From assembly GCF_056746865.1 (NCBI RefSeq), contig NZ_JBWKMP010000003.1: a stretch of DNA of 64,000 nucleotides; one strand, given 5' to 3'. How positions within the stretch are numbered: position 1 is the stretch's first letter; every line of letters starts with the position of its first letter. The notes beneath the pieces are model-generated. The model was not told the DNA's origin. It did not search any database and saw nothing but the letters and a program-made list of their open reading frames with translations. The position numbers were made by a program, and so were the translations under genes. The stretch comes from a plasmid. Shown piece by piece: positions 1 through 64,000 of this stretch.

Positions 1-288
1 ATCGGCGGAGTGTCATTTGATGGCAGCGCCAATATCGACCTGCCTGGCGTGAATAAAACGGGTAATCAGAGCACTACCGGCAATGCTGCAACCGCAACGA
101 AACTTCAGACGGCAAGAACAATCGGCGGGGTGGCATTTGATGGCACTGCCAATATCAACCTGCCGGGTGTGAACATTGCTGGTAACCAGAACACAACAGG
201 TAATGCTGCAACCGCTACAAAACTGCAAACAGCCCGCACAATCAACGGTGTTAAGTTTGATGGTTCTGCGAACATTTCGATACCAACA
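1..288 (+). repeat. Tandem 120-bp (40-aa) tail-fibre coding repeats, about 2.4 units
   Basis: Units at 1-120 and 121-240 and a partial unit from 241 are near-identical at protein level. Confidence 0.85.
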
Positions 289-1524
289 ATTACGTCCAGA
301 GGGCGTGTTACTGCGCTCACCAGTACAACGCAAGGTGCTACTACTGGATTGCAGATGTATGAGGCGTACAACAACGGCTATCCTTCTGCTTACGGGAATG
401 TGCTTCATCTTAAGGGCGCAGCTGCCGCTGGTGAAGGCGAGTTGTTCATAGGTTGGAGCGGTACAAGTGGTGCTCATGCGCCTGTACATGTACGTTCACG
501 ACGAGATGCTGATACAGCCAGTTGGTCTGAGTGGGCGCAGGTCTACACATCGAAAGATTCCATCCCTGGTGTAAATACCACGGGCAACCAGAACACAACT
601 GGGAACGCGGCGTCTGCAACGAAATTACTAACGGCAAGAACTATTGGTGGTGTTTCATTTAATGGCACCGCAAATATCGACCTGCCGGGCGTGAATAAAA
701 CAGGTAATCAGAGCACTACCGGCAATGCTGCAACTGCAACGAAACTTCAGACGGCACGCACAATCGGCGGGGTTTCGTTTGATGGTACAGCAAACATCAA
801 TCTTCCGGGCGTTAATATTGCCGGAAATCAAAATACAAGTGGTAATGCAGCTACAGCGACAAAGTTAAAAACTGCCAGAAAAATAAGTGGAGTGGCTTTT
901 GATGGTTCTGCAGACATCAGATTAACGGCAAGTCATGTTGGTGCGTTACCAACAACAGGTGGTACTGTTACCGGTGAAATTATATCCAGCAGCCAAAATG
1001 CTATACGCCTAACTTATAATAATAACTATGGATTCCTAATAACTAATACTGGATATAGTTTCCAGATATCAACCACTGGGCAAAATGTTAATGGTGATGT
1101 CGTTTACACTCCATTAAAGATAGATGGCGGTGATGGTCGCGTAGAATTAGGACGTGCTGATGGTCATGTAAGGGTTATGGGGAATTTATCTGCCGCTGGT
1201 CAGATTACCCCTGGTAACTATAGTAATTTCAACACGAAATATCAGGCTAAAAACACAGCATATGCCAACATTCATGGATGGCATAAGGATACATCAACTA
1301 AGGTGATGATGCAGTGGGGGTTTATAACAAATTTAACTCCAGGAAGCGTGGTTAAATTTCCGACTGCTTTTCCTGAGGCGTGTGCGGTAGTTGTGATTTC
1401 GCCTCACAGCGGGAATGCTGTCAATTCAATTCTTTATACATACAACCACTCAGCCACTGGTTTTACAGTGAAAAGTAGCTCCACTGATAAAATATATGCA
1501 CAGTATGTTGCTTATGGGTATTAA
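1..1524 (+). CDS. Tail fibre protein, C-terminal part (ORF open at left window edge)
   Basis: Frame 1 is open from nt 1. It carries multiple 40-aa fibre repeats (IGGVxFDGxANIxLPGVNxxGNQxTTGNAATATKLQTART) and a conserved core (YGNVLHL..GELFIGWSG..VRSRRD..WSEW). A Tfa-type chaperone gene follows. Confidence 0.9.
   Translation: MGGVSFDGSANIDLPGVNKTGNQSTTGNAATATKLQTARTIGGVAFDGTANINLPGVNIAGNQNTTGNAATATKLQTARTINGVKFDGSANISIPTITSRGRVTALTSTTQGATTGLQMYEAYNNGYPSAYGNVLHLKGAAAAGEGELFIGWSGTSGAHAPVHVRSRRDADTASWSEWAQVYTSKDSIPGVNTTGNQNTTGNAASATKLLTARTIGGVSFNGTANIDLPGVNKTGNQSTTGNAATATKLQTARTIGGVSFDGTANINLPGVNIAGNQNTSGNAATATKLKTARKISGVAFDGSADIRLTASHVGALPTTGGTVTGEIISSSQNAIRLTYNNNYGFLITNTGYSFQISTTGQNVNGDVVYTPLKIDGGDGRVELGRADGHVRVMGNLSAAGQITPGNYSNFNTKYQAKNTAYANIHGWHKDTSTKVMMQWGFITNLTPGSVVKFPTAFPEACAVVVISPHSGNAVNSILYTYNHSATGFTVKSSSTDKIYAQYVAYGY
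562..924 (+). repeat. Second block of the same 120-bp tail-fibre repeats, about 3 units
   Basis: Partial unit from 562, full units at 643-762 and 763-882, partial unit 883-924. Confidence 0.85.
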
Positions 1525-1555
1525 AAATATAGTTAATTAGAATGAAGGTGCTTAA

Positions 1556-1978
1556 ATGGCAAAGTATTACAGCAAAGAGACTGGTGGTTTCTACGACGAC
1601 AGACTAAAAGAAGATTACGATAAAAACGGTTCATGGCCGTCCGATACTGTACATATACCTGATGACTTATATGATGAATTGTTATCAGGGTATGGCAATG
1701 GGAAAATAATAATTGCAAATGGCGATGGTTATCCAATGTTATCTGACCCACAACCTATGAGCTTAGAGGATAGAGTCAGCATTGCTGAAAACACCAAAAG
1801 TAGTCTTATGAATGATGTGAGCATAAAAATATCAACGCTTCAGGATGCTGTTGATATGGATATTGCCACTGATGAGGAAATAGAAATGTTGACAAAGTTA
1901 AAGAGGTATAGAGTTCTTCTTAATAGAGTTGACACTTCTGTTGATGCAGATATCTCATGGCCTGAGATGCCTGTATAA
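1556..1978 (+). CDS. Tail fibre assembly chaperone (Tfa / P1 U-like)
   Basis: 140 aa directly after the fibre gene. C-terminal pattern LQDAVDMDIATDEEIEMLTKLKRYRVLLNRVDTS..WPEMP is typical of Tfa proteins. Confidence 0.85.
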   Translation: MAKYYSKETGGFYDDRLKEDYDKNGSWPSDTVHIPDDLYDELLSGYGNGKIIIANGDGYPMLSDPQPMSLEDRVSIAENTKSSLMNDVSIKISTLQDAVDMDIATDEEIEMLTKLKRYRVLLNRVDTSVDADISWPEMPV

Positions 1979-2020
1979 ACAATCATAACAATCCAATCAG
2001 CACTGCTTTTTTGATATTTC

Positions 2021-2048
2021 AAGCCCTCTTTTGTTGAGGGCTTTATTA
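2021..2048 (+). terminator. Intrinsic terminator after the tail-fibre operon
   Basis: Hairpin AAGCCCTC-TTTTGTT-GAGGGCTT followed by a T-rich tract. Confidence 0.6.
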
Positions 2049-2092
2049 GTGAGTGCTTTTGTGACCTTTTTTAGTAATACAATCCTTTGGTA

Positions 2093-2127
2093 CAAAAAAG
2101 CCGCCGTCCAGTCAATGACGGCGGGCA
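2093..2127 (-). terminator. Intrinsic terminator for a leftward transcript
   Basis: Hairpin GCCGCCGTC/GACGGCGGGC followed on the minus strand by CTTTTTTG. Confidence 0.6.
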
Positions 2128-2137
2128 AAATGAACAC

Positions 2138-2356
2138 TCAGTTAGTTGTATCTGAGAGGGGGGCATTATATTCACTGAATGACGCTTGTGAAGACTCACA
2201 TGTCATCATTTTGTCCTCAAGAATCAGCTCACATCTTGCGCATTCAAGCGTATTTCTCTTTAAAGCCGTGTTTGGACCATTTTGTTGATACGCGAATTTG
2301 GCATCCTCCACGCTCTGAGTGACGAGGTTTACGGACCACCGGGCCATCATATGCAT
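2138..2356 (-). CDS. Hypothetical small protein (72 aa); frame and start uncertain
   Basis: The ORF ends 11 nt before the minus-strand terminator. An alternative overlapping frame (2244-2426) exists and I recognise no motif. Confidence 0.3.
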   Translation of the reverse strand: MHMMARWSVNLVTQSVEDAKFAYQQNGPNTALKRNTLECARCELILEDKMMTCESSQASFSEYNAPLSDTTN

Positions 2357-2384
2357 CCATTTTGTGTGAATGGCATTTAGTCGG

Positions 2385-2407
2385 GAAATAACAAACTGGA
2401 TAAGTTG
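2385..2407 (+). promoter_or_regulatory. Candidate late-promoter-type motif GAAATAACAAACTGGATAAGTTG
   Basis: About 32 nt upstream of the lydA start. A near-identical 23-mer lies at 8522-8544 upstream of the portal gene. Confidence 0.35.
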
Positions 2408-2438
2408 AAGCCGCGTTAAACGTCATTTCTGGAGGGGT

Positions 2439-2765
2439 ATGTTTGCAGATTATGAAAATCTGGCTGTAGCAGTCATAACATCCCTGCTGAGTGGAACCGG
2501 CGTATTCCTTCTCGGAGTTAGAGACGGGCGCATTTCTGCGTCACTGCTCAACCTCGCGAGTGAATTGTTTACTGCAGTAACTGCCGGGCTTGCGGGGTTT
2601 TGGGTGGCTGATAGCTATGAATGGCCGGAAGGCATCATTTACTGCGTTGTTCTGATTGCCAGTAACAACGGAAGTGAAATTTTACAGGGCTTGAAGTCCA
2701 GAGCTAGTAACGTCTTGAATCTCTTAAGCGTAATAGCGAGTGGGGGAAAAGGTGGAGAGAAGTAA
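2439..2765 (+). CDS. lydA: Holin-like membrane protein (P1 LydA-like)
   Basis: 108 aa with three hydrophobic segments and SD GGAGGGG. It is first in a lydA-lydB-hdf-darA arrangement as in P1, where LydA is about 109 aa by my recollection. Confidence 0.55.
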   Translation: MFADYENLAVAVITSLLSGTGVFLLGVRDGRISASLLNLASELFTAVTAGLAGFWVADSYEWPEGIIYCVVLIASNNGSEILQGLKSRASNVLNLLSVIASGGKGGEK

Positions 2766-3211
2766 TGGGTGACTTTGGAAATTATTTCATTTTTATCATG
2801 GCATTTGTTGCCGTTATTGACCGTTTCTTATTTCGTCGCAAGAGTGTTGATATTTTGAGCATTGGCGAAGCTGTAGTGAAAGAGTCTGCTATAGCGTTTC
2901 CCGTGTCGCTTCGCGTTAAGCGAAGCTGGGTAAGCAATGCACAAATCGAATATTGGTTGCAGGACTTGAAAAATCCATCTGTGGTTATTTCGGGGAAAAC
3001 AAGACCAGTTGACGCATCAAAACGCGGTGAGAGAGAAGAATATTTGCTCATCGACACGAAATATCTTGAGCCAGCGAAGTGGGATCTAAAGGTCACATTG
3101 ACTAACGGTAATTGCCGCCTGAATCCGCTTTATCGCATTTTCCCTATCAATGACTGCATAGAACGTCAGTTTATGATTGAAAAGTGTGAAGGAGACTGGA
3201 ATGTCAAATAA
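2765..3211 (+). CDS. lydB: LydB-like protein (putative antiholin)
   Basis: 148 aa with an ATGA-type overlap with lydA. Position and size match P1 LydB. Assigned by synteny only. Confidence 0.45.
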   Translation: MGDFGNYFIFIMAFVAVIDRFLFRRKSVDILSIGEAVVKESAIAFPVSLRVKRSWVSNAQIEYWLQDLKNPSVVISGKTRPVDASKRGEREEYLLIDTKYLEPAKWDLKVTLTNGNCRLNPLYRIFPINDCIERQFMIEKCEGDWNVK

Positions 3212-3818
3212 ATCTAATTATGTTCTTCTTAATTATGATGAGTTAAACGAAAAGGGGCTGGCAAAACTCGTCAAAGAAATCGGTAAAGGAGGCTACAAGA
3301 TAGCGAGGGTGATCCCCGCCAGTAATGGCAGGAAGAAAGACGGGATCATGACGCGCACGTTTACCCTTATCGGAATCGATGAGCAGACGATGGACGTTCA
3401 GGTTAATGATACTGGTGATATTTCTGGTGTAAAACTGAACGGAAAAATTGTTCCTTTCAAGCCAGTTAAAACGCTGATGGCTTTAGGGCAATCACTGGCT
3501 GCTTTATTTAATAAAGGCGCATCATCATTTCAGAAATCATTGGCGCGTAAGTTAGCTCGTGCGGCGAAAGATATTGATGATGGGAATAAGAAAATAAAAG
3601 GCGTTAAGTCCAATGCGCAGAAACTAGCAGAGGCAAAGGAATCTCGCGATGCGATCCGCGAGGATATTGAAAGGGCCAAAGAAAAATTAAATCAGGTGCA
3701 AGGTAATTCAGACCGCGCAACAAGAGAAACTGAAATCATTAGAACCGAGATGGCGCAGGAACTGGCGAAAACTCGCGTATTGAAAGAAGAAATAGCGCGC
3801 CTGGAGGAAGATGCATGA
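3201..3818 (+). CDS. hdf: Hdf-like protein (homologue of a DarA fragment)
   Basis: ATG at 3201 has SD AAGGAG 7 nt upstream. The region ..DGIMTRTFTLIG..VKLNGKIVP..LGQSLAALFNKGASSFQK aligns with DarA ..DGQTTSIIFHSP..FLLNKRNVT..VCQALSNLIERNSAKFKK. Confidence 0.6.
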   Translation: MSNKSNYVLLNYDELNEKGLAKLVKEIGKGGYKIARVIPASNGRKKDGIMTRTFTLIGIDEQTMDVQVNDTGDISGVKLNGKIVPFKPVKTLMALGQSLAALFNKGASSFQKSLARKLARAAKDIDDGNKKIKGVKSNAQKLAEAKESRDAIREDIERAKEKLNQVQGNSDRATRETEIIRTEMAQELAKTRVLKEEIARLEEDA

Positions 3819-5740
3819 TAAAGAAACCTATTCGAATAAATATCCAGTCCACTTTTGCAGATACGCTCACTGGATATACGCCTAATCGTTGGGTGGCGGA
3901 AGATATCACCGAGGATGATTTACTTATCGAGCCTGCGACGCTGGAAGATATCGAGCTGGCCTATATGGGCAACGAAATTTTGGTAACTACCAATGAGGCA
4001 ATGTTCGAAGCTTTAACCACAACAAAATTGCGGTTAGCGCAAACAATGCGAGCATTTGTCCGGGCGCTTAATCGCGGCCTGAATGGCACTGACATTGCTG
4101 CGGGTACGGATGAGGCAGGTGAATATGAAGACGGACGTAATAGTATCGGTGGGGCAATCATTGGGCGCGTGCGCCGGGTTGCTAATATCCCTGTTGTAAC
4201 AGCACAAATACCTCTAACCGATGGACAAACGACAAGCATAATTTTCCATTCTCCAACCGCAGACGGCACAAGAATTAAAGGGGATGACGAGCTGGTTGCG
4301 TTTCAGTTTCTTCTTAACAAAAGAAACGTTACGCATGTTGTTGCGCCAATCGGTGGGCGTGATGTATCTCTGAGCCAGGTGTGTCAGGCGCTTTCTAACC
4401 TCATTGAGCGTAACAGTGCAAAATTCAAAAAAGCAAAGGAGCGCCAGGACAAAATGAAGGCTGATATTGAGGGGTATCTCAATGAAGCCGACAAGCTGGC
4501 AGAAGAACGTTCTGTGCTGATTGAGCAGGTTGAAGACGCACAGCGGGGGCTGGCAGAGAAACGCTCAACACTCAATGATATGCAGAATAAATTAGACGCA
4601 CAAAAAGCCCTTAACGGGGAATTGCAGGCTAAGCGCGATAATTTATTGTCAGCTAAGAGCCAAGGAACTAAAGAGCGTGCCTTCAATGATCAACTGCGAC
4701 ACATAAAACATAATCTTGCTACAGAAGGCCAAACAACGCTGGATAATGGTGCTGTAGTTAAGTATGTCACGTCAGGCAGTGATAGCTTTGTCACGATTGA
4801 GGCACCAGAAGGCAATTTCAGTATTGATGTCAGTGCTGTTAAAGGTGGGAGTTCAGCGGACGCTGCAACCAAATTACTTAAAGCCTATCGTGAACATAAT
4901 GCTGATCAATACAAAGTGGATGTGTTGCCGGGCCAGCCTGAGCCAACTGATCAGCCGCAGCCTGAACAGGAGCCACAACCAGCATCACATCCTGATCCCC
5001 TGGAGGTTGGTAAATATCGCTATGCGCTACAATCTCGCCCGGCGGGTGTTGGTGCGGTTCCTGAAGGAAATAAAGCTGTACTTGACCGTCCTGATCAGGC
5101 TGATCCGTATTACGAATATGCTCGTCACGGAATCATTACGTATGACCGCAAACTGACAGACGAAGAAGTCAGTCAGTACGAATTACGCTATCTGCCTGAT
5201 GACGATGAACTGAGAGGGATGGCGAACGAGCTGGTTGCGTCCAGCATGGTAAAACATATTGATGGCTATGTAGATCTGTTTGGAAGTGACCTGAAAACAT
5301 TCAAGGCGCAAGTTAAAATTCTTTTCCGCAAAGCGTTCCCGAACGTGGCATATCCACTTGGTGATGGGGAGAACCTTTTCATTATGGACGTGTATAACGC
5401 CCTTCAAAATCATTCAAGCGAAGTAAAAACAGATCCTGTAGTTGAGCCAGAATCGCAACCTGCACCAGCACCAGAACAGGAGCCGGAGCCAGAAGAAGCG
5501 GGTGAATCAGCAAGCGAAGCTGACCAGGAAGCAGATAAAGCGCTTGAGTACCTGAAATCCGTTCCGGAGCAGTTCACATCCCGCGATCTGACGGTCATAA
5601 GTGCTGAACTTGATCATGTGCAGGAAGCTGCAAACGCTCTTATCAGTGCTGGTCGATATGACGAGAACGAAGCAACTGTAGGTGCAGCCGTTGACTACCT
5701 GATCAATATTCTGGCTGAAATTCAGCAGGGAGGTGCTTAA
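3815..5740 (+). CDS. darA: DarA-like internal head / antirestriction protein
   Basis: 641 aa (P1 DarA is about 639 aa). Central coiled coil, PQPE-rich linkers, operon position after lydAB-hdf. Confidence 0.65.
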   Translation: MIKKPIRINIQSTFADTLTGYTPNRWVAEDITEDDLLIEPATLEDIELAYMGNEILVTTNEAMFEALTTTKLRLAQTMRAFVRALNRGLNGTDIAAGTDEAGEYEDGRNSIGGAIIGRVRRVANIPVVTAQIPLTDGQTTSIIFHSPTADGTRIKGDDELVAFQFLLNKRNVTHVVAPIGGRDVSLSQVCQALSNLIERNSAKFKKAKERQDKMKADIEGYLNEADKLAEERSVLIEQVEDAQRGLAEKRSTLNDMQNKLDAQKALNGELQAKRDNLLSAKSQGTKERAFNDQLRHIKHNLATEGQTTLDNGAVVKYVTSGSDSFVTIEAPEGNFSIDVSAVKGGSSADAATKLLKAYREHNADQYKVDVLPGQPEPTDQPQPEQEPQPASHPDPLEVGKYRYALQSRPAGVGAVPEGNKAVLDRPDQADPYYEYARHGIITYDRKLTDEEVSQYELRYLPDDDELRGMANELVASSMVKHIDGYVDLFGSDLKTFKAQVKILFRKAFPNVAYPLGDGENLFIMDVYNALQNHSSEVKTDPVVEPESQPAPAPEQEPEPEEAGESASEADQEADKALEYLKSVPEQFTSRDLTVISAELDHVQEAANALISAGRYDENEATVGAAVDYLINILAEIQQGGA

Positions 5741-6108
5741 TGGCTATCTCTGTTTTAGAACGCCTGAAATTAGGTAAAGAGCTATCAGATCTAATGCAGG
5801 CGCAGAAAACCGCGCCAGTATTGCAACGCGTCTCAATTGGTAAGCAGATTGTTGATGTGATGCTTAAACTGGGGCTTGGGGCTGCGGCCCAATCAGTATC
5901 GGATCCGCAGGCGCAGCCAGATACTGTTGCAGGTGACATTCCTAAGATAGTGACAGACTTCCTTGGAGGTGCATTCACAAAGTCCACGCAAATGGAATTT
6001 ATTGATGCGCTACGTGGGATCTCAAACTATGTAGGCGAGTTCCTTACGTTGGAACAGGCTAAAGAGCAGACCATAAGCTGGGTGAAAGCCAACGGTTATG
6101 CAGGGTAA
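5740..6108 (+). CDS. DdrA-like small protein downstream of darA
   Basis: 122 aa with a TAATG overlap with darA. Assigned by position only. Confidence 0.45.
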   Translation: MAISVLERLKLGKELSDLMQAQKTAPVLQRVSIGKQIVDVMLKLGLGAAAQSVSDPQAQPDTVAGDIPKIVTDFLGGAFTKSTQMEFIDALRGISNYVGEFLTLEQAKEQTISWVKANGYAG

Positions 6109-6201
6109 TCAAAGGGGCTGAAATGCCCCTTTCACTTTCCTGTAAGTCCATAAATCACACACTTTTTACACTTCCTGCTTTCTATGTAAGGGGAGTGTAT
6201 T

Positions 6202-7587
6202 TTGAACAAGTCAGTTACTTCCGCGCTATCCGAAGCAGCAGACATTAACAGTGTTATTGCGCTGGTTTCTTCATTAGAGAGGCGAGAAACACGCCAGGGG
6301 CGCAGTAGTTACGTAGTCACCAGTAAAGGGGCAGAGGTAAAGACGGCTTTTAAGGTCGTTGATGCCAGCAGTCTGATCATTTCGAACAACCTTGACGGTA
6401 CGATTAATCCGGCCTTCCCGGAAGAACTCCAACCACGAGATCGTACCCGGCTATCCAGCAAACTCCAGGTTAACCGTATTGCCTCCAATTTACGCCCGGC
6501 ACAATTAACGGATTCCGGTATGAGCAGCCACGGAGCGCCGATAGTTGGTCCGGACAACGTTGTTGAATCCGGCAACGGAAGGAGTATGGGTATCTGGCGT
6601 GCCTATGAGCAAGGACAGGCGGATGAGTATCGCCAGTACCTGATCGACCATGCGAAAGAGTTTGGTCTGAATCCTGACGAAATTTCGCAAATGTCTATGC
6701 CCGTACTGGTGCGAGAAAGACTCACAGATGTAGACCGCGCTCAATTTGCCCGCGATTCAAACATTAGCGATCTGCAAGAGATGGCAGCAAGTGAAAAAGC
6801 GTATGCGGATGCGCAATTTCTCACTGAGAGCGTCATGGCGCTATTTAATCCTTCAGATGATGGAAATCTGCTGGCGCGGTCCAATGATGCGTTTATTCGT
6901 GCGTTTTTGCGCGAAATTGGCGATACAGCGACGGCAGGCTTGCTTACTGCCGATGGGCGTCCCACGAAACAGCTTATCGATCGCATCCAGAATGCAATTT
7001 TTGCCAAAGCGTACAAGGATGAAAGGCTTGTTCGGTTGGTGGCGGAAGAGCCAGATCCGGAAATGCGTAACATCCTTACCGCATTAAATACGGCAGCCAG
7101 CGATTTTGCGCAAATGCAGTCGCTTTCAGGTGATGTTCACCATGACACGGTAACCGGACTGGTAGACGGTATAGAGCAATTGAATGGTCTGGATAAACAG
7201 GCTATAGCAGCACTCCAGGACGCGATTAACCTTGTTCGTGAAGCCAAAGACAACGGTCAGGCAGTGGAAGAGGTGATAGCCCAGCGCGGACTCTTCGGTG
7301 ATAGCACGCCGGAAGCTGAGGCGTTGGCGCTATTCATCGTGGCAAATAATCGAAGCGCGAAGCGCATGGGGGCTGCATTCAAAAAAATGGCACAAAAAAT
7401 CAACGACGAACTGATTCATAAACAGCAGGCGTTGGGCGATATGTTCGGCGGTGGAGATGTCGATCTACGTAGTATTTTGACCGCTGTTTCTAATGAGATT
7501 GAACTGGAACATGGAGAGGGGAAAGGGCTTAACTTCACGATGTTCGAAGCCAAAACAGAACAAAGCGATTTTGGGCTGGAAACCTGA
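6202..7587 (+). CDS. DdrB-like protein with putative ParB/Srx-like N-terminal domain
   Basis: TTG start with SD AAGGGGAG. N-terminal motifs ELQPRDR and VVESGNGRSMG resemble ParB-type nuclease-fold motifs. Last gene of the dar operon. Confidence 0.45.
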   Translation: MNKSVTSALSEAADINSVIALVSSLERRETRQGRSSYVVTSKGAEVKTAFKVVDASSLIISNNLDGTINPAFPEELQPRDRTRLSSKLQVNRIASNLRPAQLTDSGMSSHGAPIVGPDNVVESGNGRSMGIWRAYEQGQADEYRQYLIDHAKEFGLNPDEISQMSMPVLVRERLTDVDRAQFARDSNISDLQEMAASEKAYADAQFLTESVMALFNPSDDGNLLARSNDAFIRAFLREIGDTATAGLLTADGRPTKQLIDRIQNAIFAKAYKDERLVRLVAEEPDPEMRNILTALNTAASDFAQMQSLSGDVHHDTVTGLVDGIEQLNGLDKQAIAALQDAINLVREAKDNGQAVEEVIAQRGLFGDSTPEAEALALFIVANNRSAKRMGAAFKKMAQKINDELIHKQQALGDMFGGGDVDLRSILTAVSNEIELEHGEGKGLNFTMFEAKTEQSDFGLET

Positions 7588-7698
7588 CCTGGCGACCGGA
7601 CACCCCGGATAACCTCCGGGGGATTCGGTATTTCTTCTTTGAATAGAGCGTTTTTAACAAATACCCCGTAAATACTCGCCCAGCAGGGCGGGGAGCAG

Positions 7699-8130
7699 TC
7701 ACCGCATTGGTGTGACAGATACGGCGATATTTTTATTCAGTTGATGCAGTGCCAGCTCGACAGTTTCAACTTTCGATGAATGTTCGACGTCGAGAAGCCG
7801 ATCAATCTGTGTTCCATTTTTTCCGAGTTTGCGCGCCAACTCTGCTTTGCGTGTGCCGGTTTCTATCATCGCGTTGTGGAGTGCAGCCTTCATTGCTGGT
7901 AGCACTGGCAAAGAGACAACGTACTCACCTTCTTTTGGCTCGCTACCAGTGGGAACAGGTCGGCGTTCTTCAATCTCAATCGCAACCGCTGCGACCAATC
8001 CATAACCAGCCTCAAGCAACGCTTCTTCAACTGAGTCACCCACGGAATTAAACAATGGTAGGTCGCGGCATGATACGACATACGCGCCGGTTTTGTCGTC
8101 GCGCTCCAGTTTTACCGGATAGTTAAACAT
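7699..8130 (-). CDS. hicB: HicB-family antitoxin
   Basis: 143 aa. HicB-type N-terminus (MFNYPVKLERDDKTGAYVVSCRDLP..EEAL) plus a C-terminal HTH (RKAELARKLGKNGTQIDRLL). Sits downstream of hicA. Confidence 0.9.
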   Translation of the reverse strand: MFNYPVKLERDDKTGAYVVSCRDLPLFNSVGDSVEEALLEAGYGLVAAVAIEIEERRPVPTGSEPKEGEYVVSLPVLPAMKAALHNAMIETGTRKAELARKLGKNGTQIDRLLDVEHSSKVETVELALHQLNKNIAVSVTPMR

Positions 8131-8160
8131 AGAGAAGCTCCTAGTGAAAAAGGCTGGGGC

Positions 8161-8343
8161 TTAAAGCCCCAGGTCCTTCATTATTTTCTTGCGTAGCGGT
8201 TCAGGCATTTCCTTTGAACCGTGGTCCGGGAAAACCGACCGCTTTCCGTTCAGGTTCACTTTCTGATGACTGCCGCCACCAGGCGCTTTCCTGAACTCTG
8301 CCCCTTGCTGGATTAACCAGCGTTTGAACTCTGAATACTTCAC
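8161..8343 (-). CDS. hicA: HicA mRNA-interferase toxin
   Basis: 60 aa: MKYSEFKRWLIQQGAEFRKAPGGGSHQKV.. is a classic HicA sequence pattern. Confidence 0.9.
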   Translation of the reverse strand: MKYSEFKRWLIQQGAEFRKAPGGGSHQKVNLNGKRSVFPDHGSKEMPEPLRKKIMKDLGL

Positions 8344-8521
8344 AAGTTTCCTTATGCAATTTATCCATCATGGGCGATAAGAATAGTAACACAAAAGATA
8401 TAAAACACAACAAAAATGTCTATAAACATAACTTCCTTGTTTGGTGGTTGCGTTTTTGGAAAAGCATTTCCGCATATGAAAAAACATCAGCATATGGTGA
8501 AAACAACGAAAAATTACTGAT

Positions 8522-8544
8522 GAAATCACACACTGGATAAGCTG
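8522..8544 (+). promoter_or_regulatory. Candidate late-promoter-type motif GAAATCACACACTGGATAAGCTG
   Basis: About 32 nt upstream of the portal start. Matches 2385-2407 at 20 of 23 positions. Confidence 0.35.
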
Positions 8545-8575
8545 CCACGAAATCGGAAACCTTTTGCGGTGAATC

Positions 8576-10261
8576 ATGGCAACGAAAGACAAAAACAAGG
8601 GCTTTCTGTCGGCATTGAAGAAAGCCTTCAGCGGTGGTGATGTTACGCCTGCCGATCCGGTCGTATTTGCGAGCGGGCATAGCGTCGTTGCTCGTTCTGG
8701 CCTGTCCGCCTTGCGTCCTGGCATCCTGGGGAGCAATAGCGATGGCATGACAAGCGCGGCGGATACTGTATCTATATCGGCAGAATTACCGAGTGACCGC
8801 CTGCAAAAATACAACATACTGGAGACGATGGCGAAAAGTCCGACTATCTCCACAGCATTAAACATTCACATTGCGCATTCTCTGGCTCCATCAAAAAAAA
8901 CAGGCCTCGCATTTATTCTCTCTCCGAAAAATGGGGCGGATAAGGAGGCTGTAAGTCGATGTGAGGAATTGACCGCTGATTTAAGCTCAATGATTAATGA
9001 TGGCCTGCCATCGTGGGCCATGATCATGGCTATTTTCGGTGTGTCGTATATCCGTCCATATGCAGAGCAAGGGAAGGGGATAACTGGAATTGAGTCGAGC
9101 TATTACACGCTCCCTCATTTCGTTCAGGAGTTTTATCGCGGTAGCCAACTTGTCGGATTCAGCGGTGATTATATTCTGGATACGCATACTTTGCGCAGAG
9201 TTATAACCGAACCGTGGAATCTGGTTTCCATGAAAAACCCGTACTGGACGCCTCAGCATAAAGTAATGCCAGTAACTTACGGCACTAAAGGCTATTCCTT
9301 GCTTAGTGAACAGCAGGACAAGCCGTTAATGGAGACGCAGAACTACGGTACGTCGTTTCTTGAATACAGTTATGAACCCTACCTGAATTTATGTGCCGCG
9401 CTTGCTGCGCTGAAAGCAACGCGAAACAACGCTGCAAAAATTGATCGCCTGATTGCACTCACAACGAACACGATAGATCCGGTAAACGCGGCGAATTATA
9501 CGCGCGGGGTCAGCCAGGCACTGAAGCGTCATAGCGACCTCGTAGCGCAACGGTCGATTAATTCTAATGCTCTCCCATCTGTACTTAACCATCTGATACC
9601 CGTCATGGGGGATGGGAAGAACGGGATCACCATTGATACGCAATCTATACCCGCAGATATCAGTGGTATCGAAGACGTTATGTTTCATCTCCGACAGCTC
9701 GCGGCAAGCCTCGGTATTGACGCAACAATGCTTGGCTGGGCTGATCAGATGAGTGGTGGACTTGGAGAAGGCGGTTGGCAGCAAACAGCTATCCAGGCCG
9801 CCTTACGCGCGAACTGGATCAGACAGGCCGCCCAGCGGACTATTTATCGGCTTCATGACATTCACCTCGCTTATAAATACGGGAAGGTTTACACCGAAAA
9901 AAACCGTCCTTATGACGTGCAATTCAACTCAATGAACACAGCTATCCAGGAAGAGGAAAACCGAGAGCTGGATGCGCGCGCCAACTTCGTAGCTGTCATC
10001 TCGCAAATAATGGACCAGATCCAGAACAACCCGAAACTGGCGGGTAGCGACGCGTTTATGCGTTATCTGTTCACCGAACAGCTTCGTATCGACGATGACA
10101 CTCTCAACGTAATGATCCAAGAGTTTAAGGCGAATGAATCAGAGCAAAACAACGAGCATGGTATGTACGAATCCGCGCCGTTGTCGTCCGGTGACGATCC
10201 GGAAAACTGGACGCAAGAACAATTAATCAACTTTGCAAAATTTGTGATGAGCAATAATTAA
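8576..10261 (+). CDS. Portal protein candidate (P1 Prt-like)
   Basis: 561 aa directly upstream of the protease/scaffold-like gene. Order matches the P1 prt-pro pair. No motif check was possible. Confidence 0.55.
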   Translation: MATKDKNKGFLSALKKAFSGGDVTPADPVVFASGHSVVARSGLSALRPGILGSNSDGMTSAADTVSISAELPSDRLQKYNILETMAKSPTISTALNIHIAHSLAPSKKTGLAFILSPKNGADKEAVSRCEELTADLSSMINDGLPSWAMIMAIFGVSYIRPYAEQGKGITGIESSYYTLPHFVQEFYRGSQLVGFSGDYILDTHTLRRVITEPWNLVSMKNPYWTPQHKVMPVTYGTKGYSLLSEQQDKPLMETQNYGTSFLEYSYEPYLNLCAALAALKATRNNAAKIDRLIALTTNTIDPVNAANYTRGVSQALKRHSDLVAQRSINSNALPSVLNHLIPVMGDGKNGITIDTQSIPADISGIEDVMFHLRQLAASLGIDATMLGWADQMSGGLGEGGWQQTAIQAALRANWIRQAAQRTIYRLHDIHLAYKYGKVYTEKNRPYDVQFNSMNTAIQEEENRELDARANFVAVISQIMDQIQNNPKLAGSDAFMRYLFTEQLRIDDDTLNVMIQEFKANESEQNNEHGMYESAPLSSGDDPENWTQEQLINFAKFVMSNN

Positions 10262-10274
10262 CCGGAGGGAAATA

Positions 10275-11273
10275 ATGCAATCACTGAATACCGTTACGGA
10301 TCGCTTCTCCCTGGTAGAGAAAATCCGCAAACACACACCTCAGAACAATCGCAATTACGTTATCCAGTCGGTACGAGACACATTCAACTCGCCAGAAACA
10401 AAAGAGCGTATCGCACTGGGTGAGATGTATGGTTATTACGGTCATGGTCGCCGGGCGATGCACTATAACAAAACGAAAAGCCTGGACTTGCCGGAAGTCT
10501 CTGTTGTGATGGTAGATGGGAAGCCTGTTGTATTGGAGAACGTGCCGTCAAACAGGACTATCGACATTTCAATTGACGACAACGGCATTGTTACCCATAC
10601 ACAGGAAATACTGGATACGGACACCGGACGTATTGTTCAGGGTATGATTAATTCTGGCGCAGGTGGTTGGTCATGGGCTACATCTGGTCCAGATTACTCT
10701 GTATCCCTGGTAAAGTCTTTTCACGGTTTTGATTACGTAACTGTGCCTAACTATATCAGCCTCGACAAGAAAAGCCTGATGCTTGAATCAGCAGAAGAAC
10801 GCGACGCGGCGATTCATGCGGCACTTATCGAACAAGGTTTTACCGATAATGCTGCTACGGATCTGGTTCACCACTTTTCAGCAATGAAGAGTCAGCAAGC
10901 CATATTCGAATCAGCACAACGTGAAGTTCTGGAGTCGGAACTGATACATCTTGAAGTGGAAAATATGCAGCTTCGCGACAAACTACGCGACCAGGCCGCG
11001 ATGATGGAAAGCCAGGGGGAGAACGCGAAGAAATGCCGCCGTATTTTGCGTGATGCTATCCAGGAAATGCCTGTTTTTATCAGCGCAGAACAGCGCCGGG
11101 CGCTCTGCCGTATGCAGTCAGAGGATGATGCACGCATTGTCGCAGCGATGCTTGAATCCCTGGGGGCTAATGCCACTTATGGTCTGCCAATATCAGCCAA
11201 TAAACAACAAGAAATACCGGTGAAAGAGAACAAGACGGTGACTCCGCTGATCTTTGTGTCTAAGAGGATGTGA
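10275..11273 (+). CDS. Head maturation protease / scaffold candidate (P1 Pro-like)
   Basis: 332 aa with SD GGAGGG. The C-terminal third is coiled-coil and Q/E-rich, like scaffold domains. Follows the portal gene. Confidence 0.45.
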   Translation: MQSLNTVTDRFSLVEKIRKHTPQNNRNYVIQSVRDTFNSPETKERIALGEMYGYYGHGRRAMHYNKTKSLDLPEVSVVMVDGKPVVLENVPSNRTIDISIDDNGIVTHTQEILDTDTGRIVQGMINSGAGGWSWATSGPDYSVSLVKSFHGFDYVTVPNYISLDKKSLMLESAEERDAAIHAALIEQGFTDNAATDLVHHFSAMKSQQAIFESAQREVLESELIHLEVENMQLRDKLRDQAAMMESQGENAKKCRRILRDAIQEMPVFISAEQRRALCRMQSEDDARIVAAMLESLGANATYGLPISANKQQEIPVKENKTVTPLIFVSKRM

Positions 11274-11286
11274 GCTAAAAGCTAGC

Positions 11287-11300
11287 TTAATTTTCTAACA
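11287..11300 (-). promoter_or_regulatory. Operator half-site TTAATTTTCTAACA (C1-type operator candidate)
   Basis: Member of the 18-copy motif family. Lies upstream of the RepL-like gene. Confidence 0.6.
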
Positions 11301-11387
11301 CAGTGTGTTTTTATACACTGTTGATCCGACGGCACGTGATCGAGTAGGATCGCGGTCACTGCTCCGGTAGCGACTGCCAAAAAAAGC

Positions 11388-11412
11388 AAAAGCCGCTGAG
11401 TAGCGGCTTTTG
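11388..11412 (+). terminator. Intrinsic terminator after the head operon
   Basis: AGCCGCT-GAGT-AGCGGCT followed by TTTTGGG. Confidence 0.7.
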
Positions 11413-11472
11413 GGTGTATAAATCCACTGGCATAGATTTATACGGTAGATAGATTTTTCACGGAACTATCTG

Positions 11473-12435
11473 GTGAGTATTTTAAATTCAGTTTCAGTTA
11501 CTTTCAACACTTCTGAGTATAAAAACAACACTGAATACCACAAAAAAATCAAAGGTCATCAGTTGAGTTTTTTTGCTCGTCATAGCGGTTTTCTTTCCCC
11601 TTCACATAGCGCCATTATTGCCGAGTTCGCCAACCTGGCCGGAGCTACCGATGAATACATGATCCGTCGCTCATATGCGGATATGTCCGAGATTACAGGA
11701 CGCAGTATTTCTACTGTGCGCCGGGCATTTGCCGAAGCGACGAAGTGCGGAATGCTTGTTAAACAGCATCAGGTAGCGAATAACAATGCTCAGGTGTGTA
11801 ACGTGTACCGGTTTACAACACAATTTCTCCACTTCATTCATGTAGCAATGGAGATAGGGAGTAAGCAGGGCATCAAATTTGCCAACGCCACAAAACTGGT
11901 TAAGCAGTTGATTTCAAAGGTTCGTTATTTTTTTGAAACTGGGAACCCCCTGTTCAAATTGAACAAGTCCCCCCATGTTCAAAATGAACAGCCAATAGAA
12001 AATAAGAGTCACTCTATAGCCAAAAGAAGAGAAAGATCATGCGCGGTTCAGCCAAAGGCTTCACCAGCAGATAGTTCTCAAGCGGATAATGGGGGGCTGG
12101 ATAAAAAACCAGTAATCAGGGAAGAACATACCAACCACTGCCTGGCGGCGGCAAAAGCGAGAGCTGCAAAGCGTCGTTCAGATGAGGGGCACGCAAAACG
12201 GCAGGCTCTGTATCGTACCGCTGAAAAGCTGGCAAAAAAATTTGCATGGATACGTAGTGCCGCTACAGCAGTGAATAAGCCTAAACAATCCAGTGCCCTG
12301 GATTTCTCAATGGATTATTCTGGCTCCCAGGGGTGTGCAACCATTTGTGAAGCCTTTGACCTGATGAAACAGCGTGGCTATCGGTCTGAATTTGACCGGG
12401 AAGACTGGTCAATTCCGGAGGGCTTTCGGGGATGA
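11473..12435 (+). CDS. Winged-helix DNA-binding protein, candidate RepL-type lytic replication initiator
   Basis: GTG start, 320 aa. wHTH-like segment MSEITGRSISTVRRAFAEATKCGMLV. Operator upstream (as with P1 Op53-kilA-repL) and internal palindromic repeats. Confidence 0.4.
   Translation: MSILNSVSVTFNTSEYKNNTEYHKKIKGHQLSFFARHSGFLSPSHSAIIAEFANLAGATDEYMIRRSYADMSEITGRSISTVRRAFAEATKCGMLVKQHQVANNNAQVCNVYRFTTQFLHFIHVAMEIGSKQGIKFANATKLVKQLISKVRYFFETGNPLFKLNKSPHVQNEQPIENKSHSIAKRRERSCAVQPKASPADSSQADNGGLDKKPVIREEHTNHCLAAAKARAAKRRSDEGHAKRQALYRTAEKLAKKFAWIRSAATAVNKPKQSSALDFSMDYSGSQGCATICEAFDLMKQRGYRSEFDREDWSIPEGFRG
11951..11990. repeat. Two tandem palindromes TGTTCAAATTGAACA / TGTTCAAAATGAACA, each preceded by a C-run
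   Basis: At 11951-11965 and 11976-11990, inside the RepL-like ORF. Candidate origin or protein-binding repeats. Confidence 0.5.
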
Positions 12436-12492
12436 TGTTGCGATTGACTGTACAATAACCGTGCGGCGGGAATTTCATCGCTCGAAAATGTA

Positions 12493-12521
12493 TGTTAGGA
12501 AATTAAATTGATGTTTCTAAT
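12493..12521. promoter_or_regulatory. Inverted operator pair TGTTAGGAAATTAA-a-TTGATGTTTCTAAT
   Basis: Bivalent operator upstream of immI-like module 1, analogous to P1 Op51. Confidence 0.6.
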
Positions 12522-12724
12522 CAAGAATGTATGATTTACATTGTCACTAAAAAACAGCATTTGATAAAAATTCTGTTGATCTTTCTAATGTTCAGGCTTA
12601 TATTCATGCCGTCGTAGCAAATTCTGCGACCAGGTTTGACAGCCTGAATACTTACGCGGACAACCGCACATTTCCGATATTGCGGTATTTTTGTGTCCGT
12701 AAAACCACGTTACGCCCGAATTAT

Positions 12725-12799
12725 GGTGGGGCGTGATGGGGAGGCTTCGGCCTGCTGGTTTCGTAAGTGCCAGTCTGTCAACCCTGTCACGTCCTGCCA
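12725..12799 (+). ncRNA. c4: C4-type antisense immunity RNA, copy 1
   Basis: A 14-17 bp terminal helix (GGGGCGTGATGGGG / CCCTGTCACGTCCT with four G.U pairs) is followed by GCCA. Inside are a UUCG hairpin, a loop containing TCGTAAGT (b') and unpaired CTGTCAA (a'). These complement ACTTACGA (12833-12840, overlapping the icd SD) and TTGACAG (12805-12811). Confidence 0.65.
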
Positions 12800-12850
12800 C
12801 CTGTTTGACAGCGGGTCGCAGGTTGTTTATCAACTTACGAGGCCGTAACT

Positions 12851-13075
12851 ATGGTTAATGCCAATCATTGCTCACGTCCAGAATTCATCTGGCGTTTCCA
12901 CTCCCTGCAAAAACATTGTGATCACTTCGCAATTGCCGCAACTGAAAAAGAAGCCCGTTCTCTGATCCCTGATCAGTATGGCGTTCTCACTGGTCGTTTC
13001 TCTACTTCCCCACAACCAAACACTAATCCCTGGTATCGCAATATTACCAATCCCGGCATTGCGGAGGCTCACTGA
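12851..13075 (+). CDS. icd: Icd-like protein (host cell-division inhibitor family), copy 1
   Basis: 74 aa with the FIWRF..AATEKEARS motif typical of Icd-like proteins. TGATG overlap with the antirepressor gene, as in P1 icd-ant. Confidence 0.7.
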   Translation: MVNANHCSRPEFIWRFHSLQKHCDHFAIAATEKEARSLIPDQYGVLTGRFSTSPQPNTNPWYRNITNPGIAEAH

Positions 13076-13782
13076 TGGATATCTGCATTCTCGAAAAACT
13101 ATCAATGACCAGCATTGAGATTGCGGAGCTGGTGGGAAGTCAACACTCTGACGTTAAACGTAGTATTGAGCGTATGGTTGCTCGAAGCATTATCCGAAAA
13201 CCGCCAATGGCTGTTTTCGAAAAAATCAATAACTTAGGATTGCGTCGTGGCGTTGAGGCTTACGTCTTCGAAGGCGAGCAAGGCAAACGAGACAGCATTA
13301 TTGTCGTTGCGCAGCTCTCTCCCGAATTCACCGCCCGGCTGGTGGACCGCTGGCGCGAACTGGAAGAACAAGTACGCCAGCCGTTGACCGAAATAGAGAT
13401 GATCGCTGCAATGGCTGCGAATGCAGTTCAGCAGCAAAAGCGGCTTCATGCTGTTGAGTCAAAGGTTAGCCAGGTCGCTGAAACCGTCGAGCAGATCAAG
13501 AAAGGCAACATACCAGAAGGCTACATTGGCTACCGCCAACTGGCGGCGAAATGCGGCCTGACTGAAGCCAAATGCCGTAACCTGGTCAACGCTTACCGGA
13601 TCCCCACAGATACGCATGAGTTTTTGACGCCAGAGGGGGTATTGTCGCGTCGTACTATTGTGGCCTTATCTCCCTTCATGAATGCCTTTACCCTGATGAT
13701 GTCGGAGGCTGAACACCGAGGAAAACGCTGGTATCACCCAAGGATGGGGCAATTCCAGGTAATCGGTTGGGGAGGCGAGTGA
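13075..13782 (+). CDS. Rha-family regulatory protein / antirepressor (Ant position), copy 1
   Basis: 235 aa. The N-terminus MTSIEIAELVGSQHSDVKRSIERM.. is the Rha domain pattern. Translationally coupled to icd. Confidence 0.75.
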   Translation: MDICILEKLSMTSIEIAELVGSQHSDVKRSIERMVARSIIRKPPMAVFEKINNLGLRRGVEAYVFEGEQGKRDSIIVVAQLSPEFTARLVDRWRELEEQVRQPLTEIEMIAAMAANAVQQQKRLHAVESKVSQVAETVEQIKKGNIPEGYIGYRQLAAKCGLTEAKCRNLVNAYRIPTDTHEFLTPEGVLSRRTIVALSPFMNAFTLMMSEAEHRGKRWYHPRMGQFQVIGWGGE

Positions 13783-13979
13783 TGGACATCATGCAGGCGG
13801 TAAAAAAAATCGGGGAAGGACAGGCTGAAGTGTGCCGCCGTAAAGCATGGAGTGTTGGTGTATGGGTCTGGCCTGATAATAGCTCTACTACTGGATGGTT
13901 TTGTATTAATGGATACCAGATCCGGGAAGTCGATTTATCGACGGCGGATGCAGTCGGTAATGATTGGATCGTAACTTGA
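13782..13979 (+). CDS. Small DUF2829 (Tad2-like)-type protein
   Basis: 65 aa from the ATG overlapping the Rha stop. Pattern ..RRKAWSVGVWVWP....DWIVT matches the C-terminus fused to the Rha paralogue at 55025-55966. Confidence 0.6.
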   Translation: MDIMQAVKKIGEGQAEVCRRKAWSVGVWVWPDNSSTTGWFCINGYQIREVDLSTADAVGNDWIVT

Positions 13980-13987
13980 AGTGTGAT

Positions 13988-14012
13988 GCCCCGGCTTGGC
14001 CGGGGCTTTTTT
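13988..14012. terminator. Bidirectional intrinsic terminator
   Basis: GCCCCGGC..GCCGGGGC followed by TTTTTT, between convergent genes. Confidence 0.75.
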
Positions 14013-14496
14013 ATGCCTCATTAGTTGAGGTTGCTGCGTCTCCGACTGGTAACAGAGCTGTATTGCGTGGTTCGCCAGCAGGCCAGCGATAGCCAGACAC
14101 TCTTGATGTTGGGAATGCGCGAATATTAACAGCATCCCCCTGGTTCCCACCCAAGACAAGCAGATCGCCATTGGCGCGGTGTCCGACAACAAAGCCTACA
14201 TGCCCACCGCCTGCGCGAGTAAATACAACGATACATCCGTATGCCGGTGTATCTAATTTCTCGCCCCAATCCAGATAGGATTTTGCCGACTCAAATCTTG
14301 TTGAGCGGATACCTACACGTTCCAGCATTGCACCAACAAATGCAGCGCACCACGGCGTTTCGTCGTCTTTAATTCCGCTGCGCTTAATATCCCGCCAGAA
14401 CTGAACGATCTCAGGATTGTGTTTCGCTCCTTTTATTTCGGTGACTCCAATATTTTTACGGGCCTCAATAAGCCAGCGAGGTTCAATGTTTGCCAT
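14011..14496 (-). CDS. NlpC/P60-CHAP-like peptidoglycan hydrolase (TIGR02594-type)
   Basis: 161 aa. ..ETPWCAAFV..(catalytic Cys context)..GGHVGFVVG.. is typical of this cell-wall hydrolase family. Confidence 0.7.
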   Translation of the reverse strand: MANIEPRWLIEARKNIGVTEIKGAKHNPEIVQFWRDIKRSGIKDDETPWCAAFVGAMLERVGIRSTRFESAKSYLDWGEKLDTPAYGCIVVFTRAGGGHVGFVVGHRANGDLLVLGGNQGDAVNIRAFPTSRVSGYRWPAGEPRNTALLPVGDAATSTNEA

Positions 14497-14633
14497 ATAT
14501 TTCTCCCGCTCATGGGTTAATAAGTAGGCAAACTATGGTGAGTATGTGATTTTGACGGTAGTGTCGTTCATCCCTGAAAATAACATTCTCCATACCCTCT
14601 CAAACCGAACCGCTTAAGGCGGATTTAACGGTT

Positions 14634-17600
14634 TTGAGGGGGCTTCCTTTGGACAAAATAATTGATTCAATTAGCCAGGCCACCAGCATTGGGGCGCTGA
14701 TTGAAATTGTTAGTCGGTTGCATAAACCGCGAGCTGTAGTGACCTTTGGCGTTAAGAAAGTCGATGGCGTCAGTATTCAGAAAACACGCCGGACAGCAAA
14801 CAACGCCGCAGTAGATCTTCTTAATTCCCTTCCGCCCGGCTTCGATGGAGCGAAATTAACTGACGAACAGCGTCAGATTCTTGCCGGGTATACCGGTGAA
14901 GGCGGCCTGACAGATGGTGAGGGCAGCCAATACGAATACTATACGCCACAGTTTATGGCAGAAGGTATATGGGATCTCTTCGGCGACTACGGTATTGATA
15001 GCGGTCACGTACTGGAACCGTCAGCAGGCACAGGTATTTTCCAGGAGACAAAACGGCAGGGCATGATAATGACCAGCGCCGAACTGTCTCCGATCTCCGG
15101 TCGAATAAACCAGCTTTTGCACCCGGAAGATGATGTGAATATCGGGGCGTTTGAGGCGCTGGCGGCGAAAGATGCAATGTATGACCACGCAGTTGGTAAC
15201 GTACCGTTTGGCGAAGGGCGTTCCGGCGTCGCCGGGCTTGATCCGGCATATGCAAACGAGAAGAACGTTGGCAATTATTTTGTGCTGCGCACGATCGACA
15301 AGGTTAAGCCTGGTGGGCTAATTGTATTGGTGGTGCCGAATGGCATGACCGATGGTACGAAATACAAAAAATTGCGCGATAAAGTCAGCCGTAAAGCGGA
15401 ATTTTTGGGCGCGCATCGTATGCCTTCTGGTACGTTCAGCGAATCCGGTACAGATACCGTGGTGGACGTATGGGTATTGCGTAAACACCCGGAAACCTTC
15501 CTGGAGATGATCCCCGACACGGATGATGCAACGCTCAAATCGGCAAACGTCCTTTGGGATACCTTCCTCAAAGGGAAATGGTTTACAACCGAAGGGAAGC
15601 GATTTGTTTACGGCGACATGGAACGCACCAGCTTCCGCAATACCCTGGTGGTGAAAAAGGACGGTCGTGTATCCAATGAGTCGATGAAAACCGCGTTATC
15701 ACGCCGCTTTGAAAGCCGTATTAATTGGGATTTGCTCGGAGTAACTACCCAGGCATGGCAGGGCGCAAAAGTAGGGGATAAGCGTCTTGTAGGCGGTATC
15801 TGGCATGAGTTTGATGGCCTGAAATGGGTTAAGGACACGACAACCAAATCCTCCGCGCTTGATGTAAGTCGATATGGTGTTTCGACGTTTGGCGATCTGC
15901 AGATCGCGTTCCAGTCAACAAACGGGATTCTGGCTTTGTCATGGGACCAGATATCGGCGATCGCGTCCGACTATCCATCGGTTGTCAGTGATGAAGTGGC
16001 AGCAATGATTCGCTTTGCTGGCAAACAGCGAGAAAAAGACAGGGAGCGCGTTATGCGCGGTGCGTTGATAGGGCAGTTGATCAACAAGGCACTTGATTTG
16101 CGTAACCTGGGGGTGAACGTTGATGACAAACTGGCAGATGCATCCCGCCTGGCGGCAGCAGAAGTTGCGAAGTATGGACCACCGCACGCGATTAAGCTGA
16201 ATGGGCTTGCTGAAGCTGGCGCTAAAAACTGGATGACGTTCACTGGCAATGTGAAACAGGATGGTTCCACTTCTGACCTTCTGGCAGGGCGACTTGATGT
16301 AACGGATGGTGCTGCCGGTATTGACTTTACACGTCCGGAACAAGTGATAGCACATCTTTTCAGTGATGTAGCCCTTAATCCTATAACGCTGGGCGACTTT
16401 CGTGAGGCGTTTGCTGGTGAACTGCCAGAGGACGACGACGCGGCCCTTGAATACCTGGCGAAATTTGATGATATCGCTATTGATGGGTATGGCTGCCTGC
16501 TGCCGATGGACCGCGCCACCAGCGGCGATATTGTAACCAAAACAGCATTGCTGGTGGGCTGGCGTGATGCATCAACAGGTGAGCAGAAAGCGAACTTTGA
16601 GCGTCAGTTGGCGAAAATCGAAGAGAAACGCATTTTCACGCCACTAAATAAAGTCACCGTTAATCTGAACGCCCGCTGGCTGGATCGCCGCTTGATAAAA
16701 GAGTTCCTGGCAGAGCAGGGCTATGACGAGTTTAAGTACACTGAACCTGATCTGAAGGTCGTCGATGGCATTCTGGTATCTCCGGACGATTACGAAGGTA
16801 AGGACGGGGTATTTACCGGCTATCAGCTACGAACCGTAAACGGCAAAAACGGGAATGAGTTCAAGAAGGCCAACAATAAAGACGGCTTCCTGAACCAGTT
16901 AGAAAACTACCTGAACGGTGTTAAACCGCGTGGGCAGAACGCTAACGAGTACCTGGATAAAATTGCTCAACTGGAAGTTAGCTTTAACGACTGGTTACGC
17001 ACCCACCCGCAGGCGGATCAGATAGCCCGTGACTATAACGACGCATTCAATGGCTTCATTCCGTTCACGCACTCTAACGCACCGCTTGGCCTGGAAGGGA
17101 TTAGTGGAAAGCGCATTCCTCTGACTTATCAGAATGAAGAAGTTCGTCGCTTGTCAGAAGATGGGCGCGGCATCATGGGATTTGGTACCGGGCTGGGTAA
17201 AACCACGACCGCGCTTGCGCTTGAGGCGTATAACTTCGAAACAGGTCGTACTAAACGCACGTGTATTGTTGTTCCGAAGGCGGTTTATCAGAACTGGTAT
17301 CACGAGGCACAGAGCTTCTACAGTGCTGATGCCTTCGCCAATATGATGTTTATCGGTCTGGATGAAGTTCGTGATGACAGCGGAAATATTCTGACCGCTC
17401 CGGTGCTTGATGAAAATGGCGAACCCCGCCTCGACAGTAACGGGCAGCCTCTTACCAGAAATGTTGTGAAAGAGTCCGCCAGCGCCGTTATCGTTCAGCG
17501 CATGAACATGATCCCGTCGTCAAATTGGCGAACGGTCATCATGACAAAAGAACAATTCGCGTCTATCCCGCTACGAGAAAAAACCATCGAGGAGAACTCA

Positions 17601-20600
17601 CAGCAAGCTGTCTTTAATGCTGTGGAAATGGGGCGTCTTGACCTGGCGTCTGGTAAACACCGTGATGCGCAGAAGAAGAACAAGATTAAGGATCAGGCCG
17701 CGAATACCGGTACAACGAAGAAGCAGAATATCCCGTACTTTGAGGATATGAACTTCGATAGCGTGATAGCCGACGAGGGGCATAACTACCGCAACTCCTT
17801 TAATGCCGGGCGTGAAGCGGGACAACTGGCATATTTGCCTAACCCGGCAGTATCCAAGATGGCCCGCGACATGGCTGTAAAAGCTGCGTACATGATGAAA
17901 CGCAACAACGGGCGTGGTGTAGTCATGCTGACGGCAACACCGCTGGTGAACAGTCCGATTGATGCCTTCAACATGCTGTCTACTGTCATTCCGCAGGAAG
18001 AGTGGATGCGCATGGGCATCATTACGCCTGATGATTTCGTTCGTGTGTTTGGTAAAACAGCCACAGTTCAGGTCCAGAAAATTTCCGGGGAAGTGGAAGA
18101 GAAGCAGGGGCTGGTTGGCTTCCAGAACCTTGATGGCCTGCGTGGTATTTTCCATCGCTGGACTACTCTGAAGACTGCTGCGGACGTCGGGGCGACGGTT
18201 AAAATCCCTGATATTGTCGAGAATACCTTGCAGATCCCGATGACAGGGGAGCAGGAGGCTGCTTATGAAGAGCTTCGTAAGCGTGCACAGGAGTTAAGTA
18301 GTAAAGATGCGCTGACGGTTGATGAAAACGGGCATATCACAAACGAAAAACCGGATGATTTCATCTTCTCCATCATCCGCGACATGGATAAGGTTGCTAT
18401 AGATCCGGATCTGTATGCCAGTGCGATTACATTCCAGTTCCCCGTTGAGCTTGCAGACAAGGTAAAAGCTATTGCTGATGCCCTGCCAAAAGTAGCTGGC
18501 GGTAAAGTGGCAGATGATGCAGACGAGGCCGAAGAAGACGGCGCTGGTGGGCTGGTTAGTACGCGCACCAGTAAGGTAGTGAAGACCACCTTTAGTGAAC
18601 ATCCGGCGCATGTTGAAATACGTGCCAGCATTGAACTGGAAGCTGAAATACTGAAGGCCATTGCTGCCGCCGGGATTGATATGCAGCAGGTATCACACCC
18701 AATCCCGCCGAAGTATGCCGCGCTGATCGAAAACCTTCGTGAAGGTCTGAAGAACGGTAAACAAATTGTCTTCATTGATGAAAAAGCCCAGCACCAGAAG
18801 CTGCGCCGTATTATCGCCAGTGCACTGCAAATGCCGGAGCAGGAGATAGGCATTATCAATGCGACGACCGTTAGCCAGGCTGGCGGCATCAAGCTGAAGA
18901 AGGTGAATAAGCCGACTGAACCTACTCCGAATAAAAACGGTGAATACAAAGAAGGGGCATGGGAAACCTACTACAGCAAACTTGCCCAATATGAGGATTA
19001 TCTCTCAGCTAAAAATGATGCTGGCCTTGAGGGTATGGAAGGCATTGCCGCCGACTATAACGAAGGGCGCACGCGCATAATTATCTGTAACAAGAAGGCT
19101 GAAGTAGGTATTAACCTGCATATCGGGACAACCGATATCCACCACCTGACACTACCCTGGACACCAGCCAGTATCGACCAACGAAATGGGCGCGGTGCGC
19201 GCGTAGGTTCACCGCAAGAGAAGGTCAATGTTCACTACTATTGTGGCAAAGGCACATTCGACGACTTCCGTCTGGATACGCTGAAACGTAAGAAAGACTG
19301 GATCAAGATGGTAATGACCTCCGACATGTCAGAGATCGCCAATGGTGATGCGGATGATGCTGATGAACGCGCCATTATGCTGGCGGCAAACCCGGAAGAA
19401 CGCCGCGCAATCATGGCTCGCCAGGCGCAAGAGCGTGAAGAACGTCTGAAACTGAAAGCACAGCGCGAGGCCAACAATGCTCTCGATATCTACCTGAAAG
19501 CGGCAAACGCCGCTGGAAAAGATATCGGCATGATGGAGACAGAACTGAAAAGCGCGATGGAACAGATAGAGTATTACCAGCGAAATCTTGACGACCTGAT
19601 AAAAGCGGGTACGAACAGGAATGGGCAAAAATTCGCGCTTGAGCAGTTGAGTAGCTACAGAAAACGTGCGCGGGTGCTGCGGTTTGCGATCACCAGGGCA
19701 AAAGACGCGGATACCATAATGAAACGCTCTCGTGGTGATGTGGAGCGCGCTATTAAGTCTGGTGTGCTGGATATCAGTATCGATGTTATTCAGAACCCAC
19801 AGGAATATATGCGCACTGACAAGAATATCCTGTTGCATAAAGGTAGTTATTACCGTGCAGTCATTGATGATCGCGAAACAACAGCGATTGTCCGGGTGGA
19901 AAAAATTGACGGTGAAAAAGCACAATACCTCTGCCGTATCGCCTGGCTGGATAGAGCAAGTCGTTACGCTCGATCACCGGGGTCAATCGTTACATTGCCG
20001 TTTGACTCTGTGATTGAAGCGGTAACTTTTGAAGAGGGGGTAGCTGAATCGCGCGCAACGGCTGCGCGTGGTGTTCAGTGCCACCAGCTATCAACAATAC
20101 TTACTCGCGATCAGTTCTATGATGCTATTCGCAATGGGGTAATGAATGTTATTGCTGGTAAACCTGGTAATGCATGGGGCGGTGGGTCAGCTATTAAATA
20201 CTGGGCATATCGCACAGATGATGGTCAGATCGCGCTGTCATCGGCCTATGATGGCGTGATAGGCCAAAAAATCGGGCGAGCATCGGATATAGCACCTGAA
20301 CGATGGATATATCCAGATGGCAACGATGAGGCGCTGAAGCGTGAAGTGGCAAAAATACAAGCCAGTGATAACCCGCTGAATATCGTGGACGGCGAGGGAT
20401 TCCTCCAGGCATTGTATGGGTATGATTACATCCAGGGAATGCAGGCATGGGGCGCACAGGCAACGATGGATGATGTTGTCCAGGAGTTCGAAAACTGGAT
20501 GGCTGGGCGTGGTCTGTCAGGTCGTTCGCTTAATAAAGTCACTTCTGAAGATATTCTTAGCTTGTTCCGCAAACCGTCCGGAGAAGGTCTGGAATCATTC

Positions 20601-21485
20601 TGGAGGACCGTGCTGGCATACCGTTTATTCAAGGGCAGAATGAAAGCCTTTAGCAATATCGATGATATTGAACGGATGTTTAATCAGGTCAAGATCGCCA
20701 AAATTAAGACGAAGATCGAAAAAACACGTTCTGCGCTGGTGGCCTGGCGCGATGCATTGTTTGAGCAATATAAATCACTCAGTGATGCAGATGGATGGGC
20801 GGCATTGGAACAGTTGGCGAATAATGGGGTAGATGGAGCGAAACTCGCCATAGTCCAGGCTGATAACCCCCTGGAATCACCGGCAGCACAGTGGATTAAG
20901 GTGGGGGCTGTCATCAATGCATTTGATGAAAAACACATTAGTAAGGACGATTTTGCTGATGCTGTTTCTGTTAATCGCCTGGTAGAAATGGCTACCCGCC
21001 GCGCCCGTGAGTTGAAAGACGGTGACTATGTGAATGAGTTGCCGGATGCGCTCAAATCAGCAACGTGGCAAGACTATGTATCGCTGAAAAACGGCGGGGC
21101 CACCGAATCAGAGATCGCGGAAAGGCTTGAACAGGCTGAAAGCAAAAGAGAAGAGCAGGCGGCAGTGGCTGAAGCAAGAGCTGATGAAGCGGCGAATGAT
21201 GACTATATCATTGTGGTTAATGATAAGCCGATTCGCGCTAAGGCGCGTGTTCGCGGGCGCTGGTGGAGTGTCAGCGAGGACGTCGGTGCGGTTTATCTCA
21301 TTGCCGACCAACCTGGTTCCTCGACAATACGGAACGCCAAAGACGCGATTAAGAAGATTGGCGGGCGTTTCTGGAATTTTGAAGCAAACCCGGTTGCTGA
21401 TGTGAACTTTGACCGTCCTGCATGGATGGTATCTACGCGTTACTCGTTAGATGAACTGCGTAAAATAATCGCCGATGCGGCCTAA
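14634..21485 (+). CDS. darB: DarB-like antirestriction protein: N6-adenine methyltransferase fused to a DExH helicase
   Basis: 2283 aa (P1 DarB is about 2255 aa). MTase motifs VLEPSAGTGIF and GNVPFG. Helicase motifs GFGTGLGKTT, DEGHNYRN and QRNGRGARVG. The start may be the TTG at 14649 (SD GAGGGGG). Confidence 0.9.
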   Translation: MRGLPLDKIIDSISQATSIGALIEIVSRLHKPRAVVTFGVKKVDGVSIQKTRRTANNAAVDLLNSLPPGFDGAKLTDEQRQILAGYTGEGGLTDGEGSQYEYYTPQFMAEGIWDLFGDYGIDSGHVLEPSAGTGIFQETKRQGMIMTSAELSPISGRINQLLHPEDDVNIGAFEALAAKDAMYDHAVGNVPFGEGRSGVAGLDPAYANEKNVGNYFVLRTIDKVKPGGLIVLVVPNGMTDGTKYKKLRDKVSRKAEFLGAHRMPSGTFSESGTDTVVDVWVLRKHPETFLEMIPDTDDATLKSANVLWDTFLKGKWFTTEGKRFVYGDMERTSFRNTLVVKKDGRVSNESMKTALSRRFESRINWDLLGVTTQAWQGAKVGDKRLVGGIWHEFDGLKWVKDTTTKSSALDVSRYGVSTFGDLQIAFQSTNGILALSWDQISAIASDYPSVVSDEVAAMIRFAGKQREKDRERVMRGALIGQLINKALDLRNLGVNVDDKLADASRLAAAEVAKYGPPHAIKLNGLAEAGAKNWMTFTGNVKQDGSTSDLLAGRLDVTDGAAGIDFTRPEQVIAHLFSDVALNPITLGDFREAFAGELPEDDDAALEYLAKFDDIAIDGYGCLLPMDRATSGDIVTKTALLVGWRDASTGEQKANFERQLAKIEEKRIFTPLNKVTVNLNARWLDRRLIKEFLAEQGYDEFKYTEPDLKVVDGILVSPDDYEGKDGVFTGYQLRTVNGKNGNEFKKANNKDGFLNQLENYLNGVKPRGQNANEYLDKIAQLEVSFNDWLRTHPQADQIARDYNDAFNGFIPFTHSNAPLGLEGISGKRIPLTYQNEEVRRLSEDGRGIMGFGTGLGKTTTALALEAYNFETGRTKRTCIVVPKAVYQNWYHEAQSFYSADAFANMMFIGLDEVRDDSGNILTAPVLDENGEPRLDSNGQPLTRNVVKESASAVIVQRMNMIPSSNWRTVIMTKEQFASIPLREKTIEENSQQAVFNAVEMGRLDLASGKHRDAQKKNKIKDQAANTGTTKKQNIPYFEDMNFDSVIADEGHNYRNSFNAGREAGQLAYLPNPAVSKMARDMAVKAAYMMKRNNGRGVVMLTATPLVNSPIDAFNMLSTVIPQEEWMRMGIITPDDFVRVFGKTATVQVQKISGEVEEKQGLVGFQNLDGLRGIFHRWTTLKTAADVGATVKIPDIVENTLQIPMTGEQEAAYEELRKRAQELSSKDALTVDENGHITNEKPDDFIFSIIRDMDKVAIDPDLYASAITFQFPVELADKVKAIADALPKVAGGKVADDADEAEEDGAGGLVSTRTSKVVKTTFSEHPAHVEIRASIELEAEILKAIAAAGIDMQQVSHPIPPKYAALIENLREGLKNGKQIVFIDEKAQHQKLRRIIASALQMPEQEIGIINATTVSQAGGIKLKKVNKPTEPTPNKNGEYKEGAWETYYSKLAQYEDYLSAKNDAGLEGMEGIAADYNEGRTRIIICNKKAEVGINLHIGTTDIHHLTLPWTPASIDQRNGRGARVGSPQEKVNVHYYCGKGTFDDFRLDTLKRKKDWIKMVMTSDMSEIANGDADDADERAIMLAANPEERRAIMARQAQEREERLKLKAQREANNALDIYLKAANAAGKDIGMMETELKSAMEQIEYYQRNLDDLIKAGTNRNGQKFALEQLSSYRKRARVLRFAITRAKDADTIMKRSRGDVERAIKSGVLDISIDVIQNPQEYMRTDKNILLHKGSYYRAVIDDRETTAIVRVEKIDGEKAQYLCRIAWLDRASRYARSPGSIVTLPFDSVIEAVTFEEGVAESRATAARGVQCHQLSTILTRDQFYDAIRNGVMNVIAGKPGNAWGGGSAIKYWAYRTDDGQIALSSAYDGVIGQKIGRASDIAPERWIYPDGNDEALKREVAKIQASDNPLNIVDGEGFLQALYGYDYIQGMQAWGAQATMDDVVQEFENWMAGRGLSGRSLNKVTSEDILSLFRKPSGEGLESFWRTVLAYRLFKGRMKAFSNIDDIERMFNQVKIAKIKTKIEKTRSALVAWRDALFEQYKSLSDADGWAALEQLANNGVDGAKLAIVQADNPLESPAAQWIKVGAVINAFDEKHISKDDFADAVSVNRLVEMATRRARELKDGDYVNELPDALKSATWQDYVSLKNGGATESEIAERLEQAESKREEQAAVAEARADEAANDDYIIVVNDKPIRAKARVRGRWWSVSEDVGAVYLIADQPGSSTIRNAKDAIKKIGGRFWNFEANPVADVNFDRPAWMVSTRYSLDELRKIIADAA

Positions 21486-21521
21486 CAGATAAGGAGCGGC
21501 CCCAACCGGGGCCGAATTTGA

Positions 21522-21956
21522 ATGACGACATTAATTGACACTGTAAAACCGACGGAATCCTACCTTGAGGACATTTTGCCGCAGGCGCTCAATGGCAGGA
21601 GTGAAGAGGCGTTTCTGGATGCATATCTGGATGGCATGGCGGAAAGGCTGAAAAGAGATCCACAGCTTTATCATCTTTATGGGCCGTGGTGGCCTGCGCT
21701 TAAAACGTTATTGCTGGAGCGTGGCGACATATCATTTGGACAAGTTGTAGATAGTGATGTGGCAGAAATCTACAAAATGAGTCGCCCGGCGCTTACGGTT
21801 TTAGCCGGGCATCTGTATTCGAGCGATCGCCTGGAAAATGACGCGGTATACAATCCCGTTCATGCTCTGGAAGTCGCGCCTTATGCTGATGATACAGAGC
21901 CATACGTATACACAAGTTACGACGAGTCTATAGAGAAATATCGAATCGTGGGGTAG
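21522..21956 (+). CDS. Hypothetical protein
   Basis: 144 aa, tightly packed after darB. The SD is separated from the ATG by a hairpin (see findings). Confidence 0.7.
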   Translation: MTTLIDTVKPTESYLEDILPQALNGRSEEAFLDAYLDGMAERLKRDPQLYHLYGPWWPALKTLLLERGDISFGQVVDSDVAEIYKMSRPALTVLAGHLYSSDRLENDAVYNPVHALEVAPYADDTEPYVYTSYDESIEKYRIVG

Positions 21957-21958
21957 CC

Positions 21959-22219
21959 ATGCGGAAGAATCGTAGGTTTACGATCGACGACTTAAAAGCG
22001 TACTCACAAGGGAAGGGATACGCCCTTGAATACCACCGTTATAAGCGGGTATTTACCCTGCGGCATATAGAAAACCCTTCGAAATGGGGATGGATTTATT
22101 TTCCGCACACTGACGATAAGCTGGTGGGACTTGTTGATGATTTATCCTATGAAGGATGGATGATTGCTATCGACAAGGCGGTTACGGAAATTAACGAACC
22201 TGATAAAATAAACCATTAA
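21959..22219 (+). CDS. Hypothetical protein
   Basis: 86 aa, starts 2 nt after the previous stop. Confidence 0.65.
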   Translation: MRKNRRFTIDDLKAYSQGKGYALEYHRYKRVFTLRHIENPSKWGWIYFPHTDDKLVGLVDDLSYEGWMIAIDKAVTEINEPDKINH

Positions 22220-22395
22220 AAATAACAAGTTGGGTAAATGACATACAATTTACCCGGCTTGTTGACCCGCATCACCATTTACTCTAAAAACAAGTCCGAC
22301 CTGTTGCATCCGCCTATCTCTTCAGTAGTATTCCCCTCGGTTTTGATAAAACTAACGCTCTTGTTATTATCGTGTTCATGATTTCAGGAAGTTTG

Positions 22396-22409
22396 TGTTA
22401 GAAATTTGA
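22396..22409 (+). promoter_or_regulatory. Operator half-site TGTTAGAAATTTGA
   Basis: Motif family member overlapping the start region of the VRR-NUC gene. A possible promoter, TTGATA-16-TATTAT, lies at about 22343-22370. Confidence 0.5.
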
Positions 22410-22852
22410 TGCGAAGACGCAGGCATCATAGTGCGTATTCTGAAATATCCCCGCACGCTGCTGCACTGAGAGAGTTAGAAAGAAATCCTGACTTATTAAA
22501 ACGGAATTACGAACATTACGAACAGGTTCGCGTTCTGGATTGGCTGTATCGCAACATGCGATACGTGTATGAGCACACACACTCAACACCGAACGGCGGC
22601 CTGAGAGGCAAAAGGACAGCCATTAAGATGGTGGCAGAAGGTCAGAAGAAGGGCTATCCGGACCTTTCTATTGACCTTGCTCGTGGTGGGTATCACGGAA
22701 TGCGCATTGAGATGAAGCACGGGAGAAACCGTCTGACTCCCGAACAGCTCGTCTGGATGACTCGCCTCACGGAAGCAGGCTATTACTGCTTTGAGGCGCG
22801 CAGTGCCGATGAAGCCATAAAAGCTATCACGGAATATGTAAATCTTGATTAA
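22409..22852 (+). CDS. VRR-NUC domain nuclease (PD-(D/E)xK)
   Basis: ..KKGYPDLSIDL..GMRIEMKHGRNRLTPEQLVWMTRLTEAGY.. is the VRR-NUC signature. Start uncertain (ATG 22409 or TTG 22406). Confidence 0.75.
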   Translation: MRRRRHHSAYSEISPHAAALRELERNPDLLKRNYEHYEQVRVLDWLYRNMRYVYEHTHSTPNGGLRGKRTAIKMVAEGQKKGYPDLSIDLARGGYHGMRIEMKHGRNRLTPEQLVWMTRLTEAGYYCFEARSADEAIKAITEYVNLD

Positions 22853-22866
22853 ACGGAGAAATCGTT

Positions 22867-23067
22867 TTGCGTTTACTTAACGTGGCTGAACTTATCCCTG
22901 CCGGTGCTAACGTTGTTGCTCGTCGCTGCTCATGGCCTCATTCTTTCTGTATAGAGCTTAAAAAGATGGATGATGGGGCATTAGAAGCCCGAAACATAGT
23001 TACCGGCGACAAGGTATGCATTACCCCGGAAAGCGCGAAAGCCAATGATTGGGAGTTTGTTCATTGA
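22867..23067 (+). CDS. Small DUF2829 (Tad2-like)-type protein
   Basis: 66 aa, TTG start with SD ACGGAG. Pattern VARRCSWP......ANDWEFVH. Confidence 0.5.
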   Translation: MRLLNVAELIPAGANVVARRCSWPHSFCIELKKMDDGALEARNIVTGDKVCITPESAKANDWEFVH

Positions 23068-23375
23068 GCAGAAAACACCACGTAAATCTGACGTTTGCTG
23101 ATGACGCCGGAAGAACCAGAAGCATAACCATGAAAGTTGCTTCCAGGAAAGTAACCGCGCCACTTATACGAGAGGCCGTAAGTGAACTTGATATGAGTGA
23201 GAATGCAGCTCTGTTATCGGTAAGCTGGCTGGGGAAAATGACGGATCAGGAATACTCGGATGGTATACCCCACGGTGAGCGGCAGATAGTAAAGCGCGCG
23301 TTTAGAATTTCAGAGGTAGTTGTCGTACTGATAGCTTTGATTTATATGGCATACATGCTACTCCAACACGTCTAA
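23049..23375 (+). CDS. Hypothetical protein with C-terminal transmembrane helix; start uncertain
   Basis: The C-terminus VVVVLIALIYMAYMLL is hydrophobic. Possible starts are TTG 23049, TTG 23064 and ATG 23130. Confidence 0.5.
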   Translation: MGVCSLSRKHHVNLTFADDAGRTRSITMKVASRKVTAPLIREAVSELDMSENAALLSVSWLGKMTDQEYSDGIPHGERQIVKRAFRISEVVVVLIALIYMAYMLLQHV

Positions 23376-23385
23376 ACGGTCATAA

Positions 23386-23408
23386 ACCCGCCAGTTGGCG
23401 GGTTTTTT
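23386..23408 (+). terminator. Intrinsic terminator
   Basis: AACCCGCC-AGTT-GGCGGGTT followed by TTTTTG. Confidence 0.8.
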
Positions 23409-23460
23409 GTTGCCTGAGTCTTTTTATTGAAATTGCATACTAATAAAATATGTTAGAAAA

Positions 23461-23474
23461 CTAATTTCAAGAAA
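23461..23474 (+). promoter_or_regulatory. Operator half-site TGTTAGAAAACTAA
   Basis: Lies 11 nt upstream of the 23485 start. Confidence 0.55.
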
Positions 23475-23484
23475 GGGAACAAAC

Positions 23485-24693
23485 ATGAGTCAGCAAGTAG
23501 AATCATCAAGCCTGGAGATCATCTCAACCGCAATTGAAACGCTGCGGACACAAATCGCGCTTATACAGAAACGAAATCCGGGCGATGACCTGTCAAAGCG
23601 ACTGCATGAGAGCGTCATTGCCACTACAGATAACCTGGTGGCGGAAATCAACCAGCTCCTTGATGATGGGGCAGTTGATTACAATAAGCTGGTGGATCAG
23701 TTTGAGGAATATCAGCAAGCCGTTAATGATGGCTTGATCCGTTTTTCTCAAGTCACTGGTGTATCAGCGACAGTTGAAAGCCTGGGGGATGCAGTTAATC
23801 AATTTGCCGCGAATATGCGTAATGAGATCGGCAATCTGGAGGCGCGTCTTGAGCAGGCAAATACACTGCGCAAATCTGCTGAAGTCGATTTGAGTCGTTA
23901 CAAAAAAGACTATCCGCCAAGCCTGACAAAACGACTGGATGTTGCGGAGAAAGATAACCGCACGCTGAAAAGAGAGCGTCGGGAACTAAAAGAGCGTTTA
24001 ACCAAGCTAAATCAGCAATGCGTTGAGTATCAAGGCGAACTCGTCACACTGCGTAAAAAGTTAGCAGCGGCGCAGAGCATTATTGAAACATTGAAACGAG
24101 AGTGCTCAGAGCTTGGTCATGATCTGAATCGCGCCTGTGGCATGGGGCAAAGGCCAGAGACATTCCCGCTAATGTATGACGGAAGAGAAGCTATTGCCTA
24201 TATCCATGAGTTTCCGCATGGTCTGGTCGCGGAGACTGGGCAACGTGGCGAAGCGTTGCTGACGGCAAATTACCATCAGCAAATCAGAACCAGCCGCCTG
24301 CTGACGATGGATGTGATCCCGTCAGTATGGGGAACGCCGCTTTACTACCGAATTCCTGGCTTCGAAACTGACTGGAATACCGACATAGACGAATGTCTGG
24401 CAGATAAAATTATGGCGTACCTTGAAACGGATTTTCCACGCTTGCATCGCCGGATTATGGACTCTAAGGATGCACCGATCGACGAATTGAAAATGCGTCC
24501 AGAGACGTTGGAGGCAATCAAGCAGACTGAGTTTGATACAGTGTTCAGTGTGGCCTGCATTCCAAGCAGCTTTCATGAAAGCATTCCGTTCATGCAGGGC
24601 GATCGCCGTCAGGAAATAATTGATGCTTGCCGGGTATGGGCGAACGAGTGGGATAAGAAGAACGGTGGAGTTGAAAATCTTTACGGGAAATAA
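23485..24693 (+). CDS. Hypothetical protein with N-terminal coiled coil, operator-flanked
   Basis: 402 aa with SD AAGGGAAC. The first ~210 aa have heptad-like coiled-coil character. I recognise no catalytic motif. Confidence 0.8.
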   Translation: MSQQVESSSLEIISTAIETLRTQIALIQKRNPGDDLSKRLHESVIATTDNLVAEINQLLDDGAVDYNKLVDQFEEYQQAVNDGLIRFSQVTGVSATVESLGDAVNQFAANMRNEIGNLEARLEQANTLRKSAEVDLSRYKKDYPPSLTKRLDVAEKDNRTLKRERRELKERLTKLNQQCVEYQGELVTLRKKLAAAQSIIETLKRECSELGHDLNRACGMGQRPETFPLMYDGREAIAYIHEFPHGLVAETGQRGEALLTANYHQQIRTSRLLTMDVIPSVWGTPLYYRIPGFETDWNTDIDECLADKIMAYLETDFPRLHRRIMDSKDAPIDELKMRPETLEAIKQTEFDTVFSVACIPSSFHESIPFMQGDRRQEIIDACRVWANEWDKKNGGVENLYGK

Positions 24694-24695
24694 TG

Positions 24696-24725
24696 TGTTA
24701 GAAAATTAAAATTGTTTTTCTAACA
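24696..24725. promoter_or_regulatory. Inverted operator pair TGTTAGAAAATTAA-aa-TTGTTTTTCTAACA
   Basis: Bivalent operator abutting the promoter of the RNA island. Confidence 0.65.
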
Positions 24726-24727
24726 TA

Positions 24728-24756
24728 TTGATTATGTAGTTAACTTAACATAGAAT
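24728..24756 (+). promoter_or_regulatory. Sigma70-type promoter TTGATT-17 nt-TAGAAT
   Basis: Good -35 and -10 hexamers with 17-nt spacing. The predicted start falls just before the 12-bp-stem hairpin at 24763-24830. Confidence 0.55.
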
Positions 24757-24845
24757 TTTTCGTGCTGGTGGGGAGCTTCCCATGTCGCTTGCGGGTTTGA
24801 TAGTCACTTCATTGTCTTTCCCCACCAGCATCAAACAAATTTAAG

Positions 24846-24859
24846 TGTTAGAAAGTAAA
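24846..24859 (+). promoter_or_regulatory. Operator half-site TGTTAGAAAGTAAA
   Basis: Motif family member inside the RNA-island leader. Confidence 0.45.
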
Positions 24860-25129
24860 TTTTAAGGTAAGGGAAAGCTCCGGCACCGTGCAAATACATG
24901 CCCGGCAGGTTTAGTGCGTAAAGTGGTTTCAGCGAGAGCATTTTACGGAGTAAACGACAGTGACTTGAGCCACGGAAGGTCTTTTTATGGTGTTCATTGA
25001 TGATGATCTGGCAGTGAGTATGTTAAGTGGGCCAGGCTGCATCGGGTCATCATCAGTGCACATCCTCAACGTTAAGGAGGCGCAGAGTTGGGTTTTCCTC
25101 TTATTTTGCTGACTCTGAGTCTCCTTAAC

Positions 25130-25229
25130 GTTGCGGTAATGCACCTATGCGGATGTGGCCTTGCATTGTGTCTTGAAAGAATGGGGTAAGGCCGGGGATA
25201 TCCCCAGGGGGAGGCACCCCCGCTGCAAC
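25130..25229 (+). ncRNA. Structured element U1 (undescribed family, tRNA-shaped)
   Basis: Closing helix GTTGCGG / CTGCAAC. Conserved TAATGC box. Hairpin GGGGG-AGGCA-CCCCC lies 1 nt before the 3' strand. Confidence 0.55.
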
Positions 25230-25552
25230 GAACAGCCACAGACGGCAGTCGAGTGATGGAAACGTGCAAAGACTTTAAACCTCGTTACGGCTGGCGTGGC
25301 AAACGCGACAACCGAGACAGAGCGGTGACGGGCGGAGAGAGAGCCGCTTCAAGATAAAAGCCGACTATGGATTCCTTTCTGCGGGCCTTTGAAAGTGAAT
25401 CTTGCTCAGGCAGTCGGCTTTTATGTTGATACGTAGCGATAACCGCGACAGGCGCGGCGGTAAGTATGGCGGGGTTATTCCTTCCCCGTTGAGGACACCG
25501 AGTTGCCAGGTTGACCATACGCCTAAGTGGCAATACCGCGAGTGGGATATTT

Positions 25553-25577
25553 GCCCACCTTCGGGTGGGTGTTTTTT
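25553..25577 (+). terminator. Intrinsic terminator inside the RNA island
   Basis: GCCCACC-TTCG-GGTGGGT followed by GTTTTTT. Confidence 0.8.
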
Positions 25578-26039
25578 CAGTGTTTTCGTCATGGTTAGCG
25601 ACTTTGCGGCGGTTTAGAACCCGACCATTAAAGTAAATGCAAACGATGATCTGATGATGGTAGCGGCCTAAGAAGCCTGACGCCACGGGGTATGAGTCGT
25701 CCCCCGTCAAAAAAATCGACCGCAGAGTGTCCCCGTCTGTGTATTAGGGAACGGGGAGGCATAACAGGCAAGGGCGCTGGTGTGATTAACCAGATGAATG
25801 AGAAGGGTCAGGTCTTTCTGGTCAGCGCCCTTACCTGTTACGTCCCTCCCGCGTAACAGCCATTGGTTAATGGCTTTCTGGGATAATGTCTTGTAACGGG
25901 TATATCCCGTCATGCTGAAGGCGCTAATCACGCTGGAAGCCAGGGTTATGCATCCCCTGTTACCGAATTGCAGCCAGGGCGCGGTGCGCCGAAAAGCATA
26001 CGGAGGTGGAAGCCCTCGCCGGAGACGTACCCGGCAAGT

Positions 26040-26114
26040 GATGGTGTAGCTCAGTGGTAGAGCAGTTGGCTGTTAACCAACTGGTCGGTGGTTCGAATCC
26101 ATCCACCATCGCCA
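26040..26114 (+). tRNA. tRNA-Asn (anticodon GTT)
   Basis: Full cloverleaf: acceptor GATGGTG/CACCATC, D stem GCTC/GAGC, anticodon stem GTTGG/CCAAC with loop CTGTTAA, T loop TTCGAAT, encoded CCA. Confidence 0.95.
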
Positions 26115-26116
26115 AT

Positions 26117-26192
26117 GCCGGTTTAGCTCAGTTGGTAGAGCGCCTGCCTTGTAAGCAGGATGTCAGCGGTTCGAGTCCGTTAACCGGCACCA
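26117..26192 (+). tRNA. tRNA-Thr (anticodon TGT)
   Basis: Acceptor GCCGGTT/AACCGGC, anticodon stem CCTGC/GCAGG with loop CTTGTAA, T loop TTCGAGT, encoded CCA. Confidence 0.95.
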
Positions 26193-26200
26193 ACACAACA

Positions 26201-26275
26201 GGTAAGGGTATTTTGCGACGTCGGAGATCGCCGAGCTTGGCAGAGGGTTCGAATCCCTACGAAGTACCCTTACCG
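26201..26275 (+). ncRNA. Aberrant tRNA-like element (canonical T arm, 10-bp terminal helix, no cloverleaf)
   Basis: GGTAAGGGTA..TACCCTTACC terminal helix encloses GAGGGTTCGAATCCCT (T arm) displaced by a CGAAG bulge. There is no D or anticodon arm and no CCA. Confidence 0.4.
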
Positions 26276-26308
26276 TTGTGATGAATGCACAGGCTGATGT
26301 GCCGCAAC
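26275..26308 (+). ncRNA. Structured element U4 (minimal copy)
   Basis: GTTGTG / CGCAAC helix (one U.G pair) encloses ATGAAT plus hairpin GCACA-GGCTGA-TGTGC. Confidence 0.45.
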
Positions 26309-26380
26309 TACAGTAGTGCGCGCTTTGCGGGGCTTGCTACAACCCTGTGTCGGAGTTCAGCACCGACCATCACAATCACT

Positions 26381-26467
26381 GGAGAGTAGGGAGCATGGTG
26401 CTCAAGCGGTCTTGAAAACCGTCCCATTGCGCAAGCGATGATGGTTCGATTCCATTACTCTCCGCCA
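26381..26467 (+). tRNA. Class II tRNA, anticodon TGA (tRNA-Ser-like) with short D arm
   Basis: Acceptor GGAGAGT/ACTCTCC, discriminator G plus CCA, anticodon loop CTTGAAA. Long variable arm ATTGC-GCAA-GCGAT. T loop TTCGATT. The D arm is only GAGC-ATGGT-GCTC. Confidence 0.8.
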
Positions 26468-26575
26468 GCGCAACGTTAAGAGTATTTGGCTAATTAAGCG
26501 AATGCCGGAAGCAGAACCGGATCACCAAATGCGTACAGGCGTCATCGCCGCCCAGTCAGCCAAATGCTCTTACCA

Positions 26576-26715
26576 TTGCGGTGAATGCGGCTAAGCGCAC
26601 GCGGAACAGTTAAAACAGTAAAGGTGGTCTTTTTACTGGCGTAACGAGAATCCATAAGTGATCCGGCGTTAATTGTTAACTGGTTAACGTCACCGGGAGG
26701 CACCCGGCACCGCAA
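26576..26715 (+). ncRNA. Structured element U2
   Basis: Closing helix TTGCGGTG / CACCGCAA. Conserved AATGCGGCTAAGCGC. Hairpin CCGGG-AGGCA-CCCGG abuts the 3' strand. Confidence 0.55.
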
Positions 26716-26758
26716 CCTAACAGCAATGGCGTTTTGTCTTAAAAGGTGGCTGCAAGTG

Positions 26759-26887
26759 ATGGATTTTTGGGCGTTTGCCGATAAAAACCCGGAGTGGACA
26801 TTATTGTTTCTGCTGGTGGTTGCATACGGGGTAGAGCAAGCGGCAAAAGCCTTACGCGGTTCTGGCAAAAAGCGTAAGCGTAATTAA
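26759..26887 (+). CDS. Candidate 42-aa membrane peptide (below the ORF-track cutoff)
   Basis: MDFWAFADKNPEWTLLFLLVVAYGVEQAAKALRGSGKKRKRN has one TM helix and a basic tail. SD AAGGTGG lies about 9 nt upstream. Confidence 0.35.
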   Translation: MDFWAFADKNPEWTLLFLLVVAYGVEQAAKALRGSGKKRKRN

Positions 26888-26896
26888 CAGTAATCT

Positions 26897-26972
26897 GGCC
26901 CTTTAGCTCAGTGGTTAGAGCGGGCGACTCATAATCGCACGATCACCGGTTCAAGTCCGGTAGGGGCCACCA
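26897..26972 (+). tRNA. tRNA with anticodon CAT, ileX-like (tRNA-Ile2 via lysidine, or Met)
   Basis: Very similar to my recollection of E. coli ileX (GGCCC(C/T)TTAGCTCAGTGGTTAGAGC..GGCGACTCATAATCGC..GGTTCAAGTCC..GGGGCCACCA). P1 also encodes such a tRNA. Confidence 0.9.
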
Positions 26973-27196
26973 CATTTGGTTGTAACACGGCGTATGGCAC
27001 ATGCGTCGTTAGCGGTCTGGTGTAGCTGTTAGGTACCTTTTACTAACACTGCATGGGCACACCAGGTAGCCGGAATGTGCAAGCCCCGTTCATAGCGTCG
27101 GACTGCGGATTCACCATCCTGGCGATTCGGTGTGACAGCCGGAAGAGCACGGCGTACAACAGGAAAAGGCGTTTAATTAGCGTGAGCGCCGTTTCC

Positions 27197-27311
27197 GTTG
27201 TGGTAATTGCGGCTATGCGCTCGTGACGAAGCCATTTTCATTCACTACGTTCTGATAAGTGTCGTCGCCAGGCGTGGCTAACCTGGCAGGTGGAGGCACC
27301 ACCGCCACAAC
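27197..27311 (+). ncRNA. Structured element U3
   Basis: Closing helix GTTGTGG / CCACAAC, compensatory relative to U1 and U2. Conserved TAATTGCGGCTATGCGC. Hairpin GGTGG-AGGCA-CCACC lies 1 nt before the 3' strand. Confidence 0.55.
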
Positions 27312-27424
27312 TCCTTTCAATTCATCATATAGCCGCTCAGGCTGTAACTCTTAATTAATACGAAGTTACGACGTCACTACCGGTTCAGCCGGGGGATAGT
27401 CGCGCGTGTAAAAAAGGAGACGTT

Positions 27425-28000
27425 ATGTTAACGGCGAACGATAACGCGTATTTAGAAGATGATCTCGTTTTGAGTGACTTTATAGGGCGACGAGAATGCT
27501 GGACGCAAAAGCGCGAGGAGCTTTATGCAGCGTTAGTTCGTAAAGGCGTCAACATCGAAACCGCACAGAACGGTGATATGACAGTGGTAAGTGTTGGACT
27601 GCACGGCGTAAGTGTGTCAGCAATCAATCATGAGCCGTACATTGCGTTATCCGAGTCGATGGTAAGGTTAGTTAAGTTCCTGAAGTACACAGAAGCGAAT
27701 AACGTGCTCATCGCCAAAAAGAACATCCCGTTCTCATCGGCCTTTTACTGGATGATGAAGGGGCTTGATGCCCGGCGAACATCATGGCCTAAAGGGAGCT
27801 ATATATCGATGCTCCGTGGCAGTGTTGGTAGCAAAGAAAAGCTCGTCGAATTCCTGCCGGAAGAGGCATTCGATATTGTTGAAGGTTGTGATGTGATGGT
27901 TATGCCTCGCCTGGTAATGATGAATGGGGATTTACAGGCGCAGACAGACTGGTTTGCAACTGGAGTTGATATTATCGCTACTGACTGGGAGGTTTTTTGA
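27425..28000 (+). CDS. Hypothetical protein with C-terminal DUF2829 (Tad2-like) domain
   Basis: 191 aa with SD AAGGAG. C-terminus ..FYWMMKGLDARRTSWPKGSYI....IIATDWEVF. Confidence 0.7.
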   Translation: MLTANDNAYLEDDLVLSDFIGRRECWTQKREELYAALVRKGVNIETAQNGDMTVVSVGLHGVSVSAINHEPYIALSESMVRLVKFLKYTEANNVLIAKKNIPFSSAFYWMMKGLDARRTSWPKGSYISMLRGSVGSKEKLVEFLPEEAFDIVEGCDVMVMPRLVMMNGDLQAQTDWFATGVDIIATDWEVF

Positions 28001-28380
28001 TGTACGAGGCTACTAAATTACGCACTGAGGATGCGATGCACATTGGTTGGGACATCATCACCTGCAAGATAACATCATGCAAGGCTACACGCACAGACGC
28101 CGGACACAAGAGCACAATATCAGGTTATGTCGTGATGTCAGTCAGGAGTGTGCGCATACGCTTCAGATGGAAAGCCTGCCAGGTTACATCATCAATGCCG
28201 CTTACCGTCGAGCAGGATTATTTATGCTTACCCGAAATAGACGGAGCGTTGCTGGTGGGCAATAGTGGTCGAAAAGCCGATTTTGAAGCCAGTCTGAAGA
28301 TGGCGCAGGCGGTGATCAACAAACATAAAGGGAAGTGGGAGGCAAAAGTTAAGCATGTTGTTCGTTTATCCCGCTGGTAG
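28000..28380 (+). CDS. Hypothetical protein
   Basis: TGATG overlap with the upstream gene and SD GGGAGG. 126 aa. Confidence 0.6.
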   Translation: MYEATKLRTEDAMHIGWDIITCKITSCKATRTDAGHKSTISGYVVMSVRSVRIRFRWKACQVTSSMPLTVEQDYLCLPEIDGALLVGNSGRKADFEASLKMAQAVINKHKGKWEAKVKHVVRLSRW

Positions 28381-28410
28381 TGTTAGCAAATTGATATTAA
28401 TTTTCTAATA
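28381..28410. promoter_or_regulatory. Inverted operator pair TGTTAGCAAATTGA-ta-TTAATTTTCTAATA
   Basis: Upstream of the Lpa-position gene. In P1, lpa is operator-controlled. Confidence 0.6.
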
Positions 28411-28487
28411 CATCATGTTTTTGACAGTCTTCTCAGTATTAACAAGCTGATTATCATCCCCTCGGTCTTTTTCTATCCGGGGGATAA

Positions 28488-28880
28488 ATGGAGCAAATCA
28501 GTAGCGCCGAAATAGCGGATATCATGATCAGGGCTAACTGCTATCTGACGGTCACCGAAATCACCAGCCGTGCAAAAGCACAATATCCTCACCTTCATGT
28601 GTCGCGCGTAAACGTAAATAACATCATACGTTTTTTTGTTCGTTCCAGTCGTGCCATTTGCGAAATAGACGACCGCGTATACCCCCGGAAATATTGGTTA
28701 CATGGCCTGAATGGATACCAGTTCAAGGTGCGCGGGCGCACTCCTGAATTCGGTCGGCTGTTGGTGAAAAACACCAACCGAAAGATAGAAGCTCAATTAC
28801 GAAAGGAGCAGCGTCAGTTGGTGGCGATGACTAACCAGCTATGGAACGCCGCTGTGAAAAAACGTGAGGCTTCCCTATGA
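28488..28880 (+). CDS. Candidate late promoter activator (Lpa position)
   Basis: 130 aa, directly upstream of pacA and behind an operator pair, as P1 lpa (gene 10). Assigned by synteny only. Confidence 0.4.
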   Translation: MEQISSAEIADIMIRANCYLTVTEITSRAKAQYPHLHVSRVNVNNIIRFFVRSSRAICEIDDRVYPRKYWLHGLNGYQFKVRGRTPEFGRLLVKNTNRKIEAQLRKEQRQLVAMTNQLWNAAVKKREASL

Positions 28881-30241
28881 CGTTAATTAACTGGGAAGCG
28901 CATCGAGCTAAGTTCCTGGAGTTAAGAGAAGAAACCGGGATCACCATAAAAGAATATTGCGAGCAGCATGACCTCAGCTTTAACACCGCCAGAAAGCATC
29001 TCAATATGAAAAAAAATGAGGTTAAGGCGAAAGCTAAGGCTACCGGGAAAAGTACAAAACAGCGCGCAAAAAGCAGCGCCACCGGCTCAAAAAAAGAGCA
29101 AAAAAAGGCTAATAAAAGCACAGAATTTACAAAAACTGACAAATCGTTGGCTGGTGGACGGTTCCGCGCCATGCCGCAAAAACAAAATGCGGATCACAAA
29201 GAAAAGCCAAGTAATAACAACAAGATACACAAGGATGTGAAGGGATCATTTTGTGATGAAATGGGAGAAATGATCCCTAAAAGCAGCGATAAAGCCCAAC
29301 GAAACAAGGGATCATTGCAAATGATCCCTGATTCATCAGCTCAAAGCACCACTTTGCCTGCCACCAACGTCGCCCGTGAGATGATGAAGAACGGCGCGAC
29401 TGAACATTTACGACTTGCGATACAGATGGCGCAGGAACGAGCAATTCAGTATCAGGCTATCGTTGACCAGGAAGCGGAGCGACTACAGGAAGAGATTGAC
29501 GCCCTCGGTGATACACAGCCAGAGGGGATGCACCCAGGGCAGCGTCTTCTCGGACTGATCAGCGATGCGGCCTACTACATGAATGACTTTATCACCAGGC
29601 TGGCAGCCATCTATCAGAACGAGCAGAAGCTACGCCAGGGGGATGAAAAACTTGCGCAGGGCGCGCGTCAGCAGGCATTCAGGGAGGCTGAGGCCAGAGA
29701 AAAACTGGCGATTGCCCGCCTACAAGCCGAGCAGCGTGGCAAGGAGATTGAGTATCGCATTGGCGCTGACGCACGCGCCGCCAGGGTTATCGCCGCCGCT
29801 ATACGTATGCGTGAGCGCGAGGAGCTGGATGATATAGGTGTTGCTGAATATATCGAGCGGCAGGGCGTCAGTGTCCCGGCTATCCTGGCGGCACGAGCGG
29901 CAAAAGCGATCTCACTTCTGGAGCCTCCGGTTTCTGACGTTAACGATGTTGATGATGAGCAACTGGATAAAGAGGCGAAGCAGTTTGCCGAGCAACAAGC
30001 TGGACTCCCACAATGGCTTGCACAACGCCGGGCTGAAGTAGCGAAAATCGTTGATAGGCTTGGGATGGGGGATTACGACCGGAACGGAGAACGTAAAGCC
30101 GGTGAATTTGAGGCCAATGATGAAGACCTGAATATAGACCCTTCCGCGACGGCTGATATCTACGGTGATTATGACGCGGGGGATACCGGTTTTGATGCTG
30201 TAGATGACGAGATTGCGATAGACCAGCCGGAGGATGACTAA
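28877..30241 (+). CDS. pacA: Terminase small subunit PacA
   Basis: 454 aa. N-terminal HTH (ITIKEYCEQHDLSFNTARKHL), acidic tail, contains the GATC-hexamer cluster, TAATG overlap with pacB. Confidence 0.75.
   Translation: MTLINWEAHRAKFLELREETGITIKEYCEQHDLSFNTARKHLNMKKNEVKAKAKATGKSTKQRAKSSATGSKKEQKKANKSTEFTKTDKSLAGGRFRAMPQKQNADHKEKPSNNNKIHKDVKGSFCDEMGEMIPKSSDKAQRNKGSLQMIPDSSAQSTTLPATNVAREMMKNGATEHLRLAIQMAQERAIQYQAIVDQEAERLQEEIDALGDTQPEGMHPGQRLLGLISDAAYYMNDFITRLAAIYQNEQKLRQGDEKLAQGARQQAFREAEAREKLAIARLQAEQRGKEIEYRIGADARAARVIAAAIRMREREELDDIGVAEYIERQGVSVPAILAARAAKAISLLEPPVSDVNDVDDEQLDKEAKQFAEQQAGLPQWLAQRRAEVAKIVDRLGMGDYDRNGERKAGEFEANDEDLNIDPSATADIYGDYDAGDTGFDAVDDEIAIDQPEDD
29191..29327. other. Candidate pac cleavage/recognition region: five GGATCA/TGATCC hexamers
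   Basis: Hexamers at 29191, 29243, 29271, 29309 and 29322, four of them as two inverted pairs. The P1 pac site inside pacA is built of TGATC(A/G) Dam-site hexamers. Confidence 0.5.
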
Positions 30242-31749
30242 TGGCTGGTGGTCGTAAGATTAAGTGCGTCACCAGTGATCCACGTTGGCGCGATATGGTT
30301 ATCAGGTATCGATACAACTTTACCCAGGCGGTTGTCGATATTTTTGGGATGTTCCCCTCCCACCAGCAGCAGCAGATCATTCAGTCAGTGCAGGAGACGG
30401 GGAGCAGGACGACCGTTACGTCCGGACACGGAACGGGTAAGTCGTCCCTTACCGCGATGTTGCTACTAATTTTTATGATCCTGTTCCCCGACGCCCGCGT
30501 CATTATTGTTGCGAACAAAATAGGCCAGGTAAAAACAGGCGTATTCAAATACGTGAAACAGTTTTGGGCGAATGCTGTTAAGCGCCACGGCTGGTTACAG
30601 ACCTATTTTGTCCTGTCTGACACCATGTTTTATGAGCGTTCCCGTAAAGGGATATGGGAAGTGCTCTGTAAAGGTTATCGACTCGGTAACGAAGAGGCAC
30701 TGGCGGGGGAGCACGCGGAGCATTTACTGCTAATCCTTGATGAAGCATCGGGCATATCCGATAAGGCGATTAACGTCATGACGGGGGCGTTAACGCAGAA
30801 AGATAACCGTATGCTCATGCTTTCCCAGCCTACGCGTCCAAGCGGTTACTTTTATGAATCTCACCATTCAAGGGCAAAGGCAGAAGGCAATCCGGAAGGT
30901 GTCTGGACGGCAATAGTCCTTAACTCTGAAGAATCACCATTCGTTGAACCGAGCTTTATTCGTGAGAAATTGCTGGAGTACGGCGGCAGGGATTCGCTGG
31001 AGTACATGGTTAAGGTGCTGGGCCAGTTCCCGCGTGCAATTAACGGGTATTTGCTTGGTCGTGATGAGTGCGACCGCGCCGCACGGCGTAAAGTGTTGCT
31101 GGAGAAAGATTGGGGCTGGGTAGCGACCGCTGACGTCGGTAATGGTCGCGATAAATCGGTGCTCAATATATGCAAAGTATCCGGTTATCGTGAGAAACGA
31201 CGCGTTGTGAACTTTAAGATACTGGAGATGCCAGGCACTATGGACCCGTTGGCTTTTGCCGACTTTATCTATAACGAATGCACTCCTGATAAATACCCGA
31301 ACATCACCATTGCTGTGGATGCTGATGGCTTTGGTTCAGATACGTGTGCGCAGCTTGTCCGCCGTGGTGCTAATCCCGTTCGCATCCGTTGGGGTAAGCC
31401 TATGTTTGCGCTAAGAGACAGAGAACGCTTTGTCAATCAGCGTGCTTACGCCAATATTATGGCAGGGGATGCCATTAAATCCGGGCGTATGCGTATCGAT
31501 AGTGACCCCAAAACCGCAGATCAGGCATCAAAAATCCCGTATATGCTTAACGAAGAAGGGAAGGTAGCGATGATGCGCAAGGAGCACATGCGGCAGAAGT
31601 TAAACATCAAGTCACCGGACAGATGGGATACCTACTGCTTCACTATGCTGGTGGATTACGTGCCTGCTAATGAAGACATTGGCGCAGAACTCGCAACATT
31701 CCGCGATCAGGTGTTGGCAGAAGTGGATATTCCTGATATTGACATTTAA
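30241..31749 (+). CDS. pacB: Terminase large subunit PacB
   Basis: 502 aa. Walker A SGHGTGKSS and Walker B LLLILDEASG. Follows pacA. Confidence 0.85.
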   Translation: MAGGRKIKCVTSDPRWRDMVIRYRYNFTQAVVDIFGMFPSHQQQQIIQSVQETGSRTTVTSGHGTGKSSLTAMLLLIFMILFPDARVIIVANKIGQVKTGVFKYVKQFWANAVKRHGWLQTYFVLSDTMFYERSRKGIWEVLCKGYRLGNEEALAGEHAEHLLLILDEASGISDKAINVMTGALTQKDNRMLMLSQPTRPSGYFYESHHSRAKAEGNPEGVWTAIVLNSEESPFVEPSFIREKLLEYGGRDSLEYMVKVLGQFPRAINGYLLGRDECDRAARRKVLLEKDWGWVATADVGNGRDKSVLNICKVSGYREKRRVVNFKILEMPGTMDPLAFADFIYNECTPDKYPNITIAVDADGFGSDTCAQLVRRGANPVRIRWGKPMFALRDRERFVNQRAYANIMAGDAIKSGRMRIDSDPKTADQASKIPYMLNEEGKVAMMRKEHMRQKLNIKSPDRWDTYCFTMLVDYVPANEDIGAELATFRDQVLAEVDIPDIDI

Positions 31750-31786
31750 AAGCCCCGGCGATTCGGGGCTTGTGGGTGGCTTGCGA

Positions 31787-32824
31787 TTACCAGAGTTTTG
31801 CCGCGTACATCGTTTGTGTGAATGTGTACCCATAGCGTTCTTCAACGCTTTTACCGTATTTTTTCCTGGCTTCAGTAAGGCGGATGCCTGTCAGGTCATC
31901 GCCGGAGGCAATCATAACTTCCAGTAGTTCCAGGTCCATTTTATCCAGCCTTGCCATTGCATCTTTAGCCTCTTGAATTTTCCGGCTAACGATCTGGTGT
32001 ATGGCTGGATCGGCTTCGGCCAGCATTTTATCTGATTTGTTTTTTAAACTCTGATTGCGGATATCAATGTTTCTCAGGATATATGACTTCACGACGTAGC
32101 TTGGCTGCTGCTTTTCCAGATCACGAACCCGATAAAGGTCAAATTCGCCGAGAAGTCCGCACGGAAGCGGTTTAATGCCAGTGTAAATGGTAAGGGTGCG
32201 GCGCTCACCAACGTTGTTAACAACGGGAATCTCTGTGTTTGCTTTTTTTGCAAAGATCAGCGCACCGTGCGTACCCACTCTGAAGCGTGAAAGTCCATTG
32301 TTGCCCTCAATATTGGTGGTAATCACCACATCGGTATAACCTTCTTTTCTTGCGCGGTATACCTCGCCCTCACGTTCAGCGGCGAAGAATCTGCGTTCTT
32401 CTTCAAGCGCACCGACAACCTGTGAAAATATCCTGTTTTTCATGCTTTTCTTTATAGTTTTATCGTATTTTTTCAGCAGGTCTTCGCGCGTAAATGTTCT
32501 CGTTGTGGTTGCGCTTTGCATAACGATGTGCGTACTCTGATTAGTATCCTCAACAATGAATGGGATCGGTAAATAAACCGACTCAACAATGTTTGAGGCT
32601 TTGTCATCATCCTTGCGACACAGATCAACAAAGGCTTTCCATTCGGCTATGCATTTTTCAGCTTCTTCTAATACAGCCGGATCATGTGTTAATGCAACAT
32701 GGCGAAATTCCTCGCCAACATAACTGGTATCATGGAAAACAGAGTTTGCGACCACCAGCTCTTTCCACCTTTCAGCGGTTTGCAGGAACCGTTTGTACTC
32801 ATTCTCGATCGACTTCTTACTCAT
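31787..32824 (-). CDS. Candidate primary immunity repressor (c1 position)
   Basis: ATG at 32824 (SD AGGA) gives 345 aa. It lies between pacB and the rox/dre locus, exactly where P1 c1 lies, with operator half-sites in its upstream region. I saw no sequence similarity to P1 C1. Confidence 0.4.
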   Translation of the reverse strand: MSKKSIENEYKRFLQTAERWKELVVANSVFHDTSYVGEEFRHVALTHDPAVLEEAEKCIAEWKAFVDLCRKDDDKASNIVESVYLPIPFIVEDTNQSTHIVMQSATTTRTFTREDLLKKYDKTIKKSMKNRIFSQVVGALEEERRFFAAEREGEVYRARKEGYTDVVITTNIEGNNGLSRFRVGTHGALIFAKKANTEIPVVNNVGERRTLTIYTGIKPLPCGLLGEFDLYRVRDLEKQQPSYVVKSYILRNIDIRNQSLKNKSDKMLAEADPAIHQIVSRKIQEAKDAMARLDKMDLELLEVMIASGDDLTGIRLTEARKKYGKSVEERYGYTFTQTMYAAKLW

Positions 32825-32838
32825 TATTCCTACTCGAT

Positions 32839-32852
32839 TTAGTTTTCTAACA
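32839..32852 (-). promoter_or_regulatory. Operator half-site TTAGTTTTCTAACA
   Basis: Lies 15 nt upstream of the c1-candidate start (autoregulation, as with P1 Op99). Confidence 0.55.
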
Positions 32853-32926
32853 TAAAAGTCCTGTGACAAATTTATGCTGAATAACAAGGTGAGTAAAGGA
32901 TAAAACCGCTTTTTTTTGATTGTTCC

Positions 32927-32940
32927 TATTAGAAAATGTA
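32927..32940 (+). promoter_or_regulatory. Operator half-site TATTAGAAAATGTA (weaker match)
   Basis: Second site in the c1-candidate upstream region. Confidence 0.4.
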
Positions 32941-33020
32941 ACCAGGAGCGGCTACCGCATGGCTGACGGATTTGCGAAGTGATCTGGTCGGTGTTTTTTT
33001 GGGAAAAAAGTTCCGATTTC

Positions 33021-33052
33021 TAACTTTAAATAATTGGCATTATTTAAAGTTA
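33021..33052. other. rox: rox-type recombination site (14-bp inverted repeats, 4-bp spacer)
   Basis: TAACTTTAAATAAT-TGGC-ATTATTTAAAGTTA is a perfect 14-bp inverted repeat. It equals the reverse complement of the D6 rox site as I remember it. It lies 150 bp upstream of the recombinase gene. Confidence 0.85.
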
Positions 33053-33204
33053 GGCTATAATCTCCAGTAAACAGGCAGTATTGACAAGGATGAAAAATCA
33101 TGCCTCGAATCAAAGGCTTGAATTTTGAAAATTAACTTATAACTACCCTGTCAGTTTTCTATTTTTCACGTAGCGTTATCTGTATATAGAGGTTTAATAG
33201 TTTC

Positions 33205-34233
33205 ATGGGTGAACTAGTTATCTCCGGCGGTTCTGGTGGTTTTCTGCGCGATATTGGCACCGAATACCAGGAAGCTGCAAAAAACTTTATGCAGTTCATG
33301 AACGACCAGGGAGCTTATGCTCCAAATACGCTTCGAGATCTCCGTCTGGTGTTTCATTCCTGGGCGCGGTGGTGTAATTCGCGCCAGCGCCCCTGGTTCC
33401 CGATTACGCCGGAAATGGCCCGCGAGTATCTTCTCCAGTTGCATGAGGCCGATCTGGCCTCGACCACCATTGATAAGCACTATGCCATGCTTAACATGCT
33501 GCTTTCGCAATGTGGCCTCCCGCCGCTGTCGGACGATAAAAGTGTGTCTCTGGCCATGCGGCGCATCCGGCGCGAAGCGGCAACGGAAAAAGGCGAGCGA
33601 ACAGGCCAGGCTATACCGTTGCGGTGGGATGATCTGAAATTGCTCGACGTGTTGCTGTCCCGTTCCGAGCGGCTGGTGGACCTGCGCAATCGGGCGTTTC
33701 TCTTCGTGGCATACAATACCCTGATGCGTATGTCAGAAATCTCGCGCATCCGCGTCGGAGATCTGGACCAAACAGGTGACACTGTAACGCTGCATATTTC
33801 ACACACGAAGACCATCACGACCGCCGCCGGACTTGATAAGGTGCTTTCTCGTTACACTACCGCCGTACTGAACGACTGGCTGGAGGTGTCCGGACTTCGA
33901 GAACATCCGGACGCGGTGCTATTCCCGCCAATACACCGCAGTAATAAGGCCAGAATCACGACAACGCCCCTTACTGCACCTGCAATGGAGAAAATATTCA
34001 GCGATGCCTGGGGGTTGCTGAACAAACGAGATGCCACGCCGAACAAAGGAAGATACCGGACGTGGACAGGCCATAGTGCGCGTGTTGGTGCGGCAATTGA
34101 TATGGCTGAGAAACAGGTGTCAATGGTCGAGATCATGCAGGAAGGTACATGGAAAAAGCCCGAAACACTTATGCGATATTTGCGCCGTAGCGGGGCATCC
34201 GTTGGTGCAAATAGTCGCCTGATGGACTCATAA
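33205..34233 (+). CDS. dre: Dre-type (Cre-like) tyrosine site-specific recombinase
   Basis: 342 aa, collinear with P1 Cre (..HSWARWC..WFP.., ..AYNTLMRMSEISRIRV.., ..WTGHSARVGAA.DMA..). Near-identical to my recollection of D6 Dre. Confidence 0.92.
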   Translation: MGELVISGGSGGFLRDIGTEYQEAAKNFMQFMNDQGAYAPNTLRDLRLVFHSWARWCNSRQRPWFPITPEMAREYLLQLHEADLASTTIDKHYAMLNMLLSQCGLPPLSDDKSVSLAMRRIRREAATEKGERTGQAIPLRWDDLKLLDVLLSRSERLVDLRNRAFLFVAYNTLMRMSEISRIRVGDLDQTGDTVTLHISHTKTITTAAGLDKVLSRYTTAVLNDWLEVSGLREHPDAVLFPPIHRSNKARITTTPLTAPAMEKIFSDAWGLLNKRDATPNKGRYRTWTGHSARVGAAIDMAEKQVSMVEIMQEGTWKKPETLMRYLRRSGASVGANSRLMDS

Positions 34234-34234
34234 A

Positions 34235-34248
34235 TTAATTTTCTAACA
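34235..34248 (-). promoter_or_regulatory. Operator half-site TTAATTTTCTAACA
   Basis: Immediately after the dre stop and upstream of the 34306 operon. Confidence 0.55.
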
Positions 34249-34305
34249 ACCTTTTTAGACAGTGCATTTTAATGTAAAGTACCCTCGCCTATTGCGGAGG
34301 GTACT

Positions 34306-34650
34306 TTGCACAATCGTATTACGGAATCAAAACGCTTCACTGTTGACGGTTACACCATAACCTTCACTGCGGGCGTTAAGCGCGACCAGGCGGTCGTGGT
34401 GTTCGGTGTTATGACCGGACTTGATGCCGTTCCCGTATTTACCCTCGAAAAAAACTGGCGAAATCTGGAGGAAGCTGAACGCTACGTCCGGAAAGTAACC
34501 GTCATTGCTGCTGAAAAACTCCTGGCCCACTATCAGGAAAATTATCGCGCTATGACCGAGAAAATTAACCATGTTTTCACTCGCCCCACCAGCGGCTTCA
34601 TTGCCCCTGATGCGAATGCCGGGCGCTATCCGGCAAGGGGGCGCAAATGA
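34306..34650 (+). CDS. Hypothetical protein (TTG start)
   Basis: 114 aa. SD GGAGGG lies 4 nt upstream but inside hairpin GTACCCTC..GGAGGGTAC. Confidence 0.5.
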   Translation: MHNRITESKRFTVDGYTITFTAGVKRDQAVVVFGVMTGLDAVPVFTLEKNWRNLEEAERYVRKVTVIAAEKLLAHYQENYRAMTEKINHVFTRPTSGFIAPDANAGRYPARGRK

Positions 34651-35135
34651 AAACTTACTACCCATCCCTGAACTGTTATCCAACCACTAATCCTGAGCTG
34701 TCAGGGAAACTTCTGTCCCTCCTGGCTGATAGTCCTGATGAATGGCATAAGCCTGGTGATATCAACACACAGTTCCCTGAGTACGGGTGTATCCGCACCC
34801 GAAATGAGCTGAAGAACCTCATTGCTCACGGTTTTGTCCGTCACCGTAGCGGGAAAGGCTATCAGTTGGCTATCCCACAAGGAGAGGCAAGAGAACTCTT
34901 TGGCTATCGAGAAAGCCAGACGCAAGCGCGGGTGATCGCAGAAATTATCCGTAATGGCAGCGTCTATGCCCGCAAATTCTGGCTGTCTGGCGGTGGTGAT
35001 GCATCACAGTTCTTGCGTGCTGTGCGATCGCTGGAGGAACAAGGTGTTATCGAGAATACCTGCGTCTCCGTTCCGACCGCTCCGCATATCAAACGCCGGA
35101 TTTATACATTTACCCGGAGAGCTAAAAAGCAATGA
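34647..35135 (+). CDS. Hypothetical protein, possible winged-helix
   Basis: 162 aa with an ATGA overlap. Segment ..LKNLIAHGFVRHRSGKGYQLA.. looks wHTH-like. Confidence 0.65.
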   Translation: MKTYYPSLNCYPTTNPELSGKLLSLLADSPDEWHKPGDINTQFPEYGCIRTRNELKNLIAHGFVRHRSGKGYQLAIPQGEARELFGYRESQTQARVIAEIIRNGSVYARKFWLSGGGDASQFLRAVRSLEEQGVIENTCVSVPTAPHIKRRIYTFTRRAKKQ

Positions 35136-35626
35136 TTAACGTGAAAGTGAAACGCCTTCATCCGGCGGCAAAACTCCCCGTTTACGCCACCGCCGGATCG
35201 GCGGCGATGGATTTTGTTGCTGTTGAAATAACGCCGGGTATCGATAGCAACGGCGCTATTTCCTCAAGCTGGTGGGTGCATACCGGCCTCGCTATGGCGA
35301 TCCCTCCTGGCTGGTGTCTGAAACTTTATCCTCGTTCCGGATTGGGCTGCAAAAAGCATACGCGCCTGGCTAACTGCGTAGGAATTATCGACTCCGATTA
35401 TCGCGGTGAAATCAAAGCAAAACTGATTACAGATCCCGGTGGTGAAGGCGTTTGCCTCAAGCCAGGAATGGCGGTCATGCAAGGCATTTTTGAGCGTGTT
35501 GAACCGGTATCGCTGGTAGAAGTTGATGAACTCGATGAAACAGAGCGAGGTGCTGGTGGCTTTGGTAGCACATCGGAAGACCGCATTGAAATCAAGCGTA
35601 CACCGCTTCAGTACGCAAAGTTTTAA
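35132..35626 (+). CDS. dut: dUTP diphosphatase
   Basis: dUTPase motifs AGSAAMD, RSGLG, IIDSDYRGEI and ERGAGGFGST. Confidence 0.9.
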   Translation: MINVKVKRLHPAAKLPVYATAGSAAMDFVAVEITPGIDSNGAISSSWWVHTGLAMAIPPGWCLKLYPRSGLGCKKHTRLANCVGIIDSDYRGEIKAKLITDPGGEGVCLKPGMAVMQGIFERVEPVSLVEVDELDETERGAGGFGSTSEDRIEIKRTPLQYAKF

Positions 35627-35640
35627 GTAGAGGAAAGGCT

Positions 35641-36291
35641 ATGAATAACATGCCAACGAAAGAGCTTTTTAAGTTCCTTCCCAAATACAAAGCTCACAAA
35701 AACGTTAGTGCATCGAAAATTAAAAATGTTGTTATTTTCGGAGTAACTGATGCCCCACTTTGGGGCTGCATCGAACTCGTTGAACCAAAAGGGGCAACAG
35801 TTTGTGTTGACGCAATGTTTTTACAAAAACACCGACCAAAAACTGGCGGGTATCTGATCGTTTATGAAAACGGTTATCTGTTCTATGCCCCGGAGAAACC
35901 ATTTGAGGAATGCTATGGCCTGGTTAACGACGCCTCCAAAAATGGAACCACGGTCATCATTACGGATGACAACGGCGTGATGATTAATCTTACTGGGAGC
36001 GTAACTATTTCTGCTGGTGGCATCACCACCCAGCAAGAAGAAATCGACCTTGAAGCAGCCGACTTCTCTGATGCGCTAATGTGGTTGAAGGAAGGCAAGA
36101 AAGTTGCCCGACGCGAGTGGAAAGGCGAAAAGCAATTCTGCTGGTTAGTTCTCGCTGGAAGCGTCAATTTACACGGCATTCACGTTCCTTATGGTGACCA
36201 TTTTGTATTGAAAGATGCACAAAATATGGACAGCGTTTGGTTGCCGTCTGTGGATGATTTACTGGCCTGTGACTGGTTTGTTGTGGAGTGA
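35641..36291 (+). CDS. Protein with C-terminal DUF2829 (Tad2-like) domain
   Basis: 216 aa. The C-terminus FSDALMWLKEGKKVARREWKG..VWLPSVDDLLACDWFVVE is the clearest DUF2829 pattern in the window. Confidence 0.75.
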   Translation: MNNMPTKELFKFLPKYKAHKNVSASKIKNVVIFGVTDAPLWGCIELVEPKGATVCVDAMFLQKHRPKTGGYLIVYENGYLFYAPEKPFEECYGLVNDASKNGTTVIITDDNGVMINLTGSVTISAGGITTQQEEIDLEAADFSDALMWLKEGKKVARREWKGEKQFCWLVLAGSVNLHGIHVPYGDHFVLKDAQNMDSVWLPSVDDLLACDWFVVE

Positions 36292-36297
36292 TTTAAC

Positions 36298-37104
36298 GTG
36301 GAAAATACCAAGAACATTCAATATCGCTTGCGTAACGGCCTGCTGGTGGATGTAAACGATGATATGTCCCTGCCCTTTGCCACCATTGAGCGAACCATCC
36401 TTACATACCTGGGCTTAGACGAAGAGTTAGATAGTGAGAATGGCATTGCTATCTGGCGTGACGGAAAAACGGGAGTCAGACGTTTTATTACGGCAAGAGG
36501 CATTCAGTGCACACAGGAAGAATTGTTTGAACTGGCGCAGTCTTATGGATGCATCGCGTTAGATCCCCTGTATGACCCAGCCATAGCACAACAACTCATT
36601 CGAGAGCTGTCGCTTTCGGTCACGCCAATAATCTTCCGCCAGGGAACCTTAACCGGCACATGGCGTGTAGAACGCATCTCTAAATATCAGCCATATAATA
36701 TCCATTTGAACGGCACTATTACTGGTGTGGATCAACCAGTAGCAGGTGAAAACAAAGACCTGGAACTTGCAGTAATGATGGCAGCTTGTCGCGTGCTTGG
36801 CCTGGGCAAGCAGATGTTTATCCATTTCCCAAACGGCGCGGAAGGCGAAGTAGAGCTGATTTCCTGCGACTTTTCCTTAACCTGGATGCTTGATGAATTC
36901 CTGGACAAAACAGTATTCCGTGCTGAAGAACTGGATATGTATGTCACCTCAAGTATTCCTAATGACGTGAAAGTTGAGGCCATCGCTACAGCCAGGGCGA
37001 AATGCCGTGCGGCGATTGCAGAACAGGCCAAAGAAGAACAGTCCGATGAAGTCGCGGCAGATGTGGAGGCAGAGGTAGCGGAGGATGCTGATGCTGACGC
37101 CTAA
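36298..37104 (+). CDS. Hypothetical protein with acidic C-terminal tail
   Basis: GTG start, 268 aa. Tail EEQSDEVAADVEAEVAEDADADA. Overlaps the terminase-like paralogue in the way pacA overlaps pacB. Confidence 0.65.
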   Translation: MENTKNIQYRLRNGLLVDVNDDMSLPFATIERTILTYLGLDEELDSENGIAIWRDGKTGVRRFITARGIQCTQEELFELAQSYGCIALDPLYDPAIAQQLIRELSLSVTPIIFRQGTLTGTWRVERISKYQPYNIHLNGTITGVDQPVAGENKDLELAVMMAACRVLGLGKQMFIHFPNGAEGEVELISCDFSLTWMLDEFLDKTVFRAEELDMYVTSSIPNDVKVEAIATARAKCRAAIAEQAKEEQSDEVAADVEAEVAEDADADA

Positions 37105-38191
37105 AAACATCACCGAATTACCAGAGTGGAGAGAGCTGGTAAGCAAATATAGCCATGACTGGGCATTAGCAGCAGAAGAGTTGATGGGTGTTAAGTTAAC
37201 CCACCAGCAAAAGCTAATTGTTGAGGCGATTCAACAAAAAGGTTCAGCAGTCAGCGTCACCACTCCTGAAGGGATAGGCCAAAAGACGGTTATCGCTATA
37301 ATTAGTATTCTTTATACAATCCTGATGCCTGAGTCTAAAACGGTTATTGTTTCCCCAAAGTTCTATAATTGTCGCAGGCAAGTTATCCAATACATAAGTA
37401 CGTATTGGGATAGAGTCAGTAACAGAATCCCATTGCTGGGAGAATATTTTAAAGTCGACGGAAACGGCATCAATCATCGTTACCGGGAATATTGGGGCTG
37501 CGAAATTAAGCCATATCACCGAAATTATGAGGAAGGTTTCGGTGGATATTATGCTGAACATCTTTTAATCATTGTTACGGAGGCGGCTCTTGCTGGCGAT
37601 CGGCTATTCAGCATGTTAAGAGCATCGTTAGTAAGTGACGATTCACGTATACTTTTAATGTCCGCTCCTTCAGAGGAGGAGCATGGACACTTTTACGATT
37701 CCCATCATGGTCGTGCAAAATCAGAAGAAAATCCATGTGGTATTTATACAGCCATCAAGCTGAACGCAGAAGATACCCCCATTATTTCACAAGGTTATCT
37801 TGATAACATTGCAGAAATATATGGTGGTAAAAACAGCGATTACTACCGTCGCATGATTCTTGGTGAGTTTCCAGGTATTAGGGAGGCTGTTCTTGAATCA
37901 GATATGCCGAAAACAATGCGCTTTTCGATGCCTGATGGTAGTGAATGGATAATGCCATTACGAGTGATAGCCCGGCATCATGCACAGCACCACGCCAAAA
38001 AACATGGCGTTACAACATTGGAGTGGTTGAAATCGCACACCATTCCACTCTTCACTGCAGATCACAATGCTATCGTTGAGTGGGCAAAAACAATTCCGTG
38101 GGAGAATGTCGCTGAATACGCCCACATGCTAAAACCGCCGAAAGACAGGCAAGAAATTAGCTGGCTGACAGCAGAAAAAATCATTGAGTGA
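37091..38191 (+). CDS. Terminase-large-subunit ATPase-domain paralogue with degenerate Walker motifs
   Basis: Collinear with the PacB N-terminal half (HQQKLI, AEHLLII, RILLMSAP, GHFYDSHHGRAKSEENP, YTAIKLNAEDTP, YGGKNS, GEFPG). Walker A is PEGIGQKT and Walker B is IIVTEAAL, and the C-terminus is unrelated. Confidence 0.75.
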   Translation: MLTPKNITELPEWRELVSKYSHDWALAAEELMGVKLTHQQKLIVEAIQQKGSAVSVTTPEGIGQKTVIAIISILYTILMPESKTVIVSPKFYNCRRQVIQYISTYWDRVSNRIPLLGEYFKVDGNGINHRYREYWGCEIKPYHRNYEEGFGGYYAEHLLIIVTEAALAGDRLFSMLRASLVSDDSRILLMSAPSEEEHGHFYDSHHGRAKSEENPCGIYTAIKLNAEDTPIISQGYLDNIAEIYGGKNSDYYRRMILGEFPGIREAVLESDMPKTMRFSMPDGSEWIMPLRVIARHHAQHHAKKHGVTTLEWLKSHTIPLFTADHNAIVEWAKTIPWENVAEYAHMLKPPKDRQEISWLTAEKIIE

Positions 38192-38197
38192 TAGTAG

Positions 38198-38228
38198 GAA
38201 GCCCGCCTGGTTGAGCGGGCTTCTTTTC
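38198..38228. terminator. Bidirectional terminator between convergent operons
   Basis: GAAGCCCGC..GCGGGCTTC with T-runs on both sides. Confidence 0.7.
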
Positions 38229-38607
38229 AAATATTGGAACCATATAGTTCACGTAGTTTATCCGCTACTGAAGATACGGGGATTTCACCAGTTGCAGCCC
38301 CCACCGCAAGTTCCACCAGCACGGGAGAATCATATACCTGTATACCGTTACGGCGTAGAAATAGCAGCGCACTGTTTAGCGCGGTACGCTTATTGGCATC
38401 ATTGAATATATGCCCTCTCGCTGTAGCCACCAGGTAGGTGGCGGAGACTTCGAAAAGGTCGGTGATCTCTTCGTAGGCAACTCTGGCCTGAACTCTCCCG
38501 ATAATGGCCTCTGCCCTGCCCGGATCTGACATGCCAGGCAGGCCGCCGTAGCGGCTTATATTCGCATCATGAAGCGCAATAAGTTCTTCCGGTGATATAT
38601 GCCTCAT
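38227..38607 (-). CDS. doc: Doc toxin (Fic-fold kinase)
   Basis: 126 aa with Fic motif HIFNDANKR. Matches my recollection of P1 Doc. Overlaps the phd stop. Confidence 0.95.
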
Positions 38608-38828
38608 TATCGGTTAACCAGTTCCTTGTTGGTGGAGTCCAGGGTGTCAAACAGGGATGCAAATTCAGCATCCAGCGCCGCTTTTTTGTAGGCTTCGAAA
38701 GTAGCCTTGCTGACAATTACTGCTGGCTCACGGCCTCTGCGGGTGATTTCAACCTCTTCCCCGGCTTCAACATTGTTGAGCACTTCAGAAAGGTTGCCAC
38801 GCGCGGTACGGAAGTTAATGGATTGCAT
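38607..38828 (-). CDS. phd: Phd antitoxin
   Basis: [49 protein letters not shown].. equals P1 Phd (73 aa) as I remember it. The palindrome GTGTACAC lies upstream. Confidence 0.95.
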
Positions 38829-38900
38829 AAACACCTCGTGTACTCGTTATGTGTACACAATTATAAACTTCACAGGCATAAAGCACCAGCACTTTGCAGC

Positions 38901-39290
38901 TTAAATAACCGGACAATCATCAAATTCCCCACTTCGGGCATCATTGATGACATGAGTGATCACACCAAAAACAGCATTACTGCCCGTGTATCCATCGTCA
39001 TCTACTGGTAACGCCTCTTTCTTCCCGGTGCTTAAGTCCTCCAGGTGCTGGCGCGGATACTTCCTGTATCTCTTTATGCGATATTCACCCTCCATAGCGC
39101 ACACAAGCAGAGAACCATCAACCGGAGTAAGCGAGGAATCAACCACCAGCAAAGCACCCTGCAATATTCCCTCACGGTGATGGCTATCAGCTGCCCGCAT
39201 GAAGTAGGTCGCTGAAGGATGTCTAATTATCTGCTGATCAAGAGAAATTCGGCTTTCAACATAATCCGCCGCAGGAGAAGGGAAGCCCAT
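38901..39290 (-). CDS. humD: UmuD'-like protein HumD
   Basis: 129 aa S24 peptidase-fold C-terminal domain without the N-terminal cleavage segment, as P1 HumD. A LexA box lies upstream. Confidence 0.85.
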   Translation of the reverse strand: MGFPSPAADYVESRISLDQQIIRHPSATYFMRAADSHHREGILQGALLVVDSSLTPVDGSLLVCAMEGEYRIKRYRKYPRQHLEDLSTGKKEALPVDDDGYTGSNAVFGVITHVINDARSGEFDDCPVI

Positions 39291-39308
39291 AGCGTTTTAC
39301 CTCAATGA

Positions 39309-39328
39309 TACTGTTTATTCATACAGTA
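39309..39328. promoter_or_regulatory. LexA (SOS) box TACTGTTTATTCATACAGTA
   Basis: Perfect CTGT-N8-ACAG palindrome 19 nt upstream of humD. Confidence 0.85.
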
Positions 39329-39413
39329 TACATTGAAAAGGCATAGTTTGTGAAAGCGGGGTTTGTAGGCGCGCCACGCTGGGGGCTAATCACATTTCTC
39401 CCCCATCTTGCCG

Positions 39414-39665
39414 TTATTTTTTTGGTGCATCCTCGTTCTGATACACCGGATCGCTCCCTTTTGGCAACTGGAGGCTTAACTGCCGATAGTGCCGTAACCG
39501 TTCCATGAAATAGGTGCGCAGATTCTCTGGTTGCTCGCGGGCTACCTGTTCAGCTATGACAGGTATGTTCAATCGCTCTTTGTACGCCACACCGCTGGCA
39601 GCCAGATCAACGTTAACCTTATCCCGTTCTTCCTGACTTTTAGCTGCAATATTCCAGTCGCTCAT
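39414..39665 (-). CDS. hot: Hot, homologue of DNA polymerase III theta subunit
   Basis: ..[43 protein letters not shown].. parallels E. coli HolE ..[43 protein letters not shown]... Confidence 0.9.
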
Positions 39666-39667
39666 AT

Positions 39668-39940
39668 TTAAGGCTCACATTTCCAGATGGTATTCTGAAC
39701 ACCCGAACCGGGCGCAAGATTAGGGTTGGCGTTCGCGCTATGCTGATATACTGCTTTAGACTTCCCATATTGCTGACAGGCTTTATCTGCGGTTTTTTGC
39801 AGGCTATCCAGGCCATACCAACCATCTGACTGTATGCTTACCTTTTCACCGTCGTTGTATTGCACCATTGCACACCCAGATATAGCCAGTATCGCACCGA
39901 CAATAACGCTTTTCCATAAAACTCTATGCAACATATACAA
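39668..39940 (-). CDS. Lipoprotein
   Basis: Signal peptide with lipobox LAISGC. Confidence 0.75.
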
Positions 39941-39979
39941 AAATCCCCTCTGTGAATTGAGGGGATTTTAGCATGGTGA

Positions 39980-40615
39980 TCAGATATCGGCCTTATTCGG
40001 AATTTTATCAGCCACCAGCGGCAATAAAGCCTTCGCCATTTCATGAACCAACATGGCATCAATGACGCCTAGCGTATGGCCCGGTTTAATGTTTAATGCC
40101 GCCTCAAGATGACTCCTTTCCAGGCCGCTTTTCTCGGCTTGTTTATGACGATCTGGTGTAATAACTTCGCCCAAAACGCGGCTAATTTTTTCTCGTAATT
40201 GCTGGGTGCCAGCACACTTGATCGCTGTATCGTGGAGACGGTTAACCAGTTCGCGATAAACATGCGGCTTAATGCGGATACGTTCACCGGTGACGCCCTT
40301 TCCTGGCGCTGGCACCGAACTATCCGGATAGTTGCCAGCCTCGTAAGCTACCCGCAGCCAGTGCATGAATGTTTCAGTGGACACACAACCACAGTCCACA
40401 TCGATTTTTCCGCGTTGCTGTTCCAGCCACTGCTCAAAATTCAATCTACACGTATTACTTTCATGTTGCTCTTTTTGTCTCAAGGCCAGCATCTGCTGGG
40501 CTATTTCCAATACTTCATCTGCCGTATATCCAGCACCGTGACCATACATTTCGATACGGGAAATAATCTCTGATATACGCTCTTCAGTGATTCTGGTCAT
40601 TTCTTTTTGCGCCAT
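39980..40615 (-). CDS. Hypothetical protein sharing a ~35-aa module with 52539-53150
   Basis: PHVYRELVNRLHDTAIKCAGTQQLREKI versus PHIYRELVNALRDIAAVYHGTEQLRERL. The start could be 40600. Confidence 0.7.
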   Translation of the reverse strand: MAQKEMTRITEERISEIISRIEMYGHGAGYTADEVLEIAQQMLALRQKEQHESNTCRLNFEQWLEQQRGKIDVDCGCVSTETFMHWLRVAYEAGNYPDSSVPAPGKGVTGERIRIKPHVYRELVNRLHDTAIKCAGTQQLREKISRVLGEVITPDRHKQAEKSGLERSHLEAALNIKPGHTLGVIDAMLVHEMAKALLPLVADKIPNKADI

Positions 40616-40968
40616 TTCTTTTCACATTCCTTAGTCCATTTTTCAATGTTCATTTTGGCAATATCAGTCATTCCATCACCTAAGAAATACTTTTTCCGGT
40701 ATGTCTTGCACTTAAACCACACTACAACAGCCACCAGCCAGAAAATAAAAGGCCATACAGCAATACCAACGACAGCCGCGATAAAGCCCAATAGCCATAA
40801 ATGAAGCTCTCCAACTTCTGTTTCCGGCAATATTCTTAAAGAATTAAACAGCAGGCTGAACGAATGGTCGTATGCATTGGCGGTATAAGACATGCAATCC
40901 ATATAATTAAAGTCATAGCCTGCGGCTGCCGCCCATAATGGGCGGTCAAGAAAATGTTTTAGTGTCAT
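40597..40968 (-). CDS. Membrane protein
   Basis: 123 aa with two strong TM helices (LWLLGFIAAVVGIAVWPFIFWLVAVVVWF). Confidence 0.7.
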   Translation of the reverse strand: MTLKHFLDRPLWAAAAGYDFNYMDCMSYTANAYDHSFSLLFNSLRILPETEVGELHLWLLGFIAAVVGIAVWPFIFWLVAVVVWFKCKTYRKKYFLGDGMTDIAKMNIEKWTKECEKKWRKKK

Positions 40969-40977
40969 TATATAAAT

Positions 40978-41271
40978 TTAAGGTTCAGACCAGTTATCTT
41001 CAATAGCAATGCTTAATCTTTGTAGCCATTCTGCTAATTTCAGCATTGCTTCTCTTTCGCTTAAACCACGAGGAAAATCATCAAGCGAAATTGTTGGCTT
41101 GAATCCCCCGCAATTATCCATTTCAACTGTCAGATTTTGTTCCAGCACGGTATTTCTTACGCGGCTATTGTGCCGAAGCAAATATACTGAGCGTGATTTA
41201 TTGGTTTTGTGGTCTAGCTTATATTCGGTAAGTATCATCTGGCTTTTGCCATGATTATTACCTCTCCACAT
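40978..41271 (-). CDS. Hypothetical protein
   Basis: ATG at 41271 with SD GTGAGG, 97 aa. The longer track ORF start lacks an SD. Confidence 0.6.
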   Translation of the reverse strand: MWRGNNHGKSQMILTEYKLDHKTNKSRSVYLLRHNSRVRNTVLEQNLTVEMDNCGGFKPTISLDDFPRGLSEREAMLKLAEWLQRLSIAIEDNWSEP

Positions 41272-41449
41272 ACTTACCTCACTTAATAAAACAACTCCAT
41301 GCGTAGTTGATGATTTTTTCCCACGTAATATAAATCTGCACTCCGGCAGTAAAACCAAAGCCAACAATTGCTGAAAAAATCAAAACATTTACTTTTGACA
41401 TTATAAATTTTCTCTCGGTGTCGTAGGTGATAGCACCATAATTGATAAT

Positions 41450-41683
41450 TTAGTGAGTTAGCAGTTCCATTTTTTTGATGATTTCCGCATGAGCATCATC
41501 GTTATCAACACTTAGCTCGTTTAATGCTTCTCGCACTACATCAACTTCTTCAGGCTGAAAGAAGTCGTCGCGGTAATCACCAAATAGAACCGAAACCAGC
41601 CTGCCACCAGCAACATCAAGATTGGCGCTAACAGGTGGCTCTTTGCCATCCTCAAATTCGACTACAAAAGTTAATTTTCCCAT
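41450..41683 (-). CDS. Hypothetical acidic protein
   Basis: 77 aa compact ORF in the operon. Confidence 0.65.
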   Translation of the reverse strand: MGKLTFVVEFEDGKEPPVSANLDVAGGRLVSVLFGDYRDDFFQPEEVDVVREALNELSVDNDDAHAEIIKKMELLTH

Positions 41684-41759
41684 CGTTACCCCCAGAAGAT
41701 AAAAATAGCGGCAATCGCCATAGCTACGCCTACAATCGCAAATGCTTCAGGCCAGCTTA

Positions 41760-42020
41760 TTACCTCACCTCCAGTCTCCATACCGCCTGACCAATCCGGC
41801 TGGCATGGGTATCTTTGGATACTGTTCCATCTTTAGCCAGCTCCATAAGAATTTTGCGCAAATCTGCCGAACGCCATTCTTCATCAGGAAATTCCTTCTC
41901 CATTGCCAACCGCAGATTCCAGGTTGCTATCGTGAATGGATATTCCCCGCCGAGAGCTTTCTCTTGCAGGGCAGCACGGGAACGTATCACCTGCAAAACC
42001 TTCTCTTTTACATCCATCAT
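41760..42020 (-). CDS. Hypothetical protein
   Basis: ATGA overlap with the upstream stop and SD GGAGG. 86 aa. Confidence 0.65.
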   Translation of the reverse strand: MMDVKEKVLQVIRSRAALQEKALGGEYPFTIATWNLRLAMEKEFPDEEWRSADLRKILMELAKDGTVSKDTHASRIGQAVWRLEVR

Positions 42021-42715
42021 TTTGCCTCCTGCGGCGGTTCTGGTAGCGGCATCCAGTGTGATGGTATCCACGACGCACCAGGTATTACCCACCCATCATT
42101 AGCGTCAGGATGCCCCGGGATGTAAGTCGCCCATTTCATTCGCCAGTCACCTTTCCTGTCAAACTCCCTGGCAACAAGAACGGCTGTTTTGGTATCCGGC
42201 ATTCGCTCACTACAGCTTATCCAACTATCCGGAATTACCGGATAGTTGCCCGACAGCTTGTTCAACTTGTAAGTCTGGCTTACAGGTTTGGCACCATGAA
42301 GCATGGCGTCGCTCCGCTCTATGCCATCCAGCGCGATTCGCAGTGCCTGAATTGTGGTAGAGCTATCGTTTGGGGCTATTCCATATCGCTCGAATACAGC
42401 TAAATGGTTGCGCATAATCTCAGGCGTAAGCTCTTTGTAAGCATAAGCAAGAGACTCTGATGCATTATCCGGCACAACCGACGCAAGCGCGGCAGCATAA
42501 ACAGGAATAACGTCCACTTGCTCTTTATTGCTTTCATCCGTTAAAGCCCAGAATAATTTCCCGGCCGGATGTTTGAAAATATAAGCAATTGGTTCTGCTT
42601 CCAGCGATGCCAGAGCAATTTCATACGACCGTCGCTCAATATTGTCTCGCACGTCCAGGCTGCTGATACGCTCTTTGATTTCTTTAATCAGTTCTTTGTC
42701 GGTTAAAGTGGTCAT
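42017..42715 (-). CDS. DUF551-domain protein
   Basis: The C-terminus WISCSERMPD..VLVA....WIPSHWMPLPEPP is the DUF551 pattern. Confidence 0.8.
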   Translation of the reverse strand: MTTLTDKELIKEIKERISSLDVRDNIERRSYEIALASLEAEPIAYIFKHPAGKLFWALTDESNKEQVDVIPVYAAALASVVPDNASESLAYAYKELTPEIMRNHLAVFERYGIAPNDSSTTIQALRIALDGIERSDAMLHGAKPVSQTYKLNKLSGNYPVIPDSWISCSERMPDTKTAVLVAREFDRKGDWRMKWATYIPGHPDANDGWVIPGASWIPSHWMPLPEPPQEAK

Positions 42716-42725
42716 AAATTATGCC

Positions 42726-42962
42726 TCAGTTGTATCCGATTGGATTAACCGCAACAAGAACGCCATCCGCGAACAAATCTTTAATGAGGTGTTCGCTCGG
42801 CTCGCCTTTTTCGTACTCTTCAATAAGGTAAGTGTCTCCATCTTCATTGATATAAACAGGAAGGATGGAGCCGTTGATAAAGTAGGTTCCGTTGTTATCG
42901 AGGATTTTTGCCTCGGCGATTTGTTTTTTGGTAAAACGCTCTTCTTTTGTCAAAGTTGCCAT
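42726..42962 (-). CDS. Hypothetical protein
   Basis: ATG at 42962 with SD AAGGAAAG, 78 aa. Confidence 0.6.
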   Translation of the reverse strand: MATLTKEERFTKKQIAEAKILDNNGTYFINGSILPVYINEDGDTYLIEEYEKGEPSEHLIKDLFADGVLVAVNPIGYN

Positions 42963-42963
42963 A

Positions 42964-43182
42964 TCAGCTTTCCTTATATGGGTTGATTTTGTTGTGCAAT
43001 GTGTTGAACGACGCCCATACCACGTCGTTATACAATTCAATAACTGGCTCAATTATTTTCCCGATTCCCCATACCAGAATTAACGGGGATATCGGTATCA
43101 TCAACACGATAAACAGAATGAGAAACAGAAATTCTGTTATTCGGCTTCTTTGCGGATATTCTTTTCTGAATAATGTTGGCAC
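42964..43182 (-). CDS. Small membrane protein (GTG start)
   Basis: 72 aa. TM region FLFLILFIVLMIPISPLILVWGIG. The start is coupled to the upstream stop behind GGAGAG. Confidence 0.55.
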   Translation of the reverse strand: MPTLFRKEYPQRSRITEFLFLILFIVLMIPISPLILVWGIGKIIEPVIELYNDVVWASFNTLHNKINPYKES

Positions 43183-43183
43183 A

Positions 43184-43405
43184 TCACTCTCCTTTGCCCG
43201 CAGCTTTCGCCTGCTCTTTAGCAAGTCGCTCCGCTTCTCTGAAATCCCAATCCACTCGATGTGCGATATCAATTGCAGAACGCACGGTTCGTTCAATTAG
43301 CGTATCCAGGTTATCAATTGTCATTGCCATATCTGGATTTCGAGATAAAATCTCCGCCCTCTGAATCTGCCAGTTGTTACAGGTTTCAAGTAATGAGTTA
43401 GCCAT
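43184..43405 (-). CDS. Hypothetical protein
   Basis: ATG at 43405 with SD GGAGAG, 73 aa, ends ..AAGKGE. Confidence 0.6.
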   Translation of the reverse strand: MANSLLETCNNWQIQRAEILSRNPDMAMTIDNLDTLIERTVRSAIDIAHRVDWDFREAERLAKEQAKAAGKGE

Positions 43406-43406
43406 A

Positions 43407-43595
43407 TCACTCTCCTTTAGTGCGCAAGTGGTTTTTCCAGCGGTTTTGCGCCGCGCTGGGCTTTTTGCAAAAACCACAATCCATCATCCCGTAATATTTC
43501 ATCAACCCCATCCGTCGGTTGCTGAGTCTCACCCACTGCCAGACGCCAGGAGCGTTTCTACGAACTAACAGAATCTTTGCTTTACGGTTTTTCAT
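43407..43595 (-). CDS. Small basic protein, MKNRKAK family
   Basis: 62 aa with an ATGA overlap upstream. Contains a CGFC motif. Confidence 0.55.
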   Translation of the reverse strand: MKNRKAKILLVRRNAPGVWQWVRLSNRRMGLMKYYGMMDCGFCKKPSAAQNRWKNHLRTKGE

Positions 43596-43768
43596 CTTAC
43601 AGCGTACCCTTTCTTCCGCCTGTTCTGTGACGCAGTAGGCTTACGCTTTGCGGCAAAAGCCACCTGACCAAATGGATGGAGTACCGCTATCTTATGGTTG
43701 CTAATAACCAGCTCCACCACACGCACAGGTCGCTGTAAAAAAAGTCGTTTTGCCTTACGGTTTTTCAT
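43592..43768 (-). CDS. Small basic protein, MKNRKAK family (below track cutoff)
   Basis: 58 aa: MKNRKAKRLFLQRPVRVVELVISNHKIAVLHPFGQVAFAAKRKPTASQNRRKKGYAVR. ATGA overlaps on both sides. Confidence 0.45.
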   Translation of the reverse strand: MKNRKAKRLFLQRPVRVVELVISNHKIAVLHPFGQVAFAAKRKPTASQNRRKKGYAVR

Positions 43769-43941
43769 CGCTTTGCTCTCCTGCGTCTCTTTGCTGCTCG
43801 TCGTGCCGCTGCAATACCGGTATGGCGGCGCTTTGGTGCCGGGATGATGTTGTCAGCCATCAGGACATACGGCTTTGCAATTAGCGCAGAAGCCCAAAAA
43901 CGAGTCGGGTACGGTAACAAGCCGATACATGCCACACGCAT
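43765..43941 (-). CDS. Small basic protein (below track cutoff)
   Basis: 58 aa: MRVACIGLLPYPTRFW..RRAAKRRRRAKR. TAATG overlap with the upstream gene. Confidence 0.4.
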   Translation of the reverse strand: MRVACIGLLPYPTRFWASALIAKPYVLMADNIIPAPKRRHTGIAAARRAAKRRRRAKR

Positions 43942-44693
43942 TACTCACCTCCTTTGATGCGAATGCCTGCGGCGCGGATTGCAGCGATGACTTCAGAAAC
44001 TTTGTATGCCATTACCGTTTGGTAATCATCGTGAAAATCTGTTCGATGAAGCATGCTGCTACGTTCCGGGAGCGATATTTCCCGAGCATCCAGTTCCTTA
44101 ACGCGTTCCTCCAGTTCGTAGACCCTGCATTGTTCTCTATCATCAATCAGATATACCCCAAGACATTCGCTTTCTACCCAACCGCCAAAATCATGATCGT
44201 AACGCTCACATGAAAACTCACCGTCACCGTCCTTTGTTGGAATGGTGTAACTATCTAATGGGCCACCATATGTCGGCACATTTCCCAATGTTGGATGCTC
44301 AATCCACATGAAAAATGCACGTCCGGTTATTGGGCAAATATCTGGCCGCCATTGGTTACGAACAGCCTTGGTTTCGGATAATTCTTCAGCGTGTTGTTTT
44401 ACTTCCTCAAGCTCAACTCTCAGCTTCCCTACCGTTAGCGCAATATCCTCGTTCTCCTGATCGCGGCGTTTTATGTATTGCTGGTTTCTTTCCCGTTCAT
44501 CCAGCAGCGCCAGCACGGTTTCTGGTCCGGTCAGAAATTTGAAGGCGTTGAGCGCATCAATATCCACACCGTAATCTTTAAGTTCCTGTTCACTTAACAA
44601 ATCATCATCAGCTGGCAACATTAACAGGCGTTCCATTGCTGGAATTGCACGTTCCGCCGCCTCACGCAGTGCCTGGTAATTAATTTCGCTCAC
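43941..44693 (-). CDS. Ead/Ea22-like protein
   Basis: GTG start overlapping the upstream TGA. N-terminus INYQALREAAERA. Shares a 36-aa / 108-bp segment with 50855-51505. Confidence 0.8.
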   Translation of the reverse strand: MSEINYQALREAAERAIPAMERLLMLPADDDLLSEQELKDYGVDIDALNAFKFLTGPETVLALLDERERNQQYIKRRDQENEDIALTVGKLRVELEEVKQHAEELSETKAVRNQWRPDICPITGRAFFMWIEHPTLGNVPTYGGPLDSYTIPTKDGDGEFSCERYDHDFGGWVESECLGVYLIDDREQCRVYELEERVKELDAREISLPERSSMLHRTDFHDDYQTVMAYKVSEVIAAIRAAGIRIKGGE

Positions 44694-45352
44694 TGGTTGC
44701 CTCCTTTGCGAAGCTGGGCAGCAAAGTCAACTAACCACTCAGTCATTTCAACCTTCCCTACCAGGTCGGAACCAGGGTGCATACAGCAATCACTCTGCGC
44801 CGCTTTGAAATCCTTACACTCATATTCTTTGGCCACCAGATTTTTTGCAGCTTCTATAGCAGCATCCACCCCCTGCGCCCGCACTTCAGCCAGAAAAGCA
44901 TCGGTAGCTGGAGTTTCGCTGTGGTGTAGGGCATCGTTGATAATCATTGCAGCAACACCAGCCTGCCCTGCATCCGTGACCGACACATGCTCAAGAGTTA
45001 CGGCCATTGCGTGTTTCAGCCCAGCGTTCTCTGCCACCAGCGCAGCGATATTAGTCTCAAGCTCTGAAATTCGGCACGTGGCATCAATATTTGTGTCCTC
45101 CAAGCACTTAATTTCACCAAGCAGCTCCAGTGCAACCTTTGGGTTGAACGCGGCAACATGACGAGCGTTGTTCTCTGCATTTTTCTGTCCATCAAAGCCG
45201 GTCCATTTGATAACGTCTTCACATCGTTCATCACCGGGCGTGTGCACCGCATAAGTACCAGTATCCGTCGAAATAAATGCGACCCATTCGTCTGGTGTTG
45301 CCTTTTCTGCCGCCTCACGCAGTACCTGATAGTCAATTGTCATTCTCGCCAT
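44690..45352 (-). CDS. Ead/Ea22-like protein
   Basis: N-terminus DYQVLREAAEKA, internal [14 protein letters not shown]-terminus AAQLRKGGNQ. Confidence 0.8.
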   Translation of the reverse strand: MARMTIDYQVLREAAEKATPDEWVAFISTDTGTYAVHTPGDERCEDVIKWTGFDGQKNAENNARHVAAFNPKVALELLGEIKCLEDTNIDATCRISELETNIAALVAENAGLKHAMAVTLEHVSVTDAGQAGVAAMIINDALHHSETPATDAFLAEVRAQGVDAAIEAAKNLVAKEYECKDFKAAQSDCCMHPGSDLVGKVEMTEWLVDFAAQLRKGGNQ

Positions 45353-45984
45353 CCTTCACAGTTGTAATCACTACAGCCTTCAAAATCATATGGGCTGTAC
45401 TGCCAGGTTATTTTTCCGCAATGCGGACAATTCCAACGCACCTTCCCGCTTCGCGACTTCTTTCTTCTGTTCTGCTCTTTCAACCAGTCAGGCATGATCA
45501 AACCTGCGCCCTGAACCATTGTTCTGCGGTTAAAGTTATTGATATTGAACGTCCGGCGCTTTGCTGCATCAGCAATGGAAAATGGCAACCAAACTATTCC
45601 TGGTTCGTTTTTGTTGGCGACGCTAAAGATGGTCGCTTTACTGAAGTCATCTGTTGGCAATCCACCGTGTTGAAGCCAGTAAACATCGTTGCCGTTCCAG
45701 CTACCTTTTTTGTAGGCCACATACGCAGTGCAATCTGACTCAATCAGGCTTTCTGTAGGGATGTACTGGCAATCAACGTGCCACACAGCCATTGCATCCA
45801 CGCTATCAGCGCAAACAGGCTGATCGATATCTCGCCCACAATTCCAGGCTTTTTGGGCTTCTTCCAGCGTGTAAACATGAGCGCGATCGATATCAGAGCT
45901 ATAACCATTGCCGTTATGGCAATGGAATGAGGCGTTATTACCCACAGTTTCACGCAAGCACATCATGTAAAAACGGTTACTCAC
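45340..45984 (-). CDS. Hypothetical Cys-rich protein
   Basis: GTG start at 45984 overlapping the upstream TGA. C-terminus WNCPHCGKITW..CSDYNCEGW suggests a zinc ribbon. Confidence 0.65.
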   Translation of the reverse strand: MSNRFYMMCLRETVGNNASFHCHNGNGYSSDIDRAHVYTLEEAQKAWNCGRDIDQPVCADSVDAMAVWHVDCQYIPTESLIESDCTAYVAYKKGSWNGNDVYWLQHGGLPTDDFSKATIFSVANKNEPGIVWLPFSIADAAKRRTFNINNFNRRTMVQGAGLIMPDWLKEQNRRKKSRSGKVRWNCPHCGKITWQYSPYDFEGCSDYNCEGWRE

Positions 45985-46220
45985 TGGTTGCCTCCTTGGC
46001 GGAGTTGCGCTGCGATGCATGAAAAAAAAGACTCCCGAGTGTGACAGTTAAGAGCTGGTGCGAACGCCGCGTTAAGAACGGCGGCATCACAGCCGTCATC
46101 AATATAGAGCGCAATTTTTTTCTCCAGGCGCGCTTTGGCTTCCTGCAACTGCATACCCCGGCACGCACGCGGGATATAATCAGCAATTTGAGCGATAGCT
46201 TTTTCGTTCTGTTTAAACAT
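45981..46220 (-). CDS. Hypothetical protein ending in the QLRQGGNQ module
   Basis: 79 aa with the shared C-terminal junction motif. Confidence 0.6.
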   Translation of the reverse strand: MFKQNEKAIAQIADYIPRACRGMQLQEAKARLEKKIALYIDDGCDAAVLNAAFAPALNCHTRESFFSCIAAQLRQGGNQ

Positions 46221-46416
46221 GCTTCACCTCGATAGGCTTGATGGTGTCTAACAGCAGTCGGCGGCGCGTATTTTCTGCAAAATGGCGGCGTCCAGTTTCT
46301 TTGTGGTAAAACTCGTTTTTGCCGACGACCCACATCCGCTCTGTTTGGTGCAGTTTTTTTACCTTCGGGCCATCTTTGGTGATCACGGTACCGGTATGGG
46401 TTTTTACGATTGTCAT
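46213..46416 (-). CDS. Hypothetical protein
   Basis: 67 aa, overlaps the next gene by 8 nt. Confidence 0.6.
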   Translation of the reverse strand: MTIVKTHTGTVITKDGPKVKKLHQTERMWVVGKNEFYHKETGRRHFAENTRRRLLLDTIKPIEVKHV

Positions 46417-46499
46417 GCCACTACCTATTCGAACAGATGAACGAGACAGGCCGATGCTCGTCCACCTGAAAAACTGACGATTTGATGCATACTCACGGT

Positions 46500-47228
46500 T
46501 TATTCCTGAATGCGCTTAAACTCGATTACCCACACCCAGGGATTAGCGTTCCAGCTTTCTTCACCATAGATGGATTCCCACAGGCGCTGGAACGCAACCT
46601 TGGCCATTGCGAAATCCCCCTTGGGAGTAAGGAATGTTCCCGGGTGATCAGGAAGCAAACTTCCAGCAGGCGGAACGCCCTCAGCCCTTGCATCGCATTC
46701 GCTGATATCGTTCAACCGTTCAACGCGCACGTTGGTAATTTCCAACAGAATGCGTGATGCCCATCGCGGCATGTGAATTGATGGACGCCACCCACCATCA
46801 AACTTTTCATTCACAGTGTGAGGTTTCCAGTCGGCATCATCGGGTATCGACCATAAGCCGTAATCACCAGGTTTTTGCTCGCAACTGGCCCGATAAATCC
46901 TTGCTGCGTTCTTCTCATCGCCACGACAAAGGTTGTCGTTCCAGTCCACACTGCAACCATCCTCATTGCCTAATATCGCCCATGTTTCACGAACCCAAAT
47001 TCGATCGCCGACGATACCAAATGGGCAATTGAAAACACTGCTTACACCATCAGCCCCGTACCACTGAAAACCTGCACCAATTTTTCTAACCATCACTGGT
47101 GCTTCTGGACCAACTTCCGCAGGCTGATTTTTCATTATCCGCCGCGTCTGCGTTTTCCTTCCTTCGAGGATGGCCCGGACCATCTCATCGTTAAAAATCA
47201 TCCCGCGTTCTTTCATTTTTTGATCCAC
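46500..47228 (-). CDS. Conserved phage protein with N-terminal ..MVRAILEGRKTQTRR.. motif (ASCH/PUA-like fold suspected)
   Basis: 242 aa. This motif is common in a family of phage proteins, but the function is not established by anything I can see. Confidence 0.7.
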   Translation of the reverse strand: MDQKMKERGMIFNDEMVRAILEGRKTQTRRIMKNQPAEVGPEAPVMVRKIGAGFQWYGADGVSSVFNCPFGIVGDRIWVRETWAILGNEDGCSVDWNDNLCRGDEKNAARIYRASCEQKPGDYGLWSIPDDADWKPHTVNEKFDGGWRPSIHMPRWASRILLEITNVRVERLNDISECDARAEGVPPAGSLLPDHPGTFLTPKGDFAMAKVAFQRLWESIYGEESWNANPWVWVIEFKRIQE

Positions 47229-47232
47229 TCCA

Positions 47233-48228
47233 TCAGTTATTGAACGTGATCACTCCGCGCTCGATGGCGAAGTCGAAAAGCTGGTTGGCGGCTACGTAAA
47301 GGCGTATGCCATGTGCTTTTTCCCATGCCCGGACATCGTTTTCTGCGCTTCTGGCGCATTCATCGCAAAGAGGAACGGCCCAGCGATCGTGTTCGTTTAA
47401 CGAGCGGGCGCGGTACATGAACGGGTGATTAACTTTGCCTCCGCATCCGATGCACGGACGAGAAATCACAAACCGGAGATAAGCCGGGCTTTTACCGAGA
47501 ACCGCTTTTGGTCGGCGCATATACAGCAGGCCGGAATCCTCATCTACAGACAGGTTGACGATCTGCTCTGCGGTTATGTCCACCAGCTCACGGGTGCTGT
47601 GCTCCCAGGTGATATCCGATTCTTTCAGTGTGCCGGTAGGGATTTCCTGTTTTGGCTGACAAAATGCAATGCGACCGGCTTCATCTGGCAGCTCGTCTTT
47701 CAGATTCCGGCGAATGGCCCAAAAAGTGAGTTCAACCATGCTCAGATCGCGTTCTGGCGGTAGTTTTAACTCGCTCGCAGCCCAGTTCATAACCCAGTTG
47801 GCACGATTCAGGGATAACTGGTCATCCAGCTTGCCGTACCCCTTCATCATGTATTCCGCATCATGCTTCCAGCACAGGCGAACGGCAGAGCCGTTATAGA
47901 AATGAGTGGTTAGCTGGTGGCTGCAATCGCGCTTATCGTGCGCCTGGCAATCGTGGATATTGGAACTTACCCAATGAACAAGCGAATCTTCACCGCCTAA
48001 TGCGTTAAATACGCGCTCGCTTTGAAAAAATGCTTTCAGAGACTGGTTGGCAACCAGCGAATAGTTCAGATCCACTACGCCATCTGGCGTGTTTTCAGCC
48101 TGTTCGCGCGGAAGTGGAGAGATAATGAAACGGCGACCTGCGCCAATGTAGTTGCTGGTGGGCTTGTCTACCGGAAAGACAGCCACACCAGCTCCGTTTA
48201 CGAAATGAGGTGTGATTATTGCACTCAT
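47233..48228 (-). CDS. Hypothetical protein with C-terminal Cys-cluster domain
   Basis: 331 aa, first gene after the operator pair at 48271. The C-terminus CIGCGG..H....PLCDEC resembles a zinc/HNH-like module. Confidence 0.75.
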   Translation of the reverse strand: MSAIITPHFVNGAGVAVFPVDKPTSNYIGAGRRFIISPLPREQAENTPDGVVDLNYSLVANQSLKAFFQSERVFNALGGEDSLVHWVSSNIHDCQAHDKRDCSHQLTTHFYNGSAVRLCWKHDAEYMMKGYGKLDDQLSLNRANWVMNWAASELKLPPERDLSMVELTFWAIRRNLKDELPDEAGRIAFCQPKQEIPTGTLKESDITWEHSTRELVDITAEQIVNLSVDEDSGLLYMRRPKAVLGKSPAYLRFVISRPCIGCGGKVNHPFMYRARSLNEHDRWAVPLCDECARSAENDVRAWEKAHGIRLYVAANQLFDFAIERGVITFNN

Positions 48229-48270
48229 AATGTATACCGACTCTGTTTTGTTCCGAGCGGTAAAATAATA

Positions 48271-48300
48271 TGTTAGAAAATTAAAATCAATATTCTAACA
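48271..48300. promoter_or_regulatory. Inverted operator pair TGTTAGAAAATTAA-aa-TCAATATTCTAACA
   Basis: Lies in the 100-bp gap between two leftward gene blocks. Confidence 0.65.
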
Positions 48301-48332
48301 CGGTTTTGAGTGCATAAACGATGTGTTCAGGA

Positions 48333-49019
48333 TTACGGCTGGCCTCCCTTCACCTGCTTTAGCGTCAGATTTCCGCAAAAAACCGCGCCAGTGTCTATGT
48401 AGTGCTGGTTCCAGAAAGATTTCGGGCTGTTTACTGGCGTATGCCCGAAAATAAAGCTATCTGCACCAGTGATCATTCCACCAACACCATCAACCGCGTC
48501 ATAAAATCGCTCACGCCGCCAGGTAACATTGAGATCGCTAACAGGTTTACCAAACTGGTATTCGTTATCAGGATAGTCGGCATGGGCTATAACGATAGTT
48601 TCATGCCCGGTGTTCAACTCAATGATATAGGGTAAACGTCTTACCAGCTCCACCAGCGCCCTGGCTAATATTTCCCGATCAGCGTCCAGCATGAAGAACC
48701 ATTGGCCGCCATTCATTAGCCAGTTATTCACGTTGCCTGCGGGGCTTAACGCATCGATCATTAATCGCTCGTGGTTTCCCATAACCGACCGAAACCAGGG
48801 CATCTGCAATAGCTCCAAGCATTCAACATTTTCGGTGCCGCGATCGATAAGGTCGCCAACCGATATCAGTAAATCCTGTGTCGGGTCAAAGTCCACACGA
48901 TGAAGTTCAGACATCAATCTGGTGTAGCAACCATGCAGATCACCAACAACCCATATGTTTCTGTAGCCTGAACCATCAATACGGCCATATAAATTCACTT
49001 CATGCAGCGCCTGGGTCAT
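48333..49019 (-). CDS. Ser/Thr protein phosphatase (lambda PP / PrpA-like metallophosphoesterase)
   Basis: Motifs GDLHGC, GDLIDRG and GNHE. ATG at 49019 overlaps the upstream stop (ATGA). Confidence 0.85.
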
Positions 49020-49327
49020 GCGGCAACCTTCTCCCGCAGCCAGATACAAACCGGGCCATCTTCAGTGTCATGAATAGAGCCAACAAACCATCCTTCGCCC
49101 TCTGGTCGCTCTGGTTCCCAGGCGGCAATATCGGGACCATCTGCGTCCAGATTAAAATGATCTTCATCCATACTGCGAATAGTCCACTGAAGATTATTAT
49201 CCTTCATCCAGGCGTCAAATTCCTCAGTGGATATATATTCACGACCTGCGCAAAACTTTTCATATTCCGGATGTGTCCAGCAGCCATATTCATCACGTTC
49301 TACCGGCATTTCTTTAATGATGCTCAC
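49016..49327 (-). CDS. Hypothetical acidic protein
   Basis: 103 aa, coupled on both sides. Confidence 0.65.
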
Positions 49328-49548
49328 TCTTCATCCTCCAAGTCGGCAACGGCCTCCATCACATCAGAACCGCGAATAACCTCAAAAGCACGGCAGGCCA
49401 TTTCAAACACCTGTTGTTCTTGCGGATGCGGTGACTCCCAATACTTAAAACCAGGTCGATGCTCGTAACCCAACATGGAATAAAAATCGCCAGCAAGTTC
49501 AATCGCTGCATCAACAAGTTCGCGATTTGTCATCGTCTGTTCTGTCAT
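49324..49548 (-). CDS. Hypothetical protein
   Basis: 74 aa, coupled on both sides. Confidence 0.65.
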   Translation of the reverse strand: MTEQTMTNRELVDAAIELAGDFYSMLGYEHRPGFKYWESPHPQEQQVFEMACRAFEVIRGSDVMEAVADLEDEE

Positions 49549-49820
49549 TTTGTTTTCTCCTGTCTGAACATCACTATCATCAGGTCGCCTTTTGTCGCTA
49601 TCCTGGCTGTTGTACCTGGTTCAATGCGGCTAAGCTCAAATGCGTCATAGAACGCTTCTAATGCCTTCTGGCGTAGTTCCTGTTTGCGCCGTTTTTTCCA
49701 CTGTTTTAGGAAAATGGAACCCAGCCATCGCCATGTACGGGACATGATGTAAAGCCAACCGAGAAGTGCCAGACCGGTATTTAGGAGCGTATCGATCGTT
49801 ATTGTCGTGTCGATATTCAC
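49545..49820 (-). CDS. Small membrane protein
   Basis: 91 aa. TM helix LLNTGLALLGWLYIM followed by a basic stretch. Confidence 0.65.
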   Translation of the reverse strand: MNIDTTITIDTLLNTGLALLGWLYIMSRTWRWLGSIFLKQWKKRRKQELRQKALEAFYDAFELSRIEPGTTARIATKGDLMIVMFRQEKTK

Positions 49821-50533
49821 TGGCTGCCTCCTTTGCGAAGCTGGTCGGCGAACAAACGTACACTAGACGCTTCACTGCGTAGAAACTTAACGGCATAATC
49901 AAAACCACCTCGTTCTGCGTCGTCTGCTCCGTTGTCGAGGTTATCTGCGTACATCTCTACCCCCTGCGCACGTACTTCAGCCAGGAAAGCATCGGTGGCT
50001 GGGGTATCAACACGGATACTGTCGCGCAAGATGAAAAATGCATTGAGCATTCCAGTCTCTGGCACTTCATCCTGATGCTTCTCATACGCATCAAGAGCCT
50101 TCATCATCTCAGCTCCGAATGGTTGAGGGTGCACAGACTTCAGCTCCGCATTCTCCGCCGCCAGCACCGCGCGTTCGCTCTCCAGTTCTGTAATGCGCCG
50201 TCTTGCAGCATCCAGTTCAATCGACAATTTTCCCAACTGCTCTTTATGCTTCTTGTATTCCTGATATGCGTGCCAAGACTGACCTTTGCGCACACTATCC
50301 GTGATATCAGTAATCTGTTCTGGTGTTAGCGTGGTCAGTGGCTGTGCTGGGAAAATCAGCACTTTCCCAGCATCCCAATCAAAACCCACCTGAATTGACT
50401 GAACCTCAACTGATGGTGTTGAACCGATGCGACCAGGCGAATGAACAACGATCGTTACATCCATATCGCGACGATGGCTGTGGTTGTTGGACAAAATACG
50501 ATTCACCAACTCCGAGAATTTGGAAAATTTCAT
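49817..50533 (-). CDS. Ead/Ea22-like protein
   Basis: ATG at 50533 (ATGA overlap). Contains [13 protein letters not shown] and ends [10 protein letters not shown]. Confidence 0.75.
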
Positions 50534-50853
50534 GCTGATTCCCTTTGCTCTTCCTGGATAATGTTGTTGCAATCTTTCACGCACTCGTTGCAGATGAAAA
50601 CGTTGTCCCCGGCAATTAACTTTTTAACGGTGTGCTGGGATTTGTTGCAGAAGCTGCAATAAAGCGTTGGACTGGCTGATATGGATGGTGCGCCAGATGT
50701 CAGCCGCGCGATGTCGTTCTTGCGACGCAATATCACACGGCTGCACTCGACCAGCATCTCCGGGGATATATCCTCCTCCGTGGCGAGCGCCTCCAGACGT
50801 TCGAGCAAGCGAAATACTTTTTCCTGGGTGATTGCAGAATGCGATGTGGTCAT
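50530..50853 (-). CDS. Protein with C-terminal ClpX-type zinc-binding domain (ZBD)
   Basis: [39 protein letters not shown] versus the E. coli ClpX N-terminus [39 protein letters not shown]. ATG at 50853 behind SD GGAGAG. Confidence 0.8.
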
Positions 50854-50854
50854 C

Positions 50855-51505
50855 TCACTCTCCTTTGATGCGAATGCCAGCGGCACGGGAGTCATTCCAT
50901 CGCTTTACTTCTTCACGAATTACGTCAATGCATTCTTTCGAATCCATTAGGTAATCTTCATCAAAAAGCCTTTCCTGTTCGTTTTCTATCGCAACAATGA
51001 TTGCTTCAACTAACTTTTGTGCCTGAGAACCACTTTCTAACTCTGCAATGCGCTTCTCTGCGGCTTCCAGCTTCTCGCGCATATCGTCAACGTACTCGAC
51101 CAGAGATCCGCCAGCAGGAATTTCGCACTCCTCGACCAGTTGGAAGTAGATATCAGCTGCGGCCCGTGTGTTGCTATGCCTAGCGTCGCCCATCTCACCT
51201 TCACGAAGAGCATCGCGTTCGGCGGTAAGATTGGCTATTTTGCTGTCTTTGCCTTCAAGCTCAACGCGCAGCTTCCCTACCGTTAGCGCAATATCCTCGT
51301 TCTCCTGGTCGCGGCGTTTTATGTATTGCTGGTTTCTTTCCCGTTCATCCAGCAGCGCCAGCACAATGTGTGGCGTTATCAAGGACTCAAATTCGGCAAC
51401 AGCTTGCTCACCTCGCTTGTAATTCTTAATCCCACCTAAATCTTTCGCGTTCTGTGCCGCCTCACGCAGCGCCAGTGTGTCGATGTCGATGTCGATGTTG
51501 CTCAT
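50855..51505 (-). CDS. Ead/Ea22-like coiled-coil protein
   Basis: ATG at 51505 (ATGA overlap). [12 protein letters not shown]. Shares [36 protein letters not shown] with 43941-44693. Confidence 0.75.
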
Positions 51506-51735
51506 TGTGCCTCCTCGATTTCGTCCCATTCCACCCAGGCATTCTCTCCATCAGCATCGATTTCACCTTTGTGACCGCATTTGGAACAAACGGCCTCATC
51601 ACCCGCCCACAAAGAATCTTTGGTTACCGACCATCCTGTTACCCTGGCTTTGCCGTGCTGGCACCTAGGGCAATCATCAAGCCATTCGACTTCGACCGTT
51701 GAAGGACCAAATCCATGTTCAGTTCGGATGCTCAT
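51502..51735 (-). CDS. Zinc-ribbon protein
   Basis: 77 aa with CPRC..(19)..CSKC. ATGA overlap at the start. Confidence 0.65.
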   Translation of the reverse strand: MSIRTEHGFGPSTVEVEWLDDCPRCQHGKARVTGWSVTKDSLWAGDEAVCSKCGHKGEIDADGENAWVEWDEIEEAQ

Positions 51736-52235
51736 GACTGAACTCCTTTGCGAATCTGTTCCGCCCATTCTTCAAGGGATTTCTCCGCATATTCACCGGA
51801 CAGGCCATCAATCGGATGCGGTTCATTAGCCAACTCTTCTTTCGCTGACAAAATCATGCGTGTAACGTCGAAAACTTCACGCAAAGACTTATTGATAAAT
51901 CCGTGATTGAACGCAGCAGCAAGACGGCTTGCGGTGTAGTTAATCCCCTCGTTGCGTGCCTCCGCACGTATTTCAGCCAGGAAAGCGTCGGTGGCTGACA
52001 TATTTCCTGTTGCCTTCATGGCCTTCAAAATAACCAGAACGCCATCTTGCCCAACCAACTCGGAGATAATCTCAGTGTTGTCGCCAACAACCTCACAGAA
52101 TGCCTGAACAGCTTTACGAGCAAGTGCATTCTCCGCCGCCAGCGCCGCGCGCTCTTTCTCAAGTCGGGAAATTTCCGTTACATACTCAGCGTTACGCTCT
52201 GCCAGTTGTGCGGGCGTTAAACCTTCAGACTTCAT
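51732..52235 (-). CDS. Ead/Ea22-like protein
   Basis: 167 aa. TDAFLAEIRAEARNEG, ends AEQIRKGVQS. Confidence 0.75.
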   Translation of the reverse strand: MKSEGLTPAQLAERNAEYVTEISRLEKERAALAAENALARKAVQAFCEVVGDNTEIISELVGQDGVLVILKAMKATGNMSATDAFLAEIRAEARNEGINYTASRLAAAFNHGFINKSLREVFDVTRMILSAKEELANEPHPIDGLSGEYAEKSLEEWAEQIRKGVQS

Positions 52236-52542
52236 GCACTCTCCTTTCGAAATAAACGTACTGATTAATCATGCCCAGGGGCATTTCGAACTTTTCTGCG
52301 ATCTCACGGCGGGGAACGCCACACTGATGAAGCTGCCGCGCCAGCTCTATATCGCTCTGCCGGTATTTGGCTGACTGGTGAAAGTCACCTTTCAGAATCA
52401 TGCTGATCCGCAATTGCCGCGCTTTAGTCCTGACAGCACCACCGGTACGCCCGATCAGTCTCCCAATACCCTCGACTGTCATAGTCCCGGCGCACTGGCG
52501 GAGTATCATGATTTCTGCCCTTCCCCATCCCCGCCAGCTCAC
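52225..52542 (-). CDS. Small HTH protein (GTG start)
   Basis: 105 aa with two HTH-like segments (MTVEGIGRLIGRTGGAVRTKARQL; VPRREIAEKFEMPLGMINQYV). Confidence 0.65.
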   Translation of the reverse strand: MSWRGWGRAEIMILRQCAGTMTVEGIGRLIGRTGGAVRTKARQLRISMILKGDFHQSAKYRQSDIELARQLHQCGVPRREIAEKFEMPLGMINQYVYFERRVHEV

Positions 52543-53150
52543 GCAGAACTCCTTCTAACCAAAAGAACGCCATCTTCAGAAACAACGTTGCAGGACTTCA
52601 GGTAATTCATTGCCTCTTTCGGTAATGGATTCTTTGGATCGGCGCTTGCCAGGGATTTCGATAACCTCATGATAAATTTGATCATTACCTTCTGACGGAG
52701 CTTGTGCTCATGGGATGCAGACAGGTAATAGGAAATGGTATGGGCTAAACGCTCACGAAGCTGTTCTGTGCCGTGATATACAGCAGCGATATCACGCAGT
52801 GCATTGACCAGTTCCCGGTAAATATGCGGAGCAACCTGGCATTCAATGTTGGTTGGTGACTCATAAATTACATTCAGCCCCAGCTTTTGAGCCAGCTCGT
52901 GCTCTGCACGAGCGCCAACTGATTCCTCCCACCCCTTGAGCAAATAGACCGCATTAGCCGAACGCACCATTGCAAGGCAAATATCCATGTATTCGCTCTG
53001 GCAGAGGCCAGCAGGTAACAGCGCCGGATTCAGAACAATATGCCCTACCTCCATCAGCTCTTTTGCTTTCGAAAAAAACGCTGTGCGGTTGTAGTCGGGA
53101 TAACCAGTCATCGGACCCGCGATGTAAATTTTCATAATGCGTTTTGACAT
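52539..53150 (-). CDS. DUF4406 / nucleoside 2-deoxyribosyltransferase-like protein
   Basis: MKIYIAGPMTGYPDYNR..GWEESVGARAEHELA is the DUF4406 pattern. The C-terminal half shares a module with 39980-40615. ATG at 53150. Confidence 0.75.
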   Translation of the reverse strand: MSKRIMKIYIAGPMTGYPDYNRTAFFSKAKELMEVGHIVLNPALLPAGLCQSEYMDICLAMVRSANAVYLLKGWEESVGARAEHELAQKLGLNVIYESPTNIECQVAPHIYRELVNALRDIAAVYHGTEQLRERLAHTISYYLSASHEHKLRQKVMIKFIMRLSKSLASADPKNPLPKEAMNYLKSCNVVSEDGVLLVRRSSA

Positions 53151-53302
53151 CAAAGTTTCCCCAGGAACGTTACGCAAAAGTTAATGAGAGCAAAGAGTTC
53201 AATGCCCAGCTCAAACAACGCCAGGACAGTGAAAAACAGGGCATATAGCAACCCAATTTCTGTACCGGATTGCTGGTGGATTGCACTTATTGCGACAAGC
53301 AT
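53150..53302 (-). CDS. Candidate 50-aa membrane peptide, first gene of the leftward operon (below track cutoff)
   Basis: SD AGGAGG. MLVAISAIHQQSGTEIGLLYALFFTVLALFELGIELFALINFCVTFLGKL. TGATG overlap with the next gene. Confidence 0.45.
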   Translation of the reverse strand: MLVAISAIHQQSGTEIGLLYALFFTVLALFELGIELFALINFCVTFLGKL

Positions 53303-53346
53303 CATGACCTCCTGATATAGCGTCTGAAAAAAGTATCTTCATTTTG

Positions 53347-53376
53347 TGTTAGAAAATCAATTTTGATTTTCTAACA
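53347..53376. promoter_or_regulatory. Perfect palindromic operator pair TGTTAGAAAATCAA-tt-TTGATTTTCTAACA
   Basis: Lies in the divergent control region between the leftward operon and ref. In P1, ref is C1-controlled. Confidence 0.7.
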
Positions 53377-53421
53377 CTTTTGATCAACCATAGCGGCGAT
53401 GTAGACAAACCGGGTATTTCT

Positions 53422-53997
53422 ATGAAGCAAAGCTATTGGGAGAAACAGACACAAAAAGCCCTGCAAAAACTGGCTGATCCGAAATGGCGGGAGGAACAAA
53501 GGGCAAAGCGTCTTCAGCAAGCTCAACGCCAGCAGCAGCGTGCGCGAGAAAAAGCCGCATCGCCTGAATATCGGCAAAAGAAAATTGAAAAAGCGAAGCA
53601 ATATGAACAGCGAAGAAAAGAGAAGGCCGCTTCTGCTCCTGTCAAAAAAACTCGCGCGTCACGCGGCCTGAAAGGCAGAACACTCACAGCAGATGAGCGC
53701 CGGATACAAACTGCCATCGGTGCTCTCCCCTGCATTGCCTGCCATATGCACGGACAGCATAGCCCTGTGGTATCCCTGCACCACATCTTCGGGAGAACAG
53801 CAGAAAACGCGCATAAATACGTCCTCCCTTTGTGTAAATGGCACCATCAACACGCAGCGCCAGCAGAGATCCGCGAGCAATACCCCTGGTTGGTTCCTGT
53901 TCATGCTGATGGAAAAATAGGCGGCAAAGCAGATTTCAGGCGGCACAATGCTGATGAAATGACGTTGTATCAGATGGTGACTGAATTAATAAATTAA
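53422..53997 (+). CDS. ref: Ref-family recombination enhancement nuclease (HNH)
   Basis: Lys/Arg/Gln-rich N-terminal ~95 aa, then LPCIACH..HHIFG....LPLCKWHHQ (HNH/zinc pattern of Ref). The ATG at 53422 is preferred to the TTG at 53380, which abuts the operator. Confidence 0.75.
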   Translation: MKQSYWEKQTQKALQKLADPKWREEQRAKRLQQAQRQQQRAREKAASPEYRQKKIEKAKQYEQRRKEKAASAPVKKTRASRGLKGRTLTADERRIQTAIGALPCIACHMHGQHSPVVSLHHIFGRTAENAHKYVLPLCKWHHQHAAPAEIREQYPWLVPVHADGKIGGKADFRRHNADEMTLYQMVTELIN

Positions 53998-54007
53998 TTT
54001 TCTAACA
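53994..54007 (-). promoter_or_regulatory. Operator half-site TTAATTTTCTAACA
   Basis: Overlaps the ref stop and lies upstream of immI-like module 2. Confidence 0.55.
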
Positions 54008-54328
54008 TTTTAAGTTGAATTGTGAAATTCGCCGTTGTACATTCACAACCGATTGGTACACCGGTCAACTTTTTGAGACAAACCGTTTGGTTTTTCGTAT
54101 GATTGCCGCCGCCATACCAATGGCGGTGCAATATAGGTGGCTGAAAAGCCCCCGTTGACTCACGGTGTTCCAACCTTTATTGCGCCGCCACCAGACCGTG
54201 GAACAGTCGATGGCGGCTCCGAAAGCAAGGAGTCACTACACTATGAACAGCTACTGTCTTTTCCCATCACTCGTTATCCGCCACTCACGCGATAATCTGC
54301 ATTCTTTACTCGCGCTGGGGGTGTCAAA

Positions 54329-54496
54329 ATGACCGTTCGCTATCTCAACTTTCAAATCCAGAACATCACTGGCGGTTGCTATGACTGGTTTGTCACTCTC
54401 GGAAAAGAAGTGATCACCGGGAAGCTGGATGAAGTGAAAGCTAAAGCAATGGCCTACGCCTGCAAGCAAGCCCAAAAGAAGAAAAGAAAAGCATAA
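54329..54496 (+). CDS. Candidate 55-aa protein in the immI-2 leader (below track cutoff)
   Basis: MTVRYLNFQIQNITGGCYDWFVTLGKEVITGKLDEVKAKAMAYACKQAQKKKRKA. The ATGA overlaps a 29-codon upstream ORF (54243-54332). Confidence 0.4.
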   Translation: MTVRYLNFQIQNITGGCYDWFVTLGKEVITGKLDEVKAKAMAYACKQAQKKKRKA

Positions 54497-54601
54497 GAAA
54501 ACACACAGTTGCGCCCTGGCATTATCGTGGGGTATATTTCTACGGCACCTTAGAAAAACGGGTGCCGGGATTGGAACCCCGGATAATGTCAAAGGCGACA
54601 C

Positions 54602-54624
54602 AGACGCCGAACGCGTCTTTTTTT
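54602..54624 (+). terminator. Intrinsic terminator between the a1/b1 sites and c4 copy 2
   Basis: AGACGC-CGAAC-GCGTCT followed by TTTTTTT. Confidence 0.75.
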
Positions 54625-54673
54625 GTGTCATGCCATCGCACAGCCATACTTAGCGTTTAGCTCAGAGATCAAT

Positions 54674-54753
54674 GGTAGTGCTGGCTGGGCTGCCGAAAGG
54701 CAGGCCGGTTCCCTTTGACGCCGGTAGTTCCAACCCAGTCAGTGCTACCGCCA
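54674..54753 (+). ncRNA. c4: C4-type antisense immunity RNA, copy 2
   Basis: A 16-bp terminal helix GGTAGTGCTGGCTGGG / CCCAGTCAGTGCTACC (three G.U pairs) is followed by GCCA. Inside are a GAAA-tetraloop hairpin, a loop with CCTTTGAC (b') and unpaired GTTCCAA (a'). These complement GTCAAAGG (54791-54798, overlapping the icd SD) and TTGGAAC (54760-54766). It is 80 nt, compared with about 77 nt for P1 C4. Confidence 0.7.
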
Positions 54754-54809
54754 TTGAGATTGGAACCTCACGCGGTAGCTCCTTAACTTAGTCAAAGGAG
54801 GCTGCCAAT

Positions 54810-55025
54810 ATGGCTACTATCCCTACCCCAACTCATTCTGAATTTATCTGGCGTTTCTATTCCTGCCAAAAACACCTTTATATCTGCGTAATGGCTGCTA
54901 CCGAAGCAGAGGCGCGCTCATACCTTCCCGAAGAACCCTGCATTTTTGCTGCTCGCTTCACTCTTGATGCGATGGAGATCCTCAATTACTGGAATCTGCC
55001 AATGAACTGCGTGGAGGTGCACTGA
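54810..55025 (+). CDS. icd: Icd-like protein, copy 2
   Basis: 71 aa with EFIWRFYSCQKH..AATEAEARS. TGATG overlap with the downstream antirepressor gene. Confidence 0.7.
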   Translation: MATIPTPTHSEFIWRFYSCQKHLYICVMAATEAEARSYLPEEPCIFAARFTLDAMEILNYWNLPMNCVEVH

Positions 55026-55966
55026 TGAATCTGTCCATCTCTCAAAAAGCGACAATGACCAGCATTGAGATCGCGGAACTGGTAGGAAGTCGCCCAGATA
55101 GTGTGAAGAGAACTATCGAAACACTGGCTAAAAAGAGTGTGATTCAATTTCCACAATCTGTGGAAATTGAAAATAAACAATCAGTTGGCCCTCGTCGATT
55201 TTCCAAGGCTTACATCTTTGAAGGCGAACAAGGAAAACGAGACAGCATCATTGTCGTCGCGCAGCTCTCTCCGGAATTTACCGCCCGGCTGGTGGACCGC
55301 TGGCGCGAACTGGAGAATGCCCGGGTACAGTTAAAATCCAAAGCCGAAATCCTGGCCGAAATGGCGCAAATGCATCTTGAGCATGAACGCCGGATCAACG
55401 CCGTTAATGCCCAGGTAGCCGAAGTATCGGCACAAGTGTCCAGGGTCACCGAAACACTTGAGCAGATCAAGAAAGGCAATATTCCAGAAGGCTACATTGG
55501 CTATCGCCAGTTGGCGGCAAAATGCGGCCTGACTGAAGCCAAATGCCGCAACCTGGTCAACGCTTACCGGATACCCACTGATACGCATGAGTTTTTAACT
55601 CCCGACGGTTTGCTTGCGCGACGCTCCATTGTGGCCCTGGCCCCCTTCCGGAAAGCCTTTAAGCAGGTTATGTCGGAGGCAGAACCACGTAACAAACGCT
55701 GGTATCATCCCAGGATGGGGCTATTTCAGGCCATTCACCATCCTGTGCCTGAAAGTCCAAAGGCAAACCTGTCGTTGCATACCGCCAGAGAGAAGATTAA
55801 AACAGGGTATGCAACCGTATGCCGTCGAGCATCCTGGCCTGAAAGTGTCTGGGTATGGCCCGAAAGAGGCTCACGGAAAAACTGGCGCACCATTCGCGAC
55901 GGCAAGATCTGTGCGATTGATTTACAGCCAGAAGATGTAGCAGCGACCGACTGGATTGTTAGTTAA
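55025..55966 (+). CDS. Rha-family antirepressor fused to a C-terminal DUF2829-like domain, copy 2
   Basis: 313 aa. The N-terminal 230 aa are paralogous to 13075-13782. The C-terminal ~65 aa (..VCRRASWPESVWVWP...ATDWIVS) are paralogous to the separate gene 13782-13979. Confidence 0.8.
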   Translation: MNLSISQKATMTSIEIAELVGSRPDSVKRTIETLAKKSVIQFPQSVEIENKQSVGPRRFSKAYIFEGEQGKRDSIIVVAQLSPEFTARLVDRWRELENARVQLKSKAEILAEMAQMHLEHERRINAVNAQVAEVSAQVSRVTETLEQIKKGNIPEGYIGYRQLAAKCGLTEAKCRNLVNAYRIPTDTHEFLTPDGLLARRSIVALAPFRKAFKQVMSEAEPRNKRWYHPRMGLFQAIHHPVPESPKANLSLHTAREKIKTGYATVCRRASWPESVWVWPERGSRKNWRTIRDGKICAIDLQPEDVAATDWIVS

Positions 55967-55973
55967 TAGATTT

Positions 55974-55996
55974 GCCCCGGTCATGCCGGGGCTTTA
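55974..55996 (+). terminator. Hairpin / weak terminator after immI-2
   Basis: GCCCCGG-TCATG-CCGGGGC followed by TTTAAC. Confidence 0.45.
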
Positions 55997-56004
55997 ACTA
56001 CTAA

Positions 56005-56343
56005 GTGACCGGACACAGCAAAATGTATGCCACGAAAAAAATTGATTTCACTTATTCTTCCGCCACAATTGAGCGGCGCTTCACCCTCATTAGAGAGTTG
56101 GAACTGTCAAAAGTCTGGTATCAAATTCTACTGGATGAAGAGTTCTCACTGATGATAATGGCTGAAAAAGAAGCAATGCCGAATGACCGGCATAAAGTCA
56201 TTGCCAGCCTTGACCTGGTGACAAACAGATACTGGGAGACAGAGGAACTGCGTGAAGCGGGAGTAATTCGTGACCTGATGGAGAGTTCCGTTCCCCGCCG
56301 CTATCGTGCGGGAAACGAAATCTCCGTGATTAAAGGGGCTTAA
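56005..56343 (+). CDS. Hypothetical protein; start uncertain (GTG 56005 or ATG 56023)
   Basis: 112 aa. I recognise no motif. Confidence 0.5.
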   Translation: MTGHSKMYATKKIDFTYSSATIERRFTLIRELELSKVWYQILLDEEFSLMIMAEKEAMPNDRHKVIASLDLVTNRYWETEELREAGVIRDLMESSVPRRYRAGNEISVIKGA

Positions 56344-56732
56344 AGCTCACCAGCACGCTGTTTTTCAAGCGTAGATTTAACATTGGGCGCTTTCCCTTTA
56401 AAAGAATGGAAAGTGCCACATTTTTCTGTTTTAACCTCGCGCAGAGCTTCGCCATCGGCGTTCTGCCATTGATGAGATAACGTCATATCACCGCGAGAAG
56501 GAACATCCAGCGAGTACAACGTGTAAGTTCCCCCCATCTCGGCATACTCCTGGAACACATAGCTCATTACGTCAGATTCAGTTTTCCGGTGCGCGTTATC
56601 GACCTTATTCCCATTCAGAAATATGGCGTTCGGATAGATTTTTATATCAAACCTACCGCACTTCACTTGTAAATTCCCGGCGTGAGCGATCAAAGGGAAA
56701 GCTGCCAATAAAGCAATAGCTAATCTTTTCAA
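56340..56732 (-). CDS. Secreted protein
   Basis: TTG start with SD GGAGG. Signal peptide KRLAIALLAAFPLIAHA. Confidence 0.7.
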   Translation of the reverse strand: MKRLAIALLAAFPLIAHAGNLQVKCGRFDIKIYPNAIFLNGNKVDNAHRKTESDVMSYVFQEYAEMGGTYTLYSLDVPSRGDMTLSHQWQNADGEALREVKTEKCGTFHSFKGKAPNVKSTLEKQRAGEL

Positions 56733-56752
56733 TTCTGCCTCCGCTGCGTAAC

Positions 56753-57373
56753 TTATTGCCCGTATTGTTTACACCATTGCTCTGCCATTTGTGGGGCTAA
56801 AGGCCCAGCCACTGCGCTGTATTCTGCTGTTTTGCTTTGCACGCATGAGGCAGATGGTTTTTTATTGCGCTGTTCCTTGAGTTGTTTTTCATAGGCAACG
56901 ATGGCATCGAAACCAGCTACATCTTCCTCCCTCATGAACCCTTTCTTGATCAGAAACTGCTGACCTTCCGGCACCAATGCTAGAGCATACAACGGCTGCA
57001 ACAGCTCCCCCAATCCTTCCCGGCTATAAACTTGAAACTGCATCCAGCTTTTACTTAACGCTGTCATAGTGTCTTTGGTGGAATAGCCAGCCTTGCGTAT
57101 AGCCTTGTCTAATCGATCTGCTGAATACGCAAACAAACAGAAATCGCCCTTTCCTGTAAACCCCGGTTCAACCGGTTGCAACGTGATATTTTCTTTTTCG
57201 CAAAAGTCTATAAATTCATCAGGTCTATCGGTTTTATAGTCCCGCAATACCTTCAGTCCAGCCTCATACTTTGCAGGTAACGCGCCTGCATAGGCAGCAT
57301 TAAGAGAAACTCCCCCCAATATAACCGCGAGCACTGCTCCCAAAACCCTTAACTTCACAAAACCATCCTTCAT
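56753..57373 (-). CDS. Secreted/periplasmic protein; start uncertain
   Basis: Signal peptide LRVLGAVLAVILGGVSLNAAYA. Start is the ATG at 57373 or the GTG at 57358. The track's longer N-terminus is intergenic. Confidence 0.65.
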   Translation of the reverse strand: MKDGFVKLRVLGAVLAVILGGVSLNAAYAGALPAKYEAGLKVLRDYKTDRPDEFIDFCEKENITLQPVEPGFTGKGDFCLFAYSADRLDKAIRKAGYSTKDTMTALSKSWMQFQVYSREGLGELLQPLYALALVPEGQQFLIKKGFMREEDVAGFDAIVAYEKQLKEQRNKKPSASCVQSKTAEYSAVAGPLAPQMAEQWCKQYGQ

Positions 57374-57587
57374 GTAAACAAACTGAAGTTTTATGTTACA
57401 AAAGCAAACATCTACGCCAAAATGACTTAGGCCAAATTCAGCGCGAATAAAAAAATCAAAAAAATTGTTGACACTATTCTGGAAATCACAATCTGGACAA
57501 AATCCATTGCGCAAACGGCTCCCGTTGAAGGTTCTTTTGACGACTAACTTTCAGCCGATGCGCGGTAGGGAGTCATAACGCCAAAGC

Positions 57588-57612
57588 AGGCCGCCATGTG
57601 CGGCCTTTTTTT
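57588..57612 (+). terminator. Strong intrinsic terminator 27 nt upstream of the 57639 start
   Basis: AGGCCGC-CATGT-GCGGCCT followed by a run of T residues. Confidence 0.75.
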
Positions 57613-57638
57613 GTGCCTGCTATCGTGGAGTAAAAGCC

Positions 57639-58292
57639 ATGCAAAAGATCGCAATATTCAGTCTTTCTACTAACAAGCCGCTGATGGCTACGGCAGTCCT
57701 GAAAGACGGCGCGCTTGTAATTGACAAAGTAAAGCCGCTCCCTGCATCTGCTATTGAACAAAAACGAAAAATTCCACCAGCAATTGCCGAGCTGCGTAAA
57801 AGTGAATTTAAGGTGCTGGTTGACGAAATCACGCCAACCATTTCAGCCGGTACAGGTGCCAGCCAGGTAACATTAAAAACACGGCACGCCGACGGCAGAG
57901 CAGCGATCATTGTCGGCATGGAGAGATACCGGGAGCTGAAACTACAAAGGCTGCTATCCCTGCCTGACAAGAACAAAGGGGCATTTGAGATCCCCGACTC
58001 TATCGTCGATACCGAATACAACGGCAACGGTGAAGAGGTTTATCGAGTTAACTGGCAAGATATCCGACCAGAGCACATCCTGATGATTCTGTGCTGCTAT
58101 GCAACGGTATACCACAATGTTGCCAGCGCGGATTACCTGAAACAAATGACAGGAGCGGTAGAGAAAGAAAACAAAGCAGGGATAATGGCCTCGTTCCTGT
58201 CCATTATCAGCGATCAAAAAGCTAAAGCAGGAAATACCCAACCAAAATCGCTGGCCGGGCAAGTAATTGATGAAGATACGGTGATACTTTAA
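57639..58292 (+). CDS. Hypothetical protein
   Basis: 217 aa with SD GTGGAG. Confidence 0.75.
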   Translation: MQKIAIFSLSTNKPLMATAVLKDGALVIDKVKPLPASAIEQKRKIPPAIAELRKSEFKVLVDEITPTISAGTGASQVTLKTRHADGRAAIIVGMERYRELKLQRLLSLPDKNKGAFEIPDSIVDTEYNGNGEEVYRVNWQDIRPEHILMILCCYATVYHNVASADYLKQMTGAVEKENKAGIMASFLSIISDQKAKAGNTQPKSLAGQVIDEDTVIL

Positions 58293-58623
58293 TCAACTCA
58301 GTAGCTTTGTTAACTCCCTTAATACCAGGTAGAAGAGTAACAAAAATACTAACGCCAGTATTTGCGTGGTCAACGAGGCGTTCATAAACAGAACAATTAG
58401 CTTTAACAATTCGAGAATAACGTCCATGTCATTCACACTATTTAATTTTTAATCTACAGCCAGCAAACAATGAAGCTGGCCCCCGCATAAAGATTAATGA
58501 AAGTCACTTGTCACCAGTGAGGGGATTTATGAACCACATCCCCCTGAACTGGTGGACTGTCTGTTTCTCGCATTTCACACCCTGCATACAGTTCCCCCCA
58601 GGTTATGACTGTGAGGAACTGTT

Positions 58624-58953
58624 ATGAGTTACAGCAGGCTCGACGATCGATGCATTGAAGACGATGTGCTGCGCGCACTATTCCATCAGGAGATGATCAA
58701 GCGGGTATCGGAGTACCACTCCGATAATTTCCAGTACACGATAAAAATTGATGAGGTTTATCGCTCAGACCTGGCGGCCTATCGCGCCTATGGCAACGCT
58801 GATTTGCGCTGGGTATTTCGCGTGCTGGTGGGCCATGAGTCAGAAATGGAAGAAATGCCGGTCGGGACAACGTTAACTCTTCCTGACGCAGCATGGCTAA
58901 GAAACAAGATTCGCGATTACGCTGGCTCGGCACCGGAGATAGAAAATGCCTGA
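58624..58953 (+). CDS. Hypothetical protein
   Basis: 109 aa with SD GAGGAA. Confidence 0.7.
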   Translation: MSYSRLDDRCIEDDVLRALFHQEMIKRVSEYHSDNFQYTIKIDEVYRSDLAAYRAYGNADLRWVFRVLVGHESEMEEMPVGTTLTLPDAAWLRNKIRDYAGSAPEIENA

Positions 58954-60142
58954 CTTCCTGAAAAATCAGGACGGGCGATATATCACTGACGGCCTGTCCT
59001 CTAAGGATTTCACACGCGTATTTGAACTCATCAGGAAAGAGCAAAACCGCAAACGCCGCCAGGCGAACAGGACACTCACGCCGGGCAGGCTTAGGAATAA
59101 ATCAGCCGAAGACATTCTTAAGCTGGGGAAAAAGAAAGGCGGCACGTTCTTTACGCGTGACGATCTGAAAGGCTTCGAAAAGCTGCGAAGCAAAGCACGC
59201 GAAAAATATGACAGCAAGACGGCTGGCATTACATACGCACAACTGGTAGCGTCCAGCCAGGCTATCGATATTAAGCGAGCAAATAACGCCGTAGACGACG
59301 GTTCTGGTATCAAAAGAGCTACGCCCGTATCTCTTCGTCACAATGTGATTAATATCCGCGTGGAAGCGTCCGATATATCCGTTCACCAGCACCACATTGT
59401 CCGGGTACGTTTTGAAGAATGGGATCAGATGGTCGATGACATCGCAGAAGACGATAAATCAGCCCTGAAAGTCACAAAATCACTGTGTGCCGGGCGAGTG
59501 TCTTTCGACTGTGACTGCGGTCGCCATCAATACTGGTATCGCTACATCGCCACTGCGGGTAACTTTGCCCTGGCCCCGCCAAAAGAATACGCCTATCCAA
59601 AAGTTCGCAACCCTAAGCTGCAAGGCGTCGCCTGTAAACATGTGATCCACTCAATGACACGACTACAGTCTGCCAGTTGGCAGATGAGTATTGCTCGTGC
59701 GCTACAAAAGGCTGCAACGCAAATTGCATTTGGTGACGATCGCCGCCGTACAACCAAACACTTCTCAAAAGAAGACGAGAAGGAGTTTAATCGCAATCGT
59801 AGCAGTAAAACGAACGTTGAAGCCGCCAAACGCGAATGGAGGCTCTATCAGAAGCGCCAGGCAGCTTTAAGTACAAAACTGGCGAAGGACAACGGCAAGA
59901 TCGACAAGCTACGTGACCAACTGACCAGGGCCAGAAAGTTGTCAGACGCACAGAAAAAACGAGCGGCAGCAAAAGAAGCGGCCTTGCAACGTGAGAAACA
60001 GAAAAACAAGGAGCTTCAGCAACGCCTTGCCGATCAGTTCGCACTGAAGAAGCAGGCGTTCATTGATGCGCTGGTCATGGCAGGAACGTCACCTGGGCAA
60101 GCTGAAAAAATGTTTATGGAGTACGTGAAGAAAGGTTCTTGA
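58946..60142 (+). CDS. Hypothetical protein with SWIM-like Cys/His cluster and basic coiled-coil C-terminus
   Basis: 398 aa. CDCGRHQYWYRY..(30)..CKHVIH resembles a SWIM zinc finger. Confidence 0.7.
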   Translation: MPDFLKNQDGRYITDGLSSKDFTRVFELIRKEQNRKRRQANRTLTPGRLRNKSAEDILKLGKKKGGTFFTRDDLKGFEKLRSKAREKYDSKTAGITYAQLVASSQAIDIKRANNAVDDGSGIKRATPVSLRHNVINIRVEASDISVHQHHIVRVRFEEWDQMVDDIAEDDKSALKVTKSLCAGRVSFDCDCGRHQYWYRYIATAGNFALAPPKEYAYPKVRNPKLQGVACKHVIHSMTRLQSASWQMSIARALQKAATQIAFGDDRRRTTKHFSKEDEKEFNRNRSSKTNVEAAKREWRLYQKRQAALSTKLAKDNGKIDKLRDQLTRARKLSDAQKKRAAAKEAALQREKQKNKELQQRLADQFALKKQAFIDALVMAGTSPGQAEKMFMEYVKKGS

Positions 60143-60176
60143 TTGACAACAAAGGCGGTCATACAGACCGCCGAAC

Positions 60177-60536
60177 TCATACACCAACCAGGCTTTCAAG
60201 AGGAATGCCAAACTGGGAATGTAAACGACGAATCATAGGTAACGTTAAATTTCGTGTTCCATTTAGCACTTCGTAAACACGATTTGACTTACCAATCGCC
60301 GGTTCCAGATCCTTCACGGTCAGCCCTTGCTGTTCCATACGGAATTTAATGGCCTCAATAGGTGATGGTGGCTCAATTGGGTAATGTTTTTTCTCGTACT
60401 CCTCAATGAGAAGACACATGACCTCAAAGAAATCACCTTCCGGGGTGTTCATTTCCGGTTCGTTATCGAACATCGGTTCGACCGCACGCAGTGCGGCCTC
60501 ATAATCTTGTTCTGTACGGATAGGTTTAATGTTCAT
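60177..60536 (-). CDS. Orphan YgjM-type HigA antitoxin-like HTH protein
   Basis: MNIKPIRTEQDYEAALRAVEPMF...MEQQGLTVKDLEPAIGKSNRVYEVLNGTRNLTLPMIRRLHSQFGIP parallels E. coli HigA (YgjM) architecture. No YgjN-type toxin gene is adjacent. Confidence 0.7.
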   Translation of the reverse strand: MNIKPIRTEQDYEAALRAVEPMFDNEPEMNTPEGDFFEVMCLLIEEYEKKHYPIEPPSPIEAIKFRMEQQGLTVKDLEPAIGKSNRVYEVLNGTRNLTLPMIRRLHSQFGIPLESLVGV

Positions 60537-60592
60537 TAATTCCAAAGGAAAGCCCACTTGTTAAGTGGGCTTTTTGTATGTGTTTAACTATA

Positions 60593-60931
60593 TCAGGCTG
60601 CTTTTTTATTCAGGTTCCGCTGAGAAATAAATTTTTCAGCAGTATTGATACGACTTAACTCTTCCTGAACGCGCATATCATTTTCGACTTCCCACAGGTC
60701 TACTGCGGTCTGAAGATTAATCCAAAAATCTACAGAAGTATCGAATGCTTTTGCCAGGCGATATGCCATATCCATCGTTAGCTTACGATTGTTATTAACA
60801 AGAGCACTTACGGTGTTACGATGAACATGAAGTATTTCTGCTAACTCGTTGATCTTAAGCTCTAACGGCTCCAGGTATTCGTACAGCAGGATATCACCTA
60901 CAGTCGTCGGTTTTCTGGTTGCCTGTTTCAT
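60593..60931 (-). CDS. higA: HigA (VapI-type) antitoxin
   Basis: ..TVGDILLYEYLEPLELKINELAEILHVHRNTVSALVNNNRKLTMDMAYRLAKAFDTSVDFWINLQ.. is the classic HigA/VapI XRE pattern. Confidence 0.9.
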   Translation of the reverse strand: MKQATRKPTTVGDILLYEYLEPLELKINELAEILHVHRNTVSALVNNNRKLTMDMAYRLAKAFDTSVDFWINLQTAVDLWEVENDMRVQEELSRINTAEKFISQRNLNKKAA

Positions 60932-61002
60932 TTTTTGCCCTTACTAGCGTGCGTATTAAGTGGACTCTGGTCAGTACCTGGCCCATCCGCCGGGTATTTG
61001 TT

Positions 61003-61305
61003 TTAGTATTTGTGAGGGTCGAGATACAAGTCCTCGGCCTTTCCGTTAACCCACTTAAAAATTAACCTGTATTGCTTATTCACCCTTATTGATGAATAGC
61101 CGTTTAGCTTCCCTGACAATTCCTCATACCGATTACCTGGTGGTGATCTCAAGTCCTTCCAAGTAGTTGCAGCATTGATAATATCCAGCTTCCGCAACAA
61201 TGTAATCTGAATATCAGAAGGTATCTTTTTGTGTGGTATTGAAAATTCAAAAAAATCATCAAGCCACTCATCCCTGAAATTCTTTATGTTAATCTTTTTG
61301 CTCAT
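61003..61305 (-). CDS. higB: HigB toxin (plasmid maintenance system killer family)
   Basis: 100 aa. ..DLRSPPGNRYEELSGKLNGYSSIRVNKQYRLIFKWVNGKAEDLYLDPHKY is the HigB_toxin pattern. Confidence 0.9.
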   Translation of the reverse strand: MSKKINIKNFRDEWLDDFFEFSIPHKKIPSDIQITLLRKLDIINAATTWKDLRSPPGNRYEELSGKLNGYSSIRVNKQYRLIFKWVNGKAEDLYLDPHKY

Positions 61306-61468
61306 CGATCATTTTATCCTCCATGATTATTAATGAATGTCATAATGATAGCGCACTGTTGCACCGTGCGCAAGTGCATATTGTAACAATTCCCCTCCTC
61401 CATCCAAAATCACAATCTCCCGAAAATCTTCCTTTCGATACCTGATAAATCGACCTTTGAGGACGCTT

Positions 61469-62263
61469 ATGGGCCGTTTTGATGAATGGCTTGCTGATGA
61501 TGCAAGCCTGATGAGAAAGGGAACAGAACATGACAGCACGCAGAGAGAAGAGACAACGACGGTTGAAGCGAATGAAGGAAGCACAACGGAAAATGGGAAG
61601 GTCAGTACAGGGCCATTCAGTATTCTGGAAGAACACGCTGCCACCGAAGCAGATAGCCGCCATGATAATTGGCCTGATAATGCTGGTGACTCTGTTACGG
61701 AAGTGATTGAACCTGACATCGCCCCCCTACCGGCATCGCTCGCTAACAGAGAACCAAACCAGCAGCTTAAAACCCGATATAACGGACACAAAGCGTTCAA
61801 CGACCAGATCCGCGCCGATTGGATGCTCATTATTGAATCAAGCCCTGACGCATTCGAGGCGCTTTTATATCGCCCGGCTGATGGCACCTATGGCGTCGTA
61901 AACGATGAAACAGGTGAAGAGTCATTCACGCAACTGGACAACAACCAGCGTGAGCTTACCTATCTGGAACCGGAAATCGTATACGTCCTGGACAACCCGG
62001 ACGGAAGGGATTCGTTTCATGCCATTGATGCCGATGGAGAACAGGATGGTCTTGCTGATGAAGTGCTAATCCTGCGTATTGCTGCAAACAACGTACCTGT
62101 TGGTTCAATCCTGGAATGGAACGAAGAAATGGCGAATGGCCTCGCCCGCCGCTGGTGGTACGTGCACCGAATCTTCAGCTACGGAACACAACACGTCGGC
62201 TCCCTTTATTACTGCATCCCGGCCAGGAACTTTGATACCACTCAAAACGGAGTGATCGAATGA
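61469..62263 (+). CDS. Hypothetical protein (probable virion/tail module)
   Basis: ATG at 61469 with SD GAGGA. Acidic N-terminal half. ATGA overlap with the next gene. Confidence 0.65.
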   Translation: MGRFDEWLADDASLMRKGTEHDSTQREETTTVEANEGSTTENGKVSTGPFSILEEHAATEADSRHDNWPDNAGDSVTEVIEPDIAPLPASLANREPNQQLKTRYNGHKAFNDQIRADWMLIIESSPDAFEALLYRPADGTYGVVNDETGEESFTQLDNNQRELTYLEPEIVYVLDNPDGRDSFHAIDADGEQDGLADEVLILRIAANNVPVGSILEWNEEMANGLARRWWYVHRIFSYGTQHVGSLYYCIPARNFDTTQNGVIE

Positions 62264-63027
62264 CATCCAACAAAACTCTCCTGTCCCGCATTGGCGAGTG
62301 GCAGACAACGCGTACTGGAAAATTCCAGACAACTGGTCTGGAAAGAGTGGATAACGCTTTTGCTACGCTAATCAGTGACATTTTTTCTGACGTAACGCTG
62401 GTGGAACCAGCAAAAGAAGAAAGGCGCTTTGCATCATTCCTGAGTCGCCCACCAGCGGAGCGTGTTTATGTTGCCCGTTTTGATAACGCGGTCGAGTTCC
62501 TTAAAGCGGTTCGCCGTGCTAATGCCGGGCAAGGGAGAAAGCCAGAGAATCCGAACATTAATCGCGATGCGCTCCCTCTGATTAATATCTCGCGCTCAAT
62601 GGATATCAGCTATATCAACAATGACCAGCAGATAGACCGCAAAAGCTGTGATCACTTCTGCGAACCTGGCAGCGGTATGCCTTTAGTAGCCCTGGAATAC
62701 ACCCAGGCAAATCTGACGTATGACGTTACATTAATGGCGACGGATAAGGCGACCATGAGTCTGATGTGTAATTCGCTAGGAGCACGTCTTCGCTTGATGG
62801 CAGGAACGCAGTTTGAAGCAACAACCCCGCTGGTACGAGTACCCGTCCCGCTAATTTGCGCGATTCAGGATGCTAAAGACATCAGTTTTACTGATGTTTC
62901 AGCCCCAATTGGGGAAGAGCGTATTTATGCTGCACAAACGGCAATTAGTGTTATAGCAGACGTGATCACCGCCTGGGAGCTGGACGCGAAACGAATTATT
63001 ACTGAAACCTCTCTGAGAATGGGGTAA
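62260..63027 (+). CDS. Hypothetical protein (probable virion/tail module)
   Basis: 255 aa, coupled to both flanking genes. Confidence 0.7.
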   Translation: MTSNKTLLSRIGEWQTTRTGKFQTTGLERVDNAFATLISDIFSDVTLVEPAKEERRFASFLSRPPAERVYVARFDNAVEFLKAVRRANAGQGRKPENPNINRDALPLINISRSMDISYINNDQQIDRKSCDHFCEPGSGMPLVALEYTQANLTYDVTLMATDKATMSLMCNSLGARLRLMAGTQFEATTPLVRVPVPLICAIQDAKDISFTDVSAPIGEERIYAAQTAISVIADVITAWELDAKRIITETSLRMG

Positions 63028-63030
63028 GCC

Positions 63031-64000
63031 ATGTCCCAGGAGCTACAGCAATACTTTCTACAGTCCGTTACCATCAACGGAAACAAAGTACCCAGGGAGT
63101 GGATATTCACTGCCGTATATGTGGAAAAGGCAAACCTGCGTGCACCATTGCTGAAACTGGAAATTCACGACATTACCGGCACCATAATTGATGACTGGAA
63201 AACAAAATACGGCGCAGCACTGGTTGCAGAGATGGGAGATCCACAAGGCAATTCAGGCACGTTTAAAACAACTTTTTTCGTAACATCTGCGGTGCTGGCT
63301 GGTGATGTCATCACGGTCATTGCAGTCAGTGAAGACGTTCGGATATTTAAGATCCCCGCCATACGGGCTAACCTGCATACAAATAAAACGCCTGATACCA
63401 TTTTCAAGACGTATACCGGTACACTGAAAATCGCCTCCAGCGCATTGAAACGAAGCTGTACGTACCATCTTTCCGCCGGGGAAAAACCCTCCAAAATGCT
63501 ATCTGAAATGGCCCGCGATAAAGGCGCTTTATGCTGGGCCTGCCGTGGTCAGTTTAACTTTTATACATTAGCTGACCTTATGAAAGCCAAACCATCATTC
63601 ACCTATGAAGGGAACAACCCCAGGGCGGAATACACGATTTCAAAAATGAGGCTTATACAGCAAGAGTATGCCGTTACGGCAAATACTCAGTATCGATTTA
63701 CCGGCTATTCAATGACTGAAGGCTATGTCGAATATGGCGATAGCTCACTTCCAATACGCTATATATCCGATCCGGATATGGAAACTCTGCGCAATATGCA
63801 ATTGTCGCTCGTACCCAAAATGGATATTGAGGTCGCGGGTAATCCCGACATCACGCCGGGAATGGTTATTGAGATCCTCGTGTATCGTTACGACCAGGAA
63901 AATAAGCTGGACGAATCGTTGCCTCGTAAGCTGTTGGTGAAAAACGTAGCCCATTTTGAGGACCGGATCGGCTATACAACACGAATGATATTAGGAGTAC
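63031..64000 (+). CDS. Hypothetical structural-type protein, N-terminal part (ORF runs off the right edge; absent from the ORF track)
   Basis: I translated 63031-64000 by hand and found 323 codons with no stop (MSQELQQYFLQSVTINGNKVPREW...RMILGV). It starts 3 nt after the previous stop. Confidence 0.7.
   Translation, partial: MSQELQQYFLQSVTINGNKVPREWIFTAVYVEKANLRAPLLKLEIHDITGTIIDDWKTKYGAALVAEMGDPQGNSGTFKTTFFVTSAVLAGDVITVIAVSEDVRIFKIPAIRANLHTNKTPDTIFKTYTGTLKIASSALKRSCTYHLSAGEKPSKMLSEMARDKGALCWACRGQFNFYTLADLMKAKPSFTYEGNNPRAEYTISKMRLIQQEYAVTANTQYRFTGYSMTEGYVEYGDSSLPIRYISDPDMETLRNMQLSLVPKMDIEVAGNPDITPGMVIEILVYRYDQENKLDESLPRKLLVKNVAHFEDRIGYTTRMILGV

Follow-up and report, generated by a model that had tools for sequence, protein, structure and literature searches.

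The DNA analysed here, a stretch of 64,000 nucleotides referred to as the window, is part of a D6-like, P1-related phage-plasmid whose host is E. coli. Elements of the D6-like and P1-like kinds carry resistance genes and are frequent among Enterobacteriaceae from clinical and animal sources. The gene order lpa-pacA-pacB-c1-rox-dre is identical in the window, D6 and P1, and plasmid NZ_CP085065.1 matches window positions 14576-37075 at 99.7% identity and most of the rest at 92-99%. Rfam models placed C4 twice in the window, together with c4-a1b1 and isrK, and the antirepressors are Rha-type. Scattered over the window is an asymmetric 14-bp motif, TGTTAGAAAATTAA, which reads (TTAA)TTTTCTAACA on the opposite strand. 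Its sites, given as candidate operators, are listed below with the proposed binder and targets.

11287-11300, minus strand: candidate repL operator, single, between pro and repL; exact copy, 24.9 bits
11473-12435, plus: repL-like lytic replication gene (proposed target); region homologous to D6 gp20
12493-12506, plus: first candidate immI operator, single, abutting a predicted -35, TTGATG (12508)
12719-12804, plus: C4 antisense RNA of immI module 1 (proposed target transcript); Rfam RF01695, 69.6 bits
22396-22409, plus: candidate operator of the VRR-NUC (pmgM-like) gene, single, overlapping the start codon; 20.1 bits
23451-23464, plus: candidate pmgS operator, single, overlapping a predicted -10; 28.9 bits
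24696-24725, unstranded: candidate tRNA/tciA-island operator, bivalent, 30 bp; 31.2 and 27.4 bits
24846-24859, plus: second candidate tRNA/tciA-island operator, single, ~85 nt downstream of the promoter; 24.7 bits
28381-28410, unstranded: candidate lpa operator, bivalent, upstream of lpa; 23.2 and 25.8 bits
28488-28880, plus: lpa, late-promoter activator (proposed key target); Pfam PF25716 BPP1_LPA, E 2.5e-50
31787-32824, minus: c1, D6-type prophage repressor, 345 aa, proposed motif binder; synteny with P1 immC
32839-32852, minus: c1-proximal candidate operator, 15 nt upstream of the c1 ATG as set by the D6 annotation; 23.9 bits
32927-32940, plus: c1-distal weak candidate operator, inverted relative to the proximal one and ~88 bp from it; three mismatches
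34235-34248, minus: post-dre candidate operator, single, 2 nt after the dre stop codon; exact copy
48271-48300, unstranded: candidate operator of a leftward operon, bivalent; 29.5 and 23.3 bits
53347-53376, unstranded: candidate ref operator, bivalent perfect palindrome with a 14-bp stem; 29.5 and 28.2 bits
53994-54007, minus: second candidate immI operator, single, overlapping the ref stop codon; exact copy, 29.9 bits
54668-54755, plus: C4 antisense RNA of immI module 2 (proposed target transcript); Rfam RF01695, 77.1 bits

Frequency and placement of the motif

The sequence-only reading had proposed that a 14-bp, operator-like motif recurs in this DNA and is confined to intergenic control regions, and both points held. 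Exact copies of TGTTAGAAAATTAA number five in the window (0.00 expected); 16 matches at 11 loci have at most two mismatches (0.74 expected), and 24 have at most three (8.2 expected). Scores from a 22-nt weight matrix are bimodal, with the 16 window sites at 20.1-31.2 bits and the next best at 12.7. A deliberately greedy ORF map leaves 9.7% of the window non-coding, and 14 of the 16 fall there (binomial P = 6e-13). The remaining two sit at gene edges, 32839 before the c1 ATG and 53994 on the ref stop codon, so that every site with at most two mismatches is intergenic or at a gene boundary. The whole-replicon matrix scan suggested as a check, performed on the related plasmid NZ_CP085065.1, recovered 20 sites of at least 19 bits, all annotated intergenic, with the best score below them at 12.7 bits.

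Usage in the window comprises 8-9 single sites, which point either way relative to the downstream gene, and four strict inverted pairs of exactly 30 bp each (24696-24725, 28381-28410, 48271-48300 and 53347-53376). Five pairs had been claimed; the fifth, 12493-12521, does not stand, as its second arm (12508-12521, ATTAGAAACATCAA) has four mismatches, is off register with a gap of 1 nt versus 2 nt in every other pair, and is probably no half-site. The pair at 53347-53376 is indeed a perfect palindrome over its 30 bp, and a site originally placed at 23461 occupies 23451-23464. The site at 32927 is weak, but 20 distinct relatives keep its TTTTCTAA core in the same position.

Predicted promoters, proposed target genes and relatives

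Predicted promoters, called as consensus matches, are overlapped or abutted at eight of the 11 motif loci, the matches being weak at 11287, 34235 and ref. Window sites also correspond in position, one for one, to mapped C1 operators of P1. The places concerned are repL, c4/icd/ant, pmgM and pmgS, the tRNA island, lpa, and both ref and its stop codon, for which the positional equivalents annotated in P1 (NC_005856) are OrepL, Oc4, O26, OpmgR, Obanab, Olpa, Oref and Omat. The target genes named in the sequence-only reading were borne out: RepL by the D6 annotation of gp20 ('lytic replication protein, similar to P1 repL'), Lpa by Pfam, two immI modules by their C4 RNAs, and ref by annotation.

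The site at 11287 has counterparts at 22467 in D6 and at OrepL/Op53 in P1. The first immI module consists of c4-a1b1, C4 RNA, icd and ant, and the geometry of its site at 12493 agrees with P1 Oc4/P2c4. The 22396 site lies at about +20 from a predicted promoter, TTGATA-16-TATTAT (22343-22370), and overlaps the ATG as its equivalent does in the relative L008. The predicted pmgS promoter is TTGAAA-16-TATGTT (23427-23454), with OpmgRa/b as the P1 counterpart of its site. The pair at 24696-24725, equivalent to the divalent Obanab, is directly upstream of the -35 in the predicted tRNA/tciA promoter TTGATT-17-TAGAAT (24728-24756); D6, L009 and L183 likewise have a further site 125-150 bp away from the first, and the one at 24846 is a possible looping partner of the pair. 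At 28381-28410 the P1 counterpart is Olpa/Op94. The pair at 48271-48300 covers a predicted minus-strand promoter, TTGATT-17-TATTTT (48290-48262), of an operon that starts at 48228, and its D6 counterpart is at 80709/80725. Finally, 53347-53376 (P1 Oref) stands between ref and a divergent leftward operon, while the site at 53994, 8 nt upstream of a predicted -35 (TTGAAT, 54015), precedes the isrK-like and C4 RNAs of the second immI module; P1 Omat likewise overlaps the ref stop codon.

Upstream of c1, the proximal site is downstream of the predicted Pc1, TTTACT-17-TAAATT (32897-32869). Across 20 distinct sequences, the conserved blocks of this region coincide with both operator cores and with the putative -35 and -10, the best conserved being TTTAT.TTAGAAAA. 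The 34235 site stands ahead of a dut-containing operon and behind dre, a Cre-like recombinase gene; a site directly after the recombinase stop is kept in D6, L008, L009 and L010.

C1 proteins of this family occur in 153 PLSDB plasmids, and operator class follows C1 clade. D6, at ~83% DNA identity, retains the TGTTAGAAAA core at syntenic positions, as do L008, L009, L010 and L183, whose C1 is only 40-50% identical. Plasmids with a ~30%-identical C1 lack the D6 motif and carry AWTCTAAGG(N)TTT at the same syntenic places (seven matches vs 0.22 expected in L184; seven vs 1.76 in L181), including the site after the recombinase stop in L181 and L184; this is a third class, AWTCTAAGG, of Leclercia/Pantoea/Citrobacter type. 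The D6-type operator is TTTTCTAACA and the P1-type is ATTGCTCTAAT, with P1 carrying ATTGCTCTAATAAATTT. Common to all three classes is CTAA, usually TCTAA. Other diverged proteins of these elements co-vary with motif class just as C1 does.

The proposed binder and its alternatives

The c1 gene occupies the position of P1 immC, between pacB and a lox-like site with the Cre-like recombinase. Its product, a distinct c1 allele, is 80% identical to D6 gp1 ('prophage repressor'). The NCBIfam model NF041318 (phage_rep_C1) matched at E 1.8e-5, but its 24 bits fall far short of the cutoff of 500, and the protein is therefore not an equivalog of that family; a precomputed assignment places it in Pfam PF27008 (Phage_P7_repressor_C1). 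Profile alignment by hhalign (96.4%, E 1.4e-9, 226 columns, 20% identity) and the immC position agree with the earlier proposal of a C1-like repressor, and by these sequence criteria the protein and P1 C1 are remote homologues. The motif is very probably the operator of this element's own C1-type prophage repressor.

That another DNA-binding protein, a small HTH regulator or an unrecognised factor, binds the motif and C1 recognises something else we consider unlikely. The replicon has several annotated HTH proteins, and any diverged regulator would co-vary with the motif classes. However, the accessory HTH genes are parts of toxin-antitoxin cassettes, and the sites match the places of P1's experimentally defined C1 operators, including such idiosyncratic ones as the stop codon of ref and the divalent site ahead of the tRNA island. 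In addition, the best-conserved site in every relative is the one immediately before c1, and the early promoters have no other repeated intergenic motif, the sole other one found marking the late operons.

This late-operon motif, AAATCACAC at about -22 plus TANNNT, bears on a second alternative, in which the repeated motif is a promoter element for RNA polymerase or Lpa. The pairs do hold TTAGAA and TAACAT/TAACAC 17 bp apart, weak -35/-10 lookalikes (scores 5-7), and the 3' half (TTGAT variants) gives -35-like hexamers at several loci. Yet AAATCACACNCT-N3-TANNNT has nine matches at late operons (0.51 expected) and none of these operons has TGTTAGAAAA; the repeated operator motif is therefore not the late promoter. 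Its targets are early and immunity functions, and its single sites take both orientations relative to the downstream gene, at positions varying from upstream of the -35 to over a start codon, all of which makes this account very improbable. Scarcely credible is a third, in which the palindromes serve as intrinsic terminators or structural DNA elements and the singles are their decayed halves: a terminator scan did pick 53346-53377 (a 14-pair stem followed by TTTT), but that stem is nearly all A/T with four G-C pairs and lies between divergent genes with nothing there to terminate, and most copies are single, asymmetric and as well conserved as the pairs.

With C1 as the repressor, the prophage state would have it bound at about a dozen loci, silencing sigma-70 early promoters by lying over the -10 or -35, immediately beside the -35, or a short way past the start site. 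Repression would extend to lytic replication through repL, the two c4/icd/ant modules with their antirepressors, the tRNA/tciA island along with ref, pmgS and pmgM, and a pair of long accessory operons. C1 is also predicted to repress lpa, and therefore all late operons should be silent. The c1 gene itself would be autoregulated via two sites flanking Pc1, with one protomer expected per single site and two per fixed 30-bp palindrome, and DNA looping may occur at c1 and at the tRNA-island promoter.

How such a repressor could read an asymmetric site may have a structural answer. Foldseek, run with an AlphaFold model of C1 (11 sequences, pLDDT 82, pTM 0.49) against the PDB, returned Tus as its sole match (E 7e-8), at a TM-score of just 0.34-0.40. 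Sequence profiles give no support (hhalign 0.2% and 5.4%), and Pfam Tus/Ter (PF05472) had no match at E up to 10 in 11 C1 members. We tentatively suggest, as the less probable reading of this model, that C1 proteins from P1, D6 and their phage-plasmid relatives have the Tus fold and are monomeric, clamp-like readers of long asymmetric sites. On that reading, the operators would all be built on an invariant core of CTAA (mostly TCTAA), immunity specificity would be set by 3-4 flanking bases per side (TTGC..T in P1, TTTT..CA in D6, AW..GG in class 3), and the D6 clade would have re-invented the bivalent operator with inverted polarity. Tus, a replication-terminator protein familiar from textbooks, otherwise has no known ancestry (PMC6549158). 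If the fold is real, it would explain a repressor reading an asymmetric site and tie Tus to phage repressors; C1 proteins would be the first known relatives of Tus, and their family a plausible source of the 'plasmid gene' thought to have been domesticated as tus.

Comparison with known systems

In P1, lysis versus lysogeny is set by the activity of C1, which acts through 22 operators with an asymmetric 17-bp consensus and controls RepL and Lpa (PMC8546580). The window and P1/P7 have in common a homologous C1 repressor at the same genome position; AT-rich asymmetric sites, used singly or as inverted pairs; operators dispersed over early and immunity promoters, including pmgR/S, pmgL/M, the tRNA-tciA island and c1; and a second immunity layer of C4 RNA and Ant (icd/ant), with late genes controlled via Lpa. 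The P1/P7 immC operators are named Op2, Op21, Op51, Op53, Op68, Op72ab, Op82, Op83, Op86, Op88, Op94 and Op99.

The operator sequence, in contrast, differs, as the sequence-only reading had suspected from the P1 consensus: the 17-bp ATTGCTCTAATAAATTT has no match in the window at up to three mismatches, and no D6-type site was found in P1. Since each type is absent from the other's DNA, the difference is real, only the CTAA/TCTAA core is common to both, and heteroimmunity with P1 is predicted. On comparative grounds, we regard the window's operators and repressor as probably belonging to the known C1 repressor-operator system, as a heteroimmune member. The pairs also depart from P1: aligned on the shared CTAA, they are opposite in polarity and different in spacing (TTAGA-N16-TCTAA over 30 bp, versus TCTAA-N8-TTAG over 28 bp in Obanab). 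Hence the notion of a P1 C1 operator logic holds for the regulatory network but not for pair geometry. Further differences are a ~100-aa helical C-terminal extension of the window C1 relative to P1 C1 and two immI modules versus one. At the sequence level, BLASTP showed no similarity to P1 Lxc for the ORF that stands where lxc would be (21959-22219), and the ~200 bp between c1 and rox hold no coi-sized ORF; P1's accessory circuitry is therefore not reproduced.

The system of the window is also that of phage D6 (MF356679 / NC_050154) and of D6-like plasmid prophages in Escherichia, Salmonella and Shigella. Fifteen strong sites (at least 17 bits) lie at corresponding places in D6, all intergenic by its own annotation, although some pairs here are single in D6, and conversely; neither GenBank record carries an operator annotation. 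The operator set described here gives the D6 clade a predicted regulon and accounts for the mutual absence of D6-type and P1-type sites. It also offers orthogonal repressor/operator pairs, and three specificities on one core make a recognition code testable.

Two more distant systems invite comparison. Tus-Ter of Enterobacterales is a replication fork barrier, whereas the predicted role of C1 is transcriptional repression and C1 is not known to arrest forks. The mycobacteriophage L5 repressor gp71, an HTH-family protein, uses 13-bp asymmetric operators and 'stoperators'. Like the system described here, it pairs a single repressor with many asymmetric sites scattered genome-wide, some at promoters and others within or after transcription units; the gp71 family is, however, unrelated to C1, and its stoperators are strongly orientation-biased, whereas the sites here occur in both orientations.

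Motif sites in a D6-like prophage

By megablast, the window region is a D6-like, P1-related plasmid prophage: positions 24000-36000 are 99.7% identical to the E. coli plasmid NZ_CP085065.1 (the related plasmid, our proxy for the whole replicon) and share about 83% identity with phage D6 (MF356679/NC_050154). The match to the related plasmid is mosaic, at 99.7% over 14576-37075 and 92-99% over most of the remainder, and a counterpart of the stretch from about 39 to 47 kb is absent. A variable cargo region at about 38900-46700, inside the second leftward operon, matches D6 in patches only, and a type I restriction-modification system takes its place in the related plasmid. Gene content follows the order of D6 and P1, in reversed orientation:

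Block 1: tail fibre, lysis, darA/ddrAB, prt, pro, repL
Block 2: icd/ant module, then darB, ulx, the VRR-NUC (pmgM) gene, pmgR, pmgS
Block 3: tRNA/tciA island
Block 4: lpa, pacA, pacB, c1, rox site (lox-like), then dre (Cre-like recombinase) and a dut operon
Block 5: phd/doc, two long leftward arrays, ref
Block 6: second icd/ant module, then mat and tail genes

A tRNA-Ser(UGA) called by ARAGORN at 26381-26467 is tRNA-Sec-like in Rfam, below threshold (44.6 versus 47 bits), and adjoins an STnc100-like sRNA match at 26577-26714, also below threshold (40.8 versus 47 bits).

The proposed operator word, TGTTAGAAAATTAA, occurs as five exact copies in the window (0.00 expected) and 16 times at up to two mismatches (0.74 expected), a number reached in none of 100 shuffles. 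A 22-nt weight matrix, derived from the motif sites themselves, scored these sites at 20.1-31.2 bits and all other window positions at 12.7 or less. Four 30-bp pairs with a 2-nt centre were recovered (24696-24725, 28381-28410, 48271-48300 and 53347-53376); all pairs in the related plasmid and in D6 keep this register. A fifth pair, claimed at 12493-12521 in the sequence-only reading, was not upheld, its second arm (12508-12521) having four mismatches and the wrong register; a single site placed at 23461 starts at 23451, and the one at 32927 is positionally conserved but carries three mismatches. The claim that the motif is confined to intergenic regions holds for 14 of the 16 sites, which fall in the non-coding DNA left by a greedy ORF map (9.7% of the window; P = 6e-13), while the other two lie on gene boundaries. 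Across whole replicons, all strong matrix sites in the related plasmid (20) and in D6 (15) are intergenic, as judged on annotation by others. Those of the related plasmid include two loci beyond the ones in the window, at its positions 189/205 and 86256/86306. An exact 14-mer scan of viral contigs gave single chance matches only, among the matches listed; those listed for the palindrome TGTTAGAAAA-N10-TTTTCTAACA in genome contigs came from unrelated taxa only (sphingomonads and assorted metagenome-assembled genomes) and were uninformative.

Loci behind the sites and their P1 counterparts

The genes behind the sites had been likened to the P1 C1 regulon. The P1 record bears this out, its annotated operators including a counterpart for each locus:

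Sites in the window and corresponding P1 operators
11287: between pro and repL; P1 OrepL
12493: adjoins the -35 of the c4-a1b1/C4/icd/ant promoter; P1 Oc4, likewise adjoining P2c4
22396: over the pmgM start codon; P1 O26
23451: over the -10 of the pmgS promoter; P1 OpmgRa/b
24696-24725 (pair): before the tRNA/tciA island; P1 divalent Obanab, before dicF-like/tRNA/tciA/ban
28381-28410 (pair): 5' of lpa; P1 Olpa
53347-53376 (pair): 5' of ref; P1 Oref
53994: over the ref stop codon, here preceding the promoter of the second immI module; P1 Omat

Sites 32839 and 32927 lie on either side of a conserved putative c1 promoter (TTTACT-17-TAAATT). Predicted promoter hexamers, identified as consensus pattern matches, overlap or adjoin the operators at 8 of 11 loci, and a single site may point towards or away from the gene downstream of it. 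The window holds two complete immI-type modules (12598-12804 and 54545-54755), in contrast to one in P1; Rfam assigns c4-a1b1 and C4 RNAs to the first and isrK-like and C4 RNAs to the second, and in each, icd and a gene for a Rha-family antirepressor come after the RNAs.

12719-12804: C4 antisense RNA, immI module 1 (Rfam)
54668-54755: C4 antisense RNA, immI module 2 (Rfam)

At the post-dre site, 34242-34259 reads TCTAA-N8-TTAGA, the spacing of P1 and class-3 bivalent operators (class 3 is described below); apart from this its second half matches poorly, and the same feature is present in the related plasmid (N8) and D6 (N9).

Co-variation of the motif with the C1 clade

Relatives whose C1 is 40-50% identical (L008, L009, L010 and the Enterobacter plasmid L183) keep TGTTAGAAAA at syntenic places, with drift in the 3' TTAA of the site; in L183, ATTTTCTAAC occurs six times against 0.05 expected. 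Upstream of c1, 20 distinct sequences share as conserved blocks the two operator cores together with the putative -35 and -10. In Leclercia, Pantoea and Citrobacter plasmids, where C1 identity drops to about 30%, we found no D6-type sites. These plasmids (L181, pE1_003; L182, pEuc3; and L184, respectively) carry instead a class-3 motif, AWTCTAAGG(N)TTT, right after the recombinase stop codon, 5' of c1, 5' of lpa, after a pmgS-like gene and before the VRR-NUC gene, all syntenic with D6 and P1 operators. We spotted the motif on reading through the intergenic regions at syntenic places and tested it afterwards: there are seven copies in L184 (0.22 expected), seven in L181 (1.76 expected) and, more weakly, three in L182 (1.86 expected), where two exact copies stand 5' of c1 and 5' of lpa. 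A bivalent form, ATCTAAG-N6-CTTAGAT, occurs in L182 at 26150/26163 and 27551-27569.

Class-3 examples in the Citrobacter plasmid L184: 7543-7555, 12373-12385, 13885-13897, 20213-20225, 23269-23281

As motif finders in the distant plasmids, 10-mer counting was swamped by Chi sites and 12-mer seeding at two mismatches gave noise; the commonest 10-mers of the whole L181 and L182 loci all contain Chi (GCTGGTGG) or its complement. The P1 genome has neither the D6-type nor the class-3 motif, and no P1-type operator occurs in the window, in agreement with the earlier view that the motif differs from that of P1. Three C1 clades are thus matched by three motifs at corresponding places. This pairing, although still a correlation, is the strongest computational argument for C1 as the binder, and we judge it likely that C1 of the D6 clade binds the motif sites. 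Another regulator is a less likely binder; its sites would have to reproduce the layout of the P1 C1 operators and to precede c1 in every relative. A terminator does not fit divergent genes and single asymmetric copies.

The late operons of the window carry a different signal. AAATCACACNCT-N3-TANNNT occurs nine times (0.51 expected), just 5' of lydA, ddrB, prt, darB, mat, gene 26 and gene 7, and probably serves the D6 clade as its Lpa-dependent late promoter, differing from the P1 -22 box AAGTGACTT:

Plus strand: 2386-2406, 6152-6172, 8523-8543, 14578-14598, 57483-57503, 58572-58592, 61407-61427
Minus strand: 14532-14552, 55125-55145

The TGTTAGAAAA motif precedes none of these operons, which excludes it as a late-promoter element. 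The P1 late-promoter consensus, AAGTGACT-N5-TANNNT, was rejected as the window's late signal, being not enriched (15 versus 12.8 expected); one perfect copy at 58491-58509 (minus strand) lies between mat and gene 26, pointing away from both.

The proposed binder, its predicted fold and a possible common operator core

The 345-aa product of c1 (31787-32824, minus strand) had no match in the local Pfam copy, and its precomputed database label is PF27008, Phage_P7_repressor_C1. It is 80% identical to D6 gp1, a 'prophage repressor', and matches NCBIfam phage_rep_C1 colinearly (E 1.8e-5) with a score far short of the equivalog cutoff. Its best tblastn match in P1 falls on P1 c1, and the family profile aligns with P1 C1 at 96.4% probability over 226 columns with 20% identity. 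An exhaustive HMM search recovered only 93 representative relatives, mostly proteins of 250-290 aa that align to positions 5-245 of the profile. This makes the C-terminal ~100 residues an extension carried by D6-type and class-3 proteins.

An AlphaFold2 model of C1 (11 sequences, pLDDT 82, pTM 0.49) gave four significant Foldseek matches in the PDB, all E. coli Tus on Ter DNA (E 6.7e-8 to 1.9e-6, probability 1.0, about 305 columns, TM 0.34-0.40); the next match had E 0.04. The BFVD search gave no significant match. By hhalign, no sequence relationship to Tus was detected: a narrow profile gave 0.2% and a broader one of 85 C1-family sequences 5.4%. With the broader profile, C1 67-196 did align colinearly with Tus 124-264, and the strand bearing the invariant R159 fell on Tus strand 229-233. 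The Tus profile is shallow, because the retrieved Tus family is nearly all >82% identical. Ter has the sequence ATGTTGTAACTAA. A likeness to it in the two sites reading ATGTTAGAAAACTAA requires a 2-nt gap and fails for the consensus, and we give it no weight. A literature search by keyword and sequence word found no C1-Tus link. We regard the predicted Tus-like fold as a tentative lead, at best an even bet.

Aligned in the same orientation, the consensus sequences are ATTGC-TCTAA-TAAATTT in P1, AATTT-TCTAA-CAyat in D6 and aAw-TCTAA-GGcTTTT in class 3. The P1 core is sometimes ACTAA, leaving CTAA as the invariant part, and the flanks vary by clade. We hypothesize that a TCTAA core is common to the three operator classes, noting that the chance of one pentamer common to three AT-rich motifs is not negligible. 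With the sites so aligned, class-3 pairs, like P1 Obanab, read TCTAA-N8-TTAG(A), whereas D6-type pairs read TTAGA-N16-TCTAA; given this difference in polarity and spacing, we infer that D6-type protomers would face the opposite way, two helical turns apart.

The two D6 GenBank records carry no operator annotation, and a literature search by keyword and sequence word, beyond whose reach the two likeliest papers lay, found no mention of D6 operators. On sequence grounds, the motif set is very probably the repressor-operator network of D6-clade C1, of the same kind as that of P1. It differs from the P1 system in having no Lxc homologue by BLASTP and no detectable Coi, in its specificity, in its pair geometry and in its duplicated immI.

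What the first reader, a model, noticed from the sequence alone, without database searches (positions are those of the whole stretch)
12493..13979. Complete C4-type antisense immunity module (immI-like copy 1) readable directly from the sequence
The layout reproduces the P1/P7 immI paradigm, in which a1 b1 - c4 - a2 b2 - icd - ant are co-transcribed and C4 RNA masks the icd ribosome-binding site. An operator pair lies at 12493-12521. Site a1 (TTGACAG) is at 12636-12642 and b1 (ACTTACG) is at 12650-12656. The folded RNA at 12725-12799 exposes a' (CTGTCAA, 12775-12781) and b' (TCGTAAGT, 12761-12768). Site a2 (TTGACAG) is at 12805-12811. Site b2 (ACTTACGA) is at 12833-12840 and overlaps the GAGG Shine-Dalgarno of icd, whose ATG is at 12851. 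The terminal helix has four or more G.U pairs, which makes it strand-specific. It is followed by GCCA, consistent with the RNase P processing known for C4.
Basis: partly seen in the sequence, partly recalled or inferred. Interest (0 to 1): 0.6.

Follow-up and report, generated by a model that had tools for sequence, protein, structure and literature searches.

The report
Known P1-type C4 antisense immunity module
This stretch is a complete, intact copy of the well-studied phage P1 "immI" switch, in which a small antisense RNA (C4) blocks translation of a cell-division inhibitor and an anti-repressor; here it sits in a D6-like plasmid prophage, so it is an ordinary, already catalogued element, though it recognises a different target sequence from P1 and P7.

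Summary
The a-b site signature occurs exactly three times in 64 kb (a1b1, C4, a2b2) against 0.00 expected. Rfam calls C4 (69.6 bits, threshold 45) and c4-a1b1 (55.2 bits, threshold 46.7) above threshold. The window is a D6-like P1-related phage-plasmid, 99.8% identical to a deposited E. coli plasmid.

The C4 scaffold and its 5' flank are identical to P1. 15 of the 25 differences from P1 in 240 nt fall in b1, b' and b2, and they compensate each other. In 65 distinct related modules from IMG/VR, all a'/a1/a2 and b'/b1/b2 pairs are kept (100% of cells) through seven b types and two a types.

Corrections:
- The operator is a D6-type 17-mer, not P1's, and its partner half is weak.
- The mature RNA probably ends at 12801, giving 77 nt.
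- The helix is followed by ACC; GCC is inside it.
- The "ant" gene is Rha/Roi-type, not homologous to P1 Ant1/2, and is split from its C-terminal domain.
- The a1b1 leader is an IsrK homologue with its own terminator.

The module is already known in kind and in this phage group, so interest is low.

The parts
12493..12509 (+). 17-bp operator-like site TGTTAGGAAATTAAATT, the probable binding site of the D6-type C1-like repressor. A weak inverted partner lies at 12506-12522.
   Evidence: One mismatch to TGTTAGAAAATTAAWTT. This family has 15 sites in the window against 0.64 expected. D6 carries the perfect consensus at the same place. The site overlaps the -35 of the upstream promoter, as Oc4/Op51 does in P1.
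12508..12535 (+). Upstream sigma-70-like promoter (-35 TTGATG, 16 nt spacer, -10 TATGAT). It is positionally equivalent to P1 P2c4 (P51a), the operator-controlled promoter.
   Evidence: Promoter scan; topology compared with the P1 annotation. Function is inferred.
12576..12604 (+). Downstream sigma-70-like promoter (-35 TTGATC, 17 nt spacer, -10 TATATT), homologous to P1 P1c4 (P51b).
   Evidence: Promoter scan. It aligns column for column with the annotated P1 -35 and -10.
12611..12692 (+). a1b1 leader, an IsrK-like three-hairpin RNA. a1 (12636-12642) is in the loop of hairpin 2 and b1 (12650-12656) is single-stranded. A terminator-like hairpin (12663-12686) is followed by U5 (12688-12692).
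   Evidence: Rfam c4-a1b1 at 12598-12650, 55.2 bits. isrK RF01394 matches full length at 45.5 bits, E = 1e-8, below its threshold of 50. Fold -31.1 kcal/mol, z = -3.86. a1 and b1 covary perfectly with a' and b'.
12725..12801 (+). C4 antisense RNA, predicted mature 77-nt form. b' is at 12761-12768 in the loop of hairpin 2, and a' is at 12775-12781 in the linker.
   Evidence: Rfam C4, 69.6 bits. The scaffold and 13 nt of 5' flank are identical to the annotated 77-nt P1 C4. Fold z = -5.17 on the + strand only.
12805..12811 (+). a2 target site, TTGACAG.
   Evidence: 7/7 complementary to a'. 100% paired in 65 variants, with 2 compensatory columns.
12833..12842 (+). b2 target site ACTTACGA, overlapping the icd Shine-Dalgarno GAGG (12839-12842).
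   Evidence: 8/8 complementary to b'. 100% paired in 65 variants, and 6 of 8 columns are compensatory. Cognate duplex energy is -10.1 kcal/mol, against -3.4 or weaker when this C4 b' loop is paired with the b2 sites of P1, P7 and copy 2.
12851..13075 (+). icd homologue (74 aa).
   Evidence: 59% identical to P1 Icd. NCBIfam phage_ICD_like 40 bits, cutoff 25. phrog_1426.
13075..13782 (+). Rha/Roi-type 'anti-repressor' gene (235 aa). Its start overlaps the icd stop (TGATG), and a GGAGG lies at 13062-13066.
   Evidence: Pfam Phage_pRha 31 bits. phrog_63 'anti-repressor Ant', E = 1e-45. No homology to P1 Ant1. 65% identical to the copy-2 protein.
13782..13979 (+). 65-aa ORF whose start overlaps the ant stop. 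It is a homologue of the C-terminal domain of the copy-2 Ant.
   Evidence: phrog_7385, E = 7e-46. The same family matches residues 252-312 of the 313-aa copy-2 Ant. Annotated as a separate ORF in D6.
13988..14012 (+). Intrinsic terminator that ends the operon.
   Evidence: 8 G-C pairs, 3-nt loop, T6 tail.

Best explanation
This is the immI secondary-immunity operon of a D6-like, P1-related plasmid prophage, and it works as in P1 and P7.

Transcription starts at two promoters. The upstream one is overlapped by an operator for the resident C1-like repressor. The transcript runs through an a1b1 leader, the c4 gene, the a2/b2 sites, icd, a Rha/Roi-type anti-repressor gene and a small ORF, and stops at the terminator at 13988.

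The 77-nt C4 RNA (12725-12801) is cut out of this transcript, with RNase P making the 5' end. It presents b' in a hairpin loop and a' in a single-stranded linker. These pair with b2 and a2 on other copies of the transcript. b2 covers the icd Shine-Dalgarno, so icd is not translated. Because ant starts on the icd stop codon, ant is not translated either. In P1, loss of icd translation also causes Rho-dependent termination before ant.

Specificity is set by the loop sequences. This copy has the P1-type a site but a different b site (CGUAAGU/ACUUACG). It should therefore be blind to the C4 RNAs of P1, P7 and the second module in the same genome, at least at the b site.

Shown here: the sequence anatomy, family membership, strand specificity, complementarity, and natural covariation of all four target sites.

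Inferred from P1/P7 experiments: processing, trans-repression, polarity, and anti-repressor activity.
For: - Rfam C4 and c4-a1b1 hits are above the gathering thresholds.
- The fold is strong on the + strand only.
- The a-b signature occurs three times against 0.00 expected.
- Alignment with the annotated P1 and P7 records places every feature at the homologous position. The C4 scaffold and 5' flank are identical to P1.
- 15 of the 25 differences from P1 in 12611-12850 lie in b1, b' and b2 and compensate each other.
- In 65 distinct modules recovered from IMG/VR with a scaffold-only pattern, the target sites were not constrained by the search. 100% of cells pair in b'-b2, a'-a2, b'-b1 and a'-a1. 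6 of 8 b'-b2 columns, 6 of 7 b'-b1 columns and 2 of 7 a columns carry double changes. Slid controls give 27-53% pairing.
- For this C4, the b' duplex is far stronger on its own b2 (-10.1 kcal/mol) than on the P1, P7 or copy-2 b2 sites (-3.4 or weaker); its a' duplex is the same on the P1 a2 site.
- Icd is 59% identical to P1 Icd. The icd stop and ant start overlap, preceded by GGAGG.
- The operator 17-mer family is enriched 15 against 0.64. Sites lie before repL, before the C1-like gene and before both immI modules.
- The module is conserved at 90-99.8% identity in more than 100 plasmids and in phage D6.
- The literature reports c4, icd and anti-repressor homologues in D6-like plasmids (PMC6799933). 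It also describes the P1 mechanism (PMC8198154; PMC12197685) and RNase P processing of pre-C4 (PMC3858429).
Against: - No expression, processing or repression data exist for this element or for D6. All function is by homology.
- The output protein is not homologous to P1 Ant1/2. Its anti-repressor activity against the very divergent C1-like repressor (21% identity to P1 C1) is only an annotation (phrog_63). Its relative Roi, from the HK97/HK022 phage group, is not established as an anti-repressor (my own knowledge).
- The right half of the operator pair is poor.
- The operator consensus was derived from this same window, so its enrichment statistic is somewhat circular.
- The IMG/VR loci are related sequences. 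The shuffle control therefore overstates significance, but the slid controls and the multiple independent pair types do not depend on that.
Confidence: 0.9

Rival explanations
1. The module is a three-RNA switch rather than a simple repressor-target pair. The a1b1 leader (12611-12692) would be released as an IsrK-like small RNA by termination at its own hairpin and U5 tract. It would then act as a decoy (anti-antisense) that titrates C4 and frees a2/b2, turning icd and ant on when promoter activity rises. This refines the main explanation and is compatible with it.
For: - The leader matches isrK RF01394 over its full length (45.5 bits, E = 1e-8). The match starts at the predicted transcription start and ends at the U-run.
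- It has a terminator-like hairpin followed by U5.
- a1 and b1 covary with a' and b' as strictly as a2 and b2 do, so pairing with C4 is under selection.
- Copy 2 of the same window has a bona fide isrK hit at 61.3 bits, upstream of its C4.
- Gifsy-1 IsrK exists as a 77-nt terminated form and as a read-through mRNA. In trans, it activates translation of the downstream orf45-anrP (PMC4825925).
- Competition of a1/b1 with a2/b2 was proposed in the original C4 paper, as quoted in the supplement of PMC2864571.
Against: - The isrK score is below Rfam's gathering threshold.
- The terminator hairpin is short (6 bp, 12-nt loop) and was not called by the terminator scan.
- The IsrK paper explains activation by a different pairing, IsrK with orf45 mRNA, without invoking C4.
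- No short leader RNA has been reported for P1, to my knowledge.
Confidence: 0.3
2. The regulatory RNA part works as in P1, but the regulated output is not an anti-repressor of the resident repressor. The Rha/Roi-type protein and its detached C-terminal domain could instead serve another purpose. Candidates are a lytic-growth regulator, or a weapon against repressors of competing phages, which might explain why the genome carries two modules.
For: - There is no homology to P1 Ant1/2.
- Pfam finds only Phage_pRha, barely above cutoff (31 against 29.9 bits).
- Part of the gene is 79.5% identical in DNA to roi of HK629-type lambdoid phages.
- No solved structure is related.
- Two paralogous copies, 65% identical, sit under orthogonal C4 RNAs in one genome.
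Against: - PHROG family 63 is annotated as anti-repressor Ant.
- The position after icd and the translational coupling are exactly those of P1 ant.
- In the isrK-orf45-anrP locus of Gifsy-1, which has the same gene order as copy 2, expression of AnrP raises antQ transcript levels, which is anti-repressor-like behaviour (PMC4825925). AnrP was not compared with the window's proteins.
Confidence: 0.25
3. The module is an inactive relic, or the C4-like fold is a chance or tRNA-like structure without regulatory function.
For: None beyond the absence of experimental data for this element.
Against: - All ORFs are intact. All six sites are perfectly complementary.
- The region is conserved at 90-99.8% identity in more than 100 plasmids.
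- Target sites covary perfectly across 65 variants.
- Rfam hits are above threshold.
- The site signature has a chance expectation of 0.00.
Confidence: 0.02

Closest known systems
Phage P1 immI operon (Oc4/Op51, P2c4, P1c4, a1 b1, c4, a2 b2, icd, ant1/ant2)
   Same: - The order of all RNA elements is the same.
- The 77-nt C4 scaffold and its 5' flank are identical.
- The a specificity is the same (CUGUCAA/UUGACAG).
- The P1c4 promoter is homologous.
- An operator overlaps the -35 of the upstream promoter.
- b2 lies over the icd Shine-Dalgarno.
- Icd is 59% identical.
- The icd stop overlaps the start of the next gene.
   Different: - The b specificity differs: CGUAAGU against CACUAAC, with b1 and b2 changed to match.
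- The operator sequence differs and P1-type operators are absent.
- The anti-repressor gene is Rha/Roi-type, not Ant1/Ant2. It is followed by a 65-aa ORF instead of kilA-repL.
- repL lies upstream, and there are no sim genes.
Phage P7 immI
   Same: Same scaffold and layout. P7 is the classical example of a change of C4 specificity by a few loop bases matched in the targets.
   Different: P7 differs from this copy in both a (CUGCUAA) and b (CACAAUC).
Phage D6 orf19-orf17 region (NC_050154) and D6-like plasmids such as pYU39_89
   Same: This is the same module. There is 1 difference in 12611-12850 and 90.9% identity over the whole interval. The icd, Roi-like Ant and small ORF are the same. The literature notes c4, icd and anti-repressor homologues, plus a second c4/icd region, in D6-like plasmids (PMC6799933).
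   Different: The D6 RefSeq record shown here annotates no c4 RNA, target sites, operator or promoters. The D6 genome paper itself could not be read.
Gifsy-1 isrK-orf45-anrP locus of Salmonella (IsrK RF01394)
   Same: The leader has the same three-hairpin architecture ending in a terminator. It is followed by a short ORF translationally coupled to a predicted anti-repressor-like gene.
   Different: The copy-1 leader scores below the isrK threshold. The published IsrK mechanism is activation by pairing with the orf45 mRNA, and C4 is not part of that model.
Second immI-like module of the same window (54545-55966)
   Same: Same layout. Icd-like proteins are 45% identical over the 51 aligned residues and Ant proteins 65% identical.
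   Different: - The a and b sequences are unrelated and predicted to be orthogonal.
- The C4 scaffold is different.
- The isrK hit is bona fide.
- Ant is fused to the domain that forms a separate ORF in copy 1.

Membership tests
C4 antisense RNA (Rfam RF01695) | Covariance-model score at or above the curated gathering threshold, full-length match. | tested here: met
   69.6 bits against 45, model positions 1-87 of 87, at 12719-12804 on the + strand.
C4 antisense RNA (Rfam RF01695) | Long terminal helix enclosing a stable tetraloop hairpin and a second hairpin, with the fold specific to one strand. | tested here: met
   The minimum-free-energy structure matches. The first hairpin has a UUCG loop. 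z = -5.17 on + against -0.66 on -. There are 5 G.U pairs in the 17-bp terminal helix.
c4-a1b1 motif (Rfam RF03163) | Two-hairpin leader with a1 in the second loop, immediately 5' of b1, scoring above threshold. | tested here: met
   55.2 bits against 46.7, at 12598-12650. The fold shows a1 in the loop of hairpin 2.
P1/P7 immI operon | a' and b' of C4 are complementary to a2 and b2 downstream and to a1 and b1 upstream. | tested here: met
   Complementarity is 7/7 (a'-a2), 8/8 (b'-b2), 7/7 (a'-a1) and 7/7 (b'-b1). Pairing is 100% maintained, with compensatory changes, in 65 variants.
P1/P7 immI operon | b2 overlaps the ribosome-binding site of icd. | tested here: met
   b2 is at 12833-12840, GAGG at 12839-12842 and the ATG at 12851.
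P1/P7 immI operon | icd homologue directly after the target sites, translationally coupled to the next gene. | tested here: met
   59% identity to P1 Icd. NF033153 is above its cutoff. TGATG overlap at 13073-13077.
P1/P7 immI operon | The regulated gene encodes the Ant1/Ant2 anti-repressor. | tested here: not met
   BLASTP against P1 Ant1 gives E = 0.21. The protein is Rha/Roi-type, phrog_63. The regulatory RNA part is therefore a member, but the cargo gene is a replacement.
P1/P7 immI operon | Transcription is controlled by the prophage C1 repressor at an operator overlapping the upstream promoter. | tested here: inconclusive
   No P1-type operator is present. A different 17-mer from a family of 15 sites (0.64 expected) overlaps the -35 at 12508. 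A distant C1 homologue is encoded at 31787-32821. Binding was not tested.
P1/P7 immI operon | C4 is excised from the operon transcript, with RNase P making the 5' end, to give a 77-nt RNA. | not testable with these tools
   Only indirect evidence: the 77-nt scaffold apart from the b' loop, and 13 nt of 5' flank, are identical to P1. RNase P processing of P1/P7 pre-C4 is reported in the literature.
P1/P7 immI operon | C4 represses icd and ant in trans, and its specificity defines heteroimmunity. | not testable with these tools
   Predicted duplex energies for this C4 favour its own b2 site over those of P1, P7 and copy 2. No experiment exists for the D6 type.
IsrK sRNA (Rfam RF01394) | Score at or above the gathering threshold. 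| tested here: not met
   45.5 bits against 50 at 12611-12692. The match is full length with E = 1e-8. This is a homologue-like resemblance, not a curated member.

The most novel reading that the evidence does not exclude
On one invariant C4 scaffold, P1- and D6-like phage-plasmids carry a combinatorial two-site address code. There are at least seven b-loop sequences (all differing by 2 nt or more) and two a-linker sequences, found in nearly all combinations. Each is matched perfectly at four target sites (a1, b1, a2, b2). The combinations are shuffled by recombination across at least three icd/backbone lineages.

The window's copy (a as in P1, b = CGUAAGU) would be one previously undescribed immunity specificity. 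D6-like genomes would run two mutually orthogonal modules side by side. The papers I could read describe only the P1/P7 pair.
Probability: 0.4. Interest if true: 0.45.

Novelty: already known. Interest (0 to 1): 0.2.

Why it matters
The finding itself matters little. It is a textbook regulatory module, detected by Rfam at curated thresholds, in a phage group where c4, icd and anti-repressor homologues have already been reported.

The side result is of moderate interest for phage-plasmid ecology and for designing orthogonal antisense regulators. A single scaffold carries many naturally orthogonal loop/target sets, and the a1/b1 leader sites covary as strictly as the functional a2/b2 sites. That covariation is the best comparative evidence that the long-unexplained a1/b1 sites are functional.

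Tried and rejected
- My first IMG/VR pattern had one N too many in the b' loop and found nothing. The corrected pattern was used.
- A search for the P1 C1 operator ATTGCTCTAATAAATTT found no site with up to 3 mismatches, so I dropped the idea that P1 C1 controls this copy.
- My first operator guess, TTGATNTTTCTAAT (the direct repeat at 12508 and 12576), is not enriched: 6 sites against 2.6 expected, and 4 of 100 shuffles reach that count. It mostly reflects two -35 regions.
- The 11-mer half-site with up to 2 mismatches is also not enriched (28 against 21). Only the 17-mer is.
- Pfam has no family for Icd, ORF3 or the C1-like protein.
- The PDB has no sequence relative of Ant.
- P1 Coi has no tblastn match in the window.
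- These papers are not held: the D6 genome paper, the P1 genome paper, Hartmann 1995, Citron and Schuster 1992 and Heinrich 1994. Statements about Rho-dependent polarity (Biere, Citron and Schuster 1992) and the 77-nt processed form therefore rest on my own knowledge, the P1 GenBank annotation and secondary citations.
- I did not use the capped large protein searches, structure prediction, or the metagenome and genome scans, because the identification did not need them.
Full report
**Source of the window.** The interval 12400-14020 is 99.8% identical over its whole length to E. coli plasmids NZ_CP104667.1 and NZ_AP019805.1. It is 90-96% identical to more than 100 further plasmids of about 90 kb from E. 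coli, E. marmotae and Salmonella. It is 90.9% identical to phage D6, and only the central 387 bases match P1, P7 and their relatives, at 85-90%. The window is therefore a D6-like, P1-related plasmid prophage. In the D6 RefSeq record the matching genes are annotated as repL-like, icd-like, 'anti-repressor Ant, similar to HK97 Roi', a hypothetical protein, a lysozyme-like protein and darB-like. No RNA or regulatory features are annotated there.

**Check of the observation.**
- a1 at 12636-12642 and b1 at 12650-12656
- b' at 12761-12768 and a' at 12775-12781
- a2 at 12805-12811 and b2 at 12833-12840
- GAGG at 12839-12842 and the ATG at 12851

The repeat finder returns the same pairs on its own, as perfect inverted repeats (I5, I8, I9) and direct repeats (D3, D4). 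The composite signature TTGACAG-N(4-30)-ACTTACG occurs three times in 64 kb: the a1b1 pair, the a2b2 pair, and C4 on the complementary strand. The expectation from 100 shuffles is 0.00.

The RNA at 12725-12799 folds into a 17-bp terminal helix, a UUCG-capped hairpin, and a second hairpin with b' in a 9-nt loop, followed by a 7-nt linker that is a'. Free energy is -42.8 kcal/mol with z = -5.17. The reverse strand gives -21.0 kcal/mol with z = -0.66. The terminal helix has 5 G.U pairs, which explains the strand asymmetry. Rfam finds C4 (RF01695, 69.6 bits, threshold 45, full length) at 12719-12804 and c4-a1b1 (RF03163, 55.2 bits, threshold 46.7) at 12598-12650.

**Projection of the P1 and P7 annotation.** I aligned the window with the annotated P1, P7 and D6 regions (annotations).
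- The annotated P1c4 (P51b) -35 and -10 align with TTGATC and TATATT at 12576 and 12599, which the promoter scan also calls.
- The 77-nt P1 C4 (GGUGGGG...GCCACC) corresponds to 12725-12801, and the 13 nt upstream are identical.

The 'GCCA' is really the last three helix pairs (GCC) plus the first base of an ACC tail. RNase P makes the 5' end of C4 in P1 and P7, where the precursor has been described as tRNA-like (PMC3858429, citing Hartmann et al. 1995). The argument for the same processing here is identity of the substrate, not the GCCA.

**Specificity.** Between 12611 and 12850 the window differs from P1 at 25 of 240 positions. Fifteen of these lie in b1, b' and b2. D6 differs at one position. 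The loop bases are:

| Element | b' | a' |
|---|---|---|
| Window and D6 | CGUAAGU | CUGUCAA |
| P1 | CACUAAC | CUGUCAA |
| P7 | CACAAUC | CUGCUAA |

b1 and b2 change in step with b'. Predicted duplex energies show the same thing. The window's b' pairs with its own b2 at -10.1 kcal/mol, but with the b2 of P1, P7 and copy 2 at only -3.4, -3.4 and -2.7. Its a' pairs equally well with the P1 a2 (-7.8).

**Natural covariation.** I scanned IMG/VR with a pattern that fixes only the C4 scaffold. It leaves the six b' bases and two a' bases free, and does not touch the target sites. Together with the loci found through the Icd protein and the reference phages, this gave 138 modules and 65 distinct sequences.

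They carry seven b' types: ACAATC as in P7, ACTAAC as in P1, GTAAGT as here, plus ATTCGT, ATGTAC, ACAAGT and TTGAAC. All differ from each other by at least 2 nt. There are two a' types, in nearly all combinations. b1, b2, a1 and a2 always match.

On the alignment (A2), the count of structure pairs gives these results:

| Measure | Result |
|---|---|
| Cells forming standard pairs: b'-b2, a'-a2, C4 internal helices | 100% |
| Cells forming standard pairs: b'-b1, a'-a1 | 100% |
| b'-b2 columns with changes on both sides | 6 of 8 |
| b'-b1 columns with changes on both sides | 6 of 7 |
| a columns with changes on both sides | 2 of 7 |
| Pairing when partners are slid 1-3 columns | 27-53% |

The specificity types are spread over three icd sequence backgrounds (D6-like, P1/P7-like and a third), so they move by recombination. 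This is strong comparative evidence that all four target sites, including the functionally unexplained a1 and b1, are selected to pair with C4.

**Operator and promoters.** The P1 C1 operator consensus has no match with up to 3 mismatches anywhere in the window. This is a one-mismatch member of a 17-mer family, TGTTAGAAAATTAAWTT, with 15 sites against 0.64 expected.
- Four of the loci are overlapping inverted pairs, built like P1 bivalent operators (for the P1 example).
- Single sites precede repL (11284), a gene whose product is a distant relative of P1 C1 (31787-32821), and the second immI module (53347/53360 and 53991). The C1-like gene shows 21% identity by tblastn at E = 1e-5, phrog_1678, and 24 bits to NF041318 against a cutoff of 500.
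- D6 has the perfect consensus at the homologous position.
- The site overlaps the -35 of a promoter-like pair (TTGATG at 12508, TATGAT at 12530). This is the same arrangement as Oc4 and P2c4 in P1.
- The inverted partner at 12506-12522 keeps only the TTTCTAA core.

The consensus was derived from this window, so the enrichment is partly circular, and binding is untested.

**Leader.** With permissive thresholds, 12611-12692 matches isrK (RF01394) over the full model at 45.5 bits (E = 1e-8, threshold 50). The match starts at the position expected for the transcription start of the P1c4-like promoter and ends in a hairpin followed by U5. Copy 2 of the window has an above-threshold isrK hit in the same position relative to its C4. 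In Gifsy-1, IsrK is made both as a 77-nt terminated RNA and as the 5' part of a read-through isrK-orf45-anrP mRNA. In trans, it activates translation of the coupled orf45-anrP pair (PMC4825925). The original C4 paper proposed that a1/b1 compete with a2/b2 for C4, as quoted in the supplement of PMC2864571. A released a1b1 leader acting as a C4 decoy is therefore a reasonable but untested refinement.

**Proteins.**
- Icd (12851-13075) is 59% identical to P1 Icd and meets the NCBIfam Icd-like cutoff.
- Its stop overlaps the start of the next gene (TGATG at 13073-13077), and a GGAGG lies 8 nt upstream.
- That gene (13075-13782) is not related to P1 Ant1/2 (E = 0.21). It has a Phage_pRha domain (31 bits, cutoff 29.9) and belongs to phrog_63 'anti-repressor Ant'. 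Part of its DNA is 79.5% identical to roi of HK629-type phages. It is 65% identical to the corresponding protein of copy 2. No relative has a solved structure.
- The third ORF (13782-13979, start overlapping the ant stop) belongs to phrog_7385. That family also matches residues 252-312 of the 313-aa copy-2 protein. So in copy 1 the C-terminal domain is a separate, coupled cistron.
- A strong intrinsic terminator follows at 13988-14006.

**Mechanism.** The most likely mechanism is the P1/P7 one.
1. Transcription runs from an operator-controlled promoter and a second promoter.
2. C4 is excised.
3. b' and a' pair with b2 and a2, occluding the icd ribosome-binding site.
4. The coupled downstream genes are therefore not translated. 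In P1 there is also Rho-dependent polarity (Biere, Citron and Schuster 1992, from my own knowledge).

The anatomy, family membership, complementarity and covariation are shown here. Processing, trans-action, polarity and the anti-repressor activity are inferred.

**Novelty.**
- The C4 family and the a1b1 motif are curated (PMC2864571).
- The P1/P7 mechanism is textbook.
- D6-like plasmids have been reported to carry c4, icd and anti-repressor homologues plus a second c4/icd region (PMC6799933).

The finding is therefore already known in kind and in this phage group. What I did not find in the papers I could read is the multiplicity of b types combined with the two a types. ImmI diversity is treated only at the gene level in PMC6906374.

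Noticed in passing
window 54545-55966: A second immI-like module. It has isrK (RF01394, 61.3 bits) at 54545-54623 with its own terminator, and C4 (77.1 bits) at 54668-54755. Its a/b sequences are unrelated to copy 1 (a' GUUCCAA, b' CCCUUUGAC) and are matched by its own a1/b1 and a2/b2. Then come an icd-like ORF at 54810-55025 and a 313-aa Rha/Roi-type Ant at 55025-55966. It is predicted to be orthogonal to copy 1.
   Followed up: partly
window 11284, 12493, 23451, 24696/24709, 24846, 28381/28394, 32836, 34232, 48271/48284, 53347/53360, 53991: A family of 17-mers, TGTTAGAAAATTAAWTT, with 15 sites against 0.64 expected. Four loci are overlapping inverted pairs. This is probably the operator set of the D6-type C1-like repressor. 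No P1-type C1 operator exists in the window.
   Followed up: partly
window 31787-32821 (- strand): A 344-aa protein (phrog_1678) that is only distantly related to the P1 C1 repressor: 21% identity and 24 bits to NF041318 against a cutoff of 500. Operator-like 17-mers lie just upstream. It is the likely primary repressor of this prophage. No Coi homologue was found by tblastn.
   Followed up: partly
window 13782-13979 versus 55025-55966: The 65-aa ORF after ant in copy 1 is homologous to the C-terminal domain (residues 252-312) of the copy-2 Ant. The gene is therefore split in one module and fused in the other. The split form is conserved in D6 and in many plasmids.
   Followed up: partly
loci L005-L148 (IMG/VR), alignment A2: On one C4 scaffold there are seven b-loop types and two a-linker types in nearly all combinations, each with perfectly matching a1, b1, a2 and b2. 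The types are distributed across three icd sequence backgrounds, which implies recombinational shuffling of immunity specificity.
   Followed up: yes
window 26040-26111, 26117-26189, 26897-26969: Three tRNA genes on the + strand (Rfam tRNA, 66-75 bits), as is usual for P1- and D6-like phages.
   Followed up: no
window 14634-21485: A 2283-aa ORF. Its counterpart in D6 is annotated as similar to P1 darB (a DEAD/DEAH helicase/methyltransferase anti-restriction protein). It lies immediately after a divergently oriented lysozyme-like gene at 14011-14496.
   Followed up: no
window 33205-34233: A 342-aa ORF next to the C1-like gene looks like a Cre-type tyrosine recombinase by eye. An operator-like 17-mer lies at its 3' end (34232). 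Not tested.
   Followed up: no
window 11473-12435: The RepL-like lytic replication gene lies directly upstream of immI, and an operator-like site precedes it at 11284. In P1, repL lies downstream of ant behind kilA, so the gene order around immI is rearranged relative to P1 and kilA is absent here.
   Followed up: no

Follow-up and report, generated by a model that had tools for sequence, protein, structure and literature searches.

Tad2/DUF2829 proteins are currently seen as free-standing sponges for Thoeris, CBASS and Pycsar signals. The members that have been studied (SPO1 gp34.65, ModTad2, HgmTad2/AcrIIA7; Pfam PF11195, 'Tad2-like') are about 90-105 aa long, and the family covers a very wide range of functions, its pockets lying at different interfaces. 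In Tad2 structures, the homotetramer is built via alpha1 and alpha2/beta2, and an insertion between beta2 and beta3 that carries helix alpha2 provides the dimer interface and the cyclic-dinucleotide pocket. Using the SPO1 Tad2 and HgmTad2 papers, we mapped the gcADPR pocket to W25, N26, W73, S76, T78 and D79 (SPO1 numbering). The second system that bears on the present locus is the immI region of P1 and P7, with its order c4 antisense RNA-icd-ant1/ant2; two immI-type regions have already been reported in D6-like elements (PMC6799933). In the papers searched we found no Tad2 domain that is joined, by coupling or by fusion, to a Rha/Roi protein under C4 control, and no description of a link between this fold and a lysogeny switch.

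The window, that is, the whole stretch of 64,000 nucleotides analysed here, belongs to a D6-like P1-type phage-plasmid of E. coli. A sequence-only reading had listed five ORFs or domains sharing a W...DW motif, and all five lie where it had placed them. The motif does recur beyond chance: the expression [KR][KRT]..W ... DW.[VF] matched 4 of 982 six-frame ORFs, compared with a mean of 0.03 in 300 shuffles, and in the fifth copy (35641) the spacing is off by one residue. HMMs built from the family detected its copies reciprocally and found exactly five related Tad2-fold or Tad2-like domains in the window; on a near-identical 92.8-kb plasmid (NZ_LR890273) they matched these five domains and none elsewhere. 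These domains come in two grades, two canonical ones and three minimal ones of about 65 aa. The canonical domains belong to the following genes:

27425 to 28000, plus strand: two-domain protein of 191 aa, an N-terminal domain followed by a canonical DUF2829 domain (residues 103-190, nt 27731-27994)
35641 to 36291, plus strand: two-domain protein of 216 aa, an N-terminal module followed by a canonical DUF2829 domain (residues 141-215, nt 36061-36285)

Both C-termini exceed the PF11195 gathering score of 25 bits (40.4 bits, E 4.4e-10 for 27425; 66.7 bits, E 2.8e-18 for 35641). By Pfam, the DUF2829 membership claimed for all five copies thus holds for these two and not for 13782, the 55025 C-terminus or 22867. 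Among sequences in the PDB, 35641 matched ModTad2 (9eib, E 7.5e-11), Tad2 8v3e and SPO1 Tad2 (8sme, E 5e-6), the best Tad2 sequence match having an E of 6e-12, and the 27425 domain aligned weakly to SptTad2 (8wjd) across its full length. The canonical domains keep W25, W73, S/T76 and D79, the Trp/Trp/Ser/Asp core of the pocket (W25, W73 and D79 are kept in 27425, where dN/dS is 0.05). They differ from Tad2 at N26, which is Lys in the window's allele of 35641 and Pro in that of 27425; in D6 and Punavirus, the 35641 allele still has WNG. Unlike the free-standing Tad2 proteins, they are preceded in their proteins by unrelated domains of about 100 and 140 aa. These N-terminal domains had no Pfam match; that of 35641 shows a weak similarity to the decoration protein Dec (E 0.034), and Dec-fused homologues were deliberately left out of a Tad2 survey. 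Judging from these matches, the canonical copies probably act like Tad2, as oligomeric sponges for nucleotide immune signals of the Thoeris, CBASS or Pycsar type. Both already carry the DUF2829 label in RefSeq, where 35641 is named DUF2829 domain-containing protein. The homologue of 27425 is called 'MW1434 family type I TA system toxin' in RefSeq, a name shared with a gene listed as a toxin by a purely bioinformatic study; we regard it as a legacy label for this family. None of the five copies is covered by an NCBIfam model.

Of the minimal copies, two (13782 and the 55025 C-terminus) constitute what we call type A and the third (22867) type B. The AF2 model of type A (13782 product, pLDDT 75.6) has the topology alpha1-beta1-beta2-beta3-beta4-alpha3-beta5, in which helix alpha2 is missing. 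In a Foldseek search of the PDB, ranks 1 to 16 were all Tad2 chains (TMq 0.72-0.77), after which there was a sharp fall to a probability of 0.2 and a TM of about 0.33. The comparison of AlphaFold models with Tad2 that had been suggested gave, for type A, the Tad2 fold and element order minus alpha2. The same topology would be kept in all three minimal copies, the beta2-beta3 insertion having been lost together with alpha2. W73 and N26 are gone from all three as well. Of the gcADPR pocket, type A retains only W25 and D79, the latter as an invariant Asp, and has Val or Ile at the W73 position; in P0019 and P0020, two diverged relatives from other phage-plasmid contigs of about 90 kb, this position is Tyr or Phe. 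Type B keeps W25 as its only pocket residue. The suggestion that the five copies serve as sponges is consequently plausible for the two canonical domains only, and not for the three small ones, which are without the insertion, alpha2, W73 and N26.

The two type A copies lie in separate immI-type regions. Their features, immI-1 first, are:

12598 to 12650, plus strand: c4-a1b1 target element (Rfam RF03163, 55.2 bits; gathering score 46.7)
12719 to 12804, plus strand: C4 antisense RNA of immI-1 (Rfam RF01695, 69.6 bits; gathering score 45)
12851 to 13075, plus strand: icd-like gene 1 (ORF; D6 homologue annotated as Icd-like cell division inhibitor)
13075 to 13782, plus strand: Rha/Roi-type putative antirepressor, split form, 235 aa (Pfam Phage_pRha, 31.0 bits; cut-off 29.9)
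13782 to 13979, plus strand: type A protein of 65 aa with the minimal Tad2 fold, its translation coupled to that of the preceding gene (own family, phrog_7385)
54545 to 54623, plus strand: isrK-like element upstream of the immI-2 C4 (Rfam RF01394, 61.3 bits; gathering score 50)
54668 to 54755, plus strand: C4 antisense RNA of immI-2 (Rfam RF01695, 77.1 bits)
54810 to 55025, plus strand: icd-like gene 2 (ORF; Icd-like annotation in D6 and, in RefSeq, in the plasmid)
55025 to 55966, plus strand: Rha/Roi-type putative antirepressor with a type A domain (residues 249-313, nt 55769-55963; phrog_63 and phrog_7385)

Both type A copies end paralogous C4 RNA-icd-Rha/Roi operons. The split and fused pair that had been noticed from the letters is real: the 13075-13782 product and the first 237 residues of the 55025-55966 product share 65% identity (E 1e-110), and the 13782 product is 40% identical to residues 249-313 of the latter (E 1e-16). 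The two states are thus paralogues of one ancestral operon and not two independent associations. The split Rha/Roi protein matches phrog_63, 'anti-repressor Ant' (E 1.4e-45), as does the fused product over residues 2-313 (E 3.5e-58), with phrog_7385 matching residues 252-312 (E 3.2e-12). Translational coupling of 13782 to Rha, also proposed earlier, can be read from the sequence: the stop codon TGA at 13780-13782 overlaps the ATG at 13782-13784 (TGATG), with the Shine-Dalgarno GGGAGG 6 nt upstream. A TGATG overlap at 55023-55027 likewise joins icd-like gene 2 to 55025. The C4 sequence of immI-2 diverges from that of immI-1, which shares its loop type with the C4 RNAs of L004 and L005. The isrK-like element is found in six other fused-type loci, and the 313-aa fused architecture also in D6 orf82 and in D6-like contigs; it is restricted to one 50%-identity cluster.

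These operons share with P1/P7 immI a C4 RNA with a1b1 targets and an icd-like gene overlapping the next start. They differ from it in that the gene after icd matches Phage_pRha/Roi-type proteins and is followed by a coupled or fused Tad2-fold domain, and in that there are two copies of the operon, whose C4 RNAs diverge. With the Rha/Roi regulators (Phage_pRha; HK97/HK022 Roi) they have in common an N-terminal Phage_pRha domain and a Roi-like remainder. Residues 1-237 of the Rha/Roi protein align at 59-63% with proteins from a Klebsiella and an Stx phage; there the match extends to residue 237 and no further, and the annotation lists no small gene immediately downstream. Coupling or fusion of two minimal copies to a Rha/Roi protein under C4 RNA control likewise sets them apart from Tad2. 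Type A takes the final place, X, in operons of the form C4 antisense RNA-icd-Rha/Roi-type antirepressor-X, as a cistron of its own at 13782 and as a domain at 55025. Since it closes C4-headed operons, its expression would be gated by C4, and it would be made, with the antirepressor, only on infection of a naive cell or on lifting of secondary immunity.

A C4 RNA was present about 1 kb upstream in 36/36 split and 33/33 fused D6-like loci that could be scored; because the D6-like loci are all akin, these 69/69 amount to one lineage, joined by two diverged cases. Six divergent C4 RNAs missed by a crude nhmmer C4 model were recovered by Rfam. The two diverged cases are P0019 and P0020, in which the type A gene (32-40% identity) starts 44-52 nt after a C4 RNA of the immI-1 type. 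The a1b1 targets lie upstream, and icd and ant are absent, so that C4 directly precedes type A; in comparison with P1/P7 immI, the C4 cargo is here the Tad2-fold gene alone. The functional link between the domain and the immunity switch that the sequence-only reading had suggested is strengthened by the C4-headed operons, by this regular presence of C4 and by the two relatives without icd and ant. Scans of genome, viral and metagenome contigs for further diverged type A genes returned D6-like loci or nothing.

The third minimal copy lies apart from the immI regions:

22867 to 23067, plus strand: minimal Tad2-like protein, type B, 66 aa, inside the darB-ulx-pmgM-X-pmgR-pmgS block

Its synteny is conserved, and it is probably a diverged paralogue retained in this darB-ulx anti-restriction/pmg block. 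From the operon context, we infer that type A probably either belongs to the antirepressor pathway, as a module gated by C4, or is an anti-defence factor made early; in the first case it would bind a partner or a ligand rather than serve as a classical gcADPR sponge. The whole proposal, with canonical sponges, type A as the C4-gated module of the antirepressor pathway and type B as the diverged paralogue, stands in our estimate in even balance. Against it, the immI link could simply mean that an early operon is a convenient place for an anti-defence gene.

This last thought extends to a reading in which all five proteins are anti-defence sponges or inhibitors, the immI regions are convenient early operons and the Rha/Roi fusion arose by accidental loss of a stop codon. 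The versatility of Tad2, with its pockets at different interfaces, would suit it, and so would the retention in type A of W25 and the invariant Asp, the aromatic residue at the W73 position of P0019 and P0020, and the adjacency of type B to the darB/ulx anti-restriction genes. By analogy with P1 immI, a C4-gated operon would be on straight after infection; moreover, in several D6-like contigs the Rha/Roi part is frameshifted and the small-domain ORF intact. We nevertheless consider this reading somewhat unlikely, given that the minimal copies are without the structures that form the dimer interface and the cyclic-dinucleotide pocket and without W73 and N26, that at least 33 loci stably keep the fusion, and that two diverged elements keep a complete C4 and a1b1 apparatus for a single type A gene. 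Such an apparatus for one gene is easier to explain for a switch effector. A stronger form of the antirepressor-pathway proposal, in which the minimal Tad2-fold protein would itself be the effector or an indispensable subunit of the C4-gated operon, a (co-)antirepressor inactivating C1, encoded at 31787-32887 on the minus strand, or controlling Rha/Roi, is in our view doubtful. P1 Coi, a 69-aa protein of similar size, was considered as a functional analogue through its role in inactivating the C1 repressor and set aside, its sequence being unrelated and its composition different; the D6 annotation has no coi beside c1.

Any role in the antirepressor pathway presupposes that the small proteins are relatives of Tad2. 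They could instead be unrelated to DUF2829, having converged on a short motif (RRxxW ... DW) and on the generic shape of a small protein rich in beta strands. None of the three reaches the Pfam gathering score: against PF11195, the 13782 product gave a full-length, sub-threshold match (14.7 bits, E 0.047), the 55025 C-terminus alone gave 10.9 bits (E 0.69), and 22867 gave no match. A six-sequence canonical HMM left the small copies undetected, and searching PDB sequences with a type A profile, alone or combined with type B, found no Tad2. The motif alone also draws in unrelated proteins: a merged-profile search of 1.84 billion representative proteins returned 15 matches only, and two of these (P0016 and P0024) are false positives, Cys-rich repeat proteins sharing just the motif 'CRERSWRRGVWLPC'. 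A word-indexed homologue search with the 35641 domain or the two small proteins found just 3-6 close relatives. Convergence is nonetheless improbable. Three different type A sequences gave full-length sub-threshold PF11195 matches (E 0.012-0.69), and their relative P0019 scored 23.9 bits (E 6.2e-5). Full-length, collinear hhalign alignments of the small families with the canonical domains reached 79-90.5%, while reversed-sequence controls gave at most 0.5%; these values had been 8-12% on thin alignments and rose once the representative search supplied diverged members. Type A and type B aligned at 95.4%, and phrog_643 is matched by ModTad2, the 35641 C-terminus and type A alike. The order of secondary structures is that of Tad2 minus alpha2, and the type A model matches only Tad2 chains before the fall in TM. 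As judged from sequence and model, then, the three small copies are remote relatives outside PF11195 membership, and the DUF2829 claim holds for 13782 and the 55025 C-terminus only at the level of fold and remote homology. The minimal version of about 65 aa is annotated by no sequence library.

Values of dN/dS against phage D6 were 0.05-0.52 over all five domains, showing, at the level of sequence divergence, purifying selection; type B and the type A domain of the fused protein had values of 0.14-0.16, and the 0.52 of the split type A gene (13782) rests on few substitutions. That the minimal copies are decaying DUF2829 remnants without present function is very improbable: their narrow distribution, the lost pocket residues and the frameshifts in some fused genes would fit, but the low dN/dS of fused type A and type B, intact ORFs in 84 loci, the fixed position after C4 in diverged phage-plasmids and the conserved synteny of type B all speak against it.

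P1/D6-type phage-plasmids are common carriers of resistance genes in Enterobacteriaceae. Our results indicate that five paralogues of the Tad2 fold can coexist on one such element, and that a stripped-down subfamily is, as type A, a consistent cargo of C4 antisense-RNA immunity operons, whether alone, coupled or fused to a Rha/Roi-type putative antirepressor. If the minimal domain is an anti-defence factor, it would represent a new minimal class and give a predictable place to look for such genes. If it acts in the switch, the evolution of anti-defence proteins would be tied to lysogeny control in these phage-plasmids. Should it be the effector, a fold regarded as a sponge only would have been recruited into a prophage lysis-lysogeny switch, and induction or escape from lysogeny might respond to a nucleotide second messenger.

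The sequence-only reading had placed five DUF2829 (Tad2-like) domains in the window, and all five ORFs are present as described. At the level of Pfam, their assignment to the family held for two of them. Against Pfam PF11195 ('Tad2-like', formerly DUF2829; threshold, 25 bits), the C-termini of 35641-36291 (66.7 bits) and 27425-28000 (40.4 bits) score above threshold, whereas the other three copies do not: the 13782-13979 product gave a full-length, sub-threshold match (E 0.047), the C-terminus of the 55025-55966 product in isolation had an E of 0.69, and the 22867-23067 product had no PF11195 match in Pfam. The recurring motif by which the copies had been recognized is present in 4 of 982 six-frame ORFs, where 0.03 would be expected; in the fifth copy the spacing is off by one residue. 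Family HMMs detected exactly five copies within the window and no further copy in the complete plasmid outside these five, and all five domains are under purifying selection when compared with phage D6 (dN/dS 0.05-0.52). We distinguish two grades, canonical domains (the 35641 and 27425 C-termini) and minimal copies, whose roles probably differ. The minimal copies comprise type A (the 13782 product and residues 249-313 of the 55025 product) and type B (the 22867 product).

Word-indexed homologue searches returned nothing beyond close relatives. When 1.84 billion representative proteins were searched with a profile, 15 hits were obtained; the family is narrow, but a few diverged members were gained. 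Of these, P0019 and P0020 group with 13782 as type A, and P0017, P0018, P0021, P0022, P0023, P0025 and P0026 with 22867 as type B. Two Cys-rich, repetitive proteins of ~1000 aa (P0016 and P0024), which carry up to 10 copies of a 'C(L/V)CRERSWRRGVWLPC' motif resembling the type A core motif, were treated as chance or compositional matches and not as family members. The two types align with each other with an hhalign probability of 95.4% over 64 columns (reversed control, 0.5%), and the HMM of each finds the other as its top non-self match among all window ORFs. Type A reached 79% over its full length against a small canonical alignment; against canonical domains, type B reached 66% over the N-terminal half, and the pooled small families 90.5%. 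In addition, the type B HMM detects 27425, P0019 scores 23.9 bits on PF11195, and PHROG 643 is matched by ModTad2, the 35641 domain and, weakly, type A. The proposed Tad2 fold was borne out for type A: when the 13782 product was modelled with AlphaFold2 (pLDDT 75.6), its elements ran in the order alpha1-beta1-beta2-beta3-beta4-alpha3-beta5, and Tad2 chains took all of the first 16 places among the PDB matches (TM 0.72-0.77), after which the matches fell off abruptly. We hold common ancestry with high confidence for type A and with moderate confidence for type B.

SPO1 Tad2 is a tetramer in which V-shaped dimers, formed via alpha2 and beta2, interlock via alpha1; gcADPR is bound by W25, N26, W73, S76, T78 and D79. 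HgmTad2 uses the equivalent residues, and binds cyclic dinucleotides with an insertion after beta2. When these pocket positions were mapped onto all sequences, the 35641 domain showed W-K-G and W..S.DD, and the 27425 domain W-P-K and W..T.VD. In the 35641 gene, canonical W-N-G is found in the alleles of D6, Punavirus and other E. coli; its replacement by W-K-G in the window allele (36100-36290), which also has a beta2-beta3 insertion ~10 residues shorter, suggests a diverged ligand pocket. Of the pocket residues, type A has kept W25 and, at position 79, an invariant Asp, and no others; position 73 is Val/Ile (Tyr/Phe in P0019 and P0020). Type B retains only W25. Unlike solved Tad2, the minimal models have neither alpha2 nor the insertion. 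On this mapping and these missing elements, the canonical copies would be credible sponges with an altered pocket, whereas the minimal copies, as modelled, would be unable to hold gcADPR or to form tetramers in the manner described for Tad2. Given that the canonical domains belong to the family and have part of the pocket conserved, our leading reading, at about even odds, is that they would act like Tad2 in sequestering nucleotide immune signals.

Window positions 13000-24000 are 93.6% identical to Escherichia phage D6, and 52000-58000 match NZ_LR890273, an E. coli plasmid of 92.8 kb (replicon rep_cluster_1704), at 99.8% identity, which identifies the window as part of a D6-like, P1-type phage-plasmid. 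D6 has counterparts of all five genes (orf17, orf11, orf6, orf114 and orf82). Since a C4 RNA and an icd-like gene lie upstream of each, both type A copies end P1-style immI operons, and in both the gene 3' of icd encodes a Rha/Roi-type protein. The RNA elements, identified with Rfam, are as follows.

RNA elements of the two immI operons
12719-12804: C4 antisense RNA of immI-1, 5' of the icd-like gene
5' of the first C4 (immI-1): a1b1 target element
54668-54755: C4 antisense RNA of immI-2, 5' of the icd-like gene
54545-54623: isrK-like element, 5' of the second C4 (immI-2), replacing the a1b1 element

The two C4 RNAs differ in sequence (GCCAGTCTGTCAACCC at 12719-12804 versus GCCGGTAGTTCCAACCC at 54668-54755), which suggests two immI specificities within one element. 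A duplicated c4-icd region was noted previously in a D6-like Salmonella plasmid (PMC6799933).

The split and fused antirepressor pair is real. The 13075-13782 product is 65% identical to residues 1-237 of the 55025 product, and the 13782 product is 40% identical to residues 249-313 (E 1e-16). The sequence also supports translational coupling of the small gene, its start being overlapped by the 13075-13782 stop (TGATG); GGGAGG lies six bases 5' of that start. Across 83 related loci surveyed in viral and metagenome collections, the immI-1 copy without exception forms a 65-codon ORF of its own, and the immI-2 copy usually lies inside a 308-313-codon ORF. The fused and split forms are descendants of one duplicated operon; they are evidence that the association was kept, and not evidence of two separate origins. 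In several D6-like contigs the fused gene is frameshifted at differing places (L047 2274-3198; L048 2256-3198; also L041, L049, L050 and L058), giving pieces of 164+118 aa or 212+120 aa with the small domain still inside one ORF; this could reflect decay of the antirepressor part, more fission events or assembly errors.

A C4 RNA was found ~1 kb 5' of type A in every locus with enough upstream DNA (36/36 split loci, 33/33 fused loci). The diverged P0019 and P0020 genes (32-38% identity to 13782) lie at a different genomic position on other ~90-kb phage-plasmid contigs and start 44-52 nt 3' of a C4 RNA of the immI-1 type, with a1b1 targets upstream; icd and Rha/Roi (ant) genes are absent from these cassettes.

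Complete a1b1-plus-C4 cassettes with a type A gene
L004, 3752-4291: type A is the sole gene behind C4
L005, 3746-4207 (also L006): type A is the sole gene behind C4

On one side of the cassette lies a phrog_11861 gene and on the other a spanin-like one; D6-like plasmids of E. coli have nothing at this position. Because P0019 and P0020 follow C4 without icd or Rha/Roi, what accompanies type A throughout is C4 control and not the Rha/Roi protein as such.

Type B is syntenic in relatives, with DarB and a Ulx-sized gene (142 aa) upstream, a VRR-NUC (pmgM-like) gene on one side and pmgR/pmgS on the other; this neighbourhood may point to a role in anti-defence or in association with the virion. The 35641 gene lies between a dUTPase gene and an IsaA-like gene, in that order, and Punavirus phages encode a 225-aa homologue already annotated DUF2829. 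Its N-terminal part (35641-36060) is modular: residues 21-99 (phrog_11049) are missing in D6 orf114, P0012 and P0013, and residues 56-126 bear a weak resemblance (E 0.034) to Dec, the decoration protein of phage L (6e3c); one Tad2 survey left Dec-fused homologues out of its data set. Three tRNA genes (26040-26189, 26897-26969) lie just 5' of the 27425 gene, an arrangement shared with D6. RefSeq names the canonical domains 'DUF2829 domain-containing protein' and the 27425 homologue 'MW1434 family type I TA system toxin', a name borne by the NZ_LR890273 equivalent (32861-33436). MW1434 itself is an 81-aa S. aureus phiSa2 gene listed as a toxin by a purely bioinformatic study. Since the window protein matches no current NCBIfam model, the name is probably misleading for this DUF2829 protein. 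The type B and fused antirepressor genes (28190-28405 and 60765-61706 in NZ_LR890273, corresponding to window 22867-23067 and 55025-55966) are missing from the gene table distributed for that near-identical plasmid; the table is known to be incomplete, and they may therefore be annotated in the original record.

The two canonical domains were annotated already, and the minimal subfamily, which corresponds to phrog_7385 and phrog_7206 (both labelled 'unknown function'), has been unannotated so far; we found no paper tying Tad2/DUF2829 to antirepressors or C4 RNA. We regard the facts on structure and context as solid, and it is function that we infer. The main rival account of type A, in which it is an anti-defence protein, expressed early and of a new minimal kind, seems to us only a little less likely than the one that we prefer. 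Our tentative preference is that type A would be a C4-gated partner-binding or ligand-binding module, working with or as the antirepressor.
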